This document shows, in pieces, positions 1 through 64,000 of a stretch of 64,000 bases of DNA. Source of the stretch: Nannocystis sp. RBIL2 (GTDB lineage: Bacteria > Myxococcota_A > Polyangia > Nannocystales > Nannocystaceae). The stretch is from NCBI RefSeq assembly GCF_026626745.1, contig NZ_JAPNJW010000001.1, forward strand, positions 588,311 to 652,310, read 5' to 3'. The notes below the pieces were generated by a model that was not told the DNA's origin, did not search any database, and worked only from the letters and a program-made list of their open reading frames with translations. Both the position numbers and the translations under genes were made by a program. Position 1 is the first letter of the stretch; each line of letters opens with the position of its first letter.

Positions 1-2193
1 GCGATCCTCTACCGCGCCCGCAACGGCTTCGGCCACCGCCACGTCGCCCTCGCGGTGGTCGTCCAGCGAATGGTGGTACCCGAGGCCAGCGGCATCCTCT
101 TCACCGCCGACCCCGTCACCGGCCACCGCGGCACCCTCACCATCGACGCCGGCTACGGCCTCGGCGAGGCCCTCGTCAGCGGCCTCGTCACCGCCGACCT
201 CTACCGCGTCGATCGCCGCACCGGCGCGCTCGAGGAGCTGCGCGTCGGCGACAAGCAGGTCGCCATCCGCCCCGTGCCCGGCGGCGGCACGGTCACCGAA
301 GATGTCCCCGAGGACAGGCGGCACGCCCGCGTCCTCGACGACGCCGCAGTCGCCGCGCTGGCCGACCTCGGCGCCCGCGTCGAGGCCCACTACGGCGGCG
401 TCCCCCAGGACCTCGAGTGGTGCCTGGTGGGCCAACAATTGTGGCTCGTCCAGGCGCGCCCGATCACCTCGCTCTATCCATTGCCCGCGCCCGGCCCCGA
501 CGACGGCAGCGTCCACCTCTACCTCAGCTTCGGCCACGCCCAGAACATGATCGACCCGATCACGCCGATGGGCCGCGACCTGTGGCGCGCGGTGTTCCCG
601 TTCGGCAAGACCCGCCTCGACGAGATCCCGCGCGGCACGACGACGATGGTCGACGCGGGCAGCCGGATCTACCTCGACATCACGCCGGTGCTGCGCCTCG
701 CGCCGACGCGCCAGCTGATGTTCCGGATCTTGCGCGCGGTCTACCCCGACGTGGCAGCGCGCCTGGCGACTCTGGTCGACCGCCCCGAGATCCAGGCCGC
801 CGCCAAGCCCCGCCCCGCGGCTCTGCGCCTGGCCCTCGGGATGATGTGGCGCGTGCCGTTCGACCTCGCCTGGCTGCTGCTCGGCGCTCGCCTCGACACC
901 CAGACCGCCTGGGCCGACCGCATGGTCGCCGAGCGCGTCGCCGACTTCCGCGCCGCCGTCGAATCACAGCCGCCCGGCGTCGCCCGCCTGCGCGCCGCCC
1001 GGCACCAGCTCACCGGCGTCTTCCAGGTCATGCCGAAGATCGCCCCGCGCCTCGTCTCGGGCCTCTTGAGCCTCGGCCGCCTGCGCCGCCGCTTCGCCGA
1101 CACCCCGCACGCCGCCGACGTCGAGGCCCTCCAGCGCGGCCTCGTCGGCAACGTCACCACCGAGATGGACCTGCGCGTCGGCGACCTCGCCGACCTCGCG
1201 CGGCCCTACCCCGAGCTGCGCACCGCCCTCGAGCACGTCCGCCCCGGCGAGCTCCACCGCCTGCGCGCGCTCGCCGGCGGCCCCGCCTTCGTCGACGCCC
1301 TCGCCGCCTTCCTCGAGCGCTTCGGCATGCGCGGCCAGGCCGAGATCGACATCGGCCGCCCGCGCTGGGCCGACGACCCCGGCCTGCTGCTCACCAGCAT
1401 CCGCGGCATGGCGGACCACGGCGACGCCCCCGGCGCGCACCGCAGGCACTTCGCCAACCTGCAGGCCGAGGCCGAGGCCGCCGGCGGGCGCCTCGTCGCC
1501 GCCGCGCCCGCCCTGGCGCGCTGGATCGTCCGCCGCCAGGTCCAGTGCGTGCGCCACTGCCTCGGCGTCCGCGAGCACCCCAAGTTCCTCTTCATCCAGT
1601 GCTTCGAGCTCGTGCGCAGCAACGTCCTCGCCGCCGCCGACGCGCTCGTGCACGCCGGTCGCCTGGCCGCGCGCGGCGACGTGTGGTTCCTGACCTACGA
1701 CGAATTGCTCGAGCTCGCCGCCGACCCTTACGCCTTCGATCCGCGCCCGCGAATCACCGCTCGCCGCGCCGACTATGATCATTCGCGCCACCTGAGCCCC
1801 CCGCTGGTCGTCACCAGCGAGGGCGAGGTCCCCGCGCGACCTGTCCCGAAGGACCTGCCCGAAGGTGCCATCGCCGGCCTCGGCGCCAGCGCCGGCGTCG
1901 TCGAGGGCATCGCCCACGTCGTCCTCGATCCCGCGGCCCAGGTCCTGCGCGCCGGCGAGATCCTCGTCGCTCCCTACACCGATCCCGGCTGGACCCCGCT
2001 GTTCGTCCACGCCGCCGGCCTCGTGTGCGACGTCGGCGGCATGATGACCCACGGCTCCGTCATCGCCCGCGAGTACGGCATCCCCGCGGTCGTCGGCGTC
2101 GGCGACGGCACCAAGCGGCTCAAGTCGGGCCAGCGCCTGCGCGTCGACGGCAGCCGCGGCATCGTCGAGGTCCTCGCGGAGGCCGCCCCGTGA
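1..2193 (+). CDS. PEP-utilizing enzyme family protein (PEP synthase / rifampicin-phosphotransferase-like), 5'-partial
   Basis: The ORF is open to the window start. It begins with an ATP-grasp-like PEP/pyruvate-binding region (VAVVVQRMV, DLEWCLVGQQLWLVQARPIT). It ends with the PEP-utilising mobile His domain (GGMMTHGSVIAREYGIPAVVGVGDGT). This architecture is typical of rifampin phosphotransferase / PpsA-like proteins. Confidence 0.75.
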   Translation, partial: AILYRARNGFGHRHVALAVVVQRMVVPEASGILFTADPVTGHRGTLTIDAGYGLGEALVSGLVTADLYRVDRRTGALEELRVGDKQVAIRPVPGGGTVTEDVPEDRRHARVLDDAAVAALADLGARVEAHYGGVPQDLEWCLVGQQLWLVQARPITSLYPLPAPGPDDGSVHLYLSFGHAQNMIDPITPMGRDLWRAVFPFGKTRLDEIPRGTTTMVDAGSRIYLDITPVLRLAPTRQLMFRILRAVYPDVAARLATLVDRPEIQAAAKPRPAALRLALGMMWRVPFDLAWLLLGARLDTQTAWADRMVAERVADFRAAVESQPPGVARLRAARHQLTGVFQVMPKIAPRLVSGLLSLGRLRRRFADTPHAADVEALQRGLVGNVTTEMDLRVGDLADLARPYPELRTALEHVRPGELHRLRALAGGPAFVDALAAFLERFGMRGQAEIDIGRPRWADDPGLLLTSIRGMADHGDAPGAHRRHFANLQAEAEAAGGRLVAAAPALARWIVRRQVQCVRHCLGVREHPKFLFIQCFELVRSNVLAAADALVHAGRLAARGDVWFLTYDELLELAADPYAFDPRPRITARRADYDHSRHLSPPLVVTSEGEVPARPVPKDLPEGAIAGLGASAGVVEGIAHVVLDPAAQVLRAGEILVAPYTDPGWTPLFVHAAGLVCDVGGMMTHGSVIAREYGIPAVVGVGDGTKRLKSGQRLRVDGSRGIVEVLAEAAP

Positions 2194-2681
2194 AGCTCGC
2201 CCTCCTCCTGCTCGCCGCCGCCCTCGTCGTCCTCGGCGCCCTCGCGGCCGTCCAGGGTGTGTTCGTCGACGGCCTCCAGCGGTCCGGCCGGACCTTCCTG
2301 GCGATGATGCCGATCCTCGTCGTCGCCTTCCTGCTCGCCGGCATGGCCGAGGCCCTCCTCCCGACCGGCTTCGTCGAGCGCTGGCTGAGCGACGGCGCCG
2401 GCGTCCGCGGCCACCTCCTCGCGTGGGTGGCCGGCGCCCTCACCCCCGGCGGCGGCCTCCTCGGCATGCCCCTCGCGGCCGGCCTCCTCAAGGCCGGCGC
2501 CGGCATCGGCGTCCTCGTCACCTACCTCACCAGCATGGCCCTCCTCCCGCTCCTGCGCCTGCCCATGGAGCTCGGCATCTACGGCGGCCGCCTGGCCCTC
2601 CTGCGAATCGCCGCCTCCTGCCTCCTCCCCTTCGCCGCCGGCGCCACCGCCCACGTCATCGTCCGCCTGACGCGATTGTGA
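2190..2681 (+). CDS. small integral membrane permease-family protein
   Basis: The GTG start overlaps the stop of the upstream gene. The 163-aa product is highly hydrophobic with multiple predicted TM helices. Confidence 0.55.
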   Translation: MKLALLLLAAALVVLGALAAVQGVFVDGLQRSGRTFLAMMPILVVAFLLAGMAEALLPTGFVERWLSDGAGVRGHLLAWVAGALTPGGGLLGMPLAAGLLKAGAGIGVLVTYLTSMALLPLLRLPMELGIYGGRLALLRIAASCLLPFAAGATAHVIVRLTRL

Positions 2682-2720
2682 ATGTCTCATAGAACATGTC
2701 CAAGGAAACATGGACGATAG
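2682..2720. repeat. palindromic intergenic repeat cluster (ACATGTCC / ACATGGAC modules)
   Basis: Lies immediately after the permease stop. Sequence is aaTGTCTCAtagAACATGTCCaaggaaACATGGAC. It is a member of the dispersed GGACATGTCC family. Confidence 0.6.
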
Positions 2721-2912
2721 GACAGCACCCCACTCGGACCTGAGCACCCGCTCCGCCGGGCACGTGGCCTCCGGTGCGAGGACCACCACCGAGCGGCCTC
2801 TGGAGGAGTGAGCTCGGCGAGTCCCGCAGGGTGGCTCACGCGGACCGCCGCGACCGTCCGCATTTCCGATCGACGTCTGTCAGGCTTCCGCCGCGCCGGG
2901 CAACTCCCGGAC

Positions 2913-4403
2913 ATGCCCCTTCGCACGCCTTCGCTTCGCACCCTGCTCGGTTTCGCCTTCACCCCCGCGCTCCTGCTCGCGAGCGGCGCGGCCTGTGACG
3001 TCGAGCCCGAGGCCGACATCGACGAGCTCGCGGCAGACGACGAGATCGCGCCCCGCTCGCTGACCCTCGAGCCCAACGATCCGCTCTACCATTCGGGACA
3101 GAAGTGGCACTACGGCGCCATCTCCTTGCCCGAGGCCTGGTGGCTGACCACCGGCTCGCCCGCGGTCACCATCGCCATCGCCGACAGCGGCACGCTCCCT
3201 CACTCGGAGCTCACCTGGTCGAGCGGCTACGACTTCTTCGTCGGCGACCCCGACCCGACCGATCCGGGGGACTTTCACCACGGCATCCACGTGGCAGGCA
3301 CCCTCGCCGCGGCCGCGAACAACGGCGTCGGCGGCGCGGGCATCTGCTGGGGTTGCAAGCTCCGTCCGATCCGCGTCAAGCAATCCGGCGGCGGCGCCCA
3401 GGTCGGCGACCCCGGGATGAACGAGCCGACCACCACGCTGCTCGCCCGCGCGATCCGCTACGCGGCCGGCCTGCCGACCGACAACGGCCGAGGCGAGACG
3501 GTGCAGGCCAGCTCGCGCGCCGATGTCATCAACATCAGCATCGGCAACCTGGCGCAGCCGTGCCCGGCCGACCTCAAGGACGCCATCGACAAGGCCTCGG
3601 AGGCCGGCACCGTGGTGGTGGTCGCGGCGGGGAACGGCGACTCCGGGACCACCTGGCCGCCGAGCCCCGACTTCAACGCCTCCAATTATCTGTGGCCGAG
3701 GTGCCAGAACCCCGACCTGATCGTGGTCACCGCGGTCGACGCATTCGGCAACGCCGAGCCTTACGCCCTGCAGTCCAACCCCCTCGCCAAGTACCCCGGC
3801 ATCACGATCGCCGCCCCGGGCGGCTCGGCGGTGAACGGCCAGGCCGGCAACGGCGCCCTCCTCGGCTGCCCCTCCGATCCGACCCAAACCGGCACCCACG
3901 GCGTCGTGTCGACGTGGATCCCCTACGCGCAGACCGGCCCGCAGTGCCACCGCCACTGGGCCGGCACGTCGATGGCGGCGCCGCACGTGAGCGGCGTGGT
4001 CGGCCTGATGCGCGCCCGCAACCCCGCGCTGACGGCGTCGCAGATCAAGCAGATCCTCGTGAAGACTGCCAAGCCCATCCCGTGCACGAACTGCGGCGCC
4101 GGTATGGTCAATGCCTTCGGCGCCGTCCAGGCCTCGACCTTCACCCTGTCGATCACGTGTGAGTCGACCGGCGGCGGCGGCTATGCATGCACCTCGTCGC
4201 CGACCGGGCTCGGGCCGTGGACCGCCACCTGGCAGGGCGTCCTGAACGCCGCGGTCAACCCGGCCTACGCCAACAACCCCACGACCACCCACGGCACCTG
4301 CACCGTGAACACACAGGCGCGGGTGCGCGCGACCCTCACCGACGCGCTCGGCCGCACCGCGATCGCCGAGGACTCCTTCCTCTGCAGCCAGCTCCCGCCG
4401 TGA
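2913..4403 (+). CDS. S8 family subtilisin-like serine protease, lipoprotein
   Basis: A signal peptide plus lipobox (LLASGAAC) is present. The catalytic triad is seen in D (AIADSG), H (HGIHVAGT) and S (GTSMAAPHVSG). Confidence 0.85.
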   Translation: MPLRTPSLRTLLGFAFTPALLLASGAACDVEPEADIDELAADDEIAPRSLTLEPNDPLYHSGQKWHYGAISLPEAWWLTTGSPAVTIAIADSGTLPHSELTWSSGYDFFVGDPDPTDPGDFHHGIHVAGTLAAAANNGVGGAGICWGCKLRPIRVKQSGGGAQVGDPGMNEPTTTLLARAIRYAAGLPTDNGRGETVQASSRADVINISIGNLAQPCPADLKDAIDKASEAGTVVVVAAGNGDSGTTWPPSPDFNASNYLWPRCQNPDLIVVTAVDAFGNAEPYALQSNPLAKYPGITIAAPGGSAVNGQAGNGALLGCPSDPTQTGTHGVVSTWIPYAQTGPQCHRHWAGTSMAAPHVSGVVGLMRARNPALTASQIKQILVKTAKPIPCTNCGAGMVNAFGAVQASTFTLSITCESTGGGGYACTSSPTGLGPWTATWQGVLNAAVNPAYANNPTTTHGTCTVNTQARVRATLTDALGRTAIAEDSFLCSQLPP

Positions 4404-4404
4404 T

Positions 4405-4455
4405 GAGTCTCTAAGGACATGTCTATTTCAACATGTCCTCATGGACATACCTCTA
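4405..4455. repeat. palindromic intergenic repeat cluster (GGACATGTC modules)
   Basis: Sequence is TCTCTAAGGACATGTCtatttcaACATGTCCtcATGGACAT. It sits directly after the protease stop and abuts the left end of the IS630 element. Confidence 0.65.
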
Positions 4456-4569
4456 GTACAGCCTGCCCAAAGTTTTCCAGGGGTTCATGCGAGCTGCTCC
4501 CGTCCTGGATCCACCGCCAGCACGGTCTGGGCGTCGGAATAAGCGAGGCGCGAAAACGATCTCGTCGGT

Positions 4570-5676
4570 GTGCCAGCCCCGCGAGCGCAACGGCTTCGGG
4601 TGGCGCCTTCGGTCCGGGAGGAGCTGAAGGCGCTGGCTCGGAGTGGGCGCAGCGAGGCGCGCCTCGTGCTTCGGGCGAGGCTCGTGCTCCTCGCCGCCGA
4701 GGGTCACTCGAACCAGGAGATTGCGCGGAGATTGGGCTGCCACGTGGATACGGTGAGGGTGTGGCGTGGGCGCTTCGCGCGTGATGGGCGGCTCGTGACG
4801 CTCGAGGATCGTCCCCGAAGTGGGCGACCTCCTCGGGTATCGCCGGCGACGCGCTGCAAGCTCATCAAGCTCGCCTGTGACAAGCCTGCCAGGCATGGTC
4901 AACAGACTCGTTCGACATGGACATACGCGACGTTGGCGAGGCGCCTGCTTCAGGAGACAGGTATCGGGCTCAGCGTGTCCGAGGTGGGGCGAATCCTGCG
5001 CAACGAGGACTTTCGGCCGCACAAGATGAGGCTCTGGCTGCACAGCCCCGATCCCGATTTCTGCCGCAAAGTTCAGCGCATCTGCGACCTCTACCATCAT
5101 CCCCCAGACGGAGCTCACGTGCTCTGCGTCGACGAGAAGACCGGCATGCAGGCGCTCGGACGGAGATTTCCCAGCAAGCTCCCCGCGCCCGGTCGCGCGG
5201 GCCGTTTCGAGTTCGAGTACGTCCGCCGCGGTACCTGGTCGCTGTTCGCGGCCTTCGACATCCGCACCGGCGAGGTCCTCGGCGAGTGCAAGCCGCAACG
5301 ACGAGCCGAGGACCTCATGGACTTCATGGAGGGCCTTGCCCGCAAGTATCCTACCGGCCAGATCTACGTCGTCTGGGACAACCTCAACATCCACTACGAC
5401 GGTGCGGACTACCGTTGGACCCGCTTCAACCGGCGCCACGGCGACCGCTTTCACTTCGTGTACACGCCCATCCATGCCTCGTGGGTCAACCAGATCGAGA
5501 TCTGGTTCTCGCTACTGCAGCGCCGCGTCCTCCGCTACGCCGACTTTCCCTGCGCCGGAGCCATGCCCCGCGCCGTGATGAACTTCATCCGGCGCTGGAA
5601 CCGCGACGAAGCGCACCCGTTCAACTGGACCTTCCGCGGCCACTTCGTCCACACTCAGCGGCGGCACGCCGCATGA
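4570..5676 (+). CDS. IS630 family transposase (HTH + DDE_3 domain)
   Basis: N-terminal HTH (HSNQEIARRLGCHVDTVRVWR). DDE region motifs: DEKTGMQAL ... VVWDNLNIH ... WVNQIEIWF. Confidence 0.9.
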   Translation: MPAPRAQRLRVAPSVREELKALARSGRSEARLVLRARLVLLAAEGHSNQEIARRLGCHVDTVRVWRGRFARDGRLVTLEDRPRSGRPPRVSPATRCKLIKLACDKPARHGQQTRSTWTYATLARRLLQETGIGLSVSEVGRILRNEDFRPHKMRLWLHSPDPDFCRKVQRICDLYHHPPDGAHVLCVDEKTGMQALGRRFPSKLPAPGRAGRFEFEYVRRGTWSLFAAFDIRTGEVLGECKPQRRAEDLMDFMEGLARKYPTGQIYVVWDNLNIHYDGADYRWTRFNRRHGDRFHFVYTPIHASWVNQIEIWFSLLQRRVLRYADFPCAGAMPRAVMNFIRRWNRDEAHPFNWTFRGHFVHTQRRHAA

Positions 5677-5993
5677 GCCGTCCACGCACCACCCGCAACG
5701 CCGCTGCGAAGTCGGACGACGACGCTCGCGCTGTCGAGCAGTTCCTGCGCCAACACCAGGATCTCGCACACCTCCGCGTCCGCCATCGCGCCCCGCTCAT
5801 CACCCTCGAGTCCGGCCCCGCTGACGATCCGGTCCTCCACGCGCGCCTGCGCCGCCTCGCCGCCAACTTGTGGCAGCTGGAGATGGCCACCCACACCGGG
5901 CGCTGGGAACCAACCCCCTTCCGCGCCTCCCGCGAGGAGCTCCTCGAACTGCTCCTCGGAAACTTCGGCTGGACCCTCGCCGAGAGGGCCTAG
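5673..5993 (+). CDS. hypothetical protein encoded inside the IS630 element
   Basis: Its ATG overlaps the transposase stop in an ATGA arrangement. The 106-aa product shows non-random composition. It lies between the transposase and the right IR. Confidence 0.4.
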   Translation: MSRPRTTRNAAAKSDDDARAVEQFLRQHQDLAHLRVRHRAPLITLESGPADDPVLHARLRRLAANLWQLEMATHTGRWEPTPFRASREELLELLLGNFGWTLAERA

Positions 5994-6029
5994 CAACTCC
6001 TGGAGAACTTTGGGCCGGCTGTACGCCCG

Positions 6030-6395
6030 TCATGACGGCTGCCGGGGTCCCAGCTTCGCCGCGCACTCAGGCTCCCTGACGTCACAACAGGTACACGTAG
6101 CCTCCCCGTTCCACTCGCCGCACGTCCCCTCCCACAGCGGCGTCTCGTCGATCGACGTCCTGTCGCGGTTCCAGGACCGACAGTGCTCCTGGCAGTCGAT
6201 CGTCGTATACTTGCCGCTCCGGCACGTGTTCAACGTGTGGCCCTTGCAAAGGCTCAGCCAGCACGACGACTCGACAGTCGTGCGCGACTCGGGCGTCGAA
6301 GCGACGGGAGCCGCGGGCTTCGGCGCCTCCACGGCGGCCTGGCGCGTACAACCGACCGCGAGCGCCATCACCTGTGCGATTTTCCCGATTCGCAT
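6030..6395 (-). CDS. small cysteine-rich lipoprotein
   Basis: Signal peptide plus lipobox (LAVGC). Eleven Cys residues in 121 aa. Confidence 0.45.
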   Translation of the reverse strand: MRIGKIAQVMALAVGCTRQAAVEAPKPAAPVASTPESRTTVESSCWLSLCKGHTLNTCRSGKYTTIDCQEHCRSWNRDRTSIDETPLWEGTCGEWNGEATCTCCDVREPECAAKLGPRQPS

Positions 6396-6511
6396 CGTCG
6401 AACACTACCACGCCCGACCCCTCGGCATTCCGGACCGCGAGCGTTCACAAGCCGTAGCGCGGGACCCCGGGAGGACTTCGGACCGGCAGTACTAGCCTGC
6501 GCCGACGGGAT

Positions 6512-6550
6512 CGGCGGCAGCTGTCTTCAAGGACAGCTTCCGCCGCTCCC
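6512..6550. repeat. CTGTCTTC..GGACAG palindromic repeat, copy 1
   Basis: Sequence is CGACGGGATCGGCGGCAGCTGTCTTCAAGGACAGCTTCCGCC. It is a direct repeat of the copy at 7410-7460 and flanks gene 6601-7233. Confidence 0.6.
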
Positions 6551-6600
6551 CGCGACCTGGCGCTCGCCTCCGCGGTCCGCCCGCACGAGCGGGGCGATTC

Positions 6601-7233
6601 TCACAGCTTGCTCCACTCCTCGGCGGGCGTCGGCGCGGGGGCCGTGGGCCAGTAGTAACGGTCGGGGCGCGCGGTCATGTCGAGGCGGAGCACGCCGGTC
6701 ACGGTGGCCCTGACGCCGCGGCGGGTGTTGTCGAGCGGGCGCGTGAGCTCGGAGCCGTCGGTCTTCACGTCGACGACCCGGCCGCCCTCGAAGGTCACGC
6801 GCATGGCAGTGTCGTACTCGTCGTTGCACTTCTCGGTGCCGGCGATCTGGTCGGGAAAGACCCGGCCGTCAGCGAGCGTGAGGTCGAACAGGAACCAGTT
6901 GTACTTGTTGGAGGCGCCGTAGCGGCAGTGCGTCACGACCTCGCGCACCTCGCCGAACCACAGACGGGCGTTGGCGGCGGCCTGGGGGATGATCCCGGGC
7001 CACCAGCTCGAGTCGAGCTCGCCCGTCTCGTTGCCGTGGCCCTTCTCGAGCCCGTCGATCCGCTCGTTGAACAGCGCCACGATCTTGGGGTTGGACGTAT
7101 CGCCGGGCATCTTCGGCGGATAAAACTGCGCCGGCAACTTCATGCTGCCAGTCATCACCAGCACCGCGCCACCGATCGCTATCACCGCGAGGCTGGCGAC
7201 GATGCCCACGACGATCTGCGTACCCTGCTTCAT
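6601..7233 (-). CDS. membrane-anchored hypothetical protein
   Basis: A GGAGG RBS lies 7 bp upstream of the ATG. N-terminal TM helix (IVVGIVASLAVIAIGGAVLV). The 210-aa product is otherwise non-repetitive. Confidence 0.7.
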   Translation of the reverse strand: MKQGTQIVVGIVASLAVIAIGGAVLVMTGSMKLPAQFYPPKMPGDTSNPKIVALFNERIDGLEKGHGNETGELDSSWWPGIIPQAAANARLWFGEVREVVTHCRYGASNKYNWFLFDLTLADGRVFPDQIAGTEKCNDEYDTAMRVTFEGGRVVDVKTDGSELTRPLDNTRRGVRATVTGVLRLDMTARPDRYYWPTAPAPTPAEEWSKL

Positions 7234-7354
7234 GAATCCTCCCCCCGTCCGGAGGCGGGAGAATAGTCAGCCGGGCGAAGCGGCGCCAGCGGCCCGGACG
7301 GGGCTATTTCGCCCGCCTGCGCGGCCTGCGGAGCTCTTTGGCGGCGCTCCCTCG

Positions 7355-7526
7355 CGCGACCATGTCCCAAAAGACATGTCCACATCGTCCTACCACGGGA
7401 CCGCGCCGGCTCGACGGGCCTCGGCGGAATCTGTCTTCCGGGACAGATACCGCCAATCGCCGCAACGGCCGCCTTTGGCGTGAGCGGTCTCTCGGCTCGG
7501 GATCGACATGACATGTCCATTGGGAC
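7355..7526. repeat. composite palindromic repeat cluster
   Basis: GACCATGTCCcaaaaGACATGTCC at 7355-7388. Perfect-arm palindrome ATCTGTCTTCCGGGACAGAT at 7429-7448. GACATGACATGTCCATTGGGAC at 7505-7526. Confidence 0.6.
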
Positions 7527-7541
7527 GGTCGATGGGCGCGC

Positions 7542-8348
7542 TCACGCCTCGCGCACGGTCCAGATCGCCAGCAGCGCCAGCGCGGCCGCCGGGACGGCGT
7601 GCGTCAGCGCCATGCGCGCCGCGGCGCGGACCCACGCGAGCTCCCCGGCCGCGCGGACGTCGAGCGTCTGCACCGCAGCCGCGACGGCGACGAGAACCGC
7701 CAGCACCAGCACGCCGACGAAACCGCATCGGAACCGCGGGCGGCCCGAGGTCGCGGTGAGCACGGCGATCGCCGGCGCGAACCACACCGCCGCCAGGTAC
7801 GACGCCCGGCTCAGCGTGCTGCCGCTGCCGAGCAGCCACGCGAGGCCGAAGGCCAGCGCAGTCACGGCCGCGCCCGCGACCGCGAGCGCCCGCCCGCGGC
7901 TCACCAGCGACGCGCACCACAGCAGCGTCGCGGTCACGCCGAGCGCGAGCGCGGTCGGGCGGCCGAGGACCGGCGTGAGCGCCGGCGTGAGCACATCGCT
8001 ATGCTCGACGGTGAGCCGCGTCGCGGGCTCCGTCACCAGAGTGCGCGCGACCGCGTCGACAGTGGGCTCGTCGGACAGCCCCGCGAAGTTCACCTGGCAG
8101 CGCTCCCCCGCTGCCTCCAGCGCGTACACGAGGTCCGGGTGGCGCGCCTGCAACACCGCGTCGACCTCTCGCGGATCGCAGCGGCCGTCCTCGGCCAGCG
8201 TCGCGAGTGACAGCATCGCCCCGCCCTCGAAGTCGAGCCCGATCGCATCGCCTCCGCGGGCGACGCTCACCAGCGCCGCGACGCTCACGCTCAGCCACGC
8301 GGCAGCGGCGAATGGATGCACCCGTCGACGTCTCGGCGAAGCGATCAC
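7542..8348 (-). CDS. polytopic membrane protein (hypothetical)
   Basis: The 268-aa ORF has 5 or more hydrophobic helices and sits between repeat clusters. Confidence 0.5.
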   Translation of the reverse strand: MIASPRRRRVHPFAAAAWLSVSVAALVSVARGGDAIGLDFEGGAMLSLATLAEDGRCDPREVDAVLQARHPDLVYALEAAGERCQVNFAGLSDEPTVDAVARTLVTEPATRLTVEHSDVLTPALTPVLGRPTALALGVTATLLWCASLVSRGRALAVAGAAVTALAFGLAWLLGSGSTLSRASYLAAVWFAPAIAVLTATSGRPRFRCGFVGVLVLAVLVAVAAAVQTLDVRAAGELAWVRAAARMALTHAVPAAALALLAIWTVREA

Positions 8349-8720
8349 GGCCCTCTGCTCACACTCGGCTCGCCATGAGCCATGGTCGCTTGACCATACG
8401 CCCTATCGACGGCGCTCACCATCGTGTCGCCATGTCCCGAGCGACAGCATGATGCCGAATGCATGCATGTGCGTCTCCGGCGAGGCCGGGGAGCGAAGAT
8501 GACCCGCCGGGCGAGCTGTGACGGCGGGACCGGACGATCTTGCTGCGACCCGGTGCAAGGCGATCGGCGCGAGAGAATCCGCGTCCAGCCGCGCCCTCGC
8601 CGAGCGCACAATCGGCGGCGGACATGGTAGCCAGGGCCTCGCCATGCACGACGACGCCCGGACGCGTACGCCCGTGAGATCGGGCGATCGGGGCATGGAT
8701 GCAGTCGCAGTGGGAGCGGA

Positions 8721-9806
8721 GTGAGCGTGAGCGGCGTGAGCGTGCTGCTCCTCCTCGGCGCGCTCGCGCAGGTCCCCGAGCCGCCCGCCGACCACGTGAC
8801 CTGGAGCGCTCCGGCACGGTGCCCTGGGCGGGATGCCCTGCTCGCCGAGGTGGTTGCCCGTCGAGGCCGCGCCCTCGAGCCCGGACAGGCGCGGATCGTC
8901 GGCCGCGCGACCGTCGTCGGGCCGCGCCGCTACCGGCTCGACCTCGACCTCGAAGTCCGCGGACGGCGCGACAGCCGGACCCTCTTCGCGCACAGCTGCG
9001 AGGCGCTGGTCGACGCGGCCGTCCTGGTCATCACGCTCGCCCTCGACGCCGACCGCGAGCCCGCCCCAGGCTCACCGGAGTCCCCCTCCTCGGAGCCGAC
9101 CCCGGACGCGACCGTGCCGGAGCCCGCCGCTCCGGTCGAACCCGCGCCGGAGCCCGCCGCGCTGCCCATCGCCGACGCTCCGCCGAGCACCGGCGCACCC
9201 GCGCCTTCCGGCCCCCTCGCTCCCACCCACGGGGCCGCCCCGGCACGCGAGCTCGCGCCGCCGATCCCGGCCCCGCGGCGCCGCCCCGGCGGCTTCCTCC
9301 GCCTCCACGGGCTCGCGGAGATCGGCGCCTTGCCCGGCCCGACCGGCGGCGTCGGGCTCGCCGGCGGCCTCCTGTGGAGCAGATTCCGCCTCGAGCTGCA
9401 CGCCACCTACCTGGCCCCGCGGACCGCCGACCGCTCGGGGACCGAGGTCCGCGCCTCTCTCGTCGCCGGCGCCGCGCTCGGCTGCGTCCGCCTGGGCGAC
9501 CGGCGCGTCTTCGAGCTCCCGCTGTGTCTCGGGCTCGAGGCCGGCGGCATTCCCCTGGCCGCCGACGGGCCCGTGGGGCACAAGGCCGCGGTCGGGCGGT
9601 GGCTCGCCGGCACCGTGGGCGTCGGCGCGGCCGTGCGCGTGCACCCGCGGGTCGCCCTGTTCGCCATGCTGCAGGGCCTCGCGGCGTTTCAGCGCGGCAC
9701 CTTCGTCGTCCGCAGGGGCGGGACCGACGTCGTCCTCTTCGACCCCGGCGTCGCCTCGGCCCGGCTCGCCCTCGGCGTCGAGGTGCGCCTCGGCGAGTCA
9801 CGGTGA
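8721..9806 (+). CDS. secreted hypothetical protein with Pro/Ala-rich linker and beta-rich C-terminal domain
   Basis: GTG start, signal-like N-terminus (VLLLLGALAQVP). It lies directly upstream of the ECF sigma gene and is codirectional with it. Confidence 0.5.
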   Translation: MSVSGVSVLLLLGALAQVPEPPADHVTWSAPARCPGRDALLAEVVARRGRALEPGQARIVGRATVVGPRRYRLDLDLEVRGRRDSRTLFAHSCEALVDAAVLVITLALDADREPAPGSPESPSSEPTPDATVPEPAAPVEPAPEPAALPIADAPPSTGAPAPSGPLAPTHGAAPARELAPPIPAPRRRPGGFLRLHGLAEIGALPGPTGGVGLAGGLLWSRFRLELHATYLAPRTADRSGTEVRASLVAGAALGCVRLGDRRVFELPLCLGLEAGGIPLAADGPVGHKAAVGRWLAGTVGVGAAVRVHPRVALFAMLQGLAAFQRGTFVVRRGGTDVVLFDPGVASARLALGVEVRLGESR

Positions 9807-9852
9807 GACTATTGAGGGGCATCCGGAGACAACACTGAGGCCGGCGACCGCC

Positions 9853-10995
9853 ATGCACTCCGAACCCGAGGACGACGCGCGCAAACGCGCCTTTCGTGAG
9901 CTCTACCGCAGCGAATTCGCGTTCGTCTGGACCGTCGCGCGCCGGCTCGGCGTCCCGCCGCCGCTGGTCGAGGACGCGGTCCAGGACGTGTTTCTCACCG
10001 CCTACCGCCGCCTCGACCAGGTCCGCTTCGAGGTCTCCGCGCGCGCCTGGCTGCACGGCGTGACCCGCAGGATCGCCTCGCGTTACCACCGCTCGGCCGA
10101 GCGCCGGTCGCGGCGGCTCGCTGCGGTCGCCGCCGTCTCGCCCGGCCCCGCCGACCCGCCGCAGGAGCGCGTCGACTCCGCGGAGCAGCTCGAGCGGCTC
10201 CTCGCCCAACTCGGCGCGAACATCCGCGCCGCCTTCGAGATGTCCGAGCTGTTCGGCATGAGCGGCCCCGAGATCGCCAGCGAGCTGGGGATCCCCGTCA
10301 AAACCGTCTACTCGCGGGTTCGGCTGGCGCGCGAGCAGCTCATCCGCGAGTTCGGCGAGGCCCGACTCGAGCGCGAGTTCGCCGGCGCACGCAAGCGCGA
10401 CGCCCCGCCGCCCGCCGCCGCCCAGCGCTCGTGGGCCGCCCTGGCCCCGGGCCTGATGTCGACCCACGCCGGCGTCGGCCTCGCCACCCTCGTCACCGCC
10501 CGCGCGGCCGTCATGACCACCCTCGTGCTCGCCGCGGGCCTCGTCGCCGTCACCGGGTCGCGCCAGCCGGCGGCCGCTCGGCCCGGCGCTCCCCCGTCCG
10601 ACGCCGCGCCGGTCGCCGTGAGCGTCGCCGAGCCGGCTGCTCCGGCCGTCGTCGTCGAGGCGGCCTCGCCCCCGCCGGCGCCGCCGACTCCGCCGCCCGT
10701 CGCCTCGCCGCGGATGGAGGATGCCGACCGCCTGGCCGCCGAGGTCGCGGTGCTGGAGCGCGCCCAGGCCGAGCTCGCGCGCGGCGACCTCGAGGCAGTG
10801 CAGGCGCGCCTCGAGGAGCACGCGCGCCGCTTCCCCGCCGGCGCCTTCGGCGACCTGCGCGGCGTCCTTGCGATCGAGCTCCTGTGCCGCGGCGGCCGGC
10901 GGGACGAGGCCGCCGAGCGGGCAGCCGCCCTGGTCGTCGCCTACCCGCGCTCCGCCGCCGCGCAGCGGTTCGAAAATTATTCGTGCCCCGAGTGA
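9853..10995 (+). CDS. ECF (sigma-70 family) sigma factor with fused C-terminal TM + TPR-like extension
   Basis: Region 2 (DAVQDVFLTAYRRLDQ) and region 4 (MSELFGMSGPEIASELGIPVKTVYSRVRLAREQL) are both recognisable. No stop follows the sigma domain. The ORF continues through a TM helix (GVGLATLVTARAAVMTTLVLAAGLVAV), a Pro-rich segment and a helical TPR-like C-terminus. Confidence 0.65.
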   Translation: MHSEPEDDARKRAFRELYRSEFAFVWTVARRLGVPPPLVEDAVQDVFLTAYRRLDQVRFEVSARAWLHGVTRRIASRYHRSAERRSRRLAAVAAVSPGPADPPQERVDSAEQLERLLAQLGANIRAAFEMSELFGMSGPEIASELGIPVKTVYSRVRLAREQLIREFGEARLEREFAGARKRDAPPPAAAQRSWAALAPGLMSTHAGVGLATLVTARAAVMTTLVLAAGLVAVTGSRQPAAARPGAPPSDAAPVAVSVAEPAAPAVVVEAASPPPAPPTPPPVASPRMEDADRLAAEVAVLERAQAELARGDLEAVQARLEEHARRFPAGAFGDLRGVLAIELLCRGGRRDEAAERAAALVVAYPRSAAAQRFENYSCPE

Positions 10996-11045
10996 GACGA
11001 GTCGGTCGAGGCGGAGACTAGCAGCAGTAGAGCGCCCGCCTGTTC

Positions 11046-11732
11046 ATGCACCCCGGCATCCGCGTCGCATCTCCCTGTATTCGCGCCGCGTTCGCGGCTG
11101 CGCTCGCGCTCGCCACATCGGCCTGCACGTATCCGAAGTTCCTCGGCGAGGAGCCGACCGACGGCGGATCCGCCACAGAAGACATCGTCACCGCGAGCGC
11201 GTCGAGCCAGGGCTCCGCCTCGAGCACCGGCGTGGTGACCGGCGACGCGACCTCGAGCACCGGCGTGGTGACCGGCGACGAGACCGCGACCGACGCGACC
11301 ACCTGCGCGACCGGCTGCCCGGGTGGCGCTCCGGGCGGGCCGCTCGAGAAGTGCCTCTCGGAGTTCAACGAGGAGTACTGGTGCGAGTGCACCGAGGGCG
11401 ACAGCCACCCGTGCGGCGACGGCCGCGTCAGCTTCTGCCTGGCCCAGGACGCCGTCGTCTTCACCCACACCCGGTGGACGCCCTGCGGCACCTGCGAGCC
11501 CGGGCAGCAGCGGGCCTGTGACGCCCCCGCCGGGCCGGGCCGGCAATTCTGCAACCTCCACGACCTGTGGATCGACGACATCGAAGACCTGCCGACCCTC
11601 GAGTGGGGCGCCTGCCTCCGCGAGCAGGACATCGCCTGCGAGCCGGGTGAATCGAGGCCGTGCGAATCCGGCATCGCCATCGAGCAGTGCGACGTCGATC
11701 TGCAGGGCATGCCTCACTGGACCGGCTGCTAG
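11046..11732 (+). CDS. cysteine-rich lipoprotein
   Basis: Lipobox LATSAC, Thr/Ser-rich linker, 16 or more Cys in the C-terminal domain. Confidence 0.65.
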   Translation: MHPGIRVASPCIRAAFAAALALATSACTYPKFLGEEPTDGGSATEDIVTASASSQGSASSTGVVTGDATSSTGVVTGDETATDATTCATGCPGGAPGGPLEKCLSEFNEEYWCECTEGDSHPCGDGRVSFCLAQDAVVFTHTRWTPCGTCEPGQQRACDAPAGPGRQFCNLHDLWIDDIEDLPTLEWGACLREQDIACEPGESRPCESGIAIEQCDVDLQGMPHWTGC

Positions 11733-11783
11733 CTCGCGCTGGCGCCCAATACGTGCTTCGTCCTTTCGACCGATCGAGTACCC

Positions 11784-12497
11784 ATGCGATATGTAGAGCA
11801 TCTCAGAAGCGCCCACGTGAAGACCATTTACCTCGGGTTCGCCGTCGTCCTGGCGTCGGCGGCCTGCGGCGACAGCGGGGGCAATGGCAGCACGTCGAGC
11901 CCGGGCACCGGCGGGGACACGAACCCGGGCCCGGGCAGCAGCGACGGCGAGACGATCCCGCAGGCCGACTGCACCTCGCGCTGCGAGGCCCACGCGACCG
12001 CGTGCGACGTGCCCGAGGCCATGGTCTCACAGCTCTGCGGCAACATCTGCGCCGATTCGCTCACCGAGGCCGCCATTCAATGCATCGAGGCGCTGCCTTG
12101 CACGGCCGGCGAGGACGAGCTCGACGAGTGCACGAGCAAGAACCCGCCGGGCGGGTCCAGCGAATCGGACGGCCCCACCGACACTGGAGGCCCCTCCGCC
12201 GGAGGATTCGGCGACCCCTGCACGTGCGGCATGACGAGCGGCGAGTGGGAGTGCTCCGGCTCGAACATCTGCGCCACGGGCCTCGTGTGCGTCGGCGTCG
12301 GCAACGACGCCGGCACCTGCAGGGGCCCTGTCTGCTGCGACAGCGAGAGCGATTGCGCCGAGAGGCTCGGCAAGCAGGCGAACTGCGACACCGGCCAGAA
12401 GTGCGCCTGCCAGGGCGGCAACCTCGAGTGCGTCGGCGAGGCCTGCACCTGCGAAGGCGGCGCCCTCACGAATCGCGGCCTCTGCTACCCCGAGTGA
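11784..12497 (+). CDS. cysteine-rich lipoprotein
   Basis: Lipobox LASAAC, Gly/Ser linker, about 26 Cys in the C-terminal domain. Confidence 0.65.
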   Translation: MRYVEHLRSAHVKTIYLGFAVVLASAACGDSGGNGSTSSPGTGGDTNPGPGSSDGETIPQADCTSRCEAHATACDVPEAMVSQLCGNICADSLTEAAIQCIEALPCTAGEDELDECTSKNPPGGSSESDGPTDTGGPSAGGFGDPCTCGMTSGEWECSGSNICATGLVCVGVGNDAGTCRGPVCCDSESDCAERLGKQANCDTGQKCACQGGNLECVGEACTCEGGALTNRGLCYPE

Positions 12498-12637
12498 CCG
12501 GAGCGACGACCGAGGAGAAATCGCAACGGCGCGATTCGATCGTCGCCGACCCGTCGCACGAGTCGGCGCATGTGCGGTCATTTCGACCAATACTCGCGCT
12601 CTGCAGCCTGCAGACTCGCATGCTTTGAAAGTGGTGT

Positions 12638-13105
12638 ATGAAACACGCAGCTTCACGCGGGCTCGGCCTTCTCATGCTGTTCGCTCTGACGATCGCGTCC
12701 GGGCCGGCTTGCTTCCTCCCACCGCCGATCGTGCGAGGACCGGACGGACGGCCGACCTTTCGCGGGGAGTACCTGATTCACCCGCAGGCGGGCCCGTACT
12801 TCTGTTTCGGCGGGATCACGCCGCTCGGCGCAGAGACGTCCCGCTGCCAGGGGACCCAGGACACCTGCGCCGGCCTGCTCGACACCTGGCAAGAGGCGGG
12901 GCAGAGTCTGCTCAGCGGCTGTCACCCGACGTCGACCATCTACTGCACCCAGGGCTTCAGTAACAACTGGATGTGCGCGCAGACCCTGGAGGCGTGCGAG
13001 GTCGAACGCGCGCGTCGCGTCCAAGAATACGCGAGCGGGCAGGATCTCGGGTACGCGACCTGCACCGAGGTCGACGAGTCCAAAGTGTTCCCGCCGCCGA
13101 CATAG
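12638..13105 (+). CDS. cysteine-rich lipoprotein / secreted protein
   Basis: Signal peptide LFALTIASGPAC, followed by a Cys-rich 155-aa product. Confidence 0.55.
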   Translation: MKHAASRGLGLLMLFALTIASGPACFLPPPIVRGPDGRPTFRGEYLIHPQAGPYFCFGGITPLGAETSRCQGTQDTCAGLLDTWQEAGQSLLSGCHPTSTIYCTQGFSNNWMCAQTLEACEVERARRVQEYASGQDLGYATCTEVDESKVFPPPT

Positions 13106-13310
13106 ACGTGCCCCGGAGCGGGCTCCGACGAAGCGCCTCTCGCAGAGGCGAGGGCGTCGTCGCCGACATCAGGGCTCCGCTCCCGCTCACCGCGCCCTTC
13201 ACCTGTCCCATCGGCCATCTCATCGGGAGCGAGACCATCCGCGATCGCCGGCCGAGGCGCGCAGCTTCGCGCGCACCGACGCCGCCCCTGTCATGCAGTA
13301 CCATCGCGCG

Positions 13311-14570
13311 ATGTCTCGCCTCGAAGCGCTCCTCCTGTGTGCCCCCTTGCTGGCAGCCTGCGGCGACAGCGGGCGGCCCCAGGACACCGCGAACGCCACC
13401 CTGACCACCAGCGGCCCCGGCCCGACCTCGACCGTCGACCCCACCGACGGCGCCGTCACCGACGGCACCACCACCGGCGAGCCGACCACCTCCACCACCT
13501 CGACTTCGGGCCTTCCCAAGCTCGACCTCGGCGCCCAGCCGGACCAGGGTGAGATGGCCACCACCGGCGAGTGTGCCGCCCAGATGTTGGAGCCGCAGGT
13601 CCAGTCGGTCGGCGTCGACATCGTCGTCGTCGTCGACACCTCCAACTCCATGCAGGCTGCGATCGCCGCCGTCGAGGCCAGCATCAACAACGATTTTGCC
13701 GCCATCCTCGGCGCCAGCAACGTCGATTACCGCGTCATCGTCATGGGCGACTACCCGCCCGGCGAGCAGCTCGACATCTGCATCAGCGCCCCGCTCTCCG
13801 GCACCGACTGCAACCCCCCACCGGCGGTCCCGGCGGTCACCGAGCGCTACAAGCACTACGACGGCATCACCGGCTCGGGCGCCTTCCTCGCCAACATCCT
13901 CGCCTGGTACACCACCCCCGATCCGCACGGCCTCGCCCCGAACGGCTACCGCGACTTCCTGCGCGACGGCACGCGCAAGGTCATCCTCGCCATGACCGAC
14001 GGCACCAGCGCCTCGGGCACCGACGCCGACGGCGACGCCTTCGACGCCGCCCTGCTCGCCCTCGACCCGCCGCACTTCGGCACCCCCGGCGCGCGCGACT
14101 ACGTCTTCCACACCATCATCACCATGGGCGCCAACAACCCGCCCGACGCCCCGTGGTTGCCGGGCGACCCGCTGCAGGGCGAGGGCGACTCGATCCAGCG
14201 GGTCAGCGTCATCAGCGGTGGTTGGCGCTTCCCGCTGTCGCAGACCGACGCCTTCGACGTCCTCTTCCAGGAGATCGCCAAGGACGTCGTCATGACCACC
14301 CCGATCGCCTGCTCCTTCCCGATCCCCGAGCCGCCGATGGGAACCATCGATCCGAACACCATCGAGATCGACTACCAGGTCGGCGGCGTCCCGCCGGTCA
14401 AGGCATTTCATCAGGTCGTCGACCTCGCCGCCTGCGAGGCCGACGCCTTCTACATCGAGAACGCCACGGTCATCCTCTGCCCCGACGCCTGCGGCCAGGT
14501 GCAGGCCGACCCGGCCGCCAAGCTCGACGTCCGCTACGGCTGCGACGTCGGCTTCGATCCTGCTGGTTGA
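13311..14570 (+). CDS. von Willebrand factor A (vWA) domain lipoprotein
   Basis: Lipobox LLAAC, Thr-rich linker. A MIDAS-like DxSxS motif is present (VVVVDTSNSM). Confidence 0.7.
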   Translation: MSRLEALLLCAPLLAACGDSGRPQDTANATLTTSGPGPTSTVDPTDGAVTDGTTTGEPTTSTTSTSGLPKLDLGAQPDQGEMATTGECAAQMLEPQVQSVGVDIVVVVDTSNSMQAAIAAVEASINNDFAAILGASNVDYRVIVMGDYPPGEQLDICISAPLSGTDCNPPPAVPAVTERYKHYDGITGSGAFLANILAWYTTPDPHGLAPNGYRDFLRDGTRKVILAMTDGTSASGTDADGDAFDAALLALDPPHFGTPGARDYVFHTIITMGANNPPDAPWLPGDPLQGEGDSIQRVSVISGGWRFPLSQTDAFDVLFQEIAKDVVMTTPIACSFPIPEPPMGTIDPNTIEIDYQVGGVPPVKAFHQVVDLAACEADAFYIENATVILCPDACGQVQADPAAKLDVRYGCDVGFDPAG

Positions 14571-14591
14571 ACGGCCCGGGCTCGACGTCCG

Positions 14592-15581
14592 CTACGGCTG
14601 CGACGTCGCCTCCGACCCCGCCGGCGGAGCCTCGCCCGGGCCTTCCGCCGGCCCCTCCGTCGCGTTCCCCGTCGCCATTCGGCGCCACACCGCCGGCAGC
14701 CCGATCTCGAGGAACACCGGGAAGCGATAGCCCTCGTAGCGGCGCTCGAGCGCCGCGCGCACCCGCAGCACCGCGGCGGGGTCCGGCGGCAGCGTCGGCT
14801 TCTCGGCCGCCACCAGCGACAGCACCGTCTGCAGGTACTCGCGCTGGTTCGCCACCAGCTCCGGCCCGCCCGAGCGGCCGCGGCCCGGATGCACGTGCTT
14901 CGGCTGCATCGCCTCGATCTCCGCCAGCCGCTGCAGCCACGCCTCGGGCTCGCCGATCTCGAGCCACGCGTGGGCCTTGTTGGCCACCAGGTCGCCGACG
15001 AACACGTGGTCCTCCCATTGAATCACCACGTGGGCCGGGCTGCAGCCTGGCCCGAGCACGTGCGCCTTCAGCTCGAGGCCCGCCAGCTTCAGCGTCGTCG
15101 TCGCCGCCCCGAAGCTGCGCGGCTGCGGCACCGCGGTCGGCCAGTCGGGCGCGTAGCGCTCGGCGAACGCCTCCGTGCGCTTCGCGAACACCTCGGGGAT
15201 CTGCGCCAGCACCTGCTCGGCGGTCCACACCTCGATCCCGCGGGCCTGGAACGTCGCGGTGCCGTTGAACTTGTCGGGGTTCGCGTGCAGCACGATCGCC
15301 GCCACCACCTTCTTGCGGGTCACGCGCTCGGCCGCCGCGATGACCTCGGCCGCGACCGACGGCAGGAACTGCACGTCGATCACCACCACCCCGTCGGGCC
15401 CTTCGATCCAGAAGCTCGACGTGTCGAACGACCAGCCCGACGAGATGTACTGCCCGATCCGCCGCTCTGAAAGCGGCACCTCCACCCGGCCCGTCATCGG
15501 CGTCGACGAGTGGCTCACGCAGGCGAGCCCCGAGGTGACGAGCGACGCGAGGGTGACGAGCTGAAGCGCGCGAGCGAACAT
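14592..15581 (-). CDS. lipoprotein, possible MBL-fold-like hydrolase
   Basis: Lipobox LVTSGLAC. The 329-aa product has His-containing motifs (VLHANPDKF, AHVVIQWEDHVFVGDLV) that weakly resemble a metallo-beta-lactamase fold. Confidence 0.5.
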   Translation of the reverse strand: MFARALQLVTLASLVTSGLACVSHSSTPMTGRVEVPLSERRIGQYISSGWSFDTSSFWIEGPDGVVVIDVQFLPSVAAEVIAAAERVTRKKVVAAIVLHANPDKFNGTATFQARGIEVWTAEQVLAQIPEVFAKRTEAFAERYAPDWPTAVPQPRSFGAATTTLKLAGLELKAHVLGPGCSPAHVVIQWEDHVFVGDLVANKAHAWLEIGEPEAWLQRLAEIEAMQPKHVHPGRGRSGGPELVANQREYLQTVLSLVAAEKPTLPPDPAAVLRVRAALERRYEGYRFPVFLEIGLPAVWRRMATGNATEGPAEGPGEAPPAGSEATSQP

Positions 15582-15858
15582 CGGCTGCGAAGGCTAGTGC
15601 CCTCGCCGCGCCGTGTCCACCGGCGGCGCGCATGTCTCGAAGGACATCCGCACGCGCCGAACCCTCCCACGGCCGCGCCCAGGCCCCATCTCCGGCCGGC
15701 GCGCGCAGCACCGGGCGCAGTCACGCCCGGGGTCCCCGGCTAGCGCGCCGCGTGGCTCTCGGGCCGACCGGGGCGAGCCCGCCCGGGCATCCCCGGGCGC
15801 CGCGCGGAGCGTCGCGTGGTATGAGATCGTAGGCTGGCCCAGCCCGCGCGGGAGTCTT

Positions 15859-16818
15859 ATGCGACATGTCTTCAAGTACAGCTTCACCGTCTCTGCCCTC
15901 GTCCTCGCCGCCTCCGCCTGCGGCGACTCCGGGGCCGTTCAAGGCAGCTCCGCCACCGACGCGACCACCATCAGCAGCCTGAGCGCCGGCACCATCGAGC
16001 CGGGCACCACCGAGCCCGGCACCACCGACCCCGGCACCACCGATCCGGGCACCGCCGCGACCACCGTCGAGCCCACCACCGCCGAGCCCACCACCGGCCC
16101 CGTCGATCCCTCGACCACCACTACCACCACCGAGCCCGGCACCACCACCACCACCACCACGGAGACCAGCACCACCACCACCACCGGCGAGCGGCCGCCG
16201 GAGTGCGTCTCGGTGCTCAAGGCCACCGTGCGCGACTTCAAGGCGAGCCATCCCGACTTCGAGAGCTACGGCGGCACCGTCGACGGCCTCGTCCAGGCCG
16301 ACCTCGGGCCCGACAAGAAGCCGGTCTACGCCCACGCCGGCGGCACCTCGGTCACCACCGGCCCGGCGGAGTTCGCCCAGTGGTACAACGACGTCGCCGA
16401 CGTCAATCAATCGTTCGAGATCGAGATCATGCTGACCGAGACGATGCCCGGTCAATACACCTACCAGAACAACGACTTCTTCCCGATCGACGATCAGGGC
16501 TGGGGCAACCAGGGCAACAACCACAACTTCCACTTCACCACCGAGATCCACACCGACTTCACCTATGCGGGCGGCGAGGTGTTCACCTTCACCGGCGACG
16601 ACGATCTGTGGCTGTTCATCAACGGCAAGCTCGCCATCGACCTCGGCGGCGTCCACGGCGCCCTCAGCGAGACCATCGACATCGACAGCAACGCCGGTTA
16701 CTTCGGCATCCAGCTGAACGGCACCTACTCGATGGACATCTTCCACGCCGAGCGTCACACCACCCAGTCGAACTTCCGCATCGACACCAGCATCAACTGC
16801 TTCATCGTCCCGGGCTGA
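15859..16818 (+). CDS. fibro-slime (PA14-like) domain lipoprotein
   Basis: Lipobox LAASAC and a Thr/Pro-rich linker. The C-terminal domain carries DFFPIDDQGWGNQGNNHNFHFTTEI...FTFTGDDDLWLFINGKLAIDLGGVHG. This is characteristic of the fibro-slime / PA14-related domain. Confidence 0.65.
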   Translation: MRHVFKYSFTVSALVLAASACGDSGAVQGSSATDATTISSLSAGTIEPGTTEPGTTDPGTTDPGTAATTVEPTTAEPTTGPVDPSTTTTTTEPGTTTTTTTETSTTTTTGERPPECVSVLKATVRDFKASHPDFESYGGTVDGLVQADLGPDKKPVYAHAGGTSVTTGPAEFAQWYNDVADVNQSFEIEIMLTETMPGQYTYQNNDFFPIDDQGWGNQGNNHNFHFTTEIHTDFTYAGGEVFTFTGDDDLWLFINGKLAIDLGGVHGALSETIDIDSNAGYFGIQLNGTYSMDIFHAERHTTQSNFRIDTSINCFIVPG

Positions 16819-16930
16819 CGTGAAGCTCGTCGATGCGCACTCGGCGTGGACGCAGCCTCGCCCCGGCGCTCGCGTCGCTCGGCGCGCGTCGGCTTGACGC
16901 CCGCGGCCCGCACGTACGATCGTCCCACTC

Positions 16931-17683
16931 ATGCGGAGCCACGCCCCCGTCGCAGCCGTCCTCGCGCTGGTCGCCTGTGCGAGCGATTCGTCGCCCAGCC
17001 CCGCGTCGCCAAACCAGGCTCCTCCGGCGGCAGCGTCGGTCGCTGCGCTGGCCGACGCCGCGGCCCCGCAGACGCCTCAGCACTGGCTCGATCTGCGGCC
17101 GGGGCGCCACACCGCGGTCCCATTTGCGATGTCGATCCCGACGGAGCTCGCCGGCGTGCAGACGCGGTTCGTCCGGGCCGTGGCGACGCAGGAGGCCTGG
17201 GTGCAGCAGTACCTCGCGGAGCTGCGATTGCCGCCCGGCGCCCCGTTGCCGTACCACCCGAACCTCGGGGTGAGCGAGGCCGAGTACCAGCAGCTCCTCC
17301 ATGCGTATGAGCACCCGATCGTCGTCGAGGCTGACAAGCGCGACCTCGAGGTCCGGATCGAGCGCGGCGCGTTGCGGTTCTCCGCGCCTGAGCCCCTCGC
17401 GGCCGTCGATCTGCTGACGCTCGAGGCTGGCGGCCGCGCGCGTTACGGCGACGACGTGGTCGTCGACGGTCCCGAGCGGATCGAAGGGCTGCAAGGGAGC
17501 TTCGGCACGTGGTCGGGCTTCGCCTGGCGGCACGACGCCTCGAGCCTCGTCTCGCGCACGATCGACGTCCTCGACGTCGAGCTGGGCCGAGTCGCTGGCC
17601 GGCGATTCCTCCACCTCGCCCGCCGACGCGGCGACGGCACCGCCATGACCGAGGCCACCGAGCTGTTGGCCTGGATCGATTGA
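16931..17683 (+). CDS. hypothetical lipoprotein
   Basis: Lipobox LVACAS. The 250-aa product has non-repetitive composition. Confidence 0.55.
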
Positions 17684-17867
17684 CGTCCGAGGTCTCCGTC
17701 CGCTTGCAATGTATGCCGCGAACGCCTCGTCCGCGGCCCGCTCTGCGCACGCGGGCCGGGTGGTCTCGCGCGCATCTGCCTGCGCGAAGCGCCGGGCGTC
17801 GGCGGCGCCGGCTCTGCGCTGCGAGGCGGCTCCCCGGCCTGCGATCCGTTCGCGTACCATCCCCCCC

Positions 17868-19535
17868 ATGAAACTGTTTGTATGGGGGAGCAGGGGTGCA
17901 TTTGCGACGGTGCTCGTCGCGGCGGGGTGCGGAGACAGCGGCGTCGCGGTCACCACCGACACGGCCACGACCGACACGGCCACGCAGGCGACGACCAGCG
18001 GCGACAGCAGCAGTGAGCCGGCCCCGACCACCGGCGTACCGACCACCGGCGACAGCACGCTCGGCACCGGCGACGCCACTGATTCGACCACCACCACCAC
18101 CGGCGACACCACCACGACCTCGACCACCACCACCTCGGTCGACACCACCGACGCCACCACCACCTCGGTCGACACCACTGATTCGACCAGCACCGGCCCC
18201 GCCCCGTTCTGCGGCGACGGCGACGTCGACGACGGCGAGGCCTGCGACGACGGTCCGGCCAACGCCGACGACGGCAACTGCACCCTCGCCTGCGCCGAGG
18301 CCGTGTGCGGCGACGGCCTCGTCCACGCCGGAGTCGAGGCCTGCGACGACGCCAACGACGACGACGACGACGCCTGCAGCAACACCTGCGCCCTCGCCAC
18401 CTGCGGCGACGGAGCGGTCCAGAACGGCGAGGCCTGCGACGACGGCAACGCCGACGACACCGACGCCTGCCTCTCCACCTGTCTCGCCGCCAGCTGCGGC
18501 GACGGCCACGTCCAGGCCGGCGTCGAGCAGTGCGACGACGGCAACGCCGACGACACCGACGCCTGCCTCTCCACCTGCCAGGCCGCCAGCTGCGGCGACG
18601 GCCACGTGCAGGACGGCGTCGAGGCATGCGACGACGGCAACCCCGACGACGGCGACGCCTGCCTCTCCACCTGCCAGGCCGCCATCTGCGGCGACGGCCA
18701 CGTGCAGGCCGGCGTCGAGCAATGCGACGACGCCGACGCCGACGACAGCGACGCCTGCCTCGCCGATTGCAAGGCCGCCACCTGCGGCGACGGCGTCATC
18801 CACGTCGGCGTCGAGCAGTGCGACGACGGCAACGACATCGACGGCGACGGCTGCACCAGCGCCTGCACCGTCCCGACGACCTGCGAGGACCTGCAAGCGG
18901 CCGTGCCGATGCTGCCGAGCGGCGTCTACGTCGTCGACCCCGACGGCGTCGGTGTCCAGGCCGGCTACCCCGTCTTCTGCGACATGGTCACCGCCGGCGG
19001 CGGCTGGACCTTGCTCGAGCGCAGCCCGCTCGGCGCCCAGACCATCGGCAAGGCGCTCTACAACGACCTCCCCATCAACCCCGCCGACCCCGCCAACGCC
19101 CGCCATCGCCTGTCCAAGGCGCAGATGACCGTCCTGCGCGACCTCTCGGCAGACATGCGCATCGACTGCCGCGGCGACGACTATCTGCTGACCGCTGCCG
19201 GCAACCTGTTCAATGGTCAAGGCGGACCGAACAGCTGCTTCAATTGGTCGCAGGTGCTCTACAAGGAGGCCCGCCTCAAGGGCAACTTCGTGCAGAACAA
19301 GACCATCTGCACCTGGCACGTCGGCACCTCCGAGGGCTGCGCCGGCGCCTGGCACATCGACGAGGTGGCCCAGAACCAGTACGGCTGCGGCCTCGTCAAC
19401 TACCCGTGGAAGGGCGCCGCGGTCGTCAGCCCCTCCGCCGACACCTTCGCCACCGACCCCAACACCCTCGACGCGGTAGGCCCGATCCACGACTGTCACA
19501 AGCCCGGCGCCGCCCGCTGGCTGATGGTCCGCTGA
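17868..19535 (+). CDS. lipoprotein with 7 Myxococcus cysteine-rich repeats and a C-terminal fibrinogen-related-like domain
   Basis: Lipobox LVAAGCGD. Seven tandem CGDGxVxxGxEACDDGNxDDxDACxxxC repeats are present. The C-terminal domain contains [21 protein letters not shown], resembling the fibrinogen-related domain (FReD) CDM-TDGGGWTV motif. Confidence 0.75.
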
Positions 19536-20538
19536 TCGCCGGGTTTCCTGCCGAACGCCGTACCACGCGGCGTTCGGCCGGTCTCCTCAATGGGCCTCGC
19601 GCCGCCCCCACGCCCCGTCACATCGATCACACATTCGTAGCCGGCGGTGCCCATTGCGAATGGGGCCTCACGGTCGAGGTCGGCGCTCCTCGCCCGATTC
19701 CAATGATAGCCTGTCGCCCTCGCCCTCCGGGTCAGTCGGCCCGCACTCGCGGCGCCGCAGCCGACCCTCGACCACGCGCCCGGCCCGCAGGCCCATCGGC
19801 GGGGCGCGCGCCGCGTCCGCCTCGCGAATGCGCACCCGGCCCTCCGGCCGAGTCGCGGCGCCGCGCCCGGCTCGCCCTCGTCCGCGTTTCGTCGGACCTG
19901 GCCGCGACCTTAACAAAGGAGTTCGCCACCGCCGCGGGAACAGCGTACTGACCGCGCCCACGCGCCCTGGCGCGGCATTGCGCGTCGATGCGACAGTGCC
20001 GACCCGCGCCGTCGCATCGCGCGAGCGGTGCATTTGCCGCGCGGACACAATGGCCATTGCCAGCCCGCGGGCCGCGTGCGGGCCCGCGCGGCGCGGGAAT
20101 CGGCACAGACCGCCGTCACGCCTTTCCGAACCCTCCCGCGTCGTCGCCAACCATGTGCATTTCGCCTGCGCTGCGAATCAGCCGCTGATCGGAATCGCCA
20201 CTTCCTGCGCTCGTCGGGCCCTCCGCCCACATCGCGGCACCGGTAGCGAATAGAACACGCATCATTTCCCCGCATGGCAGTTCGGGGCTCGCTTCGAATC
20301 GCGCGACCCGGCGCAGCGTGGTTTTCCTGGCCCTCCGCGCGCTGGGTCGCGCATTCCTCAGTCACGAATGCATCGTTTAATTAATCTTCGTTCCCCGAAA
20401 TTGTCTTGACGCCTCGCGATGACGGAGCGTAACCTCCGCCCGCGAGCTCGAACCGCGAAGGGCCGAATTTCGCCGACACGGCCCCCTGTCGAGCAGAATT
20501 GGAAAACGGCAGCAGAGCTGTCGGTGAAAAGGATAGTC

Positions 20539-21936
20539 ATGTCGATCGCAGGAAAGCCGGGAAATGATCAGCAGACCAGCCTCTCGACGGCTGCAGCGCG
20601 CCAGCTCGCCACGACGACGAAGTCCCCGCCGCAGATGCAGGGAATCTCGTCCCGCTGGCTGCTCAAATTGTTGCCCTGGGTGCACGTCAACGGCGTCTTC
20701 CGCCTCAATCGTCGCCTGAGCTACGCCGTCGGCGACGGCCGCGTCACCTTCTACAACACCGGCGCCAAGATCCAGGTCGTGCCGCTGGAGCTGACCGAGC
20801 TGCCGCTGTTCCGCGGCTACGAGGACCTCGAGGTGCTCAATGTGCTCGCCGGCCGCTTCGTGCAGAAGGAGTTCAAGGCGGGCGACGTGCTGACGCAGAA
20901 GGGCAACGAGGCCAACGAGATGGTCCTCATCGCCCATGGCAAGGTCAACAAGATCGGCACCGGCAAGTACGGCGACGAGAGCGTCCTGGAGACCCTGGCC
21001 GACGGTGATCATTACTCGTACCAGGCGATCCTCGAGTCGCAGGACTACTGGGATTTCACCGCCAAGGCAGTGACCGCCGGCAGCGTCCTGACGCTGTCGC
21101 AGGCGTCCTTCGAGGAGCTGGTCGCCCAGCACCCGTCGCTGCGCAAGCACGTCGACGAGTTCAAGGCGCGCTCGCAGAAGAAGCAGGACAACAGCGGCCA
21201 GGCCGCGATCGAGGTCGCCTCCGGCCACTCGGGCGAGCCCGTGCTGCCCGGCACCTTCGTCGACTACGAGACCTCCCCGCGGGAGTTCGAGCTCAGCGTC
21301 GCCCAGACCGTCCTGCAGGTCCACACGCGCGTGGCCGACCTGTTCAACGACCCGATGAATCAGACGCAGGAGCAGCTGCGCCTGACCGTCGAGGCGCTGA
21401 AGGAGCGCCAGGAGCACGAGCTCATCAACAACCACGAGTTCGGCCTGCTGCACAACGCCGACCTCAAGCAGCGGATTCACACCCGCAGCGGCCCGCCGAC
21501 GCCGGACGACATGGACAACCTGCTGGCGCTGGTGTGGAAGGAGCCGGCCTTCTTCCTCGCCCACCCGCGGACCATCGCGGCGTTCGGCCACGAGTGCAAC
21601 CGCGCGGGCATCTACCCGACGCCGATCGACCTGGGCGGCCATCACGTCCCGTCGTGGCGCGGCGTGCCGATCTTCCCCTGCAACAAGATCCCGATCTCCG
21701 ACACGCGCACCACCTCGATCCTGCTGATGCGCGTCGGCGAGAAGAACCAGGGCGTCATCGGCCTGCACCACAAGGGCATCCCCGACGAGATCGAGCCGAG
21801 CCTGTCGGTGCGCTTCATGGGCATCAACGAGAAGGCGGTCATCTCGTACCTGGTCAGCCTCTACTACTCGGCCGCCGTCCAGATCCCGGACGCGCTCGGC
21901 ATCCTCGAGAGCGTCGAGATCGGCCGCGCCGACTGA
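20539..21936 (+). CDS. family 2B encapsulin shell protein with inserted cNMP-binding domain (Cnb-like), paralog 1
   Basis: An AAGGA RBS lies 7 bp upstream. A CAP-like cNMP-binding domain is present ([46 protein letters not shown]). It is about 60% identical to the next gene. The gene sits immediately upstream of a GPP-methyltransferase / terpene-cyclase pair, as in cnb-mibS-gppmt operons. Confidence 0.7.
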
Positions 21937-22017
21937 GGCCCTCGTCGCACCCATCGGCGCTCCGGTCCTCGCGGCCCGGGGCGCCTCCGTCCGTGATGCC
22001 AGCCTGGAGACGTTGAC

Positions 22018-23421
22018 ATGTCGATTTTCGAGAAGTCCGGCCGTGATGGCGACGGACAGCAGCCGATGAGCCTCGGGACCCGAGCCGCGCGGCAGCTGGC
22101 GACGACCACCAAGACCCCGCCGCAGAACCAGGGGCGCACGCCTCGCTGGCTGTTGCGCTCGCTGCCCTGGGTCGACGTCACCGGTGGCACGTTCCGCGTC
22201 AATCGCCGCATGAACGTCGCGGTCGGGGACGGGCGGATCGAATTTACCAACATCGGCGCCAAGGCTCAGGTGATCCCGGCCGAGCTCACCGAGCTGCCGC
22301 TCCTGCGCGGATTCGCCGACGACGAGGTGCTCTCGCACCTCGCCAGCCGGTTCGTGCAGTCCGAGTTCAAGCCGGGCCAGCTCATCGCCGAGCGCGGCAA
22401 GCCGGCCGACCACGTGTACCTGCTGGTCCACGGCAAGGCCAACAAGCTCGGCGAGGGCCCCTACGGCGACGAGATCATGCTCGAGGTGATCGCCGACGGC
22501 GCGCACTTCGGCGATCACGCGCTCGTGCAGGACGACGACGCCTGGGACTACAGCGTCAAGGCGGTCACGCCGTGCATCGTCCTCGCGCTGCCGCAGACCG
22601 TGTTCGAGGAGCTGATCGGCCGCTCGGCCGCCCTGCGCGCGCACGTCGAGCGCTACAAGGAGCTGCTGAAGACCCCGCAGGACAAGCACGGCCAGGCGGC
22701 CATCCGCTTGACCGCGGGCCACCACGGCGAGGTCACCCTGCCGGGCACCTTCGTCGATTACGAGGCCTCGCCGCGCGAGTACGAATTGAGCCTCGCGCAG
22801 ACCATCCTGCAGCTCCATTCGCGGGTGTCGGATCTGTTCAACGATCCGATGGACCAGCTCGAGGAGCAGCTGCGCCTGACCATCGACGCCCTGCGCGAGC
22901 GGCAGGAGCACGAGCTCGTCAACAACCGCGACTTCGGCCTCCTTCACAACGCCGACTACAAGCAGCGGATCAACACCCGCAGCGGCCCGCCGACGCCCGA
23001 CGACATGGACGAGCTGCTGTGCCGGCGCCGCAAGACCCGGTTCTTCCTGGCCCACCCGCGGACGATCGCCGCCTTCCGCCGCGAGTGCACCCGCCGCCGG
23101 CTCGATCCGCCGAACGTCGAATACGAGGGGTCCATCGTCGCCGGCTGGCGCGGCGTGCCGATCCTGCCGTGCGACAAGATTCCGATCTCCGAGACGCAGA
23201 CCAGCTCGATCCTCGCCATGCGCGTCGGCCAGGACGCGCAGGGCGTCATCGGCCTGTATCGCAGCGGCCTCCCCGACGAGCGCGAACCCGGCCTGTCCGT
23301 CCGCAGGATGGGCACCAACGAGAAGGCCGTCGCCTCGTACCTCGTCAGCACGTATTACTCCGCAGCGGTCCTGATCCCGGACGCGCTCGGGATCCTGGAA
23401 AACATCGAGATCGGGCGCTGA
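22018..23421 (+). CDS. family 2B encapsulin shell protein with inserted cNMP-binding domain, paralog 2
   Basis: Collinear homology with 20539-21936 ([34 protein letters not shown]). Contains a cNMP-binding domain. Confidence 0.7.
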
Positions 23422-23475
23422 GCGCCCCCGCCGAGCGAGGCGCCACCTTGGGGCGCCTCGTCACAGTGCAACGAA

Positions 23476-24332
23476 AGAGAACCAACGATCACGAACACGC
23501 CCACCACGGCCAATAGCGTCCTGCGCAGCGAATACCAGAAGTCGGTCGCCAACTACTGGAACACCAACCAGAACGACCCCGTCAATCTTCTGCTCGGCCA
23601 CGTCGACGGCTACTACCACCACCACTACGGAATCGGCGCCGTCAATTGGTCGGTGCTGGAGCAGCCCGAGGCCACGCGCGACGACGCCATCATCCGCGAG
23701 CTGCACCGCCTCGAGCACGCGCAGGCGGAGCATCTGCTCAAGAAGCTCGGCCCGATCAAGCCCGAGAGCCGCCTGCTCGACGCCGGCTCCGGCCGCGGCG
23801 GCACCAGCCTCATGGCCCACGAGCGCTTCAAGTGCCAGGTCGACGGCGTGTCGATCTCGGAGTACCAGGTCGGCTTCGCCAACGAGCAGGCCGCCAAGCG
23901 CGGGTACACCGACAAGCTGAAGTACCACTTCCGCAACATGCTCGACACCGGCTTCGAGACCGGCTCGATAGACGCCATCTGGACCAACGAGACCACGATG
24001 TACGTCGACCTGTACAAGCTGTACGGCGAGTTCTCGCGGCTGCTGAAGGACGGCGGGCGCTACGTCTGCATCACCGGCTGCTACAACGACATCACCGGCG
24101 CGACGCCCAGTACATCTGCAACATCCACCCGCGCAGCGAGTACTTCGAGGCGATGGCGGCCAACAACCTCGTCCCGATCGAGGTCACCGACCTGACCCCC
24201 GACACGATCCCGTACTGGGAGCTCCGGACCCGCTGCTCGGTCGCCACCGGCGTCGAGGATCCGTTCCTGCGGGCCTACAAGGAGGGCAGCTTCCACTACC
24301 TCCTCATCGTCGCGGACCGCATCGTCCGCTGA
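23476..24332 (+). pseudogene. geranyl diphosphate 2-C-methyltransferase (SAM-dependent), apparently frameshifted and lacking a canonical start
   Basis: SAM motif I is LLDAGSGRGGTS, and GHVDGYYHHHYGIGAV...ELHRLEHAQAE is conserved. The reading frame switches near 24100-24116 between CYNDITGA and QYICNIHPRSEYFEAMAANNLVPIEVTDLTPDTIPYWELR, across ORFs 23653-24195 and 23646-24332. There is no ATG/GTG/TTG between the upstream stop at 23421 and the conserved N-terminal region. Confidence 0.55.
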
Positions 24333-24425
24333 CCATGACGGCGCCGGCCGGGGGTATGATCATACCTGCCGGCCGCTGCGATTTTCGCCGCCGCTCCTCG
24401 GCGGCCGCTGCAACAGAGGCGAGCG

Positions 24426-25573
24426 ATGACTGAGGCCAAGCGCACGACGGACCCGAACGATGTATCCGCCCTCCTCGCCGGACCGACCGGCCTGGGGACG
24501 CACGCCGCTCGCCTCGCGCAGCTGCTGAATCGGGCCGCGCCGGCGTTCTCGACCCGCCGCAGCCGGCCCTCGATCCCGCGTACGCCTGGCGGCGCTGGGG
24601 CGACGGCAGCGGGTCGTCGCTGTACTGCCCGATCACCGAGCGCATCAACGAGCCGCTGGCCGACGAGGTCGACGAGCGGCTCGCGGTCTGGGCCAAGGAC
24701 TGCGGCTTCGACGACGACGAGATCGTCAAGATCCGCAAGACCCGGTTCGGGCGGCTGGTGATGCTCACCCACGCCGATTGCGACGATCCGGACCGGCTGC
24801 TCATCGGCGCCAAGATGAACGCCGCGTGGTGGGCCGCCGACGACTACTACGCCGACGACAGCGCGCTCGGGGCGGTGCCGGAGCAGCTGCCGCCGCGCCT
24901 CGTCCTGGCGATGGCCGCCATGGATCCGCTGCCGCGCGCCGGCGAGTTCAGCGTCCCGCTCGAGCAAGCGATCGAGGCCGAGCGCGTGCTCGTCGCCCTG
25001 CGCTCGGGCCTCGAGCACATGGGCCGCTACGCCACGCACGAGCAGGTCCAGCGCACCTGCTACTCGACCTTCGCCATGTTCGTGTCGTGGAGCGCCTACG
25101 CGGCGTGGCGCCACACCGGCGAGTACCCGCCTGCCTGGAACTACCTGGCCGCGCGCCAGCACGACAGCTTTTACACCTCGATGACGCTGTGCGACGTCAT
25201 CGGCGGCTACCGCCTGCCCCCCGAGCTCTTCTACGACGCGCGGATCCGCCGCGCCGCGTTCCTGGCCGGCACGACGGTCGTCCTCGTCAACGACCTCTAC
25301 TCGGTGGCCAAGGACCTCGAGGACGCGAAGCCGCCGTGCAACATGGTCCTGCAGGTCGCGGCCGATCGCGGCTGCTCGATCGACGAGGCGACCGAGGTCA
25401 CCGTCCAGCTCCACAACGACCTCGTCCGCGACTTCGAGGCCAGCCACCGCGAGCTGCAGGCCGTCCCCAGCGTCGAGCTGCAGCGGTTCCTGCGCGCCCT
25501 GCGGGCGTGGATGGGCGGCGCGTTCGAGTGGCACGACAGCAACCCGCGCTACAAGACCGGCCGCAAGCCGTAG
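24426..25573 (+). CDS. class I terpene cyclase, 2-methylisoborneol-synthase-like (N-terminal region shows an apparent frameshift near 24540)
   Basis: Metal-binding motifs are DDYYADD and the NSE triad NDLYSVAKDLED. The conserved upstream helices (LYCPITERINEPLADEVDERLAVWAKDCG...FGRLVMLTHADCDD) are in frame with the body. They lack an in-frame start before the ATG at 24758. The only upstream ATG (24426) is in another frame. Confidence 0.6.
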
Positions 25574-25736
25574 GCCCTGCGCGCGTGCGCTGAATCGCCG
25601 CGCCGCGCGAGTGAGGAACAAGGGCGCCCCGCCCGCGCGCGCTCGGCATTCACGCCGCGCGGTCGATCACTACATTCACGGCTGGGCTCGCTGGCGGCGC
25701 TGCTTGCATGTGCAGCCATCTCGGCCATCTTCAGGC

Positions 25737-28700
25737 GTGACCGGCGATCCGCTCGCGTTCCTCCACCCGGCCGCCCGGGCGTGGTTCGAGGCCTGCTTTG
25801 ACGCGCCGACTTCCGCGCAGGTAGCAGGCTGGCCGGCGATCGAGGCCGGCGAATCGACGCTGCTGCTGGCGCCCACCGGCTCGGGCAAGACGCTGGCGGC
25901 GTTCCTCGGCGCGATCAACCGCGTCATGTTCGCGCCGGTGCCGCCGTCGGCGGAGCGCTGCCGCGTGGTCTACGTCTCGCCGATCAAGGCGCTCGGGGTC
26001 GACGTCGAGCAGAACCTGCGCTCGCCGCTGGCCGGCATCGCCGCGACCGCGGACCGGCTCGGCATGACCGTCCACACGCCGACTGTGGCGATCCGCAGCG
26101 GCGACACCCCGCAAAAGGCGCGTGCGCACATGCAGCGCCACCCGCCCGACATTCTCATCACCACGCCCGAATCGCTGTACATGCTGCTCACCAGCGAATC
26201 GCGGGCGATGCTGCGATCGGTCGACACCGTGATCGTCGACGAGATCCACAGCCTCGTCGCCAGCAAGCGCGGCAGCCACCTCGCCCTCTCGCTCGAGCGC
26301 CTCGAGTGGCTCCGCGCCGGCGCGGAGCCGCTGCAGCGGATCGGCCTGTCCGCGACCCAGCGCCCGCTCACCGAAGTGGCGCGCTTCCTCGGCGGCTCGG
26401 TCGTCGACGGCGACGCGATCGCGCCGCGGCCAGTGACGATCGTCGACGCCGGCCAGGTCAAGCAGCTCGACCTGCGGATCGAGATGCCCGTCGAGGAGCC
26501 CGGCGCGAGCATCGAGGACGTCCCGCCGGCCGCGAACGAGGGGCCGACCGCGATCTCGGGGCTCCCGCGCTCCAACCTCACCGCCCTGCACCCGCGCCTC
26601 GTCGAGCTGATCCGCGCCCACCGCTCGACCATGCTGTTCGTCAACAGCCGCCGCCTCGCCGAGCGGCTCGCTGCGGCGCTCAACGAGGTCGCGGGCGAGC
26701 CGCTGGCGCTCGCGCACCACGGCTCGATGGCCAAGGACGTGCGCGCCGGGGTCGAGGAGCAGCTCAAGCGCGGCACCTTGCCGGCGATCGTCGCCACCTC
26801 CTCGCTCGAGCTCGGCATCGACATGGGCGCGGTCGACCTCGTGATCCAGCTGGCCTCGCCGCCGTCGATCGCCGCCGGCATGCAGCGCGTCGGCCGGGCC
26901 AACCACCACGTCGGCGGGCGCTCGCGCGGCGTCATCATCCCCAAGTTCCGCGGCGACCTGCTGCCGTGCGCCGCGGCGGCGCGGGCGATGCTCGCCGGCG
27001 AGGTCGAGTCGTCGCGTTACCCTCGCAACCCGCTCGACATCCTCGCCCAGCAGGTCGTCGCCGCGGTGGCGATGGACGACTGGGCCGCCGAGGCGCTGTA
27101 CGACAAGCTGCGCGCCGCCGCCCCGTACGCCGAGCTGCCGCGCGACGCCTTCGAGGGCGTGCTCGACATGCTCAGCGGCCGCTACCCGAGCGAGGACTTC
27201 GCCGACCTGCGCCCGCGCGTCAACTACGACCGCGTCACCGGTCAGCTGTCGGCGCGCCACGGCGCCCGCCGGGTGGCGATCGGCAACGCCGGCAGCATCC
27301 CCGACCGCGGCCTGTTCGGCGTGTTCCTCGCCGGCAGCGGCGAGGGCGGCCGCCGCGTCGGCGAGCTCGACGAGGAGATGGTGTTCGAGTCGCGGATCGG
27401 CGACGTATTCGTGCTCGGCGCCTCGTCGTGGCGCATCGAAGAGATCACCCACGACCGCGTGCTCGTCTCGCCAGCCCCGGGCGAGCCCGGCAAGCTGCCG
27501 TTCTGGCGCGGCGACGGCCCCGGGCGCCCGCTCGAGTTCGGCCAGGCGATCGGCGCCCTGATCCGCGAGCTCGGAGCGCTGTCCGACGCCGACGCCGAGG
27601 CCCGCCTCGTCCAGCAGCACTGCCTCGATCCGGCCGCGGCCCGCAGCCTCCTGCAGTACGTGCGCGAGGAGCAGGAAGCAGCCAAGACCTTGCCGACCGA
27701 TCGCACGATCGTCGTCGAGCGCTTCCGCGACGAGATCGGCGACTGGCGCGTCTGCATCCTCTCGCCGTTCGGCGCCGCCGTGCACGCCCCGTGGGCGATG
27801 GCGGTGCGCAGCGCCCTGCTCGAGCGCTACGCCGCCGAGCTCGACGTCGTCTGGTCCGACGACGGCATCGTGTTCCGCCTGCCCGAGGCCGAGCGCGCGC
27901 CCGACCCGACGCAATTCTTCCCGCGCGCCGACGAGCTCGAGGACCGCGTGGTCGCGCGCCTCGCCGAGACCTCGCTGTTCGCCACCCGCTTCCGCGAGAA
28001 CGCCGGACGGGCGCTGCTGCTGGTCAAGCGCCGACCCGGCCAGCGCACCCCGCTGTGGGCGATGCGGCGCAAGTCGGCCGACCTGCTGGCCGCCGCCTCG
28101 CGCTTCCGCGACTTCCCGGTCGTGCTCGAGACCTACCGCGAGTGCCTGAAGGACGTGTTCGACCTGCCCGGCTGCGTCGACCTGCTGCGCCGCGTCGAGC
28201 AGCGCGCGATCAAGGTCGTCGACGTCGAGACGCGCAGCCCGAGCCCGTTCGCCGCGGCCCTGCTGTTCAACTACGTCGGCAACTTCATGTACGAGGGCGA
28301 CGCCCCGCTGGCCGAGCGGCGCGCCCAGGCCCTGACGATCGACCACGCGCGTCTCAAGGCGCTGCTCGGCGAGGCCGCCCTGCGCGACCTGCTCGACGCC
28401 GACGCGATCGCCGAGCTCGAGGCGACCCTGCAGCGGCGCGCTCGCAAGCTCAACCACCCCGACGAGATCCACGACCTGCTGCTCGCGCTCGGCGATCAAG
28501 AGCGCGACGACCTCGTCGCCCGCGCCGGCGTCGCCGAGGACGAGATCGATCGCTGGCTGGCCGAGCTCACGCACACCCGCCGGATCGTCAGGGTCAAGCT
28601 CGGCGGTCGCTGGCGCTACATCGCCGCCGAGGACGCCGGCCGCTACCGCGACGCGCTCGGCGTCGTCTCGCCGCCGGGCCTGCCGGCAGTGTTCCTCGAG

Positions 28701-30212
28701 TCGGTCGAAGATCCGCTGGCCGACCTCGTCGCCCGCCACGCCCGCACTCACGGCCCGTTCCGCGCCGAGTGGCTGGCCCAGCGCTTCGCTGTCGGCACCG
28801 CCCTGGTCATCGGCGCGCTGCGTCGCCTCGCCGCCCGCGGCAAGGTCGTCGAGGGCGAGTTCATCCCCCGCGGCGCGGGCCTCGAGTGGTGCGACGACGA
28901 GGTCCTGCGCCGGCTCAAGCGCATGTCGCTGGCGCGCCTGCGCGAGGAGGTCGAGCCGGTCGAGCAGGCGGTGCTCGGCCGCTTCTCGCTCGCGTGGCAG
29001 GGCATCGGCGGCGAGCGCGAGGGCCCCGAGGCGGTGCTGCAGGCGATCGAGCAATTGCAAGGAGTCGCGATCCCGGCCTCGGTGCTCGAGGGCGAGGTCT
29101 TGCCGGCGCGGGTCGCCAACTATCGTGCCACCGATCTCGACGTTTTGTGCGGCGCCGGCGACGTCGTCTGGCGCGGCGTCCGGCCGCTCGGCCAGGCCGA
29201 CGGCTACGTCGCGCTCTACCTCGCCGACGACGCCGCCTGGCTCACGCCCGACCCCACCCCGGCCGCCGGCGAGCTCGCCGCGCGCGTGCGCGAGGCCCTG
29301 CAGGCCCGCGGCGCCTCGTTCTTCGCCGAGCTCGTCACCCAGGTGCACGCCCCGACCGACGAACTACTCGAGGCGCTGTGGGACCTCGTGTGGGCCGGCG
29401 AGGTCACCAACGACACCCTCACCTGTCTGCGCAGTCGCCTCGCCGGCGGCGATCGGGGCCCGCGCCCGCAGCTGCGCTTCGGCGTCGACGGCCGCGGCCG
29501 ACGCAGCGGCCCGCCGGGCAGCGAAGGTCGCTGGTCGCTCGTCACTCCGCGCCCCGTCGACGAGACCGAGCGCCGGGCCGCCCGCGCCCGCCAGCTGCTC
29601 GCGCGCCACGGCGTGCTCACCCGCGAGGCGGTCGCCGCCGAGGATCACGACGGCGGCTTCGCGGCCGTCTATCCTGTCCTCAAGGCCATGGAGGAGGCCG
29701 GCCGGGTGCGCCGCGGCTACTTCGTCGCCGGCCTCGGCGCGACCCAGTTCGCCCTGCCCGGCGCCGAGGATCGCCTGCGCGACGTCCGGGACATCGACGA
29801 GGACGCGCCCTTCACCGTCCTGCTCGCCGCCACCGATCCAGCCAACCCGTACGGCGCCGCGCTGCCGTGGCCGGATGTCCCCGAGGCCAGGTTCGAACGA
29901 GCCGCCGGCGCCCGCGTGGTCCTGCGCGACGGCCGGCTCATCGCCTTCCTCAGCCGCGGCGCCCGCTCGCTCGTCACCAACCTCCCCGACGCCGAGCCGG
30001 AGCGCGGGCGCGCCACCACGGCCCTCGCCGAGGCCCTCGCGCTGCTGCCCGAGGTCACCGGCCAGCGCTACGTCCTGCTCGAGCAGATCGACAATCAACC
30101 GGCCCCCGCCTGGCCACAGGTCGCAGCATTCACCGCCGCCGGCTTCCGCCCCACCCACGACGGCCTGATCCTGCGCCGCGACGAGCCGCGCCTCGGCGCG
30201 AGGAGGCGCTGA
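25737..30212 (+). CDS. lhr: ATP-dependent helicase Lhr (large helicase-related, DEAD/DEAH box)
   Basis: Walker A (APTGSGKT), DEIH box (VIVDEIHSL) and helicase C motifs. Total length about 1490 aa with the long Lhr C-terminal extension. Confidence 0.85.
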   Translation: MTGDPLAFLHPAARAWFEACFDAPTSAQVAGWPAIEAGESTLLLAPTGSGKTLAAFLGAINRVMFAPVPPSAERCRVVYVSPIKALGVDVEQNLRSPLAGIAATADRLGMTVHTPTVAIRSGDTPQKARAHMQRHPPDILITTPESLYMLLTSESRAMLRSVDTVIVDEIHSLVASKRGSHLALSLERLEWLRAGAEPLQRIGLSATQRPLTEVARFLGGSVVDGDAIAPRPVTIVDAGQVKQLDLRIEMPVEEPGASIEDVPPAANEGPTAISGLPRSNLTALHPRLVELIRAHRSTMLFVNSRRLAERLAAALNEVAGEPLALAHHGSMAKDVRAGVEEQLKRGTLPAIVATSSLELGIDMGAVDLVIQLASPPSIAAGMQRVGRANHHVGGRSRGVIIPKFRGDLLPCAAAARAMLAGEVESSRYPRNPLDILAQQVVAAVAMDDWAAEALYDKLRAAAPYAELPRDAFEGVLDMLSGRYPSEDFADLRPRVNYDRVTGQLSARHGARRVAIGNAGSIPDRGLFGVFLAGSGEGGRRVGELDEEMVFESRIGDVFVLGASSWRIEEITHDRVLVSPAPGEPGKLPFWRGDGPGRPLEFGQAIGALIRELGALSDADAEARLVQQHCLDPAAARSLLQYVREEQEAAKTLPTDRTIVVERFRDEIGDWRVCILSPFGAAVHAPWAMAVRSALLERYAAELDVVWSDDGIVFRLPEAERAPDPTQFFPRADELEDRVVARLAETSLFATRFRENAGRALLLVKRRPGQRTPLWAMRRKSADLLAAASRFRDFPVVLETYRECLKDVFDLPGCVDLLRRVEQRAIKVVDVETRSPSPFAAALLFNYVGNFMYEGDAPLAERRAQALTIDHARLKALLGEAALRDLLDADAIAELEATLQRRARKLNHPDEIHDLLLALGDQERDDLVARAGVAEDEIDRWLAELTHTRRIVRVKLGGRWRYIAAEDAGRYRDALGVVSPPGLPAVFLESVEDPLADLVARHARTHGPFRAEWLAQRFAVGTALVIGALRRLAARGKVVEGEFIPRGAGLEWCDDEVLRRLKRMSLARLREEVEPVEQAVLGRFSLAWQGIGGEREGPEAVLQAIEQLQGVAIPASVLEGEVLPARVANYRATDLDVLCGAGDVVWRGVRPLGQADGYVALYLADDAAWLTPDPTPAAGELAARVREALQARGASFFAELVTQVHAPTDELLEALWDLVWAGEVTNDTLTCLRSRLAGGDRGPRPQLRFGVDGRGRRSGPPGSEGRWSLVTPRPVDETERRAARARQLLARHGVLTREAVAAEDHDGGFAAVYPVLKAMEEAGRVRRGYFVAGLGATQFALPGAEDRLRDVRDIDEDAPFTVLLAATDPANPYGAALPWPDVPEARFERAAGARVVLRDGRLIAFLSRGARSLVTNLPDAEPERGRATTALAEALALLPEVTGQRYVLLEQIDNQPAPAWPQVAAFTAAGFRPTHDGLILRRDEPRLGARRR

Positions 30213-30215
30213 TCC

Positions 30216-31055
30216 ATGCCCGAGGGCGACACCCTCCACAAAGTCGCCGCCCGCCTGCAGGTGATGGTCGGCCAGGCCGTCACCCGCTTCGAATCGGTGA
30301 TCCCGGAGCTCGCCCTCGTCGGCCGCACGATCACCGCAGTCGAGGCCCGCGGCAAGAACCTCCTGATCTGGTTCGACGGCACCCACGCGCTCTACACCCA
30401 TTTACGCATGGAGGGCAGCTGGCACCTGTATCAGCCGCACAGCCCGTGGCGTAAACCCGCCACGGCCGCGCGCGCGGTGATCGCCACCGAATCGTGGCTC
30501 GCGGTCTGCTTCTACGCCCCCACCGTCGAGTGGCTGAGCGCCTGGGAGATCGAGCATCACCCCGTCCTCTCCGCCCTCGGCCCCGACCTGCTCGGCCCCG
30601 ACGAATCGGACCAGCCCCTCGCCGAGGCCCTGCAACGCCTGCGCGCCGACCCGCGGCGCCCGCTCGGCGAGGCCATCCTCGATCAGCGAATCGTCGCCGG
30701 ACTCGGCAACGTCTACAAGAGCGAGCTACTCTTCATGGAGCGGCTCGACCCGTTCAAGCCGGTCGGCGACTACGACGATGCGACGCTCCTGCGATTGCTC
30801 GCGGCCGGCCGCAAGTGGCTGCGCCGCAACCTCGTCGGCGCAGGCCCGCGCAAGACCCGGTGGGACGTCGGCCGCGCCAACACCTGGGTCTACAACCGCT
30901 CGGGCGAGCTGTGCCCGCGCTGCAACACCCCGATCGCCATGCGCCGCCAGGGCACCCTCGGCCGCACCACTTATTATTGCCCGCGCTGCCAGCAAGCGGG
31001 CGCCGGCGCCGAGCCCCCGCGCGGCCGCGTCCTCGTGCGCGGCCCGGCCCGCTGA
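30216..31055 (+). CDS. nei: Fpg/Nei family DNA glycosylase (endonuclease VIII-like)
   Basis: N-terminal MPEGDTLH catalytic motif, H2TH region, C-terminal zinc finger (CPRC...CPRC). A GAGGAGG RBS is present. The start is 4 bp after the lhr stop. Confidence 0.85.
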   Translation: MPEGDTLHKVAARLQVMVGQAVTRFESVIPELALVGRTITAVEARGKNLLIWFDGTHALYTHLRMEGSWHLYQPHSPWRKPATAARAVIATESWLAVCFYAPTVEWLSAWEIEHHPVLSALGPDLLGPDESDQPLAEALQRLRADPRRPLGEAILDQRIVAGLGNVYKSELLFMERLDPFKPVGDYDDATLLRLLAAGRKWLRRNLVGAGPRKTRWDVGRANTWVYNRSGELCPRCNTPIAMRRQGTLGRTTYYCPRCQQAGAGAEPPRGRVLVRGPAR

Positions 31056-31059
31056 CGCC

Positions 31060-32388
31060 TCAATCGCGAATCAGCGCCCGCCAGCGCCCGCGGTCGTCCA
31101 CGTATGCGACGATCTCCTCGATCGAGATCGCCACCCCGCGCAGCAGCCAATCTTCATTCCACGCCGGGTTCATCAGGTCGAACGGTCCCACCGCCGGACT
31201 CAACATCACCGTCTCGCCCTCCACTTCGAGGATCGTTCCCTCGTAGATCGTCCGATCGTCGAGCCGGAGCGCCACCCGCTCGCCCGATTCCTCCACCTGT
31301 GCCAGCCACGCGCGCCGACGCGTCGTCGCCGGCAGCACCTGCGGCAGCACGCGCACGCGCAGCTCCTCGAGGAATTCCTGGGGCCGGGTGAACGCCGCGA
31401 AGTGCCCCGCGTCGCGGATGGCCGCGAACTCCTTGTGCGGCGCCTCCACCTCGGCGAAGAACTGCTGCGCCGGCTCGCTCTGCGTGAACACGTCGTCGTC
31501 GCCCTGGAACAGGAAGAACGGCAGCTCGAAGCGCGTCCCCTCGCGGCGCACGTCGTAGCGAATGAACTCGCCGTACAGCTGCGCCGCCGAGAATTCCATC
31601 CCGCGCTGCAGGTCGAACACGTCGCGCAGCGTGTAGCCCGGCGCAGTCAGGATCGACGGCATCAACAGCGTCCGCCCCACCTCGCGCATGCGCGGGTCCG
31701 TCTTCAAGATCCATCGCTGCTTGCGCTGCCACGCCTGCAGGTCCCAGCGCCAGGGCTCGGCCCCGATCGCCTCCAGCTCCGCCACCCCGCGGCGGTTCCC
31801 CGCCTCGCGCAGGCGCGCCAGCGTCTGCGCGTACGACCGCGCCTCGTTGTCCCGCCCGACCCCGAAGTCGGTCGCCACGTAGGCCGCGAACAGGTCAGGC
31901 CGGCGGCGGGCCAGCGGCGCCCCGATCATGTTGCCCATCGAACCCGCCAGCAGCACCAGCGGCACCTGTAGACGCTCGCGCACGTGCTCCGCCACCCGGG
32001 CCGCGTCGTCGATCAGCCGCGCGAAGCTCAGCGGAGCGCAGGCCGCAGCGCCGTTGCGCCCGAACGTCTTGCCCGCCCCCGGCTGGTCCCACTGCACGAT
32101 CGTGAACTCGCGCTCCCACGCCCGCATCACCGGCGTGAACATCGAGAACGGCGCCCCCGGCCCGCCGTGCAGCACCAGCAGCGCGGGGTTCGTGCGGTCC
32201 TCGCCGCGGATCCCGATCCACTGGTCGACAGACCCGACCCGCACGAACCCCTCCTCCACGATCCCCCCCGGCCCGGCGATCGCCAGCCCCTCCGCCGCCC
32301 GCCGCTGCCCCTGTCGCCGCCAGCCCAGACCTGCAGCCAGCGCCGTCGCGGTCACGCCCGCCGCGCCCGCCAAGATGCTCCCGATCAT
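31060..32388 (-). CDS. alpha/beta hydrolase fold protein (proline iminopeptidase / epoxide hydrolase-like) with C-terminal extra domain
   Basis: HGGPG oxyanion motif and GSMG nucleophile elbow (LLAGSMGNM). An AGGAGAGG RBS is present. Confidence 0.75.
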   Translation of the reverse strand: MIGSILAGAAGVTATALAAGLGWRRQGQRRAAEGLAIAGPGGIVEEGFVRVGSVDQWIGIRGEDRTNPALLVLHGGPGAPFSMFTPVMRAWEREFTIVQWDQPGAGKTFGRNGAAACAPLSFARLIDDAARVAEHVRERLQVPLVLLAGSMGNMIGAPLARRRPDLFAAYVATDFGVGRDNEARSYAQTLARLREAGNRRGVAELEAIGAEPWRWDLQAWQRKQRWILKTDPRMREVGRTLLMPSILTAPGYTLRDVFDLQRGMEFSAAQLYGEFIRYDVRREGTRFELPFFLFQGDDDVFTQSEPAQQFFAEVEAPHKEFAAIRDAGHFAAFTRPQEFLEELRVRVLPQVLPATTRRRAWLAQVEESGERVALRLDDRTIYEGTILEVEGETVMLSPAVGPFDLMNPAWNEDWLLRGVAISIEEIVAYVDDRGRWRALIRD

Positions 32389-32404
32389 CTCGCCTCTCCT
32401 TCAT

Positions 32405-32440
32405 TGTGTATCACGTACACAATTTTGTGTATGCTATACA
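32405..32440. promoter_or_regulatory. putative TetR operator pair in divergent promoter
   Basis: Two inverted repeats lie between the divergent hydrolase and tetR starts: TGTGTAtcacgTACACA and TGTGTATgctATACACA. Confidence 0.5.
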
Positions 32441-32450
32441 CAGTCCGTCC

Positions 32451-33224
32451 GTGCCCGTCAACAAGCCCGCCCGCAAGCCCGCCTCTCGCCCGCGCCGCCC
32501 GCCCGACCCGTTCGGCGAGCAGGCGCGCAGCGTCGACCTCCTGTGGGGCGAGCGGCAGCGCCCGACCCGGGGGCCGCGGCCGGGGCTCAGCGCCGAGAGC
32601 ATCGCCCGCGCCGCCATCGCGGTCGCCGACGCCGAGGGCCTCGACGCGGTGTCGATGCAGCGCGTCGCTAGCGAGCTCGGCTTCACCACCATGGCCCTGT
32701 ACCGCCACGTCCCGGGCAAGGACGAGCTCGTCGATCTCATGGTCGACATCGGCGTCGGCCCGCCGCCCGACCTCGCCGCCTCGCCGGGCTGGCGCGAGCG
32801 CCTGGCCGCCTGGGCCCGCGCGTTGTGGGCCGTGTTTCACCGCCACCCCTGGTCGCTCGCCGCCACCAACCGCCTGCGCGTCATGGGCCCGCTCGAGCTC
32901 GCGTGGGCCGACGCAGCCCTCGCTGCCCTCGCCGACACCGGCCTGCCCCCCGGCGAACGCCACCGCGCCTTCCTCGTCGTCCTCGGCCACGTCCGCAGCG
33001 CCGCCCAGTTCAGCGTCCGCAGCAACCGCGCCCGCAGCCTGTCCGGCCCGCAGTGGGCCGCCGCCACCGGAACCCTCGTCGCCCGCGACCCGGCCCGCTT
33101 CCCGGCCCTGCAGGAGGTCCTGAGCGCCGGCACCGGCCCCGGCGACGGCGACGGCCTCGAGTTCGGCCTCGGCGTCGTCCTCGACGGCATCGCCGCCCTC
33201 GTCGCCCGCCGCGCCCAAACCTGA
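32451..33224 (+). CDS. TetR family transcriptional regulator
   Basis: N-terminal HTH (SMQRVASELGFTTMALYRHVPGKDEL) and a helical C-terminal ligand domain. The GTG start is downstream of the operators. Confidence 0.8.
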   Translation: MPVNKPARKPASRPRRPPDPFGEQARSVDLLWGERQRPTRGPRPGLSAESIARAAIAVADAEGLDAVSMQRVASELGFTTMALYRHVPGKDELVDLMVDIGVGPPPDLAASPGWRERLAAWARALWAVFHRHPWSLAATNRLRVMGPLELAWADAALAALADTGLPPGERHRAFLVVLGHVRSAAQFSVRSNRARSLSGPQWAAATGTLVARDPARFPALQEVLSAGTGPGDGDGLEFGLGVVLDGIAALVARRAQT

Positions 33225-33239
33225 CCCTCTCGCCATGAC

Positions 33240-33290
33240 CGAAGGAGCATGCCCATGCAGACATGCCCAAAAGAACATGTCCCGAGTTAC
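33240..33290. repeat. palindromic intergenic repeat cluster
   Basis: Sequence is CATGCCCATGCAGACATGCCCaaaagAACATGTCCcgag, located between the convergent tetR and GST ends. Confidence 0.55.
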
Positions 33291-33919
33291 CGCGGCGCGT
33301 CCGGCTGCAATTCCGCGTGGCTCACTTTAAAAAATTCCAGCTCGACGCAGTTCGCCTCGACGCGCAGCAGCGTCGGCAGCCCCGTCACGTCGACGCCGAA
33401 CCGACGGGCGAACGCCAGCTGGGGCACCAGCGCCAGGTCGGCGAACGACAGCGCATCGCCGACGCTGAACCGCCCGGCCAGGGGCCGCGTCATCGCCTCG
33501 AGCGCCGCCAGCCCCGAACCGACGAACCGGTGAATCCACGCCCTCGAATCAGCCCCGAGCGACTCCACGTGCCGCTGCACCCCCGTGTTTTGAAGCGGCT
33601 GGATCCCCGCGTTGATCACCTCCGTCAATTGCCGCACCCGCGCGCGCGCCAGCGGCTCGCGCGGCAGCAGCGGCGGCGTCGGCCAGCGCTCCTCGAGGTA
33701 TTCCAGGATGGCTATCGACTGCGTCAGGTACAGCCCCGCCTCGACCTCGAGCACCGGCACCTGCGCCATCGGGTTGAGTCGGCGGTGCTCGGGCGAGTGC
33801 TGCGCCCCCGCCCCGGTCAGCAGGTCGACCGCCACGGTTTCGTAGGTCAAGCCCTTGTACGCCAGAGCGATCCGCACCCGCCAAGTCGCCGTGCTGCGCC
33901 AAAATCCGTGGAGCTTCAT
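33287..33919 (-). CDS. glutathione S-transferase, zeta class / maleylacetoacetate isomerase-like
   Basis: The product begins MKLHGFWRSTATWRVRIALAYKGL, with the GST N- and C-terminal domains following. Zeta-class motif around AQVPVLEVEAGLYLTQSIAILEYLEE. Confidence 0.75.
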   Translation of the reverse strand: MKLHGFWRSTATWRVRIALAYKGLTYETVAVDLLTGAGAQHSPEHRRLNPMAQVPVLEVEAGLYLTQSIAILEYLEERWPTPPLLPREPLARARVRQLTEVINAGIQPLQNTGVQRHVESLGADSRAWIHRFVGSGLAALEAMTRPLAGRFSVGDALSFADLALVPQLAFARRFGVDVTGLPTLLRVEANCVELEFFKVSHAELQPDAPR

Positions 33920-34195
33920 GGGCGGCACGATAGCCCGGGTCCGCGGATCCGACCACTCACCGCGCGCGCGTGAATGGAACGAGGCCGGTCGGCGCGAACT
34001 TGAAGCAGGGGCCCTGAAGCGCCCGCACGGTTGCCGCAGGTCCGCTCGACCGGCGGCGCGACGGCGAAAATGTGCGTCACCGGCAATTGTTTGGCCCCGG
34101 CCGAGCACCTACCGAACAAAGGCGCTCGTCATCATGGGGTCGGCGCGCATCGCCGGTCCAGGCGCCCTGCACTCATCTTTCTCAGGAGTTTACCC

Positions 34196-34693
34196 ATGCA
34201 ACGACATCTACTTCTCATCGGATCTGCCCGGCGTGCCCGGGCTTCGGCGCTCGCCGGGCTGTTCGCCGTGGCGCTCGCCGGCTGTGACGACCCCGCGCTG
34301 GAGGCCGAGCTCGCGGCCGAGGACGCCGAGCTCGCCGACGACGCCGAGGACGCCGAGGACGCGCCCGCGGGGCCGGCCCGCGACGAGCTCGCTCTCGCCG
34401 CGGCCGACGAACCGTCGCTCTATCCGCCGGAATCGGTGTGCTGCTCGATCGACTGGCAGATCCTGTTCCAGCCGCGCGTTCGCCTGTCGACGATGAGCGC
34501 GGAGGGCTGCAGCGTCTACAATTGGCCCCCGTCGGTCACGGCGCGCGTGGCATGGACGGTGTATCACACGGGAGGGTACGCGCCGCGCAATGGCCTGTCG
34601 GCTTGGATGGCGCCCAATACGGTCACCTTCGTGCCGCTGTCGGGCGAGAGCGCGCTGTACTCCTCGTATTGCACCGCCTACACGATCGATTAG
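34196..34693 (+). CDS. small lipoprotein (acidic N-terminus, Cys-containing C-terminus)
   Basis: AGGAG RBS, lipobox LAGC, 165-aa product. Confidence 0.5.
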   Translation: MQRHLLLIGSARRARASALAGLFAVALAGCDDPALEAELAAEDAELADDAEDAEDAPAGPARDELALAAADEPSLYPPESVCCSIDWQILFQPRVRLSTMSAEGCSVYNWPPSVTARVAWTVYHTGGYAPRNGLSAWMAPNTVTFVPLSGESALYSSYCTAYTID

Positions 34694-35008
34694 CCGAGCC
34701 ACCGCCCGGGAATCAGCGGCCTCCAGACCGACGCAGCCGCTCGCTCGCCCTCCATCGAGGACGAGCCGGCGAGCTCCCGGCGCCGACCGATCGCGTAGTG
34801 CCGACGACGTCGCCCGGCTTCGCAAGCGCGCGCCTCAGCCCCGCGCACCTCGTGGTCCACATCCGGCCGTCGGTCCGGCCATTCCGCCGTGATTCGCCGC
34901 GGCGATCGTCCGCGCTCGCCCGCGCCGCGCACATCCGCGCCGGGGGCCCATGGCCCCGCGCGCCTCGCCGCGTGATCGGCTACGGTGCCGCGCGGAGATT
35001 TTTGTTCA

Positions 35009-36709
35009 ATGACGCCAGTGCTTCGACTGCCCACAATGGGGCTCCTCGCCGCCGCCGCGTGCCTCTGCGCGGCCTGTCCCGGCGATTCCGGCGCCACCAC
35101 CGACACGGCCGCCGGCACCGACCCGACCACCGATTCGGGCCCGACCACCGGCGCACCGACGGGAGTCGCCACCGACGATCCCGCGCCGACCTCCTCGACC
35201 ACGAGCGAGCCGCCGGACACCACCGACGGCCCGACCACGGACCCCACTGACGGCCCCGTCACCACGACGACCGCCACCGACGAGACGGAGACCGGCGACA
35301 CCACCACCGGCGGCCAGACCGTGAATGTCGTCGTCCACCTGATCCCGCAAGAGGGCGTCGGCGGCGAGCAGCGGATCAACTTCGCGGTCCCCCTGGCGCC
35401 CGGCGTCCTCGCCGACGACACCCAGGTCCAGGTCCACCACGCCGGCACCGAGCTGGCCACCGCGCTCCGCGGCCTCGCGCGTCACCCCGACGGCAGCTGG
35501 CGCAGCGTGCAGATCCAGCTCGACCTCGCGATCGAGGGCGAGACCGACCTCGACGTCGCCCTCAATGCCGCCCCGGCCGCCGGATCGATCAACCCGGTCC
35601 CGGTCGCCGACACCCTCGTCGACACCGGCCCGAACGTGTGGGCCTTGCTGCCGGCCGAGTGGCTCACGTCCAGCAAATTCGCCGGTCCGCTCGGCACCAC
35701 CGCCGCCGCCGAGGGCACCCCCGGGCAAGCCTGGGCCGACAAGTGCGACTACGACGAATGGAACGTCGAGGCATTCCTCGGCGCCAACGACTCCGCCGAC
35801 GTCTGGCTGTACGATCGCGGCACGACCCACTGGCGCGGCCACGCCCGCCGCGGCGACCTCTCGACCCTGCGCTCCGCCTACCTCGAGACCACCATCTACC
35901 GCGACGGCCTCAGCGGCCAGGGCCCCGACACCGCCATCGGCGTGCCCGGCAAGACCGGAGACGCCAAGTACTATTATACGCAGAACATGGCCCTGCATTA
36001 CCTCATGACCGGCGACGACCGCTTCCGCGAGAGCGCCGAGGACGTCGCCGAGGCCTACGCCGACCTGTGGGACCCGGTCTACGAGGGCGGCGCCAGCTTC
36101 TGGACCGAGCGCCACGCCGGCTTCGGCCTGCTCGCCTACGTGTGGGCGATGAACGTCTCCGACGACCAGGCCCAGCAATTCCGCGACCTCGCCGACGACG
36201 CGGTCACCGCCTACCTCGACGTGCAGGCCAGCTACCCCCCCGGCTACGACGACCCCGACGCCCGCTGCTTCGCCCACACCGACGTCGCCGCCGACGAGGA
36301 ATTCGGCTTCTGGGGCTGCTCGCCGTGGCTCAGCGCCATCCTGGCCGACGGCCTCGAGCAGTACGCCACCGAGTCGCCGGGCGCCCAGGCCGACGCCGCG
36401 CGCGCCTCGATCGTCAAGCTCGGCCGCGTCATCGCCCGCGACGGCCTCGACCCCGACGGCAAACCCTTCTACTGGATGGGCGTCGGCGACGGCAACGGCG
36501 CGGTCGACGACTACGACGAGCACTGGGGCGAGAGCGCCTACGTCATCGCCATGGCCTACTACCACGACGGCGCCGCCGACCCCGAGCTGCGCCAGACCGC
36601 CGAGGACCTGGCCGCCGGCTTCGGCGACCTCGGCGAGGTCCCGCACATGCGCAGCTTCAACTGGCAGTGCCGCTCCGCCGTCGCCACCCCGTGGTTCCTC
36701 GCACAATGA
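35009..36709 (+). CDS. large hypothetical lipoprotein (Thr/Pro-rich linker + ~400-aa acidic domain)
   Basis: Lipobox CLCAAC and a T/P-rich linker. The body is Asp-rich and aromatic-rich. A strong hairpin follows the stop. Confidence 0.6.
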   Translation: MTPVLRLPTMGLLAAAACLCAACPGDSGATTDTAAGTDPTTDSGPTTGAPTGVATDDPAPTSSTTSEPPDTTDGPTTDPTDGPVTTTTATDETETGDTTTGGQTVNVVVHLIPQEGVGGEQRINFAVPLAPGVLADDTQVQVHHAGTELATALRGLARHPDGSWRSVQIQLDLAIEGETDLDVALNAAPAAGSINPVPVADTLVDTGPNVWALLPAEWLTSSKFAGPLGTTAAAEGTPGQAWADKCDYDEWNVEAFLGANDSADVWLYDRGTTHWRGHARRGDLSTLRSAYLETTIYRDGLSGQGPDTAIGVPGKTGDAKYYYTQNMALHYLMTGDDRFRESAEDVAEAYADLWDPVYEGGASFWTERHAGFGLLAYVWAMNVSDDQAQQFRDLADDAVTAYLDVQASYPPGYDDPDARCFAHTDVAADEEFGFWGCSPWLSAILADGLEQYATESPGAQADAARASIVKLGRVIARDGLDPDGKPFYWMGVGDGNGAVDDYDEHWGESAYVIAMAYYHDGAADPELRQTAEDLAAGFGDLGEVPHMRSFNWQCRSAVATPWFLAQ

Positions 36710-36710
36710 T

Positions 36711-36830
36711 GGTACCTGTCCGAACGGACACCCTCCGTTCGGACACGCCCTGAACCTCATCCGCCTGCCCGGTGGGTTGTCTCTCAAGACATGTCCATTA
36801 ACACATGTCTCGGAGGCCACGTCATCGCCT
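36711..36830. repeat. terminator-like hairpin plus palindromic repeat cluster
   Basis: Hairpin GTCCGAACGGAcacccTCCGTTCGGAC at 36722-36748. Then GTTGTCTCTCAAGACATGTCCattaACACATGTCTCGG at 36776-36812. Confidence 0.6.
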
Positions 36831-37180
36831 CACCCGAGGTACACCCCGCCGCCCTCGGCTCGCGCCAGGCGGACCGCCTCGAGGATGTTGAGCAGGCGGA
36901 AGCGCAGCTGGTCGAGCCCGATCTCCGGCCAGCGGGCCGCGTTGCCGAGCAGCACCTGCACCTCGCGCTCGAGCACCTCGAGGTCCTCGTCCTCCGCGTG
37001 GATGTCGTACGTCGCCAGCGACGGCAGCAGCGTCAGCCCCAGCGCCCACGCCGCGGCCGAGCCGTACACCTTCACCCGCCAGCTCTCCGGCCCCGCGAGG
37101 TCGTTGCGGGGCGGCGCCGCGTCCAGCGTCCGCATCTCGCCGTCGGCCGTGCGCACATAGGCGTGCGTGATGAGCGTCAT
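36830..37180 (-). CDS. hypothetical small protein
   Basis: ORF of 116-125 aa with ordinary (non-junk) composition. No homology recognised. Confidence 0.35.
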   Translation of the reverse strand: MTLITHAYVRTADGEMRTLDAAPPRNDLAGPESWRVKVYGSAAAWALGLTLLPSLATYDIHAEDEDLEVLEREVQVLLGNAARWPEIGLDQLRFRLLNILEAVRLARAEGGGVYLG

Positions 37181-37284
37181 CGGACCTCCGACCCCAGTGT
37201 CGCGCATTCGCCCGCCGCGCGCACCCTCGCGCCGACAGTCCGGCGCGCTCGAAATGCCGCGCCCTTCGGCCCTACTCTCGACGC

Positions 37285-37668
37285 ATGCACGTCCTCGACC
37301 TCGTCGGCCCCGACTGGCAGCTCGTCCCTTTGCGGGTCCCCGGCGGCTGGGCAGTGCGCCACAACGGCCTGCACGCCCGTCGCCTGCCTGACGGCAGCCT
37401 CGACATCAACGACAGCGAGGACCTGCTGTGGCTCGTCAAGCTGCCCCCGCCCGGCGGCGAGTACCGCCCGGGGGCCGATAGCCCGTGGCGCGAGCTCAAC
37501 CTCGACGCCGGCTTTTACGGCACCGCCTACCGCGTCGTCCTGCTCGACCCCGGCTGGGATCACGAGCTCGCCAGCTTCACCACCGAGAGCTTCGCCGAGC
37601 TGCTGGCCTGCATCGAGAAGTGGCTCATGAACGCCCCGCTCGGCGACCTCTCGCCGCCCACGTCCTAG
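37285..37668 (+). CDS. hypothetical small protein
   Basis: 127-aa ORF with a balanced amino-acid composition. Function unknown. Confidence 0.4.
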   Translation: MHVLDLVGPDWQLVPLRVPGGWAVRHNGLHARRLPDGSLDINDSEDLLWLVKLPPPGGEYRPGADSPWRELNLDAGFYGTAYRVVLLDPGWDHELASFTTESFAELLACIEKWLMNAPLGDLSPPTS

Positions 37669-37761
37669 GCGCTTCCCCGGGCGCTCGCCTGCAGACGCGC
37701 AAGCCGCTGCGCAGACGCTGCCCGCCGCGATGCGGTACCCTGCGCGACCGCGGAGGAGCTT

Positions 37762-39183
37762 GTGATGGTGATGCGAGGGATCGGCATGTTCGTGTTGTTC
37801 GGCGCGGTGCTCGGTGGTTGCGGCGACGACGGCGGGCGCACCAGCGACAGCGGTTCGGCGACGCAGGCGACGACCACGACCACCAGCCCCACGACGACCA
37901 CCACCACCGGCAGCGCCACCGACGAGCCGACCACCACCGCCCCGACCGGCACCGCCGGCGAGACGATGACCGGCACCAGCGACGCGACGTCCACCACCGA
38001 CGTCGCCACCGACACCAGCACCACCACCGGCCCGGGCGTCAATCAGCCGCCGACGTGGGAGTCCGAGCCGGGCACCGAGATCGTCATCGAGGAGCTCTTC
38101 AAGAGCAACTTCGCCCCCGGCCAGATCTTCCTCGCCTCCTCGCGCACCGACGAGATCCGCGTCTACGACGGCAACAGCCTCGCGTTCATCCAGGCCTTCA
38201 CGCACCCGGTGTTCAGCGAGGTCGACTCCCCGCTCTACACCTACGGCCCCAACGGCGCCTCCTTCAATTCGCGCGGCAACCTGGTCGTCGCCGGTTACAG
38301 CAGCTTCGTCGAGTTCAGCGACTACGGCGTCGAATACGCGGTGTACCCCAAGGTCGCCAGCGAGGCGACCGAGAACGTCATCTTCGACCCGCGCGGCAAT
38401 CTCTACACCACCACCGCCACCGGCGGCACCGACAAGCTCAATCAGTACGACGCGATGGACTACGCCTTCTCGCAGCAGATCGCGCTGCCGGCCGGCGCGG
38501 GCCAGCTGACCGGCATCACCTTCGACGGCAAGGGTCGGCTCTACCTCGCCAGCCAGACCGACAACACCATCCACGTCGCCGACTTCGACGACTTCGCCCA
38601 GTTCCCGTGGATCGCCACCCTCAGCGGCGCCGGCAACCCCGGCAACTTCGAGGGCCTGCAGTTCAACGCCAACGGCGAGCTCGTCGCCGCCGCCGGCGAC
38701 CTCGTGCGCTACGACGTCGGCACCGGCCAGAAGCTCGGCACCTTCGATCAGCCCAACGACGCCTTCCCCGTGCCGCTGCGCGTCGACAACGAGGGCAACA
38801 TCTACACCGCCGACTACGAGAACGGCGGGGGCACCCTGCCCGCCGACATCTTCAAGTTCGCGCCCGACGGCCAGCCGCTCACCTCCGCCAACGATCCCGG
38901 CCTGTTCGGCCCGTTCGGCCTCGCCATCTCCGGCACCGTCCTCGCCGGCGACCCGCCCGTCGCGTGGTTCTACCAGCTCGTCGCCACCGACCCCGACGGC
39001 GACGCGCTCACCTACGCGATCGTCTCCGGCCCGCCCGACATGCTCCTCGACCCCGTCACCAACGTCCTGTCGTGGTCGGTCACCAGCGAGGACATCGGCG
39101 AGCACCCCGTCGTCCTCAGCGTCGACGACGGAAACGGCGGCGTCACCGAGCAGATGTTCACCCTGATCGTCGCCTCCGCGTGA
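37762..39183 (+). CDS. beta-propeller (NHL-like) lipoprotein with C-terminal cadherin-like domain
   Basis: Lipobox LGGCGDD and a Thr-rich linker. Repeated RGNLY / GKGRLYLA / NEGNIYTAD propeller blades are present. A C-terminal Dystroglycan-type cadherin-like motif is present (ATDPDGDALTYAIVSGP). Confidence 0.65.
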   Translation: MMVMRGIGMFVLFGAVLGGCGDDGGRTSDSGSATQATTTTTSPTTTTTTGSATDEPTTTAPTGTAGETMTGTSDATSTTDVATDTSTTTGPGVNQPPTWESEPGTEIVIEELFKSNFAPGQIFLASSRTDEIRVYDGNSLAFIQAFTHPVFSEVDSPLYTYGPNGASFNSRGNLVVAGYSSFVEFSDYGVEYAVYPKVASEATENVIFDPRGNLYTTTATGGTDKLNQYDAMDYAFSQQIALPAGAGQLTGITFDGKGRLYLASQTDNTIHVADFDDFAQFPWIATLSGAGNPGNFEGLQFNANGELVAAAGDLVRYDVGTGQKLGTFDQPNDAFPVPLRVDNEGNIYTADYENGGGTLPADIFKFAPDGQPLTSANDPGLFGPFGLAISGTVLAGDPPVAWFYQLVATDPDGDALTYAIVSGPPDMLLDPVTNVLSWSVTSEDIGEHPVVLSVDDGNGGVTEQMFTLIVASA

Positions 39184-39189
39184 GCCCGG

Positions 39190-39340
39190 CGCGCGCGATG
39201 ATCTTTCAGGACATGCACCTCGAGGCATGTCCTGAGAGACAGACAATCGGTCCGTCCTCACGGCAACGACATGCCTTCAGGACATCCCCAAGCGCCCCCT
39301 GTTCCGCCGAACACATGTCCCTAAAGACATATCACTAAAG
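39190..39340. repeat. largest palindromic intergenic repeat cluster (≥6 GGACATG modules)
   Basis: Contains CAGGACATGCAcctcgaGGCATGTCCTGAGAGACAGacaatcggtccgtcctcacggcaacGACATGCCTTCAGGACATCC...ACACATGTCCctaaaGACATAT. Confidence 0.65.
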
Positions 39341-39398
39341 CCGTTCGCAGCCCCGGAGCGCAGTCGAGCGCGCCCCCTCTTGCCCGCGGCGACCGCTC

Positions 39399-40220
39399 GT
39401 GGTCTCCTCGGCGCGCGTGACCAGCTCCTCCGATCGCACCGCCTTCGTCCACAAGTACGGCCCCTGGGCGGTCGTCGCCGGCGCCTCCGAGGGCCTCGGC
39501 GCCGCCTTCGCGCGCGGCCTCGCCGACCGCGGCCTCAACCTCCTCCTGCTCGCGCGCCGGGCTGACGCCCTCGAGGCCGTCGCCGCCCCCCTGCGCGCGC
39601 GCGTCGAGGTGCGCACCGCCGCCCTCGACCTCGCCGCCCCCGACCTCGCCGAGCAGCTCGCCCGCGTCAGCGACGGCCTCGACGTCGGCCTCTGCGTCTA
39701 CAACGCCGCGCTCTCGCGGATCGGCCCGTTCCTCGACGTCCCGCTGGCCGACAAGCTCAAGATCGTCGACGTCAATTGCCGCGGCCCGCTGATCGCCGCC
39801 CATGTGTTCGGCGAGCGCCTCGTGCAGCGCGGCCGCGGCGGCCTGCTCCTCATGTCCTCGCTCACCGCCTTCTGGGGCTCGCCGCTGGTCGCCACCTACG
39901 GCGCCACCAAGGCCTTCAACCTCTCGCTCGGCGAGGCGCTGTGGTACGAGCTCGGCCCGCGCGGCGTCGACGTCCTGGTCTGCTGCGCCGGCGCCACGCG
40001 GACCCCCGGCTTCGAGCGCTCGAGCGGCCCCGACGGCCCGCGCGCCATGACGCCCGACGCCGTCGTCGCCGAGGCCCTGCAGGCCCTGGGCGGCCCACCG
40101 AGCGCCGTCCCGGGCGGCCTCAACAAGCTGGCCGCGTTCGTCCTCGGGCGCCTATTCCCGCGCCGGCGGGCGGTCGCCCTCATGGGCTCGCAGACCGCCC
40201 GCCTCCACGCCCGGGACTGA
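39399..40220 (+). CDS. SDR family short-chain dehydrogenase/reductase
   Basis: Cofactor motif (AVVAGASEGLGAAFA) and catalytic YxxxK (YGATKAF). Confidence 0.8.
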   Translation: MVSSARVTSSSDRTAFVHKYGPWAVVAGASEGLGAAFARGLADRGLNLLLLARRADALEAVAAPLRARVEVRTAALDLAAPDLAEQLARVSDGLDVGLCVYNAALSRIGPFLDVPLADKLKIVDVNCRGPLIAAHVFGERLVQRGRGGLLLMSSLTAFWGSPLVATYGATKAFNLSLGEALWYELGPRGVDVLVCCAGATRTPGFERSSGPDGPRAMTPDAVVAEALQALGGPPSAVPGGLNKLAAFVLGRLFPRRRAVALMGSQTARLHARD

Positions 40221-40801
40221 CGCGAATCAGTACACCACGCCCCAGCCGAGCGCGTTGACGAAGTTGTTGTAGTCGGCCACGAACGCGTTCACCACCGCGG
40301 TCGGCGTGCCGTCCCCCTGCGCTCGACGGCGACCTGCGCATCACCCCGTGACGAGGCCACCGAACCTCGTCGCTACACACGCTCTCCACGCGAGCACCCG
40401 CGCCTCCGCGCGGGTTCCCCGGCCCGAGCCCCGCGCGAAGGCCTTCAGGGCTCGGCCCCGCTCCACAGCAGTGCTCGTCGCTCGCGCGCGAGCCGTCGCC
40501 GTCAAACGCGAGCTTCTCGTGCAACCGCCCGAGAGTGAGTAGACCCGCAATCGACGCGTTCACAAAGTCGCCTGGGCTCTCCTCGAAGAAAATTGCCCAT
40601 GACGCGAGCGAGACAGGGAGCCTCGCTGATTCCACGCTCATGCCAATCCTCCCTGCGAACATTGGGCGACCACCGCGACCTCGCCCTTCACGCGGCAAAG
40701 CCCGACCTGGATCATCCGTGGGCCCCTGACGAGGCTGCGATCGAGTATGGCAGCACCGACACGGGTGTAAGCCCGGGCGCATCGCCAGCGTACGGTCGGC
40801 G

Positions 40802-41314
40802 ATGCGCCTGTTCGCTCTTTGCTTGTCCCTCTTCGCTTGCCACCCCGACACAGCAGGGCCGACCCCCGCCGCGACGCCCGCCGCGCCCACGTCCGCGCCC
40901 ACGTCACCGCCCGTGTCCGCACCCGCGCCCGCGCCCGAGCCCGCCGCGCAGCCACCCGGATCGGCCGGATCGATCCCTGTCCTGCCGGAGCTGCGCGAGA
41001 CCAGCAACTCGTTCATGGAAGCCCTGCTCTCGGGCACTCTGATCGAGCAGTCCGGCTGCCTTCGCGTCAGCCCCGACGGCAAGCAGCCGGGTCACCTGCT
41101 GATCTGGCAGCCGGGTTACGGCGCGCGCCGCACGGGCGACCGCCTCGAGATCGTCGACAGCACCGGCAAGGTGGTCGCGCGCGTCGGCGAGCCGCTGCGC
41201 ACCGGCGGCGGCGAGGTCCGGCTGACCGACGCATTGCGCAAGCAGTTGAAGGCGCCGCTCGACGCCGCCTGCGTCGGTCCTTACTGGCTCATGGGCCAGC
41301 TGCAGACACCCTGA
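40802..41314 (+). CDS. small hypothetical lipoprotein (paralog A)
   Basis: Lipobox LSLFAC and a Pro/Ala-rich linker. It has a conserved 45-bp leader shared with the next gene. Confidence 0.55.
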   Translation: MRLFALCLSLFACHPDTAGPTPAATPAAPTSAPTSPPVSAPAPAPEPAAQPPGSAGSIPVLPELRETSNSFMEALLSGTLIEQSGCLRVSPDGKQPGHLLIWQPGYGARRTGDRLEIVDSTGKVVARVGEPLRTGGGEVRLTDALRKQLKAPLDAACVGPYWLMGQLQTP

Positions 41315-41354
41315 GCGGGTGTAAGCCGGGCGTGTCGCAGACGTAGGGTCGGCG

Positions 41355-41798
41355 ATGCGCCCCGCCTTCATCGCCCTGCTGCTCCTCGCGTGCCGCCCCG
41401 ACACCACGGAGCCGCCCGCGACCGCGGCCGCCCCTCCGCCGAACGCCACGCCCGAGCGCCCTGCATCGCCGCCCCCGGCGAACACAATCCAGCCCGATCG
41501 CCTGTGCGTCGTCACCACGCCGGAGCGTCACGGCTTGATGGCAGAGTTCGATTGCACCTGCGGCGAATCATTCGCCTGCAGGACCGCTCGCCGCGGTGAC
41601 ACGCTCGAGCTCGCCTTCGAGCGAATGCCCAGCCCGGCGATCTGCGACGAATGCTTCCCGAGCCGGACCCCTTGCGCGCTCGATCGACTGGCGCCCGGCG
41701 AGCACGTGCGCGTAACGCTCGACGGCCGCGAGCTCGGCGCTCTGACGGCCAAGGCGGCTGGCTGGCTGCCAGCCGGCACCTGTCTGCAGGGCAGCTGA
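41355..41798 (+). CDS. small hypothetical lipoprotein (paralog B, Cys-rich)
   Basis: Lipobox LLLAC. The same 45-bp upstream leader as the previous gene. Confidence 0.55.
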   Translation: MRPAFIALLLLACRPDTTEPPATAAAPPPNATPERPASPPPANTIQPDRLCVVTTPERHGLMAEFDCTCGESFACRTARRGDTLELAFERMPSPAICDECFPSRTPCALDRLAPGEHVRVTLDGRELGALTAKAAGWLPAGTCLQGS

Positions 41799-41839
41799 GC
41801 GCCACACTGACGGCACAGGCCCACCGTCAGCGGGTCCAA

Positions 41840-42910
41840 TTAATAGATCCCGGGCACGATCCGCCAGCGCACCCGTCGCTCGTATTGATGCCACAGCGCC
41901 CCGTACTTCGCGCGGCAGCGGCGGTCGTCGTCGATCTGCCGCGGCACCAGCAGCACCAGATAATAAAGCGGGTACAGCCACGGCCCCAGCTCGCCCGGGT
42001 GGCCGAGCGACAGCGCCAGCGCCGTCGCCATCGTGATCTCGCCCAGATAGTTGATGTGCCGCGACAGCCCCCAGAAGCCGTTCACCAGGATCTGCTTCTC
42101 GCCGTCGCTCAGCACCTCCGGCTTGATGGTGCCGAACGCCAACTTCTCGGGCTGCGTCTTGAACCAGAACTTCTGCATGTTGGCTCCGCGGGCCAGCATC
42201 CAGCCGGTGAAGAACAGCAGCGCGCACAGGCCCAGCAGCGGCGCCGGCGTGTGCGGGTTCGGCAGCGCGGCCGTCGTCCACAGCCCGACCGCGTAGAAGA
42301 ACGGGTAGAACGTCAGGCAGCCCCACCCGAGCTTGAAGCCGACGCGCTCGGCCACGAAGTCGTAGGTGTAGAGGTGGACCTCTTCGAAGTTGAGGTACTC
42401 CCACAGGAAGAACGAGAACAGCGCCACGTGCAGCAGCACCCCCGGCGACGGATCGTGCGGGTACAGCAGCAGGTGATGGGCCGCGAACGACAGCAGGTTC
42501 AGCTGCAGCATCACCGCCCCGATCAAATACAAGAACATCTTGGCGTCGATGTGGCCCTCCAGCCATTGCGGGTTGGCCAGCCGCCCGAGGTACAGGTCGG
42601 CCAAGAGCCCGCGCCGCGGCGCCGCCGGCAGCACGATCGCCAGAGTGAACAGGAGCCCCAGCCCGCACGCGGTCGCCAGCGTCTCTACCCGGTGGACGTA
42701 CAACCAGTCCCACGGCACGAGGCCGGTCGCCCCCGCCACGAAGTACAGCGCCACGGTCAGCGCCATCACCCGCACCCCGTTGAGGCGGTAGCGCAGCGGC
42801 GCGCCGGTGGCCTCGTCGCGCACGTAGCCGGTCACGCGACGGGCCGGCACGATCAGGTGGAGCACGAACACCAGCCCATACAGGGCGATCAGCGCGAACA
42901 CGGACGACAC
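41840..42910 (-). CDS. sterol reductase family protein (ERG4/ERG24 / 7-dehydrocholesterol reductase-like)
   Basis: Eight or more TM helices. C-terminal family signatures GFWGLSRHINYLGE and DDRRCRAKYGALWHQY. Confidence 0.75.
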   Translation of the reverse strand: MSSVFALIALYGLVFVLHLIVPARRVTGYVRDEATGAPLRYRLNGVRVMALTVALYFVAGATGLVPWDWLYVHRVETLATACGLGLLFTLAIVLPAAPRRGLLADLYLGRLANPQWLEGHIDAKMFLYLIGAVMLQLNLLSFAAHHLLLYPHDPSPGVLLHVALFSFFLWEYLNFEEVHLYTYDFVAERVGFKLGWGCLTFYPFFYAVGLWTTAALPNPHTPAPLLGLCALLFFTGWMLARGANMQKFWFKTQPEKLAFGTIKPEVLSDGEKQILVNGFWGLSRHINYLGEITMATALALSLGHPGELGPWLYPLYYLVLLVPRQIDDDRRCRAKYGALWHQYERRVRWRIVPGIY

Positions 42911-42990
42911 GCCCGCAGGCTACGGGCCGGGCCGGCGGCTGTAAAGCCTCGTGCGCGTGCGTGTCGCCGCGACTCGTGCCAAGCTCCGGC

Positions 42991-43497
42991 ATGCCCTGGC
43001 TCCGCGCCCCTGTCCCCGTCCTCCTCGGCCTGCTCCTCGGCGCATGTTCCAAAGGCCAGGTGGAGCCCACCGACCCCGGCGGCGGCGGCAAGGTGTGCAC
43101 CGAGATCGGCTGCATCGGCGGCCTGCGGATCGAGCTGCAGCCGAACGCCGCCTGGCCGGCAGGCGACTACACGTTCACCTTCGCGCTCGACGGCGTCCCC
43201 GTCACCTGCAAGGGCGCCCTGCCGCTCAAGGCCTGCGACGCCGGCCCCTCGCTCACCTGCGACGTCGCCGACCGCGTGCAGATCGGCGAGTCCGGCTGCG
43301 CCCTCCCGCCCGAGCAGCACGGCTTCGCGGACATCCAGATCCCGAGCAGCCCCGCGGCCGTCGAGCTGAAGATCCAGCGCGGCGAGGAGACCATCTACAG
43401 CGGCAACATCAGCCCCACCTACGTCGAGTCGCGGCCCAACGGCCCCGGGTGCGAGCCGGTCTGTCGCGGCGCCTCCGCCCAGGTCGCCATCCCGTGA
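42991..43497 (+). CDS. hypothetical lipoprotein (Cys-containing)
   Basis: Lipobox LLLGACS. 168-aa product. Confidence 0.55.
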   Translation: MPWLRAPVPVLLGLLLGACSKGQVEPTDPGGGGKVCTEIGCIGGLRIELQPNAAWPAGDYTFTFALDGVPVTCKGALPLKACDAGPSLTCDVADRVQIGESGCALPPEQHGFADIQIPSSPAAVELKIQRGEETIYSGNISPTYVESRPNGPGCEPVCRGASAQVAIP

Positions 43498-43550
43498 CCT
43501 GGCCCGAAGACCAGCTTGTCGTCGCCGCCGGCCTGCGCTAGCGTCGGGCA

Positions 43551-44825
43551 GTGGACCCGCGCCCCCTCGTCGAGGCACCCGCGCTGTCCCACCGCGCGGC
43601 CGGCCCCGAGGTGGCGGGCGACCTTTACGACAACCGCCTGATCCGCGGCGACAACCTCGCGGCCCTGCGCGCGCTGGGGCCCGAGTTCGCCGGCAAGATC
43701 CGCTGCGTCTACATCGACCCGCCGTACAACACCGGCCGCGCCTTCGCTCACTACGACGACGGCATCGAGCACGCGCGCTGGCTGGCCGACATGCGCGCGC
43801 GGCTCGCTGTCCTGCGCGACCTGCTGGCCGCCGACGGCACCCTGTTCGTCCACATCGACGACAACGAGCTCGGCTACCTGATCGTCCTGCTCGACGACAT
43901 CTTCGGCCGGGCCAACCGCGCCTCGGTCGTCACCTTCAAGCAGGGCGCGCCGACCGGCCACAAGGCGATCAACCCCGGCTGCGTCTCGACCTCCAACTTC
44001 GTCCTCGTGTACTGCAAGGACCGCGCGCGCTGGGCCCCGCAGCGGCTGTACACCGCCCGCGAGCGCGACCCGCGGTACGCCCAGTTCATCGTCGACCGCG
44101 CCGCGCCGCACGCCGAGTGGCGGCTCGTCACCCTGATGCGCGCCTTCGCCGACGCCTGCGGCCTGGGCGAGCGCGCGGCCCAGCGGCTGGCGCGGGCCGA
44201 GCCGGAGCGCCTCGACGAATTCGTGCTCGCCCACGCCGACGCCGTCGTCCGCCTCGCGCGGCCCGACTACAACGCAGTCAGCGCGGCCGCGCGGGCCATG
44301 ATCGACCGCTCGAAGGCCGAGCCCGACGTCGTCCTCCGGTTGGAGCGCGACGACCACGACGACTTCTACTTCGTCCGCGGCGAGCGGATCCTCTTCTACG
44401 CCGCCAAGCTCAAGCTCATCGACGGCCAGCGGATCGCCGGCGAGCCGCTCACCACCATCTGGGACGACCTGCTGTCCAACAACCTGCACAACGAGGGCGG
44501 CGTCGCCTTCCCCAAAGGCAAGAAGCCCGAGGCCCTGCTGCGCCGCGTGCTCGAGCTGTCGACGCGCCCGGGCGACTGGGTCCTCGACGTCTACGCCGGC
44601 TCGGGCACCACCGGCGCGGTCGCCCACAAGCTGCGGCGGCGCTGGATCCTCGTCGAGCGCGGCGAGCACTGCGACACCCTGATCGCCCCGCGCCTGCGCG
44701 CGGTCGTCGACGGGCGCGATCCCAGCGGCGTCACCGCGGCGGCCGGCTGGACCGGCGGCGGCGGCTTCCGCTACTTCCGGATCGAGGCTGACGAATCGGA
44801 CATGTCCCCGGAGCCATGTCCCTGA
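43551..44825 (+). CDS. beta-class DNA methyltransferase (N6-adenine / N4-cytosine), orphan
   Basis: Motif IV IDPPYNTG comes before motif I VLDVYAGSGTTG. No restriction endonuclease gene lies adjacent. The last ~11 codons lie inside a palindromic repeat. Confidence 0.8.
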   Translation: MDPRPLVEAPALSHRAAGPEVAGDLYDNRLIRGDNLAALRALGPEFAGKIRCVYIDPPYNTGRAFAHYDDGIEHARWLADMRARLAVLRDLLAADGTLFVHIDDNELGYLIVLLDDIFGRANRASVVTFKQGAPTGHKAINPGCVSTSNFVLVYCKDRARWAPQRLYTARERDPRYAQFIVDRAAPHAEWRLVTLMRAFADACGLGERAAQRLARAEPERLDEFVLAHADAVVRLARPDYNAVSAAARAMIDRSKAEPDVVLRLERDDHDDFYFVRGERILFYAAKLKLIDGQRIAGEPLTTIWDDLLSNNLHNEGGVAFPKGKKPEALLRRVLELSTRPGDWVLDVYAGSGTTGAVAHKLRRRWILVERGEHCDTLIAPRLRAVVDGRDPSGVTAAAGWTGGGGFRYFRIEADESDMSPEPCP

Positions 44826-44860
44826 GAACCGGTCTCAGGGGACATGTCCCTTCAGCGCGT
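44795..44860. repeat. palindromic intergenic repeat cluster (hairpin ATGTCCCTGAGAaccggTCTCAGGGGACAT)
   Basis: Sequence is CGGACATGTCCCCggagCCATGTCCCTGAGAACCGGTCTCAGGGGACATGTCCC, at the convergent ends of the MTase and lipoprotein genes. Confidence 0.65.
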
Positions 44861-45465
44861 CAGCAGGGGTCGGCCGACTGGACCCCGCCCCACTGCTCGG
44901 CGCACGGAGTGCTGTTCGGGTTGTAGCTGTCGGGGCTCCACTCGGAGCAGTCGAGCTCCGACATGCAGGCGCCGAACTCGTCGAGCGCCGCCTTGCGCGA
45001 CGCGCAGTCGCCCCAGTAGTCGTAGGTCGCGTCGAGGCACTCCTGCTGGTCGCCGTAGTAGGTCCCGCCGCACTCCTTGTAGCGGCGGCAGAACGCCTGC
45101 ATGCCGTCCTCGCCGGGCAGCACGCCGGGCCCGTCGGTCGGGGCCGGCTCGCTCGTGCTCGTGGTCTCGGCCGCGGTCGTCTCGGCCACGGTCGTGCCGG
45201 CGGTCGGCTCACCCGTGGTCGGCCCGGTCGTCTCGTCGACGCCGGTGTCCGTCGCCACGGTCGCGGCGGTGCCGTCGGTGCTGTCGGTGCCGTCGGAGTC
45301 GTCGGTGCCGTTGCTGGGGTTGGATGCGTTGGAGGCGTTGCTCGCGTTCGAACCGTTGCTCGGGTTCGTCGTCGTCGCCGCCGTCGGGTTGGTCACCGAG
45401 TCGAGCGGGTCCTTGTCGTCGGAGCAGGCCATGCTCAGGCAAGCGGCCAGAGCGATGCATGGGGG
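44860..45465 (-). CDS. cysteine-rich lipoprotein with Asn/Ser/Thr-rich linker
   Basis: Lipobox IALAACLSMAC, probably a GTG start. Repetitive NASNASNASNPSNG linker and a Cys-rich C-terminal domain. Confidence 0.55.
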   Translation of the reverse strand, partial: PPCIALAACLSMACSDDKDPLDSVTNPTAATTTNPSNGSNASNASNASNPSNGTDDSDGTDSTDGTAATVATDTGVDETTGPTTGEPTAGTTVAETTAAETTSTSEPAPTDGPGVLPGEDGMQAFCRRYKECGGTYYGDQQECLDATYDYWGDCASRKAALDEFGACMSELDCSEWSPDSYNPNSTPCAEQWGGVQSADPC

Positions 45466-45672
45466 GATGAAATCGCGGAGGGTCACGCGGCGCGGAACAT
45501 AGGGAAACGAGGCTCGAATGACCAGCCGCGCAATCGACGCGACAACCGCCGCCACCATCGCTGTCCGCGACGTGGACACAGGTCCGCCGATACGACCGGC
45601 GACGCATCGACGACCCGTACACCCCTCGCGGCCCCCCCTGGGCCCGCGCGCGAGCCCGGCGTATCCTGCGCC

Positions 45673-47760
<2,088 letters not shown>

Positions 47761-47793
47761 CCGCTGGTATCATCGCCCGCAACCAGGAGCGCC

Positions 47794-48174
47794 ATGCCCA
47801 AGGGATCTTGCCTCTGCCGCGCCGTGACCTTCGAGGTCACCGGCCCGTTGCCCCCGCCGAACGCGTGTCATTGCTCGCAGTGCCGCAAGCAGTCGGGCCA
47901 TTACTGGGCGTCGACCGACGTCGACCGCGCGGCCCTGACGATCCGCGGCGAGGACCGCCTGACCTGGTTCCGCTCCTCGGACAAGGTGCGCCGCGGCTTC
48001 TGCTCGACCTGCGGCTCGTGGCTGTTCTGGGACCCGATCTTCGCCGCGAAGATCGCCGTCGCCATGGGCGCCTTCGATGCGCCGACGCACGCCCGCCTGG
48101 CCATGCACATCCACGTGGCCGACAAGGGCGACTACTACGACATCGCCGACGACCTGCCGCAGCACCCGCATTGA
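47794..48174 (+). CDS. GFA family protein (glutathione-dependent formaldehyde-activating / CENP-V-like Zn-binding)
   Basis: Conserved Cys pattern: CLC...CHCSQC...CSTCGSWLFW. AGGAG RBS. Confidence 0.8.
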   Translation: MPKGSCLCRAVTFEVTGPLPPPNACHCSQCRKQSGHYWASTDVDRAALTIRGEDRLTWFRSSDKVRRGFCSTCGSWLFWDPIFAAKIAVAMGAFDAPTHARLAMHIHVADKGDYYDIADDLPQHPH

Positions 48175-48266
48175 CGCCGCTGCGCACCCGCGACCGCCTC
48201 GTGCGGCCCGGCCTCGATCGGCGCCGCGAGTCCGGGCGGCGGGCCCCGTGCTACGTTGACTCGCGC

Positions 48267-49199
48267 ATGCGTCGTCCGCCCCTGCTCCTCGCCCTCGCCT
48301 GCCTGCTCGCCTGCAAGACCTCCACGTCGGGCCGGGCCAAGGCTCCCGCGGCGACCGAGTCGGGCGCCTTCGGCACCCCCATCGCCGGGGCGGACGCCTC
48401 GCCGCTCGATCCGACCACCACGACGTCGGGCGCCTTCGCCAACCCCGGGGGCCCGCGGCCCGGTCGCACCGACGAGCGCGAGCGGATCGGCGACGTGCGC
48501 GCCCCCGAAAACGCCGCCCCGCTTGGGCCGCCCGGCTCCTCCAAGGACCGCCCGCTCCTCGCCTGCGGCACCACCGGCTCCTACGTCGCGGTCGCCGACG
48601 CCGAGTGCGAGGACGGCACCCGCCCGTTCGACGGCGACATCCCCAGCGGCATGAAGGCCCGCCGCGGCAACGTCGGCGCCAACAAGGACGGCCACGTCAT
48701 CGACCTGTACGAAGTGCCATGTCCCGAAGGCCCGCAGAAGATCTTCGTCGACATGTACGCCTGCGACCGCGCCCAGCCGTCGCGCTCCGAGTTCGAGCGC
48801 GACACCTACGTGCGCGACGCCTTCCTCGCCGGCGACCACGCCCGCTTCAGCGAGCGCTGCTTGGCCGAGCAGGCCCGCGGCCCCGACCGCGTGTCGCTGA
48901 TGCTGCAGAGCTGCCTGCCGGCCATGCCCACGGCCCTGCGCGAGCAGGGCAAGGTCGCCGAGGCCCACGGCTGGCTGGCCCGCTACTGCGGCGGCACCCC
49001 GCCGCCGACCGCCGAGCAGCCCAAGCGGTGGGTCTACTTCCGCAACGTGCTCGAGGCCCTCGACGCCCTGCGCGAGCAGCAGAACCGCGCCGCCAGCGAC
49101 CGCGCCTACGAGCGCAAGACGGTCGCCGCCGAGTACGCCAAGGTCTGCGACGTCGACCTCAAGGCCTACGAGCGCTGGCTCAAGGCCAACCCCGAGTGA
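48267..49199 (+). CDS. hypothetical lipoprotein
   Basis: Lipobox LLACKTS. 310-aa product. Confidence 0.6.
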   Translation: MRRPPLLLALACLLACKTSTSGRAKAPAATESGAFGTPIAGADASPLDPTTTTSGAFANPGGPRPGRTDERERIGDVRAPENAAPLGPPGSSKDRPLLACGTTGSYVAVADAECEDGTRPFDGDIPSGMKARRGNVGANKDGHVIDLYEVPCPEGPQKIFVDMYACDRAQPSRSEFERDTYVRDAFLAGDHARFSERCLAEQARGPDRVSLMLQSCLPAMPTALREQGKVAEAHGWLARYCGGTPPPTAEQPKRWVYFRNVLEALDALREQQNRAASDRAYERKTVAAEYAKVCDVDLKAYERWLKANPE

Positions 49200-49250
49200 C
49201 ATGTCGCTCGGGACATGTCACTTAGAGCATGTCCCTCCGGACATCACCAC
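49195..49250. repeat. palindromic intergenic repeat cluster
   Basis: Sequence is TGACATGTCGCTCGGGACATGTCACttagaGCATGTCCCTCCGGACATCAC, at the convergent ends of the lipoprotein gene and rpiA. Confidence 0.65.
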
Positions 49251-49885
49251 GACCACGGCGGGTCGTCGCCGACGATCACGAGATCGGCGGGCCGGCGGGC
49301 GAACAGGCCGACGCTGACGACCCCGGCGATCTGGTTCAGCGCCGCCTCGAGCGCCTCGGGCTCGTCGATCACGAGGCCGTGGACGTCGACGATCCAGCCG
49401 CCGTTGTCGGTGACCACGCCCTCGCGCCACACGGGCGTGCCGCCGGTCATCGCGGCGATCGTGCGGGCCACCAGTTCGCGCGCCATCGGGACGACCTCGA
49501 CCGGCAGCGGGGAGCCGCCGAGCCGCGGCACCCGCTTGCCCGGGTCGATGATGCACACGAACCTCTCCGACGCCGCCGCCACGATCTTCTCGCGCGTCAG
49601 CGCCGCCCCGCCCCCCTTGACCAGGCGGCGCTGCGGGTCGCAGGCGTCGGCGCCGTCGACGTAGAGCGGCAGCGGCCCGGTGGTGTTGAGGTCGAGCACC
49701 ACGATCCCGCGGGCCCGCAGGCGCGCCGCCGTCTGCTCCGAGCTGGCGACCGCGCCGGCGATCCTGGTCGCAGGCAAGCCGTCGATGAAGTGGGCCACGG
49801 TCGAGCCGGTGCCCACGCCGATCACCGTGCCTTCGGGCACCAGCTCCAGCGCCGCGCTGGCGGCCCGCTGCTTCGCGTCGAGCAT
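49244..49885 (-). CDS. rpiA: ribose-5-phosphate isomerase A
   Basis: Motifs [20 protein letters not shown] and [11 protein letters not shown]. Confidence 0.9.
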
Positions 49886-49892
49886 CGCCTGC

Positions 49893-51077
49893 TCACATCG
49901 GCAGCACCGGCGCGCACGTCGACACCCCGGCGCCGACCACCAGCAGCGGCGCGTCCTGGGTCAGCACGGTGAGGTCCTGCACCCCGTTCATGTCGCTGTC
50001 GTCGTAGTCGAGGTGCGTGACCTCGGAGTTGAACAGGTCGTTGTCGCTGTCCGTGAAGAAGTAGAAGTCGCCGGCGAAGAAGGCGAACGCGAACGCCCCG
50101 TTGTTGATCTCGAGCCCGTTGAGCGGCAGCACGTCCAGCGCCGCGCCGGTGTTCTTGTCGGCCTCGACCAGCTTCGACGGGAACTGCCCGCCGAAGATGA
50201 ACGCCCGCCCGTCGCCGGTGCCGGTCAGCTCGGCGCCGTCGAAGTTGGTCTTGCCGAGCTTCGCCAGGCCGAGGTCGTCCGGATCGATGGTGAGGAAGTC
50301 GCCGACGTTCACGCCCTCGGAGTAGCCGCCGAAGCCGCTGTACGTGTTGCCGTAGATCCGGTCGCACTTGTCGCTGTCGCTGTTCGACACGAACGCCATG
50401 CCGAAATTCTTGACCCCGTTCTGGTTGGGCAGAAAGCCCGGGTTGCTGCAGTCGCTGACGTTGGTGACGTCGACCTTGCGCAGCTCGCCGGTTCCGTTGA
50501 ACTGGACCCACGCGTAGCCGAGGCGGTCGACCGCCATCGAGAAGGTGTTGGTCATGCCGCAGCCGATCGCGCCCAGCATCGTGAAGCTGTTGGTCTCGGG
50601 GAAGTACTTCCACAGCTCGGCGTCGTCGGACAGGACGAAGATGCCGTCGTCGAGCGGCACCTCGATGTCGTCGGGGCAGGCGCACGCCTCCGGCTCGCCG
50701 GTGGTCGTGTCGGTGGTCGTCTCGCTCGTCGTGGTCGTCGAGGTCGACGTCGTCCCGGTGGTGGTCGTGTCGATCGGGTCCGTCGTGCCCGTGCTCGTGC
50801 TCGTCGTGGTGTCGGGCTCCGTGGTGGAGCTCGTGCTCGTGCTCGTGCTCGTGCTCGTCGGCGCAGTGGTCGTCGGCGTCCCCGACTCCGACTCGCCCGC
50901 CGTCCCGGTGTCTTCCGAGGTCGCACTCGTCGGCCCGAGGGTCGTGGAGGTCGGCGTCGCGTCCGTCATGGTTGTGTCACTGGCCGACAGGGAGACCGTA
51001 TCGGTCTGGGCCGCGCCGTCGTCGCCGCAAGCGAGCAGACAGGAGAGGGCGATAGCGGGCAAGGGCGAAGTTCGCAT
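49893..51077 (-). CDS. hypothetical lipoprotein with long Thr/Ser-rich linker
   Basis: Lipobox LLACGDD and about 110 aa of T/S-rich linker. The stop lies 7 bp upstream of the rpiA start on the same strand. Confidence 0.6.
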
Positions 51078-51256
51078 GGACGGCAGAATAACCCGCCGGC
51101 GCGGCCACCCTGGCCTGTGCGGCGGCGGGCCCGGCGGAGGTCTCTCATCACTGTCGAGCCCGGGCCTCGGCGCAGGGGCGGAGGACCCGACGTGCGTCGA
51201 CGCGCACCGTCGCTCCCGGGCCGGCCGCTGTGACCTGCGCTCGCCGCTGGTAGCCT

Positions 51257-52138
51257 TTGGAGGCCTTGTCCACGGCAGTCGAAGTCGAAGATATCGTCCC
51301 TCCGCCGGCCACCAGCTCGCCCGCAGTCGGCGGACTCATGTGGAGTCACGTGATCGGCGCCGGGCTGATGCACCTGGTCTGCATCGCGGCCCCGTTCACC
51401 TTCTCGTGGAGCGGCCTCGGCGTCGCCGCCGCGCTCTGGTGGCTCGCCGGCGGCGTCGGCATCTGCCTCGGGTATCACCGCCTGTTGTGTCACCGCAGCT
51501 TCGCGGTCCCGCGGTTCTTGACGTACGTCATCGTCCTGCTCGGCACCTTGAGCTGGCAGGGCAGCCCGGTGCTGTGGGTCGGCAAGCATCGCCTGCACCA
51601 CCGCTGGTCCGACCAGGAGCACGACCCGCACTCGCCGCGGCGCGGCCTGTTGTGGGCCCACATGTTGTGGGTCTTCATGCGCGCCGACGAGGACACCGAG
51701 CGCGCGTTCGCCCGCGACCTCCTGCGCGACCCGGTGATGCGGTGGTTCGACCGCTGGCACTACGTCCCGCAGTTCGTGCTCGCCGTCCTGCTCTACGTCG
51801 TCGGCGAGGCGTGGCTCGGCCAGGGCTGGAGCTGGGTCGTGTGGGGCATCCCCGTGCGCCTGGTTTTCACGTATCACGCGACCTGGCTCGTCAACTCCGC
51901 CGCGCACCGGTGGGGCTACCGCAACTACGAGACCCGCGACGACTCGCGCAACAATTGGTGGGTGGCCCTTTTGACCTTCGGCGAGGGCTGGCACAACAAC
52001 CACCACGCCCACCAGCGCGCCGCGGCCCACGGCCGGCGGTGGTTCGAGCTCGATGTCACCTACCTCATGATCCGCGGCCTCGCGCTCGTCGGCCTCGCGC
52101 GCGACATCGTCGCCCCGCGCGAGCCGCTGAAGTCCTGA
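51257..52138 (+). CDS. acyl-CoA/acyl-lipid delta-9 fatty acid desaturase
   Basis: Three His boxes (HRLLCH, HRLHHRWSD, HNNHHAH) and TM helices. Confidence 0.85.
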   Translation: MEALSTAVEVEDIVPPPATSSPAVGGLMWSHVIGAGLMHLVCIAAPFTFSWSGLGVAAALWWLAGGVGICLGYHRLLCHRSFAVPRFLTYVIVLLGTLSWQGSPVLWVGKHRLHHRWSDQEHDPHSPRRGLLWAHMLWVFMRADEDTERAFARDLLRDPVMRWFDRWHYVPQFVLAVLLYVVGEAWLGQGWSWVVWGIPVRLVFTYHATWLVNSAAHRWGYRNYETRDDSRNNWWVALLTFGEGWHNNHHAHQRAAAHGRRWFELDVTYLMIRGLALVGLARDIVAPREPLKS

Positions 52139-52250
52139 GCAGCCGTCTGCGCGCCTGCAGACGGCGCCGGCCCCGGGGCCTTGCGTGGGCTCGCATCGCA
52201 CCGGGGATCTCCGTGTAGCCGCGGCCGGCGATCTTCGCTGTAATCGCCGC

Positions 52251-54350
52251 ATGCGTTGGAACTTTGTGGCGCTCCTCTCGGCCGCCGGCCTGCTCGCCTG
52301 CGGCAACCCCGATCGTCCGGCCGAAAGCGACAGCTCCGTCATCTCCGCCTCCACCTCGCTGAGCACCGGAAACACCGGCAACGGCAGCGACACCACCGAC
52401 ACCGCGACGCCGACGAGCACCGATCCGAGCGGCAGCGGCACGATGGGCGACCCGACCGACGGACCGGTCACGGGCACCACCAACGGCACCACGGTCGATC
52501 CGGCGACCACTGCGACCACGGGCGACGACCCGGGCATGGTCGTCTCGATCGAGATCGATCCGCTCGACGCGATCATCACCGTCGTCGACGGCGTGATCCC
52601 GCCGAGCACCCAGTACAGCGCCGTCGGCGTCACCGACAAGGGCATCAAGATCCCCGTCACCGGCACCTGGTCGTACGACAAGCTCGACCTCGCCGGCATC
52701 GGCGATCTCTCGGGCACGTTCACCGCGACTGGTTTCGCCGGCGGCGTCGGCACCGTCACCTTCGAGGGCGCCGGCGAGCTGCCCGCGGCCACCACCACCG
52801 CCACCGTCAAGCTGCTGTTCAACGCCGAGCCGAACCCGGTCCCGCCGGAGACCAAGGACCTGTTCCCGATGGCGGTCGACCCCGACCCGTCGATGGTCCT
52901 GCTCTACCCGTACGACAAGACCGTGTTCCCGCGCGGCCTCATCGGTCCCACCATTCAGTGGGACGGCGGCGGCGCCAACGACCTCTATTACATCCACGCC
53001 TACAGCGAGTTCTTCGAGTACAAGGGCTGGCACAACGTGCCGCCGCCGTCGCGCTTCGACTTCCCGAAGCTGCCGACCGACATCTGGCTCAAGCTGACCG
53101 CCTCGACCGAGGGCGACGTCAAGGTCGACATCGCCCGCTTCGACGGTCAGAAGGCCTACCTCGCCAAGACCCAGACCTGGACGATCGCCCCGGCCAACCT
53201 GACCGGCACCGTCTATTACTGGGAGGTCAACAACGGCAACGTCGTGCGCCTCAACATCGGCGCCACCGCGCCCGAGCAGTTCATCCAGAAGCCGCCGGGC
53301 GTCACGTGCGTCGCCTGTCACAGCGTGTCGAAGGACGGCTCGCGGATCGCCGCCAGCTTCCACGGCGGCTACAGCCCGTGGAGCACCATCGACGCCGCCT
53401 CCGGCAACGTCCTGTACTTCCCCGACATCGCCTCCGGCTTCCAGGCGATCGCGCCCAACGGCTCGCACGTGGTGTGGGGCCAGTCCGACGAGAGCGGCGC
53501 GCTCAAGCTGACCAACTTCGACAGCTCCACCGTGCTCGCGCAGCTCACGGTGCCCGGCGGCAAGCCGCAGCACCCGGTGTGGTCGAGCGACGGGACCAAG
53601 GTGGCCTTCGCGCGCAAGACCGACGGCAACTGGCTCGACTTCAACAACAGCGAGCTGTGGCTGGTCGACATCGACCTGATGACCAACTCGTTCGCCAACG
53701 CCCACCAGATCGTCGACAAGATCCCCGGGCTCACGACCACGACGTTCCCGACCTTCTCGCCCGACTCGCAGTGGATCGCGTTCAACCGCCTCAACCAGGC
53801 CCGCACCCGCGCCGCGGTCACCGAGGTATGGCTGACCAACCTCGACGGCTCCGCGGTGGTGCGCCTCGACAAGGCCAACGGCTTCGGCATCGTCGAGCCC
53901 GGCCAGGACCAGACCACCTACGAGCCGACCTTCCTGCCCGTGTCGGTCGGCGGCTACTCGTGGCTCATCATCGGCTCCGAGCGCAAGTACGGCAACACGC
54001 TCACCGACATGAACCCCAACACCCGGCGCAAGCAGCTGTGGGTGACCGCCATCGACGGCAACATCACCCCCGGCACCGACCCGAGCCACCCGGCCTTCTG
54101 GCTGCCCGGCCAGGAGCTGAACAACTCGAACATGCGCGGCGAGTGGGCGCTGTCGCCGTGCAAGCAGCTCGGCGAGGGCTGTAACGCCGGCTTCGACTGC
54201 TGCGACGGCTTCTGCTACGGCGACCCGGCCGTGTGCTCCGACAAGCCCGACACCTGCTCGCACATCGGCGACTCGTGCGAGGTCGACGCGGCCTGCTGCG
54301 AGGGCGAAGGCACCTGCATCGCCGGCTACTGCTCGATCCAGCCGGGCTGA
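52251..54350 (+). CDS. TolB-like beta-propeller lipoprotein with Cys-rich C-terminal tail
   Basis: Lipobox LLACGNPD and a T-rich linker. WD40-like/TolB blades (PVWSSDGTKVAFAR, PTFSPDSQWIAFNR). A single CVACH motif. The C-terminal ~60 aa carry 14 Cys. Confidence 0.65.
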   Translation: MRWNFVALLSAAGLLACGNPDRPAESDSSVISASTSLSTGNTGNGSDTTDTATPTSTDPSGSGTMGDPTDGPVTGTTNGTTVDPATTATTGDDPGMVVSIEIDPLDAIITVVDGVIPPSTQYSAVGVTDKGIKIPVTGTWSYDKLDLAGIGDLSGTFTATGFAGGVGTVTFEGAGELPAATTTATVKLLFNAEPNPVPPETKDLFPMAVDPDPSMVLLYPYDKTVFPRGLIGPTIQWDGGGANDLYYIHAYSEFFEYKGWHNVPPPSRFDFPKLPTDIWLKLTASTEGDVKVDIARFDGQKAYLAKTQTWTIAPANLTGTVYYWEVNNGNVVRLNIGATAPEQFIQKPPGVTCVACHSVSKDGSRIAASFHGGYSPWSTIDAASGNVLYFPDIASGFQAIAPNGSHVVWGQSDESGALKLTNFDSSTVLAQLTVPGGKPQHPVWSSDGTKVAFARKTDGNWLDFNNSELWLVDIDLMTNSFANAHQIVDKIPGLTTTTFPTFSPDSQWIAFNRLNQARTRAAVTEVWLTNLDGSAVVRLDKANGFGIVEPGQDQTTYEPTFLPVSVGGYSWLIIGSERKYGNTLTDMNPNTRRKQLWVTAIDGNITPGTDPSHPAFWLPGQELNNSNMRGEWALSPCKQLGEGCNAGFDCCDGFCYGDPAVCSDKPDTCSHIGDSCEVDAACCEGEGTCIAGYCSIQPG

Positions 54351-54364
54351 GCGACCGATCTGTC

Positions 54365-54520
54365 CCTCGGGACAGCCATCATGCGACCGTCCCCGCGGCG
54401 CCTCGACGAGGCTCGCCGGGGACGCGGCGTTTCAGGCTCCGCCAGCGCCTCGGGACATGCTCTCGGAGGCATGTCCCTTCAAACATGCGCTGAAGGGCAT
54501 GTCCGAAGCGCCATGCCCCG
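54365..54520. repeat. composite palindromic repeat cluster
   Basis: ATCTGTCCCTCGGGACAGCC at 54371-54390. Then GGGACATGCtctcggagGCATGTCCCTTCAaacatgcgcTGAAGGGCATGTCC at 54457-54510. Confidence 0.65.
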
Positions 54521-54526
54521 GGCTTC

Positions 54527-57500
54527 TTACTTCGGGTACCCGGCCAGCCAGACCCGCATCGTGGCCTGCTCGGGCAGATACGCGGGGCCGAGGCTCTGCA
54601 GGGTGAGCAGGGCCTGGTCGACCAGGCCGCGGCCTTCCGGGGCGAGCACGCCGGACACGGCGGCGCGGGCGCGGGCGAGGCCGAAGCGGGCCAGCGCGAG
54701 CTCGAGGATGTCGCTGTCGCTCACCGCCGAGTAGATGGCGATGGCGCGCTCGTAGTGGCCGATGGCCGTCCTGGGGTCGTTGCGCGCGAGAGCGAGGTCG
54801 CCGAGGCGGAGGCGGATCAGCGCGGCCTCGCTGCTCTCGACCTTCGGATCGCGCTCGCGCAGGCTCTGGGCCTGTTGCAGCCAGCTCGCCGCCTCGTCGA
54901 GGCGCCCGGCGAGGCGGTGGGCCTCGGCGATCCGGCGCATCGAGTCGGCCAGCAGCGGGATGTCGGAACGCATGCGGGCCTTGCGGATCTCCAGGGCGCG
55001 CTGGAACTGCGCCAGCGCGCCCTCGGGGTCGCCGGCGCGCAGCAGCATGTCCCCGTGCTGGTCGTCGACGTCGGCGCTGCGCAGCGCGTCGGCGCCGAAG
55101 CTCTGCTCGGCGAGCACGTGCGCCTGGCGGAAGTGGCGCTCGGCGGCGGCGAGGTCGCCCCGGCAGGTAGCCGCCTTCCCGAGGCCGAGCACGGGCATGA
55201 AGGCCGCCGAGTCGAGCGAGGTCTCGCTCGCGCCCAGCACCTGCAACGCGCGGCGGTAGCTGGCGTCCGCGTCGTCGCAGCGGCGCTGGTCCACCGCCAG
55301 ATCGCCGATGCCCGACAGCACCCAGTGCAGGTCGGGGGCGTTCGGCCCGAGCAGCTCGCTCTGCAGGGCCAGGGCCCGCTGGAAGTAGCCGGCGGCCTCG
55401 CGGAAGCGGTGCAGCCCGGTGAAGCCGATGCCGAGGTTGATCGCCAGCAGGGCGACGTGCGGGTGCTTGGGCCCGAGGCTCGACTCGGCGGCGGTGAAGG
55501 CCGCGCGCAGCTGGCGGACGCCCTCGAGGGCGTTGTCGCTGCCGACCAGGGCCAGGCCGAGGTTGCCGAGCGCGTAGACGACCTGGGGGTGGTCCTCGCC
55601 GAGGACGGCCCGACGCGCGTCGATCGAGGCGACGAAGTACTCGCTCGCCCGCTGGATCTGGCCGAGCACCGCGTAGGCGATGCCGATGTTGTTGAGGTGG
55701 TCGCCGCGCAGCTCGCGGCCCTCGCGGGTGGTCTCGACGCGGGCGACGAGGCCGTCGATCAGCGGGGCGTCGCTCAGGACCTCGCGGCTCTGCTGCAGGC
55801 GGGCGGCGCGGACGAAGTCGCGGCGGGTGGCGAGCGCGGCGGCGACGACGTCGTGGCCGCTGGCGAGCGCGGTCTGCAGGGCCCCGGTGAGCAGGTCGAG
55901 GGCCTCGGTGTGGCGACCGGCCTCGCTGAGCAGGCTGCCGCGGCGCAGGCCGATCTCGGCGACCAGCGGCGGATAAGCGAGGTCGCCGAGCTCGATGCCG
56001 TCGACCAGCGCGAGGCCCTGGTTGAACTGGCCCGCGAGCTCGTGCGCCTGGGCCTCGGCCAGCACGCCGCGCAAGCCGGCGACGCGCGCGGCGCTGGCGG
56101 GATCGTCGGGCGGCGGGACGGCCTCGGTGAGGGCGCGAGTGTCGTCGCAGCCGACCAGCGCCGGCAGGTTGGCCGCCGCGGCGCCGGCGTTGCCGACGAC
56201 CTCGGCGTCGGCGCGCTGCAAGATCGCCACGAACGCCGCGAGGCTCTTGTGCCGCTGGTCGAGGCACGCGGTCCGCAAGTCGAACAGGTGCATCGAGGCC
56301 CGGCCCTGCTGATGGGCCCGACAGGCGTCGACGCGCATGCCGACGAGCTCGCCGGCGTAGGCGTCGAGGCGGGCCTTCACGCGCGTCCAGGTGTCCTCGG
56401 CGTACGGCACGCCGGTGTTCAGCAAGCCCGCGCGCGCGGCCGCGGCCGCGGGCCCGTCCCACAGCCCGGCGAGCTCGTCGTCGGCGCCCTCGCAGGCGTC
56501 GCCGGCCGGGTAGTACGCGGCCGCGGTGACGCCGGCGGCGGTGAGCAGGCCGGCAAGGCCGAAGGTCGCGATCCACGGGACGCTCCGGCGCTCGAGCGTG
56601 CGCTCGATCGCCGCCAGCAGGGCGGGCATCGACGGGAACCGGCGCTTCGGATCGACCGCGAGGCCGCGGGTGACGATCTGAAGCAGGGCGGCCGGGACGT
56701 GGCTGCCCGACGGCGGCTGGCGGATGGCCCCGCGCGTCACGGCGTCGGTCAGCGCCAGGAGGCTGCTGGTGTCGAACGGCGAGACGTCGTAGAGCGCCTC
56801 GTAGAGGCTGACGCAGAAGCTGAACTGGTCGCTCTTCTCGGTGGCCGGCTGGCCGAGGAGCTGCTCCGGGGCCATGTACGCGGGGGTTCCGACGACCGCG
56901 CCGGTGTGCGTGAGGTGGTTGTCGAGCGAGCTCGTCAGGGTGCTGTGCAGCGCCGGCGGCGGCTCCTCCTCGACCTCGCGGTCGACCGCGCGGGCGAGGC
57001 CGAAGTCGAGGACTTTGACCACGCCGTCGCTGCCGACGATCACGTTGGCCGGCTTGAAGTCGCGGTGGACCAGGCCGGCGGCGTGGGCCACCGCGAGGCC
57101 GCGGCCGGCCTGCAGCAGCGTCTCGGCGCGCGCGCGCCAGGGCCGGGCCGCCTTCAACCAGTTGGCGAGGTTCTGCCCGCGCACGAACTCCATGGCGATG
57201 AACACCTCGCCGTCGTGGTAGCCGACCTCGTGGACCGCGACGATGTTGGGATGCGAGACGCGGGCCATCGCCTGGGCCTCGCGCAGCAGGCGTTCACGCG
57301 CCTGCGGCTCGCGCTGGTTCGAGTCGTTGCGCAGGATCTTGACGGCGACCTTGCGATCGAGCCGGTCGTCGTAGGCGGCATAGACGATGCCCATCGCGCC
57401 CTCGCCGAGCCGCTCGAGGATGGTGAAGCGACCGATGTGGGCCAGCAGCGAGGGGATCGGGCTGGTGATGGGACGCGCGGGCGGTTCGTGGACCGGCGGT

Positions 57501-57619
57501 TCGGCGCGCTGCGTGACGACGAGGTCGGCGAGGTCGGAAGACCCGGGCGGCTGAGGTGGCGCGACCTGGGTGACCGGAGCGATGACGGTTCGATCGAGTG
57601 CGGTCTTCGACAACGCCAT
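54527..57619 (-). CDS. Ser/Thr protein kinase with C-terminal TPR repeats
   Basis: Kinase subdomains (GEGAMGIVY, VAVKIL, HRDFKPANV, DFGLA, GTPAYMAPE) are followed by about 600 aa of TPR-like repeats. Confidence 0.85.
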   Translation of the reverse strand: MALSKTALDRTVIAPVTQVAPPQPPGSSDLADLVVTQRAEPPVHEPPARPITSPIPSLLAHIGRFTILERLGEGAMGIVYAAYDDRLDRKVAVKILRNDSNQREPQARERLLREAQAMARVSHPNIVAVHEVGYHDGEVFIAMEFVRGQNLANWLKAARPWRARAETLLQAGRGLAVAHAAGLVHRDFKPANVIVGSDGVVKVLDFGLARAVDREVEEEPPPALHSTLTSSLDNHLTHTGAVVGTPAYMAPEQLLGQPATEKSDQFSFCVSLYEALYDVSPFDTSSLLALTDAVTRGAIRQPPSGSHVPAALLQIVTRGLAVDPKRRFPSMPALLAAIERTLERRSVPWIATFGLAGLLTAAGVTAAAYYPAGDACEGADDELAGLWDGPAAAAARAGLLNTGVPYAEDTWTRVKARLDAYAGELVGMRVDACRAHQQGRASMHLFDLRTACLDQRHKSLAAFVAILQRADAEVVGNAGAAAANLPALVGCDDTRALTEAVPPPDDPASAARVAGLRGVLAEAQAHELAGQFNQGLALVDGIELGDLAYPPLVAEIGLRRGSLLSEAGRHTEALDLLTGALQTALASGHDVVAAALATRRDFVRAARLQQSREVLSDAPLIDGLVARVETTREGRELRGDHLNNIGIAYAVLGQIQRASEYFVASIDARRAVLGEDHPQVVYALGNLGLALVGSDNALEGVRQLRAAFTAAESSLGPKHPHVALLAINLGIGFTGLHRFREAAGYFQRALALQSELLGPNAPDLHWVLSGIGDLAVDQRRCDDADASYRRALQVLGASETSLDSAAFMPVLGLGKAATCRGDLAAAERHFRQAHVLAEQSFGADALRSADVDDQHGDMLLRAGDPEGALAQFQRALEIRKARMRSDIPLLADSMRRIAEAHRLAGRLDEAASWLQQAQSLRERDPKVESSEAALIRLRLGDLALARNDPRTAIGHYERAIAIYSAVSDSDILELALARFGLARARAAVSGVLAPEGRGLVDQALLTLQSLGPAYLPEQATMRVWLAGYPK

Positions 57620-57729
57620 GGAGGGCAGGCGCCGGGGGGCGCGTCCCGAGGATAAAGGACGTGGGAAGGTTCGCCAGGAACGTCTTGTCGTTCGCCCCCA
57701 CGATTGGTCGGCGGGCAATGCGGTAAATT

Positions 57730-57900
57730 TTCAGCGCGTTCTCGCGCTAGCTAAAAACTTTTATAGTTAACGTAATTTTTAGCAGCTAAACCGAAAATAG
57801 TCTTGAAAATAAAGTGTCATTTCATATTAATCAGACTAAAAAATGTTGTTTTCAGAAGTTTAAAAAAAAGAGTCTTCGGACCACCGATTTTCGCTGGCCG
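57730..57900 (+). promoter_or_regulatory. AT-rich island with sigma70-like promoter (TTGAAA-N16-TATTAA) and two hairpins
   Basis: About 170 bp at roughly 30% GC sits in a 70% GC background. TTGAAA at 57803-57808 and TATTAA at 57825-57830. Hairpins are AGCGCGttctCGCGCT and GCTAAAAA..TTTTTAGC. Confidence 0.5.
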
Positions 57901-57951
57901 AGCTCCGGGGACGCCACATGCACAGGCCACGAGCCGGAGCCGAGAGCCGCC

Positions 57952-58959
57952 ATGAACATCCGCAACCTTGTTCCCTTCGTGATCCTGAGCGTCGCCTGTG
58001 TCACTGCCTGTGACGATATGGACCAGTACGACGCCGCCGATGAGGACCTCGGCGAGGTTGCGCTGCGCCCGGGCAGCGGGCCCGCGGGCGGCGTGTGGCT
58101 GAACACCAGCTCGATCGGCTCGACCCCCTTCTCCGAGCTCGACCTCTCGGGCCTGGTCCACAAGGGGGCGCAATTCACGGGCGCCAAGCTGCTGCGCCCC
58201 GGCAACGTGTGGGTGAACGTCACTAACGGCGCGGTCAAGGACGGGATGCTCGAGGCGAAGGTCGGCACCGTGATCTACAGGGGCGCCGACCTGGTCGGTT
58301 CGCGCTGGGAGCTGACGCTCTTCAACGCCGACACCGACGGCGACGGCGACCACGACGCGGACGACGAGCCCGAGGTGGACGTCGAGCTCCGGATCGCCTC
58401 GTTCCAGCAGATCTCGCCGAAGGAGGCCCACTACACCTTCGAGACCGTCGACGACGAGGGCAACGTCGTCCCGGTGTGCGACGCCGACACCGACGGCGTT
58501 CACACGATGGTGCCGATCAAGGACCTCACCGTGAACGAGGTCACCGGGCGGATGGGCAAGCGCAGCAACACGCTCTACCTCGCGTGTACCTCGGGCGCGG
58601 TCGGCAAGGCGGTGCAGTGGGGCTACAAGCCGTGGGAGCGGCCGATCGACGAGTTCGAGGTGGCCACCCGCATGGTCCGCGCCGACTACTGCTTCGACGG
58701 CACCTCGTACACGCAGACCGGCACGCACCTGCAGGTCCAGGACAAGTACAAGATCAACACCTTCCTGCGCTCGGACGACCCGACCGAGGCGGTGTGGTCC
58801 AAGTCCGGGGTCCGCTGCATCAACACGCCCCGCAACGCCACGTACTCGGCGCCGCAGGTGGTGTGCGGCGGCCAGACCCTGCCGCTCTGCTCGAGCTCCA
58901 CGAGCATGACGACCTACTCGGACGCGCTGTTCTGGACCAAGATCGACGCGTCGATCTGA
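57952..58959 (+). CDS. hypothetical lipoprotein
   Basis: Lipobox ILSVACVTAC. The 335-aa product has an acidic linker and a conserved ADYCFDGTSYTQTG segment. Confidence 0.6.
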   Translation: MNIRNLVPFVILSVACVTACDDMDQYDAADEDLGEVALRPGSGPAGGVWLNTSSIGSTPFSELDLSGLVHKGAQFTGAKLLRPGNVWVNVTNGAVKDGMLEAKVGTVIYRGADLVGSRWELTLFNADTDGDGDHDADDEPEVDVELRIASFQQISPKEAHYTFETVDDEGNVVPVCDADTDGVHTMVPIKDLTVNEVTGRMGKRSNTLYLACTSGAVGKAVQWGYKPWERPIDEFEVATRMVRADYCFDGTSYTQTGTHLQVQDKYKINTFLRSDDPTEAVWSKSGVRCINTPRNATYSAPQVVCGGQTLPLCSSSTSMTTYSDALFWTKIDASI

Positions 58960-59271
58960 GGTCGGTCGCAGCGGCGCGGGCCGCCCACCGGGTGCGTCGC
59001 CTCGACGTGCCGCGCACCCGGTGACGAGCGGCCGGCCTTGCGTGCGGACGCGAGTGCGCGCGGCGGACAGCCTTCGCAAGCCGCGAGCCCGCCCCGGTGC
59101 GCGACGCGGCGGCCCGACGCGACGGGGGCGACGACTCGCTCGCTTGCCTCGGTCGAGCTCGCCGGCCGCGGCGCTGCCGGCGACGTGCATTGTGACGTGA
59201 CCCGTCTATGGTTCGCGCGCCCGTCGTCTGTGGCACCCTGAGCGGCCGCAGCGTCGCGCGCCCCGAGCACC

Positions 59272-60597
59272 ATGAACGCAGTCACGTCGACCTCCGGAGG
59301 CCCCACCTCACCGCCGCCGCAGGCCGACGCCGCGGAGCGACGCCATCGCATCTTCGCCATCATGGCGGCGTCGTCCGGCAACCTGGTCGAGTGGTTCGAC
59401 TTCTACGTGTACGCCTTCGCCGCGCTGTACTTCGCGCCGGCGTTCTTTCCCCAGTCGGATCCGACCGCCCAGCTGCTCAACACCGCCGGCGTGTTCGCGG
59501 CCGGCTTCTTGATGCGACCGATCGGCGGCTGGCTGTTCGGGCGGATCGCCGACCGCCTGGGTCGCAAGACCTCGATGCTGCTGTCGGTCATGATGATGTG
59601 CGCCGGCTCGCTCGTGATCGCCTGCCTGCCGACCTACGCGCAGATCGGCATGTGGGCCCCGTTCTTGCTGCTGGTGTGCCGGCTGTTCCAGGGCCTCTCG
59701 GTCGGCGGCGAGTACGGCACCACCGCCACGTACATGAGCGAGGTCGCGCTCAAGGGCCGGCGCGGCTTCTTCTCCTCGTTCCAGTACGTCACGCTGATCG
59801 GCGGCCAGCTGCTCGCGGTGCTCACGCTCGTGGTGCTCGAGCACCTGCTGAGCGAGGCCGAGCTCAAGGCCTGGGGCTGGCGGATCCCCTTCGTCCTCGG
59901 CGCGGTGGCGGCGGTGGTCGCCCTGCTGCTCCGCCGCACCCTGCACGAGACGCAGAGCGCCGCGGCCAAGGCCGACGCCGAGGCCGGCAGCGTGGCCGGC
60001 CTGCTCCGTCACCACCGCGCCGCGTTCTTGACCGTGCTCGGCTACACCGCCGGCGGCTCGCTCTTCTTCTACACGTTCACCACGTACATGCAGAAGTACC
60101 TGGTCAACACGGTCCACCTGCCGATCCGGACCGCCAGCTACGTGATGACCGGCGCGCTGTTCGTCTACATGTGCCTGCAGCCGGCCTTCGGCGCGCTGTC
60201 GGACCGGATCGGCCGGCGCACCTGCATGCTGCTGTTCGGCAGCCTCGGCGCGGTGGCCACGGTGCCGATCCTGACCGCCCTGCAGCGCACCGCCAGCCCG
60301 GTGACGGCCTTCTTCCTGATCCTCGCTGCGCTGGCGATCGTGAGCCTCTACACCTCGATCAGCGGCATCGTCAAAGCCGAGATGTTCCCGCCGGAGGTGC
60401 GCGCGCTCGGGGTCGGCCTCGCCTACGCAGTGGCGAACGCGATCTTCGGCGGCTCGGCCGAGTACGTGGCGCTGGCGCTCAAGTCGCTCGGCCACGAGAC
60501 GTCGTTCTTCTGGTACGTGAGCGCGATGATGGTCCTCACCGCGCTCGTCAGCCTGCGCCTGCCGCGGCATCCGAGCTACCTGCAGCACGATCCGTGA
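59272..60597 (+). CDS. MFS transporter, metabolite:H+ symporter family (KgtP/ProP-like)
   Basis: 12 TM helices. MHS family motifs [18 protein letters not shown] and [12 protein letters not shown]. Confidence 0.85.
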
Positions 60598-60609
60598 CGC
60601 GCCGCCGAG

Positions 60610-60700
60610 CGCGGCGAATCACATGTCTCTCGGGACAGCCTCGCGCGACATCGTCCGCGTCTCTCCGTTCCTGTCCCCGAGAACAGGTCGATCCTCGCGC
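60610..60700. repeat. palindromic/direct repeat cluster
   Basis: ACATGTCTCTCGGGACAGCC, then two copies of CTCGCGCGACATCGTCCGC. An inverted pair CTCGGGACAG / CTGTCCCCGAG is also present. Confidence 0.55.
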
Positions 60701-60819
60701 GACATCGTCCGCAACGACCCGTCTCCAGGCGCAGGCCGATACTCTTGCTCCATCCCCCCGCGCGGCATCGCCGACCGCACCAGACCCATCGGCCCGGCGC
60801 GTGCGTGCTCTACCGCTGC

Positions 60820-61785
60820 ATGCACCGCCGAGATTTCGCCCTCGGGCTCGTCGCCGCCGGCGCCTGGGCTTGCGGCGAGCGCCCCACCCCCGCGCCGCCC
60901 CCTCCTCGCCGCGCGCTCGCGCCCGAGCCCGAGCCCGAGCTCCCCGCGCCCGGTCCGCCCCCGCCCCCGGTCGCAACTTCGGCCCTCGGCCCGCCCGTCA
61001 TCACTCGCGCCGCCCTCGACGCCCGCGCCGACGAATTGCGCGAGCGCCACGCCGGCCGCGGCTTCACCGTCCTCGTCGAGCCGCCCTTCGTCGTCATCGG
61101 CGACGAGTCGCCCGCCGACGTCCAGCGGCGGGCCGATCGCACGATTCACTGGTCGGTGCTGCGGCTCAAGCAGGACTACTTCGCCCGCGACCCGGCGCGC
61201 ATCATCGACGTCTATTTGTTCGCCGACCGCGCCAGCTACGGCCGCAACACCCGCGAGTTGTTCGGCGAGGAGCCCGACACCCCCTATGGCTATTACTCGC
61301 CGCGGCACGCCGCATTGATCATGAACATCGGCACCGGCGGCGGCACCCTCGTCCACGAGATCGTCCACCCGTTCATGGCCGCCAACTTCCCCGCCTGCCC
61401 CGCCTGGTTCAACGAGGGCCTCGCCTCGCTCTACGAGCAGTGCGGCGAGCACGGCGGCCGGATCGTCGGCTACCCCAACTGGCGCCTGCCGCACCTGCAG
61501 GCCGCCATCCGCGCCCGGCGCCTGCGCTCGTTCGCCGAGCTGTGCGCCACCGACTCCGACGAGTTCTACGGCGCGCGCTCCGGCCTCAATTACGCCCAGG
61601 CCCGCTACCTCTGCTATTATTTACAGGAGCACGATCGCCTGCGCGACTACTATCATGCCTTCGTCGCCGGCGCCGACCTCGATCCCGGCGGCTACGCCAC
61701 CCTGCAGAAGATCGTCGGTCACCGCGACATGCCCCGCTTCGAGCGCGAGTGGCGGCGCTTCGTCCTCGACCTGCAGTGGAGCTGA
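60820..61785 (+). CDS. putative zinc metallopeptidase-like protein (HExxH), possibly lipoprotein
   Basis: HEIVH motif and a signal-like N-terminus (LGLVAAGAWACGE). An alternative upstream start at 60745 is possible. Confidence 0.5.
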   Translation: MHRRDFALGLVAAGAWACGERPTPAPPPPRRALAPEPEPELPAPGPPPPPVATSALGPPVITRAALDARADELRERHAGRGFTVLVEPPFVVIGDESPADVQRRADRTIHWSVLRLKQDYFARDPARIIDVYLFADRASYGRNTRELFGEEPDTPYGYYSPRHAALIMNIGTGGGTLVHEIVHPFMAANFPACPAWFNEGLASLYEQCGEHGGRIVGYPNWRLPHLQAAIRARRLRSFAELCATDSDEFYGARSGLNYAQARYLCYYLQEHDRLRDYYHAFVAGADLDPGGYATLQKIVGHRDMPRFEREWRRFVLDLQWS

Positions 61786-61794
61786 GCCGCGCGG

Positions 61795-62922
61795 CTACAG
61801 CCCGGCCGCCGCCGCGACCGCCGCAGTCGTCGCCTTGAGCACGTCGGTAGCGAACGCGTGGTCGAGCTTGTCCGGAGTGTCGAGCCCGAGCGTGCAGTGA
61901 TAGGCCGGGTTGCGGAACACCCCGGTGTCGAACACGTGCAGCGCCGGAAATCCGCGCTCCCAGAAGCTGCGGTGGTCCGACATGCTCAGCACCCCGAATG
62001 CGTCGTCGTCGAGCTTCTCCGCGTCCGTCAGCGTCATCACCCCCGTCAGCCGGCCGAGGCCCTCCGCCTGCGCCTCCAGCTCGAGCGCGAACGGCTCCGC
62101 CGACGCGTCGGCGACCACCGCGATGAAGTCGGCGCGCCCCTTGTTGGCGGTCAGCTCGTCGGCCAGCCCGGGGAACCGCTCCGCCAGCGGCCCCGGGAAG
62201 ATCTGCGAGTGCTCCGCCGCGCTCGCATAGCCGATCATGTCGAAGTTGAACGCCACCGCCAGCTTCGCGCCCGTGAACGTCTGCGCGAACGCCCGCGAGC
62301 CGCGCAGCCCCGACTCCTCCTCGTCCCAGCAGGCCACCATCAGCGTGCGCGGCAGCTTCGCCTGGCCGAGCACGCGCGCCACCTCGAGCGCCCCGGCCAC
62401 CCCGCTCGCGTTGTCGTCGGCGCCGGGGCAGCCGCTGACATGATCGTAGTGGGCCGCCAGCAGCACCACCTCGGACGCCGCCGCAGTGCCCTCGCGCGTC
62501 CCGATCACGTTGATCCCGCTGCCGTAGTCCTGGCGCTGCACCACGAAGCCCGCCTGCTCGAGCTCCGTCGCGCAGCGGTCCTGCACCTTCTGCCAGTGGA
62601 TCGATCCGGGCGGCCGCGACTGGGCCATGAACGCGACGTCCTCGGCCCAGCGAACCGGGTCGACGCAGTCCATCAGCGCCTCCGGGCTGTCGTGACCGCA
62701 GCGGGACGCGATCCCGGCGTCGGGCCCCGGCCCCGTGGTCGTCGGCGCCGCCGTCGTCCCGCTCGAGCTGCTCGAGCTGGTCGAACTGCTGATCCCGCCC
62801 GGCGCGCCCGTCTCCGTCGAACCACTCGTCGTCGCCGCGTCGCTCTCGCCGCTCGTCGCCGGCGAGGGGCACGCACCGAGTCCGAGCCACATCACCCCGA
62901 CCGCACCGCGGACCGCTCGCAT
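61795..62922 (-). CDS. M28 family zinc peptidase (aminopeptidase), lipoprotein
   Basis: Lipobox LGLGACPS. M28 metal ligands are HYDHVSGCPGADDNASGVAGALEVAR and DEEESGLRGS. The start may be at 63003. Confidence 0.8.
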   Translation of the reverse strand: MRAVRGAVGVMWLGLGACPSPATSGESDAATTSGSTETGAPGGISSSTSSSSSSGTTAAPTTTGPGPDAGIASRCGHDSPEALMDCVDPVRWAEDVAFMAQSRPPGSIHWQKVQDRCATELEQAGFVVQRQDYGSGINVIGTREGTAAASEVVLLAAHYDHVSGCPGADDNASGVAGALEVARVLGQAKLPRTLMVACWDEEESGLRGSRAFAQTFTGAKLAVAFNFDMIGYASAAEHSQIFPGPLAERFPGLADELTANKGRADFIAVVADASAEPFALELEAQAEGLGRLTGVMTLTDAEKLDDDAFGVLSMSDHRSFWERGFPALHVFDTGVFRNPAYHCTLGLDTPDKLDHAFATDVLKATTAAVAAAAGL

Positions 62923-62982
62923 CACCGTCACTATAGCACTCGCCCGGCCCCACGCCGGTGGATCGCCCGCCGCCGATCGCTT

Positions 62983-63444
62983 ATGACCGGCGTCATGGCC
63001 CACCCCCTCACCGAACTCACAGGCTCATGGACCGGCCCCGCGCGCACCTGGCTCGACCCGACTGGCGGCGAGCCGGACGTCGGCGACTGGCGCGTCCAGA
63101 TCGAGTCGCTGCTCGACGGCCGCTACGCGCGCCTCCGCTACGACGGCGTGTGCACCGGCAAGCTGCACCACGGCGAGATGACCCTCGGCGTCGACGACCA
63201 CGAGCACACCCTGTACTGGATCGACACCTTCCACACCGGCGCCTCCCCCTTGTGGTCGACCGGGCCCGCGGGCCCCGCCGTCTCGGTCCTCGGCAGCTAC
63301 CGCGCCGGCGACCAGCGCTGGGGCTGGCGCACCGCCTTTCGCCGCGACGGCGACGAGCTCGTGATCGAGGCCACCAACATCGAGCCGAGCGGCGAGGAGA
63401 CGCGCGCCATCGAGGTCCGCCTCACCCGCGTCACAGCTGCCTGA
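62983..63444 (+). CDS. hypothetical protein (small beta-rich, DUF1579-like)
   Basis: 153-aa ORF with a non-random sequence. Confidence 0.5.
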   Translation: MTGVMAHPLTELTGSWTGPARTWLDPTGGEPDVGDWRVQIESLLDGRYARLRYDGVCTGKLHHGEMTLGVDDHEHTLYWIDTFHTGASPLWSTGPAGPAVSVLGSYRAGDQRWGWRTAFRRDGDELVIEATNIEPSGEETRAIEVRLTRVTAA

Positions 63445-63500
63445 TCGACCATGCCCCCCGGGACATGCCCGTTCGGCCATGCCCGCACGGACATGTCCCT
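63445..63500. repeat. palindromic intergenic repeat cluster
   Basis: Sequence is CATGCCCCCCGGGACATGCCCgttcgGCCATGCCCGCACGGACATGTCCCTCAAGGGCAGG, lying between convergent gene ends. Confidence 0.6.
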
Positions 63501-64000
63501 CAAGGGCAGGCGACCACCTGCACGTCGTAGCTGAACGGCTGCGGCACCCCGTTCACCGCCACCGTGTAGGTCTTGCCGGCCTCCGAGGTCCAGCCCTGCG
63601 GCGTCATGGCGATCGCGCTGGCCGAGCCGAACCCGCCCATGAGCGCCGTCGTCTTCACCGGCCGGTCGACCCCGCCCTCGCTGATCGTCACCTGCGCCGC
63701 GCCGAGGTCGATCGCGTCGCTCTGGATCGTCCAGCCTGTCTCGTCGACATTGGACCACGGCACCTCCGGCACGTGGATCGCGTCGATCGGCACCACCCCG
63801 GGCGGCGGCCAGGCCGTCCACGCCGCGTCGCCGCCGCCCTGCCCGCCGAGCACCCACATGCACGAGTTCACGGCCGTCGAGCCGAGCCCGACCGGCCCGA
63901 GCCCGTTCGAGAGGATCCACCGCCGGTGGCCGAAGGTCGTGGCGTTGCCGGGGTCGACCATGTAGAGGTCGACCGCGACCACGCCCGGCGTCGACGAGAT
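63500..64000 (-). CDS. secreted protein with CAP/SCP-like motif, 5'-partial (continues beyond window)
   Basis: The ORF is open at the window end. The C-terminal portion contains FGHRRWILS...NSCMWV, which resembles CAP-domain motifs. Confidence 0.4.
   Translation of the reverse strand: MSSTPGVVAVDLYMVDPGNATTFGHRRWILSNGLGPVGLGSTAVNSCMWVLGGQGGGDAAWTAWPPPGVVPIDAIHVPEVPWSNVDETGWTIQSDAIDLGAAQVTISEGGVDRPVKTTALMGGFGSASAIAMTPQGWTSEAGKTYTVAVNGVPQPFSYDVQVVACP

Follow-up and report, generated by a model that had tools for sequence, protein, structure and literature searches.

What are the short palindromes that recur at gene ends along a 64,000-nt stretch of Nannocystis sp. RBIL2 DNA (NZ_JAPNJW010000001.1:588311-652310; hereafter the window), and what might they do there? 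The initial annotation reported a dispersed intergenic family at 3' ends and convergent junctions, and we find the motif family at all 14 of the places listed, in a form more regular than first described. The clustered decamers it described are real copies, but the trait that defines the family, an exact 14-bp head-to-tail phasing, had been missed. The 14-bp palindromic arrays apparently constitute an undescribed, Nannocystis-specific family of extragenic repeats.

The family follows the formula C-(TGYCC-N4-GGRCA)n-G, in which 14-bp palindromic units, each its own reverse complement, are joined in tandem, strictly head to tail. Per unit this gives a 14-nt mini-hairpin with a 5-bp stem (5-7 bp across the family) and a 4-nt A/T-rich loop (56% A/T in a genome of 71% G+C), and the unit joins create the CATG / GGACATGTCC junctions previously read as decamers. 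CATG is the invariant tetramer, only 4 nt of each unit vary, and the stem sequence is uniform across genome and genus. CATG-to-CATG distances in the window fall at 14 bp (19 pairs), 28 bp (10) and 42 bp (5), with 0-3 pairs at neighboring distances, an exact phase that identifies the decamer clusters as tandem arrays of the 14-bp unit; across 60 Nannocystis loci, 349, 221, 136 and 70 pairs lie at 14, 28, 42 and 56 bp, as against roughly 5-15 at other distances. Arrays are periodic and comprise 2-8 units over 28-110 bp. They terminate in CTG...CAG rather than CATG, that is, in an extra closing C:G pair and a lone half-site, with nothing conserved in the flanks outside the terminal CTG/CAG, and the CTGTC..GACAG modules are the same 14-bp unit, either solitary or in terminal position within an array. 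YCC is better conserved than GGR, but this apparent polarity tracks local GC skew and not gene direction, so that the element is two-fold symmetric; the spacers of neighboring units show no complementarity to each other. With a period of 14 nt the arrays are not CRISPR arrays (23-50-nt repeats with unique spacers of similar length), and their periodic 28-110 bp without conserved flanks does not fit an IS-derived MITE of about 100-600 bp with terminal inverted repeats and target-site duplication.

Exact GGACATGTCC occurs 3 times in the window against 0.11 expected, and at no more than one mismatch 13 copies compare with 2.0 expected, a count reached by no shuffle, which places the decamer above what base composition predicts. 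Two phased units (CATGYCC-N7-CATGYCC) are found 8 times vs. 0.00 expected, and an 18-nt weight matrix trained solely on other Nannocystis loci yields 27 matches of at least 10 bits where 0.6 are expected, 23 of them within the intergenic 15% of the window. The short open reading frames beginning MS or MP are, as had been suspected, artefacts whose start is the ATG inside CATG-TCC or CATG-CCC.

Placement relative to genes is strongly biased. Arrays with at least three cores number 52 in convergent, 37 in co-directional and 0 in divergent contexts by our own gene calls, and with NCBI gene calls at five orthologous loci, units occupy 17 of 24 convergent vs. 1 of 23 divergent spacers. Between co-directional genes, the first CATG is found a median of about 20 nt past the upstream stop, leaving about 150 nt to the start that follows. 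Measured at its outer edge, the array begins 0-6 nt past the stop in about 42% of cases.

Along the window, a 3-unit array with AATG, CATG and CATG cores (2681-2725) ends in CAG and shares bases with the stop codon of gene 2190-2681. A 3-4-unit array (4404-4455) begins 1 nt past the stop of an S8 peptidase gene (2913-4403) and adjoins on its 3' side the terminal inverted repeat of an IS630-family element (4456-6024, with 30-nt repeats at 4456-4485 and 5995-6024), consistent with the earlier placement of a repeat at the IS630 insertion point. Two paralogous single extended hairpins, the CTGTC..GACAG module GGCGGCAGCTGTC-TTCAAG-GACAGCTTCCGCC in a convergent spacer (6513-6544) and GGCGGAATCTGTC-TTCCGG-GACAGATACCGCC (7423-7454), bracket the two phased units CATGTCCCAAAAGA and CATGTCCACATCGT (7361-7388), and the degenerate unit CATGACATGTCCATTGGGAC (7507-7530) follows, separated by a few bases from the stop of minus-strand gene 7542-8288. 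The next 25 kb (8.3-33.2 kb, about 20 genes) carry no arrays, which are thus not obligatory; the window's one good match within a divergent spacer is the isolated single unit CATGTCTCGAAGGACATC (15631-15648). At 33220-33289, four in-phase CATG cores and a terminal CCTG core, which holds the TetR gene stop (TGA), occupy the whole 62-nt convergent TetR/GST spacer. Two stand-alone units, CTGTCCGAACGGACA and TCCGTTCGGACA (36716-36745), lie 7 nt past the stop of gene 35036-36709, and a 3-unit array with GTTG, CATG and CATG cores (36776-36817) lies in a convergent spacer. The 3-unit array at 39198-39244, 15 nt past the stop of gene 37762-39183, forms a perfect 15-bp stem (z = -6.1) and shares its spacer with the single unit GACATGCCTTCAGGACATCC (39266-39288); two decaying units, CATGTCCCTAAAGA and CATATCACTAAAG, are found at 39310-39340.

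The array at 44794-44856 (cores at 44801, 44815 and 44843, one unit being a 28-nt double), whose place is conserved in six species, fills a 34-nt convergent spacer and provides the MTase gene (43551-44825) with its final 8 codons and stop; this supply of a gene's end by the repeat, already recognized in the initial annotation, recurs in all six species, with DMSPEPCP* lying within array units. The further suggestion that a restriction-site class ties the repeats to an "orphan" MTase finds no support: the gene is a conserved, syntenic core gene in the six species and is array-adjacent like many others, and a restriction-modification target (CATG or RCATGY) is not indicated, given that coding DNA does not avoid CATG (observed/expected 1.24, vs. 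0.02 for CTAG). Downstream, a 3-unit array (49197-49246) spans exactly the interval from the TGA of gene 48171-49199 to the stop of rpiA (49244-49885, minus strand). The stand-alone hairpin CTGTCCCTCGGGACAG (54360-54375), 9 nt past the stop of a PD40-repeat gene, has an orthologue conserved in five of six species, and an array with five in-phase CATG cores (54442-54525) sits beside the stop of a Ser/Thr kinase gene (54527-57619, minus strand). Two more stand-alone hairpins, CACATGTCTCTCGGGACAG (60620-60638), 22 nt past the stop of an MFS transporter gene, and CCTGTCCCCGAGAACAGG (60670-60688), precede an array of four in-phase cores (63446-63505) that fills the 55-nt convergent spacer after a DUF1579 gene.

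All six Nannocystis species examined carry the family in abundance, with roughly 180 arrays per Mb and an extrapolated total of at least 2,000 per genome; it is absent from the 20 kb sampled from each of four related myxobacterial genomes. Nor was the initial annotation alone in failing to recognize the sequence, as an Rfam search of the arrays returned no matching family even at E<=1. At orthologous sites in the six species the CATG cores are all preserved and roughly half of the remaining array positions differ: the orthologues of the array at 54442-54525 in N. pusilla and N. exedens retain all CATG, N. radixulma and N. bainbridge carry arrays orthologous to that at 63446-63505, and at one orthologous hairpin a stem pair has changed from G:C to T:A between species. 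The number of cores is labile, with 3, 4, 4, 2, 5 and 0 at the rpiA junction in the six species, and the arrays bear a signature of local duplication, adjacent units sharing 1.54 of 4 variable positions vs. 1.06 of 4 for random pairs and being fully identical there in 11% vs. 0.9% of pairs. A minisatellite or VNTR is rejected despite this local duplication, the same core being shared by about 180 loci per Mb with differing spacers.

The array sequences also have a marked folding potential. Folding the clusters, a check proposed at the outset, gave z-scores of -1.5 to -6.1, below -2.8 in 10 of 14 folds, and when both strands were folded four of five arrays fell below -2.8 on each. Where genes are co-directional, folding of the sense strand is favored by 3.0 kcal/mol (37 vs. 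20 arrays, p = 0.014), and sense-strand G skew is +0.042 in arrays vs. -0.03 to -0.04 in neighboring spacer and coding DNA. At pair 5:14, T:G outnumbers C:A (36 vs. 12); no such asymmetry in wobble is seen at pairs 6:13 and 7:12, and there is little covariation outside the consensus. The bias toward the sense strand is modest. Some arrays, such as that at 54442-54525, contain many poorly pairing units.

Like intrinsic terminators, the arrays put a stable hairpin directly past the end of a gene, but their stem sequence is conserved and their units are multiple, phased and mutually complementary. The canonical design, a G+C-rich hairpin followed by a 7-9-nt U-tract, is rejected, since a T-run (at least 5 T in the 8 nt downstream, sense strand) follows only 1 of 58 arrays. 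Hairpin-plus-T terminators in 30-50 kb are themselves not above chance (6 vs. 4.6 expected), and all six sites lie inside GC3-called coding regions. As hairpin termination by mycobacterial RNA polymerase in vitro requires a U-tract (PMC3993855), autonomous termination by arrays that have none is doubtful, and a barrier or stabilizer role is consequently favored.

The account that we prefer, with confidence a little better than even, is that these Nannocystis-specific extragenic palindromes are bidirectional RNA hairpin arrays that serve as 3'-end barriers or insulators and grow by 14-bp tandem duplication. Their active form would be RNA and their effect 3'-end protection or insulation: once transcribed just past a stop codon, an array may form several hairpins in a row or a single long, nested one, and should do so equally from either strand because every core is self-complementary and identical. 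The folded array would then define the 3' ends of mRNAs, shield them from 3'-to-5' exonucleases and hinder read-through between tightly packed convergent genes, a barrier mode of the kind proposed for REP/BIME elements and mycobacterial TRIT hairpins. The arrays themselves would be inherited vertically at fixed sites, with gain and loss by tandem duplication in 14-bp steps.

TRIT, the Tuberculosis Rho-independent terminator motif of Mycobacterium (Gardner et al. 2011, PMC3152330), offers a close parallel. Both families are genus-restricted and conserved in sequence and structure, both occur in a high-G+C host poor in classical terminators, and both are tightly tied to stop codons as palindromic, and hence bidirectional, hairpins without a canonical U-tract. 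TRIT, however, consists of one hairpin, present about 147 times per genome and centered about 8 nt inside the coding sequence, whereas the Nannocystis family forms phased 14-nt arrays, by extrapolation at least 2,000 per genome, that usually start 0-6 nt past the stop. Judged from the published description and Rfam, the two sequences are unrelated and the host phylum differs (Myxococcota), so the arrays, being neither homologous to TRIT nor found in Mycobacterium, do not belong to it.

A tentative alternative, less probable than the passive RNA barrier, is that the arrays are binding platforms and not passive structures, with a putative Nannocystis-specific protein that recognizes either GGACAUGUCC, as duplex or hairpin, or the CATG cores in their phase, and that mediates termination or 3'-end processing. 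Short specific sequences kept uniform throughout a genome by a trans-acting system are known from the uptake sequences of Neisseria (DUS) and Haemophilus (USS), inverted pairs of which frequently form hairpins at gene 3' ends and act as terminators; those sequences are also plentiful inside genes, as single copies in either orientation, unlike the Nannocystis motif, which is tandemly phased and nearly limited to 3' spacers (23 of 27 matrix matches). The genome- and genus-wide uniformity of the stem, the exact 14-nt phase, the invariance of CATG in orthologous arrays, including those with poorly pairing flanking arms, and absence from the four related genomes sampled, as a lineage-specific partner would predict, all speak for a factor, and the discoverers of TRIT reasoned likewise, suspecting an additional factor from its conserved sequence (PMC3152330). 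On the other hand, we found no candidate protein and no gene family recurring beside arrays, and core invariance could also arise because each core pairs with both neighbors and duplication copies the core.

The resemblance to REP/BIME elements or terminator-associated repeats noted at the outset is borne out in that REPs and the arrays are high-copy extragenic palindromes of 3' and convergent spacers, with none in promoters, often clustered and lineage-specific in sequence. REPs are known to protect upstream mRNA and, near a stop codon, to affect translation, effects that Liang, Rudd and Deutscher are said to have addressed in 2015, among others. A selfish, REP-like origin, in which a RAYT/Y1-type or other transposase mobilizes the units by cutting CA|TG junctions and the 3' location merely reflects tolerated insertions, would account for high copy number and such spacers in a single lineage and for a gene whose last codons and stop come from an array; as units begin with TG and end with CA, insertion at a CA|TG junction would also regenerate the phase. 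We nonetheless regard this origin as improbable. REPs are 20-40 nt, with a GTAG (or CGTC) head, a stem of about 10 bp or more and a RAYT gene, and alternate in orientation within BIMEs; Nannocystis units are far shorter (14 nt), run head to tail, overlap through the shared CATG junction, and show neither GTAG in sequence logos nor inverted REPIN-style doublets. A tblastn search with E. coli TnpA-REP (identical to PDB 4ER8) gave no match in 1.08 Mb, about 0.7 Mb of it from Nannocystis or Nannocystaceae, no transposase recurs near arrays, arrays occupy the same orthologous sites in six species, and the likeness of adjacent units indicates local duplication rather than import.

Still less probable is a role as double-stranded DNA sites, in which arrays of the 10-bp palindrome GGACATGTCC would bind a putative dimeric protein at gene ends as a roadblock, topological barrier or nucleoid organizer. 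Invariant CATG, a variable 4-bp spacer, exact 14-bp spacing (about 120 degrees on the helix) and two-fold symmetry with polarity following GC skew would suit such binding, but array ends are half-sites (CTGYCC / GGRCAG) with a closing C:G pair and not full palindromes, and since a lone half-site is unneeded by a protein that binds double-stranded palindromes, these ends favor hairpin logic. Stand-alone CTGKCC-N4-GGMCAG hairpins without any palindromic decamer, sense-strand G enrichment and folding bias, and the G:C-to-T:A stem change at one orthologous hairpin likewise argue against it. Finally, although near-perfect 14-bp microsatellites that include CATGTCC turn up here and there across many phyla and on two viral contigs, chance, base composition or ordinary microsatellites are refuted by shuffle controls (0.00-2 expected vs. 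8-27 observed), by recurrence at about 180 loci per Mb with spacers differing between units, and by strict positional bias, the matches outside Nannocystaceae being single perfect repeats, one per locus.

Why the same stem stands at thousands of sites is left unexplained by a purely structural role, and that uniformity leaves room for a sequence-specific factor within the RNA-based reading. It is conceivable, if rather unlikely, that transcript ending or trimming in Nannocystis is factor-assisted, with a lineage-specific protein reading phased GGACAUGUCC hairpin arrays after stop codons in place of the missing intrinsic terminators, and with the arrays renewed by duplication of the 14-nt unit. 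If true, this would represent a dedicated cis/trans system for 3' ends of a kind not described in bacteria.

All 14 intergenic places at which the initial annotation had seen clusters of a self-complementary decamer carry real members of one family, and each of them, when set in register, resolves into tandemly arrayed 14-bp units approximating CATG-YCC-NNNN-GGR, a strict phasing of CATG that the cluster description had not captured. In the window (71% G+C), the proposed excess of the decamer is borne out by three exact copies of GGACATGTCC against 0.11 expected and by 13 copies at up to one mismatch against 2.0 expected, a count reached in no shuffle. CATG-CATG distances of exactly 14, 28, and 42 are represented by 19, 10, and 5 pairs, respectively, as opposed to 0-3 pairs at adjacent distances, and CATGYCC-N7-CATGYCC, corresponding to two phased units, occurs eight times (0.00 expected). 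A weight matrix trained solely on loci of other genomes further yields 27 matches of at least 10 bits (0.6 expected), 23 of which fall in the 15% of the window designated intergenic by our own GC3-based gene map.

The 14-bp unit is its own reverse complement and forms a mini-hairpin (5-bp stem, 4-nt loop), whereby CATG and the decamer GGACATGTCC represent the junction between two neighboring units. Array-edge logos show that conservation ends abruptly one unit beyond the first or last CATG and that an array terminates in CTG at one end and CAG at the other, with no full CATG in the outermost core, so that the simplest description of an array is C-(TGYCC-N4-GGRCA)n-G. The CTGTC..GACAG modules listed earlier alongside the decamer are likewise family members, yet not modules of a separate kind: each is one unit with a closing C:G pair. 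Sequence is almost unconstrained at the four loop positions, which are 56% A/T in a genome of 71% G+C, and a preference for particular tetraloops can be dismissed, as the loops are very diverse and favor neither UUCG nor GNRA. Long perfect palindromes are not the rule either, since loop bases of neighboring units are non-complementary (1.10 vs. 1.06 for random pairs); the stems at 39198 and 44794, which are perfect, are exceptions. All eight two-unit CATGYCC matches in the window lie on the + strand. Over 61 loci, however, such strand bias correlates with local GC skew (rho = -0.51, p = 3e-5) but not with the strand of the gene (rho = 0.09), which argues for a compositional effect on a symmetric element and against intrinsic polarity of the array.

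The array family is real, strongly non-random, and restricted to Nannocystis and its closest relatives. RpiA encoded at 49244-49885 (-) is 100% identical to a protein of Nannocystis sp. ILAH1, and when one genome per species was scanned for three CATGTCC units in phase, at least 116 stretches were retrieved; among the matches listed, about 60 belong to N. pusilla, N. bainbridge, N. radixulma, N. punicea, N. exedens, and Nannocystis or Nannocystaceae MAGs, whereas about 55, from other phyla, each represent an isolated, near-perfect microsatellite of 14-bp or 7-bp repeats and were rejected as unrelated. A phage origin was discarded as well, the matches in a viral-contig scan being perfect, unrelated microsatellites only. 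In 60 Nannocystis loci, CATG pairs number 349, 221, 136, and 70 at 14, 28, 42, and 56 bp, compared with roughly 5-15 at other distances. Each Nannocystis species features 4-8 pairs at 14 bp per 20 kb, whereas four related genomes of similar G+C content, found via sterol-reductase orthologues of 67-78% identity, contain 0-1 and lack the 14-bp periodicity. The arrays hold from 1 to 8 or more units, and their density in an unselected sample (the window and five orthologous, hence not independent, regions; 167 kb) is about 180 per Mb, which extrapolates to some 2,000 or more arrays per 11-13 Mb genome. In keeping with the initial failure to recognize the sequence, no Rfam family matched the arrays even at E<=1, and our literature search returned nothing on the family or on intergenic repeats of Nannocystis or myxobacteria, with the decamer appearing only as a p53 half-site; the family is apparently undescribed. 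In a Myxococcota MAG (locus L128, CAXXZL010000007.1), four tandem units of 24 nt, whose palindromic cores are GCGATCGC and GACGTC, fill the convergent spacer after the ERG4 orthologue (11057-11156), and other myxobacteria may therefore have phased palindromic gene-end arrays with other, lineage-specific cores.

The location of the arrays agrees with the 3'-end and convergent placement proposed from the window. Arrays of at least three cores were found in 52 convergent, 37 co-directional, and none of the 77 available divergent spacers by our own gene calls, and with NCBI gene calls for five orthologous 20-kb loci units are present in 17 of 24 convergent vs. 1 of 23 divergent spacers. Between co-directional genes, the median distance of the first CATG is ~20 nt from the upstream stop and ~150 nt from the next start. 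The outer edge of the array falls 0-6 nt past the stop in ~42% of cases, and in 12 of 114 (~10%) the terminal C-TG-A core itself supplies the TGA; a stop codon held in register with the array was not upheld beyond a modest peak at phase 12 (19 cases vs. 8 expected). In several convergent spacers the array occupies precisely the interval between the two stops (44826-44859, 49197-49246, and 63445-63499). Eight further arrays of at least three cores were placed apparently inside ORFs by a crude gene caller, and Pfam domains span the array in two of the five long ORFs checked, both with three-core, in-phase arrays (locus L007, 6964-7005, and locus L009, 1867-1908; methylmalonyl-CoA mutase and AMP-binding enzyme). 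These arrays are either rare in-gene copies or mark gene boundaries that the caller overlooked.

A 25-kb stretch of the window (8300-33200, ~20 genes) is devoid of convincing arrays. It encodes an ECF sigma factor, a DUF4215 Cys-rich repeat protein, an encapsulin/terpene locus, and an Lhr helicase; some of its 3' ends bear plain, unrelated hairpins, as after 19535 and 23421, and the region may be more recently acquired or differently organized. The DUF4215/myxobacterial Cys-rich repeat protein gene (17910-19535, +) contains 96-bp and 192-bp tandem coding repeats (TRF score up to 702). Two tandem paralogous genes (20635-21936 and 22066-23421, +) encode SrpI-like encapsulin shell proteins, each with a cNMP-binding domain, and are followed by a terpene synthase gene (24758-25573, +), a combination that we take to resemble a Family 2B encapsulin-terpene cyclase locus. 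The sole Rfam gathering matches in the window, to Sernc350 ("antisense sRNA"; 134 and 110 bits), lie antisense to the two encapsulin coding regions and are probably due to conservation of the coding sequence, not to an sRNA. Upstream of a TetR-family gene, the divergent spacer at 32389-32450 carries the A/T-rich palindromes TGTGTATCACGTACACA and TGTGTATGCTATACACA, which belong to one family and look like operator sites. As for RpiA, its nearest named relatives after the Nannocystis orthologues are found in Xanthomonadales (Vulcaniibacterium, Thermomonas, Luteimonas, and Lysobacter; about 70-73% identity) and not in other myxobacteria, which suggests that it was horizontally acquired.

The arrays are old, are passed on vertically, and change in steps of 14 bp, as deduced from their orthology, their changing unit number, and the likeness of adjacent units. 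The 34-nt spacer between the methyltransferase (MTase) gene and a neighboring 208-aa gene features the same three cores in all six species. Synteny around rpiA is also kept in six species; the array there has 3, 4, 4, 2, and 5 cores in five of them and is absent from the only one with a different neighboring gene. A kinase/PD40 array comprises 5-6 units in three species, with all 20 core positions unchanged and about half of the other array positions variable; between ILAH1 (the window) and N. pusilla 24% of its non-core positions differ, whereas the two flanking genes that were checked differ at 5-10% of third codon positions. Adjacent units share 1.54 of their four variable bases vs. 1.06 in random pairs, and 11% are fully identical at these positions vs. 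0.9% of random pairs, which points to array growth by local tandem duplication.

Two further claims on individual arrays hold. The N6_N4 DNA MTase gene (43551-44825, +) indeed takes its last codons and stop from the repeat: it ends within an array whose units encode the tail DMSPEPCP* in six of six species. The protein has 424 aa in Nannocystis, as compared with mostly about 575-620 aa for homologues in other phyla (~65% identity), and the array may have shortened it or given it a new C terminus. Likewise, an IS630-family element is inserted immediately next to the array at 4404-4455. This element (4456-6024) is bounded by terminal inverted repeats of 30 nt that are 90% complementary, and its DDE_3 transposase is apparently divided between two ORFs, 4933-5676 and 5673-5993. 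Conversely, the suspected restriction-modification or methylation link finds no support, since coding DNA shows no shortage of CATG (observed/expected 1.24) and the MTase is a conserved, syntenic gene. The tetranucleotide CTAG is nearly missing from coding DNA (observed/expected 0.02; 7 observed vs. 293 expected in the window and 60 Nannocystis loci, 410 kb), a shortage far more extreme than that of any other 4-bp palindrome.

What, then, do the arrays do? They fold well on both strands (z-scores -1.5 to -6.1, below -2.8 in 10 of 14 folds); the mutual complementarity of all cores often yields a single long nested hairpin. Each end of an array is a half-site contributing an additional closing C:G pair; where genes are co-directional, folding of the sense strand is better by 3.0 kcal/mol (37 vs. 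20 arrays, p = 0.014); and the arrays are G-rich on the sense strand (+0.042), whereas flanking spacer (-0.03) and coding DNA (-0.04) are C-rich. At pair 5:14 T:G outnumbers C:A 36 to 12, an asymmetry not seen in the other two arm pairs. The ends, the folding bias, and the strand composition favor, with a modest signal, a single-stranded, transcript-level role. Self-sufficient termination is the less favored form of it: a U-tract accompanies only 1 of 58 arrays, and mycobacterial RNA polymerase requires one at hairpins in vitro (PMC3993855). Classical hairpin-plus-T terminators in 30-50 kb do not exceed chance (6 found vs. 4.6 expected), and all six sites lie inside GC3-called coding regions. 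We therefore favor a role as a 3'-end barrier, in which the arrays would protect transcripts from exonucleases, define their 3' ends, and insulate convergent genes. Structure alone does not explain the uniform stem sequence, which leaves room for a so far undescribed sequence-specific factor acting on the arrays, although we consider this rather unlikely.

The closest described analogue is the mycobacterial TRIT, which is genus-restricted, palindromic, bidirectional, devoid of a U-tract, and tight to stop codons, and for which a binding factor was suspected because of its sequence conservation (PMC3152330). The Nannocystis arrays share its genus restriction, palindromy, two-strand use, missing U-tract, and stop-codon proximity. 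The likeness to REP/BIME elements raised previously extends to position and probable function, but the arrays lack the GTAG head, the alternating orientation, and the 20-40-nt units. No cognate RAYT gene was detected by tblastn with E. coli TnpA-REP (query identity with PDB 4ER8 verified) in the 1.08 Mb of partial genome sequence searched, nor was a recurring transposase family found near arrays; all-against-all clustering of 406 array-neighbor proteins recovered only kinases, ABC ATPases, and histidine kinases. The arrays behave like REP or TRIT in position and probable function, but their architecture of phased, overlapping 14-nt hairpin modules is distinctive.

How transcripts are ended or stabilized is unsettled for very G+C-rich bacteria without classical hairpin-plus-U terminators, and TRIT, whose mechanism is unknown, is the best-known hint on their 3' ends. 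A far larger and more regular natural data set is available in Nannocystis: extrapolation gives thousands of arrays, with a single 14-nt module throughout and many arrays serving two convergent genes simultaneously; the varying unit number and the shared arrays make dose-response and sequence-vs.-structure questions directly testable. The arrays also mark gene 3' ends where gene calling is hard and account for spurious short ORFs and odd C-terminal tails such as that of the MTase, and differences in unit number could be used for strain typing in this genus, which is mined for natural products.

Follow-up and report, generated by a model that had tools for sequence, protein, structure and literature searches.

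The ORF at 9853-10995 of the window (the whole stretch of DNA analyzed, 64 kb long) is, judged from its own sequence and those of its homologues, a genuine and conserved fusion of a stress-type (ECF) sigma factor with a partner predicted to span the membrane. Being fused to such a partner, the sigma factor probably stays at the inner membrane until it is set free. We think it reasonably probable that the protein is a single-chain sigma/anti-sigma hybrid, held at the membrane and activated by proteolytic release. This kind of protein is known; the fused family described here and its outer-membrane partner, which we call X, are unstudied. The ORF and its parts are as follows.

9853-10995, plus strand: the whole ORF, 380 aa and a stop codon; ECF sigma factor with a single-pass anti-sigma-like extension
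9901-10104, plus strand: sigma region 2, aa 17-84 (Pfam PF04542, Sigma70_r2, E 4.9e-10; AlphaFold2 pLDDT > 90)
10183-10341, plus strand: sigma region 4, aa 111-163 (Pfam PF08281, Sigma70_r4_2, E 3.9e-14)
10357-10455, plus strand: conserved two-helix segment, aa 169-183 and 187-201, predicted to be cytoplasmic; candidate sigma-binding (anti-sigma) element
10462-10557, plus strand: predicted transmembrane helix, aa 204-235 (from hydrophobicity and an AlphaFold2 helix at aa 204-235)
10558-10719, plus strand: Pro/Ala-rich spacer, aa 236-289, variable in length, predicted to be disordered and periplasmic (pLDDT 50-62)
10720-10992, plus strand: C-terminal helical TPR-like domain, aa 290-380, about 90 aa (pLDDT 93-98)
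10885-10887 and 10984-10986, plus strand: codons of the conserved Cys pair of the C-terminal domain, C345 and C378, respectively

The ORF starts with ATG at 9853, ends with TGA at 10993-10995 and comprises 380 codons. In the ORF listing its frame is open upstream to 8833, an effect of the high G+C content of the DNA, and the start at 9853 agrees with the N-termini of homologues. The product has the same sequence as P0001 (100% identity), which is annotated as 'sigma-70 family RNA polymerase sigma factor [Nannocystis sp. ILAH1]'. Six parts can be recognized in it: sigma regions 2 and 4 (aa 17-163), two helices (aa 169-201), a hydrophobic helix (aa 204-235), the spacer and the C-terminal domain. 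The Pfam gathering thresholds of PF04542, PF08281 and PF07638 are all passed, and TIGR02937 (sigma70-ECF) gives 66.8 bits, above its cut-off of 42.9. Neither region 3 nor region 1.1 was matched in the product by Pfam or NCBIfam models. These profile matches, comprising regions 2 and 4 only and an ECF model above its threshold, assign the product to the ECF (group 4) class of sigma-70 factors. The sequence-only reading had described regions 2 and 4 followed, without a stop codon, by an extension of roughly 200 aa. This description holds: the sequence is colinear, no stop codon intervenes after region 4, and the extension runs from aa 168 to 380 (213 aa). No second copy of the sigma-fusion module occurs elsewhere in the 64-kb window.

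The fused arrangement is shared by more than 100 full-length homologues of 353-449 aa, which have the same architecture (query coverage 97-100%, identity 41-92%). Their sources are Nannocystis species, MAGs of Myxococcales, and metagenomes; individual Nannocystis genomes encode several paralogues. A more distant fused relative is found in Paraliomyxa. A contig scan with the single protein as query returned four close Nannocystis loci only, so that Polyangiaceae lie outside its scope. All close orthologues and many paralogues are fused; an exception is P0009 of N. pusilla, in which the reading frame changes beyond aa ~240, apparently through a frameshift in that genome. Such frameshifted copies, present in some Nannocystis assemblies (P0009 and L002), raise the question, also put in the sequence-only reading, of whether an assembly or sequencing frameshift has fused two genes artificially in the present case. 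Split relatives with overlapping ORFs do exist, so that one indel could fuse them. However, GC3 is 0.93 over the ORF in the coding frame, and stays at 0.88-1.00 in a single frame in every 120-nt window along its whole length. More than 100 independent sequences, obtained from isolates, MAGs and metagenomes, have the same fused frame, several fused paralogues are found inside single genomes, and conservation extends to the linker sequence at the junction. In view of the GC3 pattern and the fused homologues, we regard an artifact of this kind as effectively refuted. Split orthologues together with evidence of an indel at this site, which would have spoken for it, were not found: the close orthologues are fused and the split relatives are distant, their sigma factors being ~39% identical.

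The split relatives are informative about the origin of the extension. Over its full length, the extension matches a myxobacterial protein of 230-370 aa that is widespread and unannotated. In the split loci L011-L017, the gene order is X, sigma (177-200 aa) and partner (244-372 aa), with the sigma and partner ORFs overlapping by 4-13 nt. One of these loci, L017, belongs to N. exedens. The fused-family profile divides at position ~175 on the split loci: its positions 6-176 correspond to stand-alone ECF sigmas (E 1e-43 to 1e-47), and its positions 175-378 to the protein encoded directly downstream of those sigmas (E 1e-17 to 1e-29). The linker that follows the sigma core also aligns with the N-termini of the stand-alone partners (hhalign probability 85.6%, E 5.6e-6). 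The sequence-only reading had left two possibilities, a sigma/anti-sigma fusion and an ECF sigma with a regulatory C-terminal extension, with the sigma factor tethered to the membrane. Since the extension is the product of a separate downstream gene in the split loci, these results support the proposal of a fusion. The stand-alone partners have ~40 aa followed by the same hydrophobic helix, a typical single-pass layout, and the order of two helices and then a membrane helix is seen in them as well. Because they are annotated as 'hypothetical protein' only, it is gene order that points to an anti-sigma role for them. The fusion probably arose from a split gene pair overlapping by a few bases.

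In the extension, Pfam and NCBIfam gave no match, and so no recognized anti-sigma domain and no FecR. The two-helix linker is nevertheless conserved to the same degree as the sigma core: W194 is invariant, and R180, P185, P186, R192, P199 and L201 are kept in at least 90% of the sequences. Both helices are confidently predicted (AlphaFold2 pLDDT 83-92). When profiles of the linker and of the stand-alone N-terminus (A4 and A5) were compared with all PDB chain sequences at E <= 10, only chance matches were obtained, and anti-sigma factors, CnrY included, went unmatched. CnrY, a class II anti-sigma factor, inhibits by means of only two short helices, one lying on sigma4 and the other on sigma2, and then has a membrane helix (PMC7406223). 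The predicted layout of aa 169-235 is alike, with two short helices (< 50 aa) directly before the membrane helix. However, CnrY is encoded separately, its periplasmic part is tiny and binds CnrX, and it has no sequence similarity to the linker. Among solved sigma factors, CnrH is nearest in sequence (4cxf_A, E 6e-20), and the modeled sigma2/sigma4 core best fits anti-sigma-bound forms, CnrH-CnrY first (TM 0.60) and then SigW-RsiW (TM 0.58), with an rmsd of 6-7 Å, as against ~26 Å for RNA-polymerase-bound forms. AlphaFold2 often gives a compact state for free ECF sigmas, so that the 'closed' model is weak evidence for auto-inhibition, and inhibition by the linker is to be seen as possible.

The remainder of the extension conforms in large part to what the sequence-only reading had predicted, namely, one transmembrane helix, a Pro-rich spacer and a TPR-like C-terminus. 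There is a single hydrophobic segment, coinciding with the AlphaFold2 helix, which bears out the first as a prediction. Rich in Ala and with an Arg (R216) in it, this helix is only moderately hydrophobic (Kyte-Doolittle 19-residue maximum 1.89, at aa 213-231), with the family consensus R.AVATTL..AG. The spacer is rich in Pro as well as in Ala (16 and 15, respectively, of its 54 residues). It measures 30-88 aa across alignment A1, and looks much longer, from their sequences and total lengths, in the homologues P0008, P0010 and P0014 (473-547 aa). For the C-terminus, from which the peptide ELARGDLEAV...AAAL (aa 307-360) had been quoted, the helical fold stands: AlphaFold2 gives four helices and a short fifth, with two helix-turn-helix pairs. 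The TPR match itself is weak in this protein (TPR_14, E = 0.12, below threshold) and better in relatives, whose homologous domains match TPR_14 in 26, YfiO/BamD in 22 and TPR_6 in 7 of 104 cases. A profile of the domain matches BamD in the PDB weakly (E 0.016) and finds 23,138 cluster representatives at E <= 1e-3. The invariant residues of the domain are E297, C345, A353, S367 and C378. The Cys pair is present in 116 of 120 homologues; of the 117 counted for spacing, 92 have the two Cys 33 residues apart. Cys is essentially confined to this pair, as the first 240 aa have none in 90 of 120 homologues, and aa 1-344 have none in the protein studied here.

Three elements flank the fusion gene.

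8721-9806, plus strand: upstream partner gene X, 361 aa, its position at -1 conserved in fused and split loci
8619-8652, plus strand: conserved non-coding block in front of X; a candidate for the promoter or operator of the X-sigma operon
11046-11732, plus strand: Cys-rich lipoprotein-like gene following the fusion gene, 228 aa; its position at +1 is partly conserved

The gene for X is at -1 in the fused loci L001, L003, L004, L005, L007 and L009, and also in the split loci L011/12, L014, L015, L016 and L017. The protein begins with a signal-peptide-like sequence, followed by a small alpha/beta domain (aa 26-110) in which C34 and C93 are invariant, a Pro-rich linker (aa 111-188) and a barrel (aa 190-357). 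In Foldseek searches with its AlphaFold2 model (pLDDT 85), the best matches were the OmpA transmembrane domain, OmpX, Ail, NspA and OmpW (target-normalized TM-scores 0.65-0.74). X is thus predicted to be an 8-stranded outer-membrane beta-barrel with a tethered periplasmic domain. The barrel is one of the clues to topology that we list, together with the hydrophobic helix, the Cys pair of the C-terminal domain and the periplasmic-TPR matches of relatives. The non-coding block occurs once in the window and is identical or nearly so in the orthologous loci L001 and L002. It is found also in the paralogous L003, where the flanks have diverged. A scan of 8300-11200 for consensus promoters and terminators found nothing, and when the regions upstream of X from 10 loci were searched for a shared bipartite motif (4-mer, gap of 16-20 nt, 4-mer), none rose above shuffled controls. 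By tblastn, the downstream gene is present at +1 in L001 and L002 and, with 44% identity, in the paralogous L003. By the same search it is absent from L004, L005, L007 and L009, where other lipoprotein-like genes follow, and the membership of this gene in the sigma-X system is uncertain.

The hydrophobic segment might not span the membrane at all, in which case the protein would be entirely cytoplasmic and its TPR-like tail would fold onto the sigma core as in ECF42. The TPR extension of ECF42 sigmas is cytoplasmic, ~200 aa long and without a membrane helix (PMC7826278). What ECF42 shares with the present protein is a C-terminal extension of TPR type (here TPR-like) on an ECF core. The Ala-rich and Arg-containing nature of the helix, and a Kyte-Doolittle value of only 1.89, would suit such a reading. 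However, here the much smaller TPR-like module is parted from the core by the predicted membrane helix and by a long, disordered, Pro-rich spacer of variable length. The invariant Cys pair is in the tail only, the tail resembles periplasmic TPR families, the stand-alone homologues have ~40 aa before the same helix in a single-pass layout, and the conserved partner X is predicted to be an outer-membrane barrel. We consider an all-cytoplasmic protein very unlikely.

With the helix as a membrane span, release by proteolysis could work as follows. The N-terminal 168 aa would constitute a complete ECF sigma factor in the cytoplasm. The two helices at aa 169-201 would be the counterpart of the cytoplasmic N-terminus of the partner, which in other Myxococcota is encoded by a separate, translationally coupled gene. 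One transmembrane helix (aa 204-235) would cross the inner membrane, and the flexible Pro/Ala spacer would place the small TPR-like domain, probably locked by a C345-C378 disulfide, in the periplasm. In the resting state, the sigma domain would be kept at the membrane, where the two-helix segment would probably mask it in cis. X, the co-transcribed barrel, would extend its own tethered domain into the periplasm, there to contact or shield the TPR-like domain. An envelope signal would alter this contact, the periplasmic part would be trimmed, a site-2 protease would then cleave inside the membrane helix, and the released sigma domain would bind RNA polymerase. Neither a protease gene nor a cleavage motif was identified.

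Alternatively, the extension could be a required positive or sensory module and not an inhibitor to be removed by proteolysis, and the sigma factor might work while anchored. Precedents for parts of this scheme are available: the activity of FecI needs FecR, the ECF41 and ECF42 sigmas need their own extensions, and ToxR and CadC work while membrane-anchored. In the present family, the extension is without a detectable anti-sigma domain, and the very strong conservation of the juxtamembrane linker would also suit an activating contact. The C-terminal extensions of ECF42 are listed, moreover, under protein interaction and not under proteolysis (PMC8999054). In the split loci, however, the partner gene encodes a membrane protein of its own and has the position that is classic for an anti-sigma gene. 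A sigma factor must also join core RNA polymerase and travel to promoters, and we know of no sigma factor that is active while anchored in the membrane. The sole sigma/anti-sigma hybrid that has been studied experimentally is released by proteolysis (PMC5411451). We find a positive role for the extension rather unlikely, and prefer the reading of a hybrid from which the sigma domain is released.

That hybrid is IutY of P. putida (ECF243), part of a cell-surface signaling system, which is freed by sequential Prc and RseP proteolysis (PMC5411451; reviewed in PMC8999054). The likeness to the present protein lies in the combination, in one polypeptide, of a cytosolic ECF sigma, one membrane span and a periplasmic domain (the last two being predicted here), and in the presence of an outer-membrane partner. 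However, IutY has a FecR-type anti-sigma domain and a 22-stranded TonB-dependent transducer, whereas here there is no FecR but a two-helix segment predicted to be cytoplasmic, a TPR-like module of ~90 aa and, as predicted partner, a small 8-stranded barrel. In ECF52 (SCO4117 of Streptomyces coelicolor), ECF48 and ECF53, the sigma factor is followed by a transmembrane region, a Pro-rich stretch and a sensory domain, and proteolysis has been predicted (PMC5826349, PMC8999054). ECF52 is similar to the present protein in this fused order of parts, the Pro-rich stretch being extracytoplasmic, but it is actinobacterial and has a zinc-finger (ZAS) anti-sigma domain and a carbohydrate-binding domain. 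Here the linker is without a Cys/His motif of the HxxxCxxC type, and no carbohydrate-binding domain was matched by Pfam. ECF270 and ECF276, whose myxobacterial members are fused to or paired with zinc-finger anti-sigmas, were considered and rejected because the zinc motif is lacking.

As far as its group description allows comparison, ECF220 is probably the closest published group (Casas-Pastor et al. 2021; exemplar WP_061622786.1 of Sorangium cellulosum). In that description it is a computational group for which no mechanism is proposed. Subgroup 1 is described as having about one transmembrane helix, a conserved C-terminal Cys, and membrane proteins encoded at -1 and +1; the description reports no conserved promoter motif, and gives the group as found only in Polyangiaceae, a range based on no more than 11 reference-genome proteins (10.1101/2019.12.11.873521). 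So described, ECF220 shares with the present family an extension that has no Pfam domain and about one transmembrane helix, the conserved Cys, the membrane proteins at -1 and +1, and the lack of a common promoter motif. In contrast to the reported range of ECF220, the present gene belongs to Nannocystaceae, and its named matches are from Nannocystis, Paraliomyxa and unclassified Myxococcales MAGs.

A sigma factor fused to its own membrane-spanning regulator is the simplest possible transmembrane transcription switch. To our knowledge, IutY is the only such fusion that has been dissected experimentally. The Nannocystis family provides a second and structurally different example, with neither FecR nor zinc finger, a minimal two-helix element, a very small, presumably periplasmic sensor, and an outer-membrane partner that is itself small and conserved. 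The family raises the questions of how fusion affects stoichiometry, noise and single-use behavior, and of how two helices may mask a sigma factor in cis. Because split and fused versions coexist even within one genus, these otherwise hard questions are directly testable. The results also assign a likely role, that of ECF anti-sigma partner, to a large unannotated myxobacterial set, the cluster representatives with the C-terminal domain (23,138 in all). A likely role follows also for the family of X, outer-membrane proteins that are likewise without annotation. Synthetic biology could make use of the small modular parts as orthogonal sensors. More tentatively, the fused sigma and X may together form a compact trans-envelope signaling device that is so far undescribed, in which the tethered domain of X docks on the disulfide-locked TPR-like tip and the sigma factor itself is the inner-membrane sensor. 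If true, this would be cell-surface signaling without a TonB-dependent transducer and would rely on a new two-helix class of anti-sigma element. Such a module, which exists in split and fused form across the Myxococcota, would furnish each Nannocystis genome with many specific paralogous channels.

The frame 9853-10995 (+) lies in a run of co-oriented genes:

8619-8652 (+), 34-nt non-coding block CGGACATGGTAGCCAGGGCCTCGCCATGCACGAC, about 70-100 nt 5' of gene X
8721-9806 (+), gene X, immediately upstream of the sigma gene, 361-aa product
9853-10995 (+), ECF sigma gene with extension (the fusion), 380 aa, ATG start, TGA stop
11046-11732 (+), downstream gene
11784-12497 (+), downstream gene
12638-13105 (+), downstream gene
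13293-14570 (+), downstream gene

The sequence-only reading had ECF sigma regions 2 and 4 running into an extension with no stop codon between, and the 380-aa translation bears this out: Pfam places Sigma70_r2 at aa 17-84 and Sigma70_r4_2 at aa 111-163, and the NCBIfam ECF superfamily model TIGR02937 scores 66.8 bits, above its cut-off of 42.9. As to the layout proposed for the extension, the hydrophobic helix (a single stretch, aa 213-231, Kyte-Doolittle 19-mer maximum 1.89), the Pro-rich spacer (54 aa, including 16 Pro and 15 Ala) and the helical C-terminal ~90 aa, which contain the peptide first quoted (aa 307-360), all stand. Over aa 168-380 the one Pfam or NCBIfam match, the one to TPR_14, is sub-threshold (E 0.12). 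A protein of Nannocystis sp. ILAH1 is 100% identical and is annotated merely as a sigma-70 family sigma factor.

The fused gene is real. GC at codon position 3 is 0.88-1.00 in each 120-nt window of a single frame, and position 2 always has the lowest GC. A protein search gave 171 matches, and nearly all of the best 120 are 353-449 aa long with a query coverage of 97-100%; several Nannocystis species are represented, as are Myxococcales MAGs and many metagenomes, and single genomes have several paralogues (ILAH1, for example, has P0001, P0012, P0051 and P0115, and N. radixulma three loci). The few exceptions among these 120 (P0009, P0062, P0107, P0110) appear frameshifted or truncated. The single-frame GC pattern and the shared architecture rule out the sequencing frameshift that had been a concern, and the chance that the fusion is an artefact is negligible. 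P0009, a N. pusilla sigma orthologue, switches after aa ~240 to the +1 frame, which is open in the window too. It is recorded on a different contig from L002, the N. pusilla Na p29 locus, where the orthologues of X and of the downstream lipoprotein gene (4832-5952 and 7196-7872) each appear as two tblastn segments. These N. pusilla orthologues look like frameshift errors or pseudogenes; the window copy is intact.

Because G+C is very high (0.65-0.81 across 7000-14000), spurious long ORFs occur in every frame. The sigma frame is open for ~1 kb 5' of the true start (8833-10995 (+)), overlapping gene X in a different frame, and the opposite strand near the sigma gene has ORFs of 300-600 aa. Both are typical high-G+C artefacts, of a kind that could misdirect automatic gene calling.

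In an alignment of 62 family sequences, the sigma core and the segment from sigma4 to the hydrophobic helix are both highly conserved: in that segment W194 is invariant, and at least 90% of sequences share R180, P185, P186, R192, P199 and L201. In consensus the helix reads R.AVATTL..AG. The spacer is variable in sequence and length (30-88 aa) and, from sequences and total lengths, is apparently much longer in the homologues P0008, P0010 and P0014 (473-547 aa). In the C-terminal domain E297, C345, A353, S367 and C378 are invariant. An AlphaFold2 model built with this alignment (mean pLDDT 83) has a confidently modelled sigma core, two helices spanning 169-183 and 187-201 (pLDDT 83-92), a further, long one from 204 to 235, a disordered stretch (236-289) and, across 290-371 (pLDDT 93-98), a four-helix domain with a short fifth helix. 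By Foldseek, the modelled sigma2/sigma4 arrangement is nearest to compact anti-sigma-bound states (rmsd 6-7 Å), namely CnrH-CnrY (4cxf, TM 0.60), SigW-RsiW (0.57-0.58) and RpoE-NepR (0.51-0.53); RNA-polymerase-bound sigmas fit at an rmsd of ~26 Å only. AlphaFold2 tends towards compact models of free ECF sigmas, so the model is at most a weak hint of an anti-sigma-bound-like state.

What the extension is emerges from its relatives. When 1.84 billion cluster representatives were searched with a C-terminal-domain profile, 23,138 proteins matched at E <= 1e-3, 4,208 of them at E <= 1e-10. Among 104 top matches of at least 200 aa that were scanned for domains, 31 carry Sigma70_r4_2 and are therefore fused, and the remainder are 225-330 aa long without a sigma domain; TPR_14 is matched by 26 of the 104 and YfiO/BamD by 22. 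The stand-alone proteins, named just 'hypothetical protein' in their sources, share a layout: ~40 N-terminal residues (consensus M..LS..AR.L....R....P.....R.RV...L), next a hydrophobic helix, then a spacer of low complexity and finally the Cys-pair domain. Compared profile to profile, their N-termini align with the fusion linker over 35 colinear columns (probability 85.6%, E 5.6e-6). The deciding evidence is their genomic context: five independent split loci (L011/12; L014; L015, a Sandaracinaceae MAG; L016, a Myxococcota MAG; L017, Nannocystis exedens) have the order X, ECF sigma (177-200 aa), partner protein, with the sigma and partner ORFs overlapping by 4-13 nt. In hmmsearch, the fused-family profile matches the stand-alone sigmas over positions 6-176 (E 1e-43 to 1e-47) and the downstream partners over positions 175-378 (E 1e-17 to 1e-29). 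Since the profile divides exactly over the two proteins, the window protein is, as judged from these profiles, a sigma joined head to tail with a complete +1 partner. Given the overlapping ORFs, a small indel would suffice to create such a fusion. The partner is probably an anti-sigma, as suggested by where its gene lies, by its translational coupling and by its single-pass layout. The 380-aa ORF, the homologues and the split loci thus support the original interpretation of a sigma/anti-sigma fusion.

In N. exedens the split operon (FOMX01000057.1, 2066-5119; X, sigma and partner of 438, 191 and 372 aa, 8-nt overlap) is accompanied by several fused paralogues, so that both forms coexist in one genome.

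The product of gene X has no Pfam match. X is kept at -1 in fused loci that are orthologous (L001, L002), paralogous (L003, L004) and distant (L005, L007, L009), and the -1 proteins of the split loci match the X-family profile (E 3e-23 to 6e-50). W28, P31, C34, C93, C255 and W294 are invariant in the family, and UniRef names two relatives 'Outer membrane protein beta-barrel domain-containing protein'. The AlphaFold2 model (pLDDT 85) has a small beta-alpha-beta-beta-beta-alpha domain (aa 26-110), a disordered Pro-rich linker (111-188) and an all-beta domain (190-357). The last of these most closely resembles 8-stranded outer-membrane barrels, with target-normalised TM-scores of 0.65-0.74 (E 1e-7 to 1e-4) for the OmpA transmembrane domain, OmpX, Ail, NspA and OmpW. 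In such barrels both termini point to the periplasm, and the N-terminal domain of X would therefore hang there from a long tether. As modelled, this would mirror the tethered TPR-like domain rising from the inner membrane, and the two may be in direct contact. The best database relative of X is 82% identical (N. pusilla), with no 100%-identical protein found; as ILAH1 has an exact match to the neighbouring sigma, its deposited annotation may lack X or give it another start.

Within the block at 8619-8652 lies an imperfect inverted repeat, ACATGG-N17-CCATGC. Orthologous loci retain the block, as does the paralogous L003 despite diverged L003 flanks, and more distant loci lack it; the block is a candidate promoter or operator. 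The products of the four downstream genes have lipoprotein-like N-termini; the first two, which were scanned, are Cys-rich and without a Pfam match. Only 11046-11732 also adjoins the paralogous sigma of L003. The four genes may belong to the regulon.

The fusion has a conserved two-helix segment beside a predicted membrane helix, and a TPR-like tail with a Cys pair, present in 116 of the best 120 of 171 homologues and spaced by 33 residues in 92 of 117 counted; 90 of the 120 have no cysteine within the first 240 residues. The topology would be N-in/C-out, with a disulfide in the periplasm, and an entirely cytoplasmic protein is very unlikely. At rest, helices 169-183 and 187-201 would mask sigma2 and sigma4. 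Such masking would resemble that by CnrY, a two-helix class II anti-sigma that uses its first helix to bind sigma4 and its second to bind sigma2 (PMC7406223). An envelope signal would be sensed via X, and periplasmic trimming followed by intramembrane cleavage would free the sigma domain. The template for this final step is IutY of P. putida, the sole experimentally studied sigma/anti-sigma hybrid, which is processed by Prc and RseP (PMC5411451); a review extends the IutY-type route by extrapolation to ECF48, ECF52 and ECF53 (PMC8999054). That the extension instead has a positive or non-cleaved role is unlikely, though it is the less improbable of these two alternatives to masking and release.

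ECF sigmas with a fused membrane-spanning regulatory extension are already known as a general kind. The parts found here differ from those of three known types: the fusion has neither the FecR domain and TonB-dependent transducer of IutY nor the zinc finger and carbohydrate-binding module of ECF52, and, unlike the TPR extension of ECF42, its TPR part sits beyond the membrane helix. By published description ECF220 is the best textual match, and the fusion may be a member. In the 2021 reclassification, ECF220 is a myxobacterial group reported from Polyangiaceae, with 11 reference proteins behind it. Its extension is 0-400 aa long without a Pfam domain, its neighbours at -1 and +1 encode membrane proteins, and a conserved promoter motif was not found; subgroup 1 is marked by a conserved C-terminal Cys and about one transmembrane helix. 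The literature searched mentions ECF220 in that paper and one review table only.

Relative to the literature searched, the novelty is threefold: the extension reproduces in full a stand-alone partner that is very widespread, carries no annotation and has a minimal cytoplasmic part of two helices; one genus holds both split and fused forms; and a conserved small outer-membrane barrel protein is tied to both. The existence of such fusions would be no surprise to a specialist; the three-part module and its natural split/fused pairs make a useful, testable system.

Follow-up and report, generated by a model that had tools for sequence, protein, structure and literature searches.

On the forward strand of the analysed stretch of Nannocystis sp. 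RBIL2 DNA (64,000 nucleotides in total, referred to here as the window), a gene at positions 17868-19535 encodes a protein of 555 aa, starting from an ATG codon. The longest open reading frame over this locus is larger and runs from 17709 to 19535 on the same strand (608 aa). We accepted 17868 as the start because the N-terminus it yields, including a lipobox, is shared by the orthologues of four further members of the genus (N. pusilla Na p29, N. punicea, N. exedens, and N. bainbridge). The protein consists, in this order, of a lipoprotein signal, a Thr-rich linker, seven Cys-rich repeats, and a C-terminal head (Table 1; residue numbers refer to the 555-aa protein unless stated otherwise). 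It has no identical entry in the protein collection according to an exact-sequence look-up, and a scan for promoters and terminators around the gene revealed neither a sigma-70-like promoter nor an intrinsic terminator.

Table 1. Features of the gene and of its neighbours, in positions of the window.
Feature	Position	Strand	Basis or remark
Neighbour in the lipoprotein run, weak VWA-like similarity	13293-14570		
Neighbour, MBL fold	14592-15581	-	
Neighbour, PA14/fibro-slime	15856-16818		
Neighbour, no family	16931-17683		
Signal peptide and lipobox	17868-17930	+	Predicted lipidated Cys21, followed by GDSG; read from sequence
Thr/Asp/Ser/Gly-rich low-complexity linker, residues 22-114 (93 aa)	17931-18209	+	Composition; TRF
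Seven tandem Cys-rich acidic repeats (TIGR02232 myxo_disulf_rpt = Pfam DUF4215)	18210-18875	+	HMMs; TRF
C-terminal head, residues 337-555 (219 aa)	18876-19532	+	Divergent FReD-superfamily, intelectin-like predicted fold
FReD subdomain-A-like module in the head, residues 338-383	18879-19016	+	NF040941; partial PF00147 and COLFI; PDB profile; hhalign
Loop-rich, conserved Cys/acidic/aromatic head segment, residues 486-546	19323-19505	+	Invariant alignment columns; candidate ligand/metal site
Stop codon	19533-19535	+	

The gene belongs to a series of genes for predicted lipoproteins; among its neighbours are further lipoproteins with a Thr linker that resemble PA14/fibro-slime proteins or, weakly, VWA. 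N. pusilla and N. bainbridge retain the order of the upstream VWA-like, MBL, and fibro-slime genes and of the two downstream encapsulin genes. The same synteny is missing in N. punicea and N. exedens. The co-occurrence with the fibro-slime lipoprotein gene, to which an earlier note on this DNA had drawn attention, is thus found in the former two species and not in the latter two. The gene without family assignment has no counterpart in any related locus, and the distant members of the family (Chloroflexota-type and Archangium-type) are located in unrelated contexts. No operon partner or conserved neighbourhood emerged among the loci compared, and a functional pairing with the fibro-slime gene is unsupported because there is no conserved partner.

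The lipobox pattern [LVI][ASTVI][GAS]C is satisfied at Cys21, as judged by reading the sequence rather than by a dedicated predictor. The orthologues carry AAAGC, AGGC, or AAGC at the equivalent place. The description of the product as a lipoprotein in the earlier note agrees with this signal peptide and lipobox, with the predicted Cys21, and with the N-terminus kept in the orthologues. The protein is accordingly annotated here as putatively lipidated and, by prediction, surface-exposed. The linker that follows is encoded by short tandem repeats of 15-36 bp, with TRF rows spanning 17947-18194. It is the least conserved part of the protein among the orthologues (60-81% identity, with indels).

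The repeat units are 31-32 aa long and contain four cysteines each, following the pattern CGDGxVxxGxExCDDGNxDDxDACxxxCxxxx. They begin at residues 115, 147, 179, 210, 242, 274, and 306 (nucleotides 18210, 18306, 18402, 18495, 18591, 18687, and 18783, respectively). TIGR02232 matches in seven stretches with 128.1 bits (cut-off 20.8; E 7.1e-38), Pfam DUF4215 scores 90.1 bits (cut-off 27; E 1.1e-25), and TRF reports a 96-bp period with 6.8 copies between 18208 and 18854. All three agree with the previously noted count, which is exactly seven; the orthologues carry 6-7 units. The window protein resembles other TIGR02232/DUF4215 proteins in these canonical units, while the family itself is defined by the repeat only and not by any head. 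The repeats are very acidic (CDDGNxDDxDAC) and rich in cysteine, and they may form a rigid stalk. No solved structure of this repeat is detectable by sequence: a PDB search with the repeat region gave no match at E<=1. An AlphaFold model of three stalk repeats, built from an alignment of 14 rows, reached a pLDDT of 56 and a pTM of 0.34 and was not interpreted.

The C-terminal domain had been estimated at roughly 200 aa and measures 219 aa (residues 337-555). Its first part is matched by the NCBIfam model NF040941 (GGGWT_bact) with 56.5 bits (cut-off 30), residues 338-383 corresponding to model positions 1-46 of 46. Pfam PF00147 (Fibrinogen_C) scores 21.9 bits against a gathering cut-off of 22 and covers only profile positions 14-52 of 221. 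Pfam PF01410 (COLFI) does not reach its cut-off either (22.8 versus 26.2 bits; positions 31-69). The subdomain-A pattern of this region reads C-x31-CDM-x-T-x-GGGWT, in which Cys339 and Cys371 correspond to the cysteine pair conserved in FReDs. C339, C371, D372, M373, and G377-T381 do not vary across the family and align to fibrinogen beta 77-122. The FReD-like motif quoted in the earlier note corresponds to residues 367-386, or 420-439 in the numbering of the 608-aa frame.

A profile of 17 family members (alignment A2) matched FReDs and intelectins in the PDB with E-values from 8.6e-9 to 1e-6. The matches comprise fibrinogen beta, XEEL, tachylectin-5A, lamprey serum lectin, FIBCD1, MFAP4, tenascin, angiopoietins, and intelectin-1, and they are almost always limited to query positions 1-51. 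Likewise, when the head was compared by hhalign with five FReDs of canonical type taken from the deep search, Prob was 99.2, with confidence over positions 1-50 only. On this sequence evidence, homology to FReD subdomain A covers the first ~50 residues of the head, the conserved cysteine pair among them. The closeness of the motif to the FReD signature, as noticed before, is far beyond chance in view of NF040941 (56.5 bits) and the PDB profile (E 1e-8). The suggested check with PF00147 gave a divided answer, with a partial Pfam match just under its threshold and a significant FReD-type HMM match via NF040941 and the PDB profile.

For the remaining ~170 residues of the head, no sequence alignment to FReDs was obtained. 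In addition, the Ca2+/ligand motif of the P subdomain (FSTxDxDND...C...GWWY..C[HN]) is missing from every family member. The same motif is present in the canonical-type FReDs P0028, P0064, P0067, and P0090 retrieved by the same deep search. We therefore call the head FReD-like rather than a canonical FReD, since PF00147 is partial and just below threshold and the P-subdomain motif is missing. The window head differs in this motif from the canonical FReDs of PF00147 (fibrinogen beta/gamma, ficolins, tachylectin-5A, FIBCD1, and angiopoietins). The stalk differs as well, being made of Cys-rich repeats in the window protein and of a coiled coil or collagen in canonical FReD proteins. NF040941, in turn, is a 46-residue model that covers the signature only, while the window head adds ~170 residues of a distinct conserved family. 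We rejected an attempt to map the head residue by residue onto canonical FReDs, as the confidence of hhalign ends at position 50.

An AlphaFold2 model of the head, built from a 17-sequence alignment, has a mean pLDDT of 83.9 and a pTM of 0.86 and is weakest at head residues ~150-200. In a structural comparison, this model scored highest with human intelectin-1 (10.3, with 169 residues aligned), followed by H-ficolin and ANGPTL3 (8.8 each), fibrinogen beta (8.6 and 8.4), FGL1 (8.6), and fibrin/fibrinogen gamma (7.8 and 7.7). The procollagen C-propeptide scored 5.8, so that the COLFI fold match is weaker than the FReD and intelectin matches, and the best unrelated fold scored 4.4 or less. Foldseek ranked intelectin-1, XEEL, and lamprey LSVL at the top (E 5e-7, TMq ~0.5), with MFAP4, angiopoietins, ficolins, FIBCD1, and tachylectin-5A next at TM 0.40-0.45. 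According to the model, the head is a member of the FReD superfamily that most resembles the X-type lectins (intelectins) in shape, with TM-scores of only 0.4-0.5. The earlier note had named the lack of a significant FReD HMM match together with an unrelated predicted fold as the outcome that would speak against its proposal; NF040941 and the PDB profile give such a match, and the predicted fold is that of FReDs and intelectins overall.

The X-type lectins (human intelectin-1, Xenopus XEEL, and lamprey LSVL) share 15-18% identity with the head and are longer (~275 aa versus 219 aa). We verified the sequence of human intelectin-1 against 4wmq and also obtained that of XEEL. The family aligned to both with hhalign at Prob 97. 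At a relaxed threshold, a low-confidence alignment of 180 collinear columns was obtained, in which ...NLF..., several cysteines, E499/E274, and W514/W288 are paired. The Ca2+ ligands and the aromatic box of human intelectin-1 are, as Wesener and colleagues are said to have reported in 2015, N243, N260, E262, H263, E274, W288, and Y297. In the same low-confidence and statistically unsupported alignment, N260, E262, and H263 have no counterpart in the head; these residues lie in the CNTEHHC segment, which we take to carry the Ca2+/ligand residues. Without the first 52 residues, hhalign against intelectin/XEEL scored 13.5 (Prob 0.2), compared with 13.2 +/- 2.6 (maximum 23.1) for 60 column-shuffled controls. 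Because the deletion score equals that of the shuffles, no residue of the head can be equated with a known binding-site residue. The mapping onto intelectin-1 and XEEL, whose significance is lost without these 52 residues, was rejected as evidence, and the equivalence of the binding sites is a lead, not a result, because this N-terminal-deletion control fails. Intelectins are described as chordate proteins in PMC9434060.

The head is the best-conserved part of the protein among the orthologues (86-96% identity, versus 77-91% for the repeats). It contains eight conserved cysteines, seven of them invariant and one, Cys491, near-invariant (alignments A1 and A2). In the segment 486-546, the invariant residues are G486, G490, D498, E499, Q502, C507, L509, P513, W514, D525, C543, and H544, and C491, A494, F527, and D535 are near-invariant. 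This segment is 92-98% identical among the orthologues, yet it has the lowest pLDDT of the model (60-75). High conservation combined with low model confidence fits a functional site that is stabilised by disulfides or a metal. D498/E499, W514, D525, and C543-H544 probably form the ligand or metal site.

A word-indexed search returned 24 relatives of the head, the best being 98% identical and from N. pusilla. The homologues of N. pusilla and Nannocystis sp. ILAH1 are already named ‘fibrinogen-like YCDxxxxGGGW domain-containing protein’ (NCBI/UniRef), and precomputed Pfam PF00147 matches are attached to many homologues. With an exhaustive profile search, 9100 proteins were retrieved at E<=1e-3, of which 112 reached E<=1e-30. 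A narrow pattern scan of species-representative genomes gave 323 confirmed stretches, a list biased towards relatives since the patterns were built from this head family. Given these two counts and the existence of a curated NCBI model, the statement that bacterial FReD-like domains are rare was overstated.

In the deep search, the full 217-position head is present in 47 of the top 150 representative clusters, and the match is limited to positions ~2-55 in the rest. These short matches often occur in 3-15 copies spaced by 200-260 aa in giant proteins (e.g., P0025, P0027, and P0031). In other proteins, the full head is mostly the C-terminal domain and follows varied N-terminal regions (DUF4215 repeats, RCC1 repeats, Kelch propellers, MopE motifs, or LamG with DUF4842). 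The full head is a portable tip module. Among genomes, the full-head family is largely confined to Nannocystaceae, with full-length heads in Nannocystis species (96, 91, 88, and 87% identity) and in Nannocystis/Nannocystaceae MAGs, plus some Archangium MAGs (57%) and one Chloroflexota MAG (44%). Genomes with the short module belong for the most part to Myxococcota, Bdellovibrio and Bacteriovoracaceae, Bradymonadaceae, and Oligoflexales.

In five Nannocystis species, there are orthologues that are built alike, from a lipobox, a linker, 6-7 repeats, and the head. Each Nannocystis genome also contains a second locus with three tandem paralogues that are 44-50% identical and have lipoboxes and 1-2 repeats, bringing the family to four copies per genome; some paralogues have 0-2 repeats. 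As judged by the shared architecture of the orthologues and the conservation of the head, the gene is real and under selection. It is improbable that the head is mainly a folding/capping or a secretion/sorting domain and that the acidic repeat array is the functional part, for instance in binding Ca2+ or minerals. The very acidic, Cys-rich character of the repeats and the many proteins with DUF4215 arrays but without such a head would suit this explanation, but conservation is higher in the head than in the repeats. The head also occurs behind RCC1, Kelch, MopE, and LamG regions and in paralogues with 0-2 repeats. Because it is found behind unrelated N-terminal regions and with so few repeats, we regard the head as an independent functional module.

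Only ~50 residues can be aligned to FReDs by sequence, which leaves room for a convergent or chance motif as the source of the resemblance. Against this, the profile reaches an E-value of 1e-8, the matched region holds the conserved cysteine pair, and the predicted fold of the whole domain agrees with FReDs. A recent horizontal acquisition from a eukaryote would be another source. It is unlikely because the G+C content is native (72% at the gene versus ~71% throughout the window) and because orthologues and paralogues occur genus-wide, next to the wide spread in Myxococcota and Bdellovibrionota. Taken as one explanation, convergence or recent transfer is very improbable.

We consider it reasonably probable that the gene encodes a tethered stalk protein, lipid-anchored in the cell envelope, with the distal FReD/intelectin-like head as a ligand-binding module (lectin or adhesin). 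The N-terminal lipid anchor at Cys21 would fix the protein to the cell envelope and would be followed by a long, flexible, Thr-rich tether and by a stalk of seven disulfide-bonded acidic repeats. The globular head of 219 aa would be positioned at the distal end, away from the cell surface, where it could recognise a glycan or another surface or matrix ligand and so serve in attachment to prey, substrate, or matrix. Most FReDs and intelectins of solved structure serve in recognition outside the cell, and nearly all structural relatives of the head are C-terminal recognition heads on stalks. A surface- or matrix-binding head, either a lectin or an adhesin, is the most likely role. The missing canonical Ca2+/ligand motif, the TM-scores of 0.4-0.5, the low pLDDT of the candidate site, and the lack of a conserved neighbourhood count against a binding head.

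Some FReDs, such as those of angiopoietins and tenascin, bind proteins and not sugars, and the fibrillar-collagen C-propeptide trimerises. With these precedents, the head might be a protein-binding or self-association module in a protein with a structural or cross-linking role in extracellular matrix or slime. This is conceivable, though we do not think it likely. In its favour, the structural matches include the FReDs of angiopoietins, tenascin, and MFAP4, the head has no canonical sugar/Ca2+ motif, and the adjoining Thr-linker lipoproteins show similarity to PA14/fibro-slime and, weakly, to VWA. However, true lectins (intelectin-1, XEEL, LSVL, and H-ficolin) give the best matches in structure, COLFI falls short of its cut-off and is the poorer structural match, and the linkage to the neighbouring lipoproteins is not kept across Nannocystis species.

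Returning to the head as a ligand-binding module, a more specific proposal is that it represents a prokaryotic branch of the FReD superfamily, nearer in structure to the intelectins than to the canonical FReDs, with its own conserved Cys/acidic/aromatic loop site (D498-E499, W514, D525, C543-H544) that would bind microbial or matrix glycans, and that predatory bacteria display it on stalks for the recognition of prey or substrate. We put this forward tentatively and as a rather doubtful extension. Nannocystis and other Myxococcota would be the predators concerned, and Bdellovibrionota and Bradymonadaceae have related modules. Among animals, where FReDs and intelectins are most familiar, they act as recognition domains in clotting, ficolins, angiopoietins, and anti-microbial lectins. 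If the proposal holds, an innate-immune lectin of animals would have a bacterial counterpart in this head, with a bearing on the evolutionary origin of FReD and intelectin domains. If the head is a lectin, it would also offer a tractable bacterial model of ligand binding without the canonical Ca2+ motif and a candidate factor for prey or matrix recognition in predatory bacteria.

A FReD-like signature in bacteria is already known through the curated NCBI model and the RefSeq names; we found no relevant publication in the literature on bacterial or myxobacterial FReD-like proteins. What is new is the domain boundary and the Nannocystaceae-centred subfamily with its invariant residues. It is also new that the whole head of 219 aa, and not just the 46-aa signature, falls into a FReD/intelectin-like fold, as predicted by the model. 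A myxobacterial genus keeps an expanded, conserved family in which ~170 residues, expected from the model to make up the rest of an intelectin-like fold, are joined to a FReD-type signature and carried on a putatively lipid-anchored Cys-repeat stalk. The present gain is a better annotation, consisting of the boundary at 337-555, the family alignment, and the conserved residues.

A Foldseek search of viral proteins returned similar folds in cyanophage tail-fibre-like proteins and was otherwise uninformative, and PHROGs gave a weak match only, of subdomain A to an unannotated family. These phage tail-fibre-like folds fit a binding head, as do the varied scaffolds behind the head and the occurrence of DUF4215 in a diatom adhesive trail protein, which carries 12 such repeats (bioRxiv 10.1101/2023.03.06.531300).

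The C-terminal head of the target lipoprotein has relatives elsewhere in the genus. At a second locus in N. bainbridge, N. pusilla, N. exedens, N. radixulma and N. punicea (L016-L020), we found three tandem head paralogues per locus, which share 41-50% identity with the target and likewise encode lipoboxes and Thr-rich linkers, with only one or two Cys repeats. These triple paralogues indicate that the head family has expanded genus-wide in Nannocystis. We found one incongruence at the target locus itself, specifically in N. pusilla GCA_049060185.1 (L001), where the orthologue P0001 (L001:7669-9005) is called with a length of only 334 aa. The reading frame shifts at approximately L001:8043, inside the repeat array, and the upstream repeats run on in another frame. 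The gene thus either carries an indel introduced into its repeats by the assembly or is a pseudogene.

Outside this set, the deep profile search with the head family retrieved P0028 (1208 aa), which contains several FReD-like modules within one protein. Its residues 734-985 form a canonical-type FReD module with the motif FTTFDADND...C...FWYGAC, while residues 995-1208 form a C-terminal head belonging to the Nannocystis-type family. P0028 is a possible evolutionary bridge between both types. The search also yielded three very large proteins, in which the FReD subdomain-A module occurs 14-15 times with a spacing of 200-260 aa: P0025 (4522 aa; Dictyostelium-type repeats and a lamin-tail domain), P0027 (3103 aa; Sushi and EGF domains) and the giant protein P0031 (4035 aa). 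These proteins are probably eukaryotic because of the accompanying domains in P0025 and P0027. In addition, Foldseek against BFVD matched the head to FReD/COLFI-like domains predicted in phage proteins (E-values of 2e-5 to 4e-3). The cyanophage matches comprise S-ShM2, S-CAM8, P-HM2, P-SSM4 and a ‘phage tail fiber-like protein’, and a further match was found in Pseudomonas phage PaBG.

The target is the last of five consecutive predicted lipoprotein genes (positions 13293-19535 of the window), three of which have a common cleavage context followed by a Thr-rich linker (see the table). The 250-aa product of the gene at 16931-17683 matched no family in Pfam or NCBIfam. A tblastn search of the related Nannocystis loci found no counterpart in any of them, and the spacer that separates the target from the fibro-slime gene is therefore variable; in N. 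pusilla GCA_049060185.1 it is occupied by LysR and SDR genes instead.

Features in the neighborhood of the target (window positions)
Feature	Position	Strand	Remarks
Weak VWA-like predicted lipoprotein	13293-14570		C|GDSG, Thr-rich linker
MBL-fold predicted lipoprotein	14592-15581	-	Outside C|GDSG set
PA14/fibro-slime predicted lipoprotein	15856-16818		C|GDSG, Thr-rich linker
250-aa predicted lipoprotein	16931-17683		Outside C|GDSG set
Target lipoprotein	17868-19535	+	C|GDSG, Thr-rich linker
SrpI-like (family 2) encapsulin shell	20419-21933		cNMP-binding domain
SrpI-like (family 2) encapsulin shell	22018-23418		cNMP-binding domain
SAM methyltransferase	23653-24192		ORF 23653-24195
ORF in other frame	23646-24332		Overlaps methyltransferase ORF
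Terpene synthase	24758-25570		
Large Lhr-type helicase	25611-30209		DEAD, Helicase_C, DEAD_assoc, four Lhr winged-helix domains

Downstream of the target, two tandem encapsulin shell genes are followed by a SAM methyltransferase gene and a terpene synthase gene, and this region (20419-25570) resembles a terpenoid cluster of the 2-methylisoborneol type that includes family 2B encapsulins. In N. pusilla and N. bainbridge, both encapsulin genes likewise adjoin the target orthologue. The methyltransferase ORF ends in a C-terminal tail rich in Ser/Thr/Arg, and the C-terminal part of the overlapping ORF is plausibly protein-like. The methyltransferase gene may contain a frameshift near 24100-24190, either a sequencing error or the mark of a pseudogene. 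The terpene cluster is followed downstream by the Lhr-type helicase gene.

Follow-up and report, generated by a model that had tools for sequence, protein, structure and literature searches.

The Nannocystis locus described here is most likely a copy of the known four-gene encapsulin operon for the musty odorant 2-methylisoborneol (2-MIB) in which the biosynthetic half is dead and the shell genes are intact. Within the window, by which we mean the whole 64-kb stretch of DNA analysed, positions 20539-25573 hold four + strand genes, whose identities were established here by Pfam and NCBIfam matches: two shell genes (Enc1 and Enc2), a geranyl diphosphate (GPP) 2-C-methyltransferase and a 2-MIB-synthase-type cyclase. 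The cnb-gppmt-mibS logic put forward in an earlier, sequence-only reading (Family 2B shell, GPPMT and 2-MIB-synthase-like cyclase) is present. The features referred to below are as follows.

20406..20435, + strand: promoter-like element TTGACG-N18-TAACCT, about 100 nt 5' of Enc1, kept across Nannocystis loci in an upstream alignment
20539..21936, + strand: Enc1, Family 2B encapsulin shell protein, 465 aa, ORF intact (PF19307, PF00027, NF041163)
22018..23421, + strand: Enc2, Family 2B encapsulin shell protein, 467 aa, ORF intact (PF19307, PF00027, NF041163)
23491..24332, + strand: geranyl diphosphate 2-C-methyltransferase gene, disrupted (NF041943, GPPMT)
24426..25573, + strand: 2-MIB-synthase-type class I terpene cyclase gene of the Family 2 encapsulin cargo type, disrupted (NF041167)
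24759..24763, + strand: TGATG overlap, read from the sequence, of TGA 24759-24761 (end of a 111-codon stub) and the in-frame ATG 24761-24763 of the cyclase frame

The myxobacterial host of Nannocystis type that had been suspected was confirmed, with 95.5% nucleotide identity to N. pusilla CP185339.1. The gene order Enc1-Enc2-MT-TC (methyltransferase, terpene cyclase) with intact enzymes is shared by N. bainbridge, N. punicea and two N. pusilla genomes (Na p29 and CP185339.1), as well as by three Nannocystaceae/Polyangia MAGs; in intact relatives the methyltransferase has 288 aa and the cyclase 377-384 aa. In CP185339.1, N. punicea FL3 (CP114040.1) and N. bainbridge BB15-2 (JAQNDL010000002.1), whose loci are 89-95.5% identical to the window in nucleotide sequence, the shared order extends to Enc1-Enc2-MT-TC-Lhr-Fpg, and both enzyme genes are intact, whereas the window has a lost start codon, a 25-nt deletion and a 1-nt deletion. 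A 2-MIB cluster has been reported in Nannocystis FL3 (PMC10435759).

The two adjoining paralogs of about 465 aa with cNMP domains noticed at the outset were borne out at 465 and 467 aa. The SrpI-like family PF19307 matches Enc1 with an E-value of 7.1e-136 and Enc2 with 2.9e-133, all 254 profile positions being covered, and the cNMP-binding domain PF00027 lies ahead of the shell domain (residues 110-198 in Enc1, 116-202 in Enc2). An inserted domain of cNMP-binding fold is the feature that tells encapsulin 2B from 2A. In keeping with the proposed Family 2B identity, the family 2B shell model NF041163 scores 750.9 bits for Enc1 and 745.9 bits for Enc2 against a cut-off of 400, and the 2A model NF041162 scores lower (384 and 362 bits, respectively). 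The RxLATTTKxPPQ motif attributed to the first product occupies Enc1 residues 21-32, with a 12-residue counterpart in Enc2. Enc1 truly starts at ATG 20539, which is preceded by the conserved AAAAGGATAGTC; the ATG that opens the ORF, at 20419, is not the true start and sits within the spacer of the promoter-like element. A consensus scan gave no strict sigma-70 site, and for this reason we regard the element upstream of Enc1 only tentatively as a putative promoter.

Structural comparison points the same way, and the suggested HK97 fold was upheld. The best solved relative of Enc1 is Enc1 of Streptomyces lydicus (9BJE, E 1.6e-189), that of Enc2 is S. lydicus Enc2 (9BIX, E 8e-184), and alignment over ~450 residues with the cryo-EM shells 9BHU, 9BJE and 9BIX gives ~60% identity for both window proteins. 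Although the AlphaFold2 shell model is of low confidence (pLDDT 59), Foldseek still places the 9BHU, 9BJE and 9BIX shells at the top, along with 6X8M and 8T6R. Enc1 and Enc2 are Family 2B shell proteins of HK97 type, for which icosahedral assembly is predicted; NCBI already names their orthologues 'family 2B encapsulin nanocompartment shell protein'. Historically, such proteins were annotated as CRP/EshA-type cyclic-nucleotide-responsive transcription factors, which would here control the terpene genes; many database homologues are still labelled 'CRP-like cAMP-binding protein' or 'Crp/Fnr family transcriptional regulator', and the PF00027 domain is indeed present in both proteins. We find this reading highly improbable, as an SrpI-like HK97 domain makes up their C-terminal 250 residues, their ~60% identity is to proteins solved as icosahedral shells, and the canonical phosphate-binding Arg of CAP-type domains is replaced (FTAKA in Enc1, YSVKA in Enc2, read from the sequence). 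No helix-turn-helix family is among the Pfam matches of either protein, and the CRP and FtrB NCBIfam models stay below 30 bits against cut-offs above 200. EshA itself is a shell protein whose CBD does not bind cAMP (PMC11550324). A role as a CRP/FNR-type transcription factor has been refuted for homologues.

Enc1 and Enc2 lie 81 nt apart and form a two-component pair by the definition of PMC11071501, which asks for two Family 2B shells encoded no more than 10 kb apart. They are 62.8% identical to each other and were assigned here to the two classes defined by S. lydicus Sl-Enc1 and Sl-Enc2 (PMC11071501; 9BJE, 9BIX), both diagnostic motifs (motif 1 being xVWK in Enc1 and RRRK in Enc2) being present: in Enc1, LVWK at residues 331-334 and the 10-residue motif 2 at 362-371; in Enc2, RRRK at residues 336-339 and motif 2 at 366-375. 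The S. lydicus genes belong to an actinobacterial operon of the xylulose-kinase type with no identified cargo, and their products form mixed shells whose tiling is irregular. The same Enc1/Enc2 cassette occurs in the Myxococcus geosmin cluster (Enc1 77%, Enc2 68% identical to the window). Enc1 clusters with the Myxococcus Enc1 and Enc2 with myxobacterial RRRK-type shells, each with bootstraps of 200/200, the clades being set apart by TVWK/LVWK against RRRK. The pair is thus, as judged from sequence, a conserved class pair orthologous to that of Myxococcus and not a recent duplication; the sequence-only reading had spoken of a duplicated shell. Neither is a two-shell version noteworthy outside actinobacteria, since it is common in Proteobacteria (PMC8346489, PMC11071501) and the M. 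xanthus shell has been characterised: 114 proteobacterial Family 2B terpene-cyclase operons have been described, commonly with two shell genes ~60% identical (Andreas & Giessen 2021, PMC8346489), and among 503 two-component operons the proteobacterial and cyanobacterial ones carry mainly terpene cyclases (PMC11071501).

The methyltransferase and cyclase said to lie downstream are there by identity (NF041943 and NF041167), but neither is an intact ORF; these lesions had been overlooked in the earlier note. The methyltransferase was described as collinear with GPPMT, which it is not in any simple sense, since it matches NF041943 in two frames (positions 1-191 at 331.6 bits, 197-272 at 134 bits) and has no start codon; to count as intact, a GPPMT had to reach at least 400 bits within a single ORF that has a start codon. 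Its start, 23491-23493, reads ACG, with no ATG, GTG or TTG at that position, and aligns with ATG in all five relatives compared. Between 24100 and 24101 a frameshifting deletion has removed 25 nt that are present in 5/5 relatives, so that the frame from 23491 terminates at 24195 and the C-terminal 76 codons lie in another frame, ending at 24332. Across the deleted stretch the methyltransferase of an intact relative aligns gap-free to the GPPMT structures 4F84 and 3VC1.

In the cyclase gene, the downstream frame matches positions 53-366 of NF041167, the model for 'family 2 encapsulin cargo terpene cyclase', at 446.7 bits (cut-off 400), and the class I Mg-binding motifs expected of the enzyme, of DDxxD and NSE type, were located as DDYYADD at 24839-24859 and NDLYSVAKDLE at 25289-25321. 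Among solved structures, the isoprenoid synthase 4ZQ8 and the 2-MIB synthase 3V1V (E ~1e-39) come closest to it, together with a further 2-MIB synthase entry, 3V1X. Where 5/5 relatives have GGGCCC, one C of CCC is missing from the window (between 24534 and 24535), and this 1-nt deletion puts codons 1-36 (from ATG 24426) out of frame with the catalytic domain at 24536-25573. In a tblastn search, the N. bainbridge cyclase matches the window in one frame with residues 1-37 and in another with residues 38-383. The cargo-loading motif GPTGLGT (24480-24500), kept in nearly all homologous cyclases and occurring nowhere else in the window, falls within the N-terminal stub; the longer loading motif GPTGLGTHAARL spans 24480-24515 and is out of frame with the enzyme, whereas in all relatives the two are joined in frame. 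No canonical start occurs in the catalytic frame before 24758/24761, 112 codons in, and re-initiation at the TGATG overlap could yield a cyclase of 270 aa without the loading domain and ~60 N-terminal residues of the catalytic domain.

These lesions were compared across five relatives at 89-97% nucleotide identity (two N. pusilla, N. punicea, N. bainbridge and one Logan contig), and all three, the start codon, the 25-nt and the 1-nt deletion, were observed in the window only (0/5 relatives). If they were sequencing or assembly errors, the operon would work and 2-MIB would be made in a two-component shell, as in relatives. The cyclase lesion, 1 nt in a homopolymeric C-run, is indeed typical of long-read assembly error, and it resembles a G-run frameshift in Enc1 of N. 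pusilla Na p29, which was assembled from Nanopore R9.4 data (PMC10435759). An artefact is nonetheless quite unlikely: the change of ATG to ACG is a base substitution, the loss of 25 nt is no homopolymer error, and neither is a typical sequencing error. The three lesions also fall within ~2 kb, as against zero frame breaks in ~13 kb of coding sequence from the flanks and the shells: both shell genes and eight flanking genes, the 1495-aa Lhr among them, each keep one frame. The cyclase also carries P65S, unique to the window at a position invariant in 33 homologous cyclases. Counting against decay, the deletion allele was sought in JGI metagenomes and was not found there; the possible re-initiation at the TGATG overlap weighs on the same side. 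On the window branch the ratio of non-synonymous to synonymous changes (N/S) is 11/5 for methyltransferase and cyclase vs 48/74 for other genes (p = 0.03), but this does not discriminate relaxed selection or set the window lineage apart, because a similar pattern (5/2 vs 32/81) is seen on the branch of N. pusilla CP185339.1, where the genes are intact.

Genuine decay, then, is the reading we prefer, and what was lost can be pictured from published homologues, on which our view of shell assembly, cargo loading and product is modelled. In the intact operon, two HK97-fold shell proteins would together build a mixed Family 2B shell, their CAP-like domains facing outward; the cyclase would be drawn in by a short disordered N-terminal loading domain (GPTGLGT...AARL) binding a hydrophobic luminal patch; and a free methyltransferase would convert GPP to 2-methyl-GPP, which would enter the shell and be cyclised to 2-MIB. 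The S. griseus shell encapsulates 2-MIBS by way of such an N-terminal domain (PMC11550324), Enc1 and Enc2 form mixed shells (PMC11071501), and M. xanthus has a two-component shell with GeoA as cargo (bioRxiv 10.64898/2026.07.21.739788). All of the SgEnc cargo-loading-site residues (L, L, F, Y) are kept in Enc1, and Enc2 has Arg at the position of SgEnc F430.

The S. griseus SgEnc (EshA)/2-MIBS/MT operon (PMC11550324; 9BHU) likewise has a Family 2B shell with external CBD, 59-61% identical to the window shells, and a cargo with a disordered loading domain bearing GPxGxGT, the methyltransferase staying outside. It differs in its single shell gene, its order of shell-cyclase-MT, a loading domain of ~120 residues vs ~50 in the window, and a cyclase type only distantly related to that of the window (E ~1e-39 to 3V1V). 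Outside myxobacteria, the closest methyltransferase and cyclase are those of the cyanobacterial cnbA-mtf-mtc-cnbB 2-MIB operon (PMC3072421, PMC12159092), at 76-77% and 72-73% identity, respectively, to the N. bainbridge enzymes; the window cyclase itself shares 76-77% identity with its counterparts in cyanobacterial 2-MIB clusters. A pair of Family 2B shell genes and the GPTGLGTSAARL motif occur in that operon too, but the shells flank the enzymes, whereas those of the window precede them, and both are RRR-type. The Pseudanabaena pair, 83% identical to each other, is by its sequences a lineage-specific duplication rather than an Enc1/Enc2 pair. From the 72-77% identity to cyanobacterial 2-MIB-cluster cyclases, together with reported production in Nannocystis (N. 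exedens makes 2-MIB according to Dickschat 2007, as cited in PMC11550324), we infer that the product of the intact cyclase would be 2-MIB.

A further possibility is that the shells have been kept for other cargo encoded elsewhere, such as geosmin synthase, and that the locus is a functional shell-only module. Neither shell ORF is broken, and non-synonymous changes in them are few along the window branch (N 3, S 7); the two are orthologous to the Myxococcus pair that packages GeoA, a 753-aa two-domain cargo encoded upstream of the shells in a cluster without a methyltransferase. Among the best 120 matches listed, each Nannocystis species has only one Enc1-class gene. A geosmin cluster was reported in every strain analysed, Nannocystis among them (PMC10435759), and 88% of GeoA loci without an adjoining shell gene are in genomes with a Family 2B shell elsewhere (bioRxiv 10.64898/2026.07.21.739788). 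In N. radixulma, Enc1 is intact while Enc2 and the methyltransferase have been lost independently, which fits retention of a shell but, with Enc2 gone, is also evidence against strong selection for the pair. Since recent decay predicts intact shells equally well, and no further ORF bearing GPxGxGT occurs within the window, we consider a shell-only function possible, if rather doubtful.

In conclusion, the literature already covers two-shell Family 2B terpene operons, proteobacterial as well as cyanobacterial, the mechanism by which shells take up their cargo, and a 2-MIB cluster in Nannocystis; what is new here is decay at the level of a strain. With no start codon and a 25-nt frameshift, the methyltransferase is most likely dead, and the 1-nt deletion would uncouple the cyclase loading motif from its catalytic domain. 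Because both terpene genes carry inactivating lesions, the suggested link to the earthy odorant probably fails for this strain, which is predicted to make no 2-MIB from the locus, yet both shell proteins are still encoded intact.

The operon consists of two encapsulin shell genes followed by two terpene-biosynthesis genes (coordinates are window positions):

20539-21936, plus strand: Enc1, 465 aa
22018-23421, plus strand: Enc2, 467 aa
23491-24332, plus strand: methyltransferase region
24426-25573, plus strand: terpene-cyclase region

Both shell proteins matched the Pfam profiles PF19307 (SrpI-like encapsulin shell; E-values of 7e-136 for Enc1 and 3e-133 for Enc2) and PF00027 (cNMP-binding). 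Against the NCBIfam equivalog NF041163 ('family 2B encapsulin nanocompartment shell protein'), Enc1 scored 751 bits and Enc2 746 bits, well above the cut-off of 400 bits. These matches bear out a sequence-only reading of this DNA, which had proposed two adjacent shell paralogs with a cNMP domain. Enc1 and Enc2 also aligned end to end with Family 2B shells solved by cryo-EM from S. lydicus (Sl-Enc1, PDB 9BJE; Sl-Enc2, PDB 9BIX) and S. griseus (SgEnc, PDB 9BHU), at 56–62% identity (E-values of 1e-172 to 1e-189). A Foldseek search with an AlphaFold (AF2) model of Enc1 ranked these same three shells highest along with two Family 2A shells (6X8M and 8T6R), ahead of CAP-like domains; the model, built from a 30-sequence alignment, is itself of low confidence (pLDDT 59, pTM 0.40) and lends weak support to the shell identity. 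Downstream, the methyltransferase matched NF041943 (geranyl diphosphate 2-C-methyltransferase, GPPMT) and the cyclase matched NF041167 (family 2 encapsulin cargo terpene cyclase; 446.7 bits, cut-off 400 bits); the cyclase motifs cited previously, including NDLYSVAKDLE, are present in the window. The combination of profile matches, solved structural relatives and motifs means that the locus identification is correct, far beyond chance.

Although all four genes and the cited motifs are indeed there, both terpene genes are broken, a point missed by the sequence-only reading. Alignment with five relatives – N. bainbridge (L001), N. punicea (L002), a Logan contig (L003, 97% identity), and N. pusilla Na p29 (L004) and CP185339.1 (L039) – revealed three window-specific lesions in the terpene half, without counterpart in any of the five. 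The methyltransferase begins with ACG at 23491-23493, where all five relatives have ATG, and the next in-frame canonical start lies 54 codons downstream. A 25-nt deletion between 24100 and 24101 takes out the GRSRAVSEI codons and causes a frameshift, which puts the final 76 codons outside the reading frame translated from upstream; the NF041943 match is accordingly split over two frames (profile positions 1-191 and 197-272). The methyltransferase of an intact relative aligns with the crystallised GPPMTs 4F84 and 3VC1 without gaps across the deleted stretch. In the cyclase, whose N-terminus and catalytic domain lie in different frames, a 1-nt deletion (GGGCCC to GGGCC) follows codon 36, between 24534 and 24535. 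The Family 2 cargo-loading motif GPTGLGTHAARL at 24480-24515, its sole copy in the window, lies in the resulting 36-codon stub and is therefore uncoupled from the catalytic domain; no second cargo with a loading motif was found within the window. At 24759-24763 (TGATG), the TGA of the frameshifted stub overlaps an ATG of the cyclase frame, where re-initiation could yield a protein of at most 270 aa, which would be missing the loading domain as well as ~60 catalytic-domain residues.

Inactivation is likely to be genuine for the methyltransferase at least. Both shell genes and eight genes in the flanks, together amounting to ~13 kb of coding sequence with a 1495-aa Lhr helicase gene among them, each occupy a single frame relative to their orthologues, whereas the three lesions are clustered within 2 kb, which argues that they are genuine, as does the fact that a substitution and a 25-nt deletion are atypical of read errors. 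The cyclase substitution P65S, unique to the window at a position invariant in 33 homologues, also counts in favour of genuine lesions. A284T had been considered as a second such change, but it also occurs in the intact N. pusilla CP185339.1 gene, leaving only P65S as window-specific. Against genuine lesions, we counted the position of the 1-nt cyclase deletion in a homopolymer run, the failure of the 25-nt deletion junction to find a match in a scan of JGI metagenomes, and the Enc1 gene of N. pusilla Na p29, which is frameshifted in a G-run in a similar manner. In the latter (L004, ~2995-3000), a 1-nt deletion changes CCCTGGGTG to CCCTGGTG and shifts the frame near codon 48; it is probably an assembly error, because that assembly was built from Nanopore R9.4.1 reads only (PMC10435759). 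Enc1 is intact in the other N. pusilla genome. Relaxed selection was dropped as evidence for true pseudogenes. A first count gave an N/S ratio of 16/12 versus 27/67 (p = 0.007), and addition of the closer N. pusilla genome gave, on the window branch, 11/5 for methyltransferase plus cyclase versus 48/74 for the other genes (p = 0.03); intact N. pusilla CP185339.1 is skewed likewise on its own branch (5/2 versus 32/81), and the excess therefore does not discriminate.

The shells had been described as duplicated, yet they are not recent copies of one another. Enc1 and Enc2 share 62.8% identity overall, with the cNMP-fold domain (51%) less similar than the C-terminal shell domain (71%). Each has both of the diagnostic motifs by which the shells of two-component Family 2B systems are assigned to the Enc1 or Enc2 class (PMC11071501), the first being LVWK in Enc1 and RRRK in Enc2. 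In neighbour-joining trees (200 bootstraps), the Nannocystaceae Enc1 and Enc2 were never sisters (0/200); Enc2 clustered with RRRK-type shells of other myxobacteria (200/200), and Enc1 with that of the Myxococcus geosmin cluster (200/200; 77% identity). On the basis of these trees and the class motifs, the pair is not a recent duplication but a conserved myxobacterial Enc1/Enc2 cassette. An early neighbour-joining tree had placed Enc1 as sister to cyanobacterial Cnb, implying horizontal transfer together with the enzymes. We rejected this scenario for the shell: once the Myxococcus geosmin-cluster Enc1 was added, the Nannocystaceae Enc1 fell inside the myxobacterial Enc1 clade (200/200).

As judged by sequence identity, the nearest neighbour of the enzymes differs from that of the shells. 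For the window cyclase, identity reaches 76-77% with cyclases from cyanobacterial 2-MIB clusters and 55-58% with the closest actinobacterial ones, and the N. bainbridge methyltransferase follows the same pattern (76-77% versus 64-67%). In Myxococcus, the Enc1/Enc2 cassette instead adjoins a 753-aa geosmin-synthase-type gene, and experiments have demonstrated that the pair encloses GeoA in a mixed shell (bioRxiv 10.64898/2026.07.21.739788). Cyanobacterial 2-MIB clusters differ in that two shell genes, both RRR-type, flank the enzymes; the Pseudanabaena pair shares 83% identity, pointing to a lineage-specific duplication. Actinomadura/Spirillospora loci (L018-L036) hold the closest actinobacterial relatives of the cyclase, in the gene order cyclase-methyltransferase; these cyclases retain a GP[ST]GLGTSAAR loading motif, which in one of them reads GPTGPGT. 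In the flanks fetched for these loci (7 kb where the contig allows), no Family 2B shell gene is present; shells, if any, must therefore be encoded elsewhere.

By analogy with characterized systems (PMC11071501, PMC11550324), Enc1 and Enc2 of an intact operon would assemble together as a mixed icosahedral shell bearing the cNMP-fold domains on its exterior, and the disordered N-terminal domain of the cyclase would load it by binding a hydrophobic patch near the three-fold axis. In SgEnc this patch comprises L264, L285, F430 and Y441 (PMC11550324), the four hydrophobic residues under the cargo-loading-domain density. All four are conserved in Enc1, while Arg replaces F430 in Enc2, and we infer from this difference that Enc1 is the main cargo-binding subunit. 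The codon for this Arg (Enc2 residue 430) lies at 23305-23307, within SVRRMG (23296-23313). Other myxobacterial Enc2-class shells have Arg, Lys or Asn at this position, and Enc1, Sl-Enc1, Sl-Enc2 and SgEnc have Phe; in myxobacterial mixed shells, only Enc1 may bind cargo. The methyltransferase, which has no loading motif, would presumably work outside the shell, supplying 2-methyl-GPP to be cyclised to 2-MIB inside it. cAMP binding by the cNMP-fold domains is unlikely, given that SgEnc lacks it (PMC11550324) and that the phosphate-binding Arg of canonical CAP-type domains is absent from both proteins (FTAKA in Enc1, YSVKA in Enc2). In this strain, the 2-MIB pathway is predicted to be off.

At the nucleotide level, the N. 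pusilla complete genome CP185339.1 is 95.5% identical to this region over 13.4 kb, and N. pusilla Na p29 is 94.7% identical. Enc1 shares 98% identity with an N. pusilla protein, and Enc2 matches its N. bainbridge counterpart at 92% and that of N. punicea at 88%. Upstream of the operon, the following stretches were compared:

19536-20538 of the window: upstream of Enc1
7099-7440 of L001: the N. bainbridge stretch
7142-7447 of L002: the N. punicea stretch

Across these species, only the last 270-490 nt before Enc1 are conserved. In N. bainbridge and N. punicea, a small cREC_REC-domain gene (PF20274) precedes a ~1-kb non-coding gap before Enc1; it has no match in the window. At 17868-19535 (plus strand), the window encodes a large, secreted-looking protein with a Thr/Asp-rich linker, ~6 cysteine-rich repeats (CGDG..V..GVE.CDDGN.DD.DAC) and a distinct C-terminal domain, an orthologue (79% identity) of a DUF4215-flagged N. 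bainbridge gene. An Rfam search and a promoter/terminator scan found no regulatory RNA, strict sigma-70 promoter or terminator for the operon. Rfam family RF02735 (Sernc350, 'Saccharopolyspora sRNA 350', antisense type; gathering score 50) matched opposite the 5' third of both shell genes:

20577-21065, minus strand: RF02735 match, 134.5 bits
22055-22559, minus strand: RF02735 match, 109.8 bits

The family seems to correspond to the antisense strand of Family 2B encapsulin genes over the part that encodes the N-terminus and cNMP domain, and the matches probably stem from conservation of coding sequence; an antisense transcript at these positions is conceivable.

The system itself adds nothing new, as two-component terpene-cyclase operons, the loading motif and myxobacterial occurrence have all been published. 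A survey that listed 904 terpene-cyclase operons of Family 2B (114 proteobacterial) noted associated C-methyltransferases, the GPTGLGT motif and frequent pairs of shell genes at about 60% identity (Andreas & Giessen 2021, PMC8346489), and 503 two-component operons have been described, the proteobacterial and cyanobacterial ones mainly with terpene cyclases (PMC11071501). The shell-cargo mechanism is established for 2-MIB synthase (PMC11550324) and for a myxobacterial two-component shell (bioRxiv 10.64898/2026.07.21.739788), compartment-associated CnbA and CnbB have been reported for a cyanobacterial 2-MIB operon (PMC12159092), and a 2-MIB cluster has been reported in Nannocystis FL3 (PMC10435759). 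Nannocystis orthologues are already correctly named at NCBI. The finding is therefore the correct recognition of a known system: its identity stands, but the novelty claimed for a two-shell operon does not, nor, probably, does the implied odorant production, given the disrupted enzymes. For the same reason, calling a 2-MIB cluster present in annotation or genome mining would be misleading for this strain. What is new is at the strain level only, namely the decay described here and a separate decay in N. radixulma.

In Nannocystis radixulma (L007, NZ_JAQNDN010000001.1, ~6300-6900), the same operon has decayed separately, with Enc1 intact. The first ~11 codons of Enc2 are fused out of frame to its last ~121 codons, with ~1 kb deleted, and a methyltransferase remnant of ~15 codons is fused to cyclase codon 26; N. 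radixulma thus lacks both the methyltransferase and the GPTGLGT loading motif of the cyclase. The routes of loss differ, with point lesions in the present strain and kilobase deletions in N. radixulma. One reading, which we consider rather unlikely, is that the 2-MIB enzymes were lost independently in at least two Nannocystis lineages while an Enc1-class gene stayed intact in both, the shell having a role beyond its neighbouring cargo. If true, the shell would package, for example, a geosmin synthase or another loading-motif protein encoded elsewhere, and 2-MIB production would have been repeatedly selected against in some niches. Within the genus Nannocystis, one encapsulin operon thus occurs naturally in intact, half-decayed and deleted form, a series that could be used to ask whether shells are maintained without neighbouring cargo.
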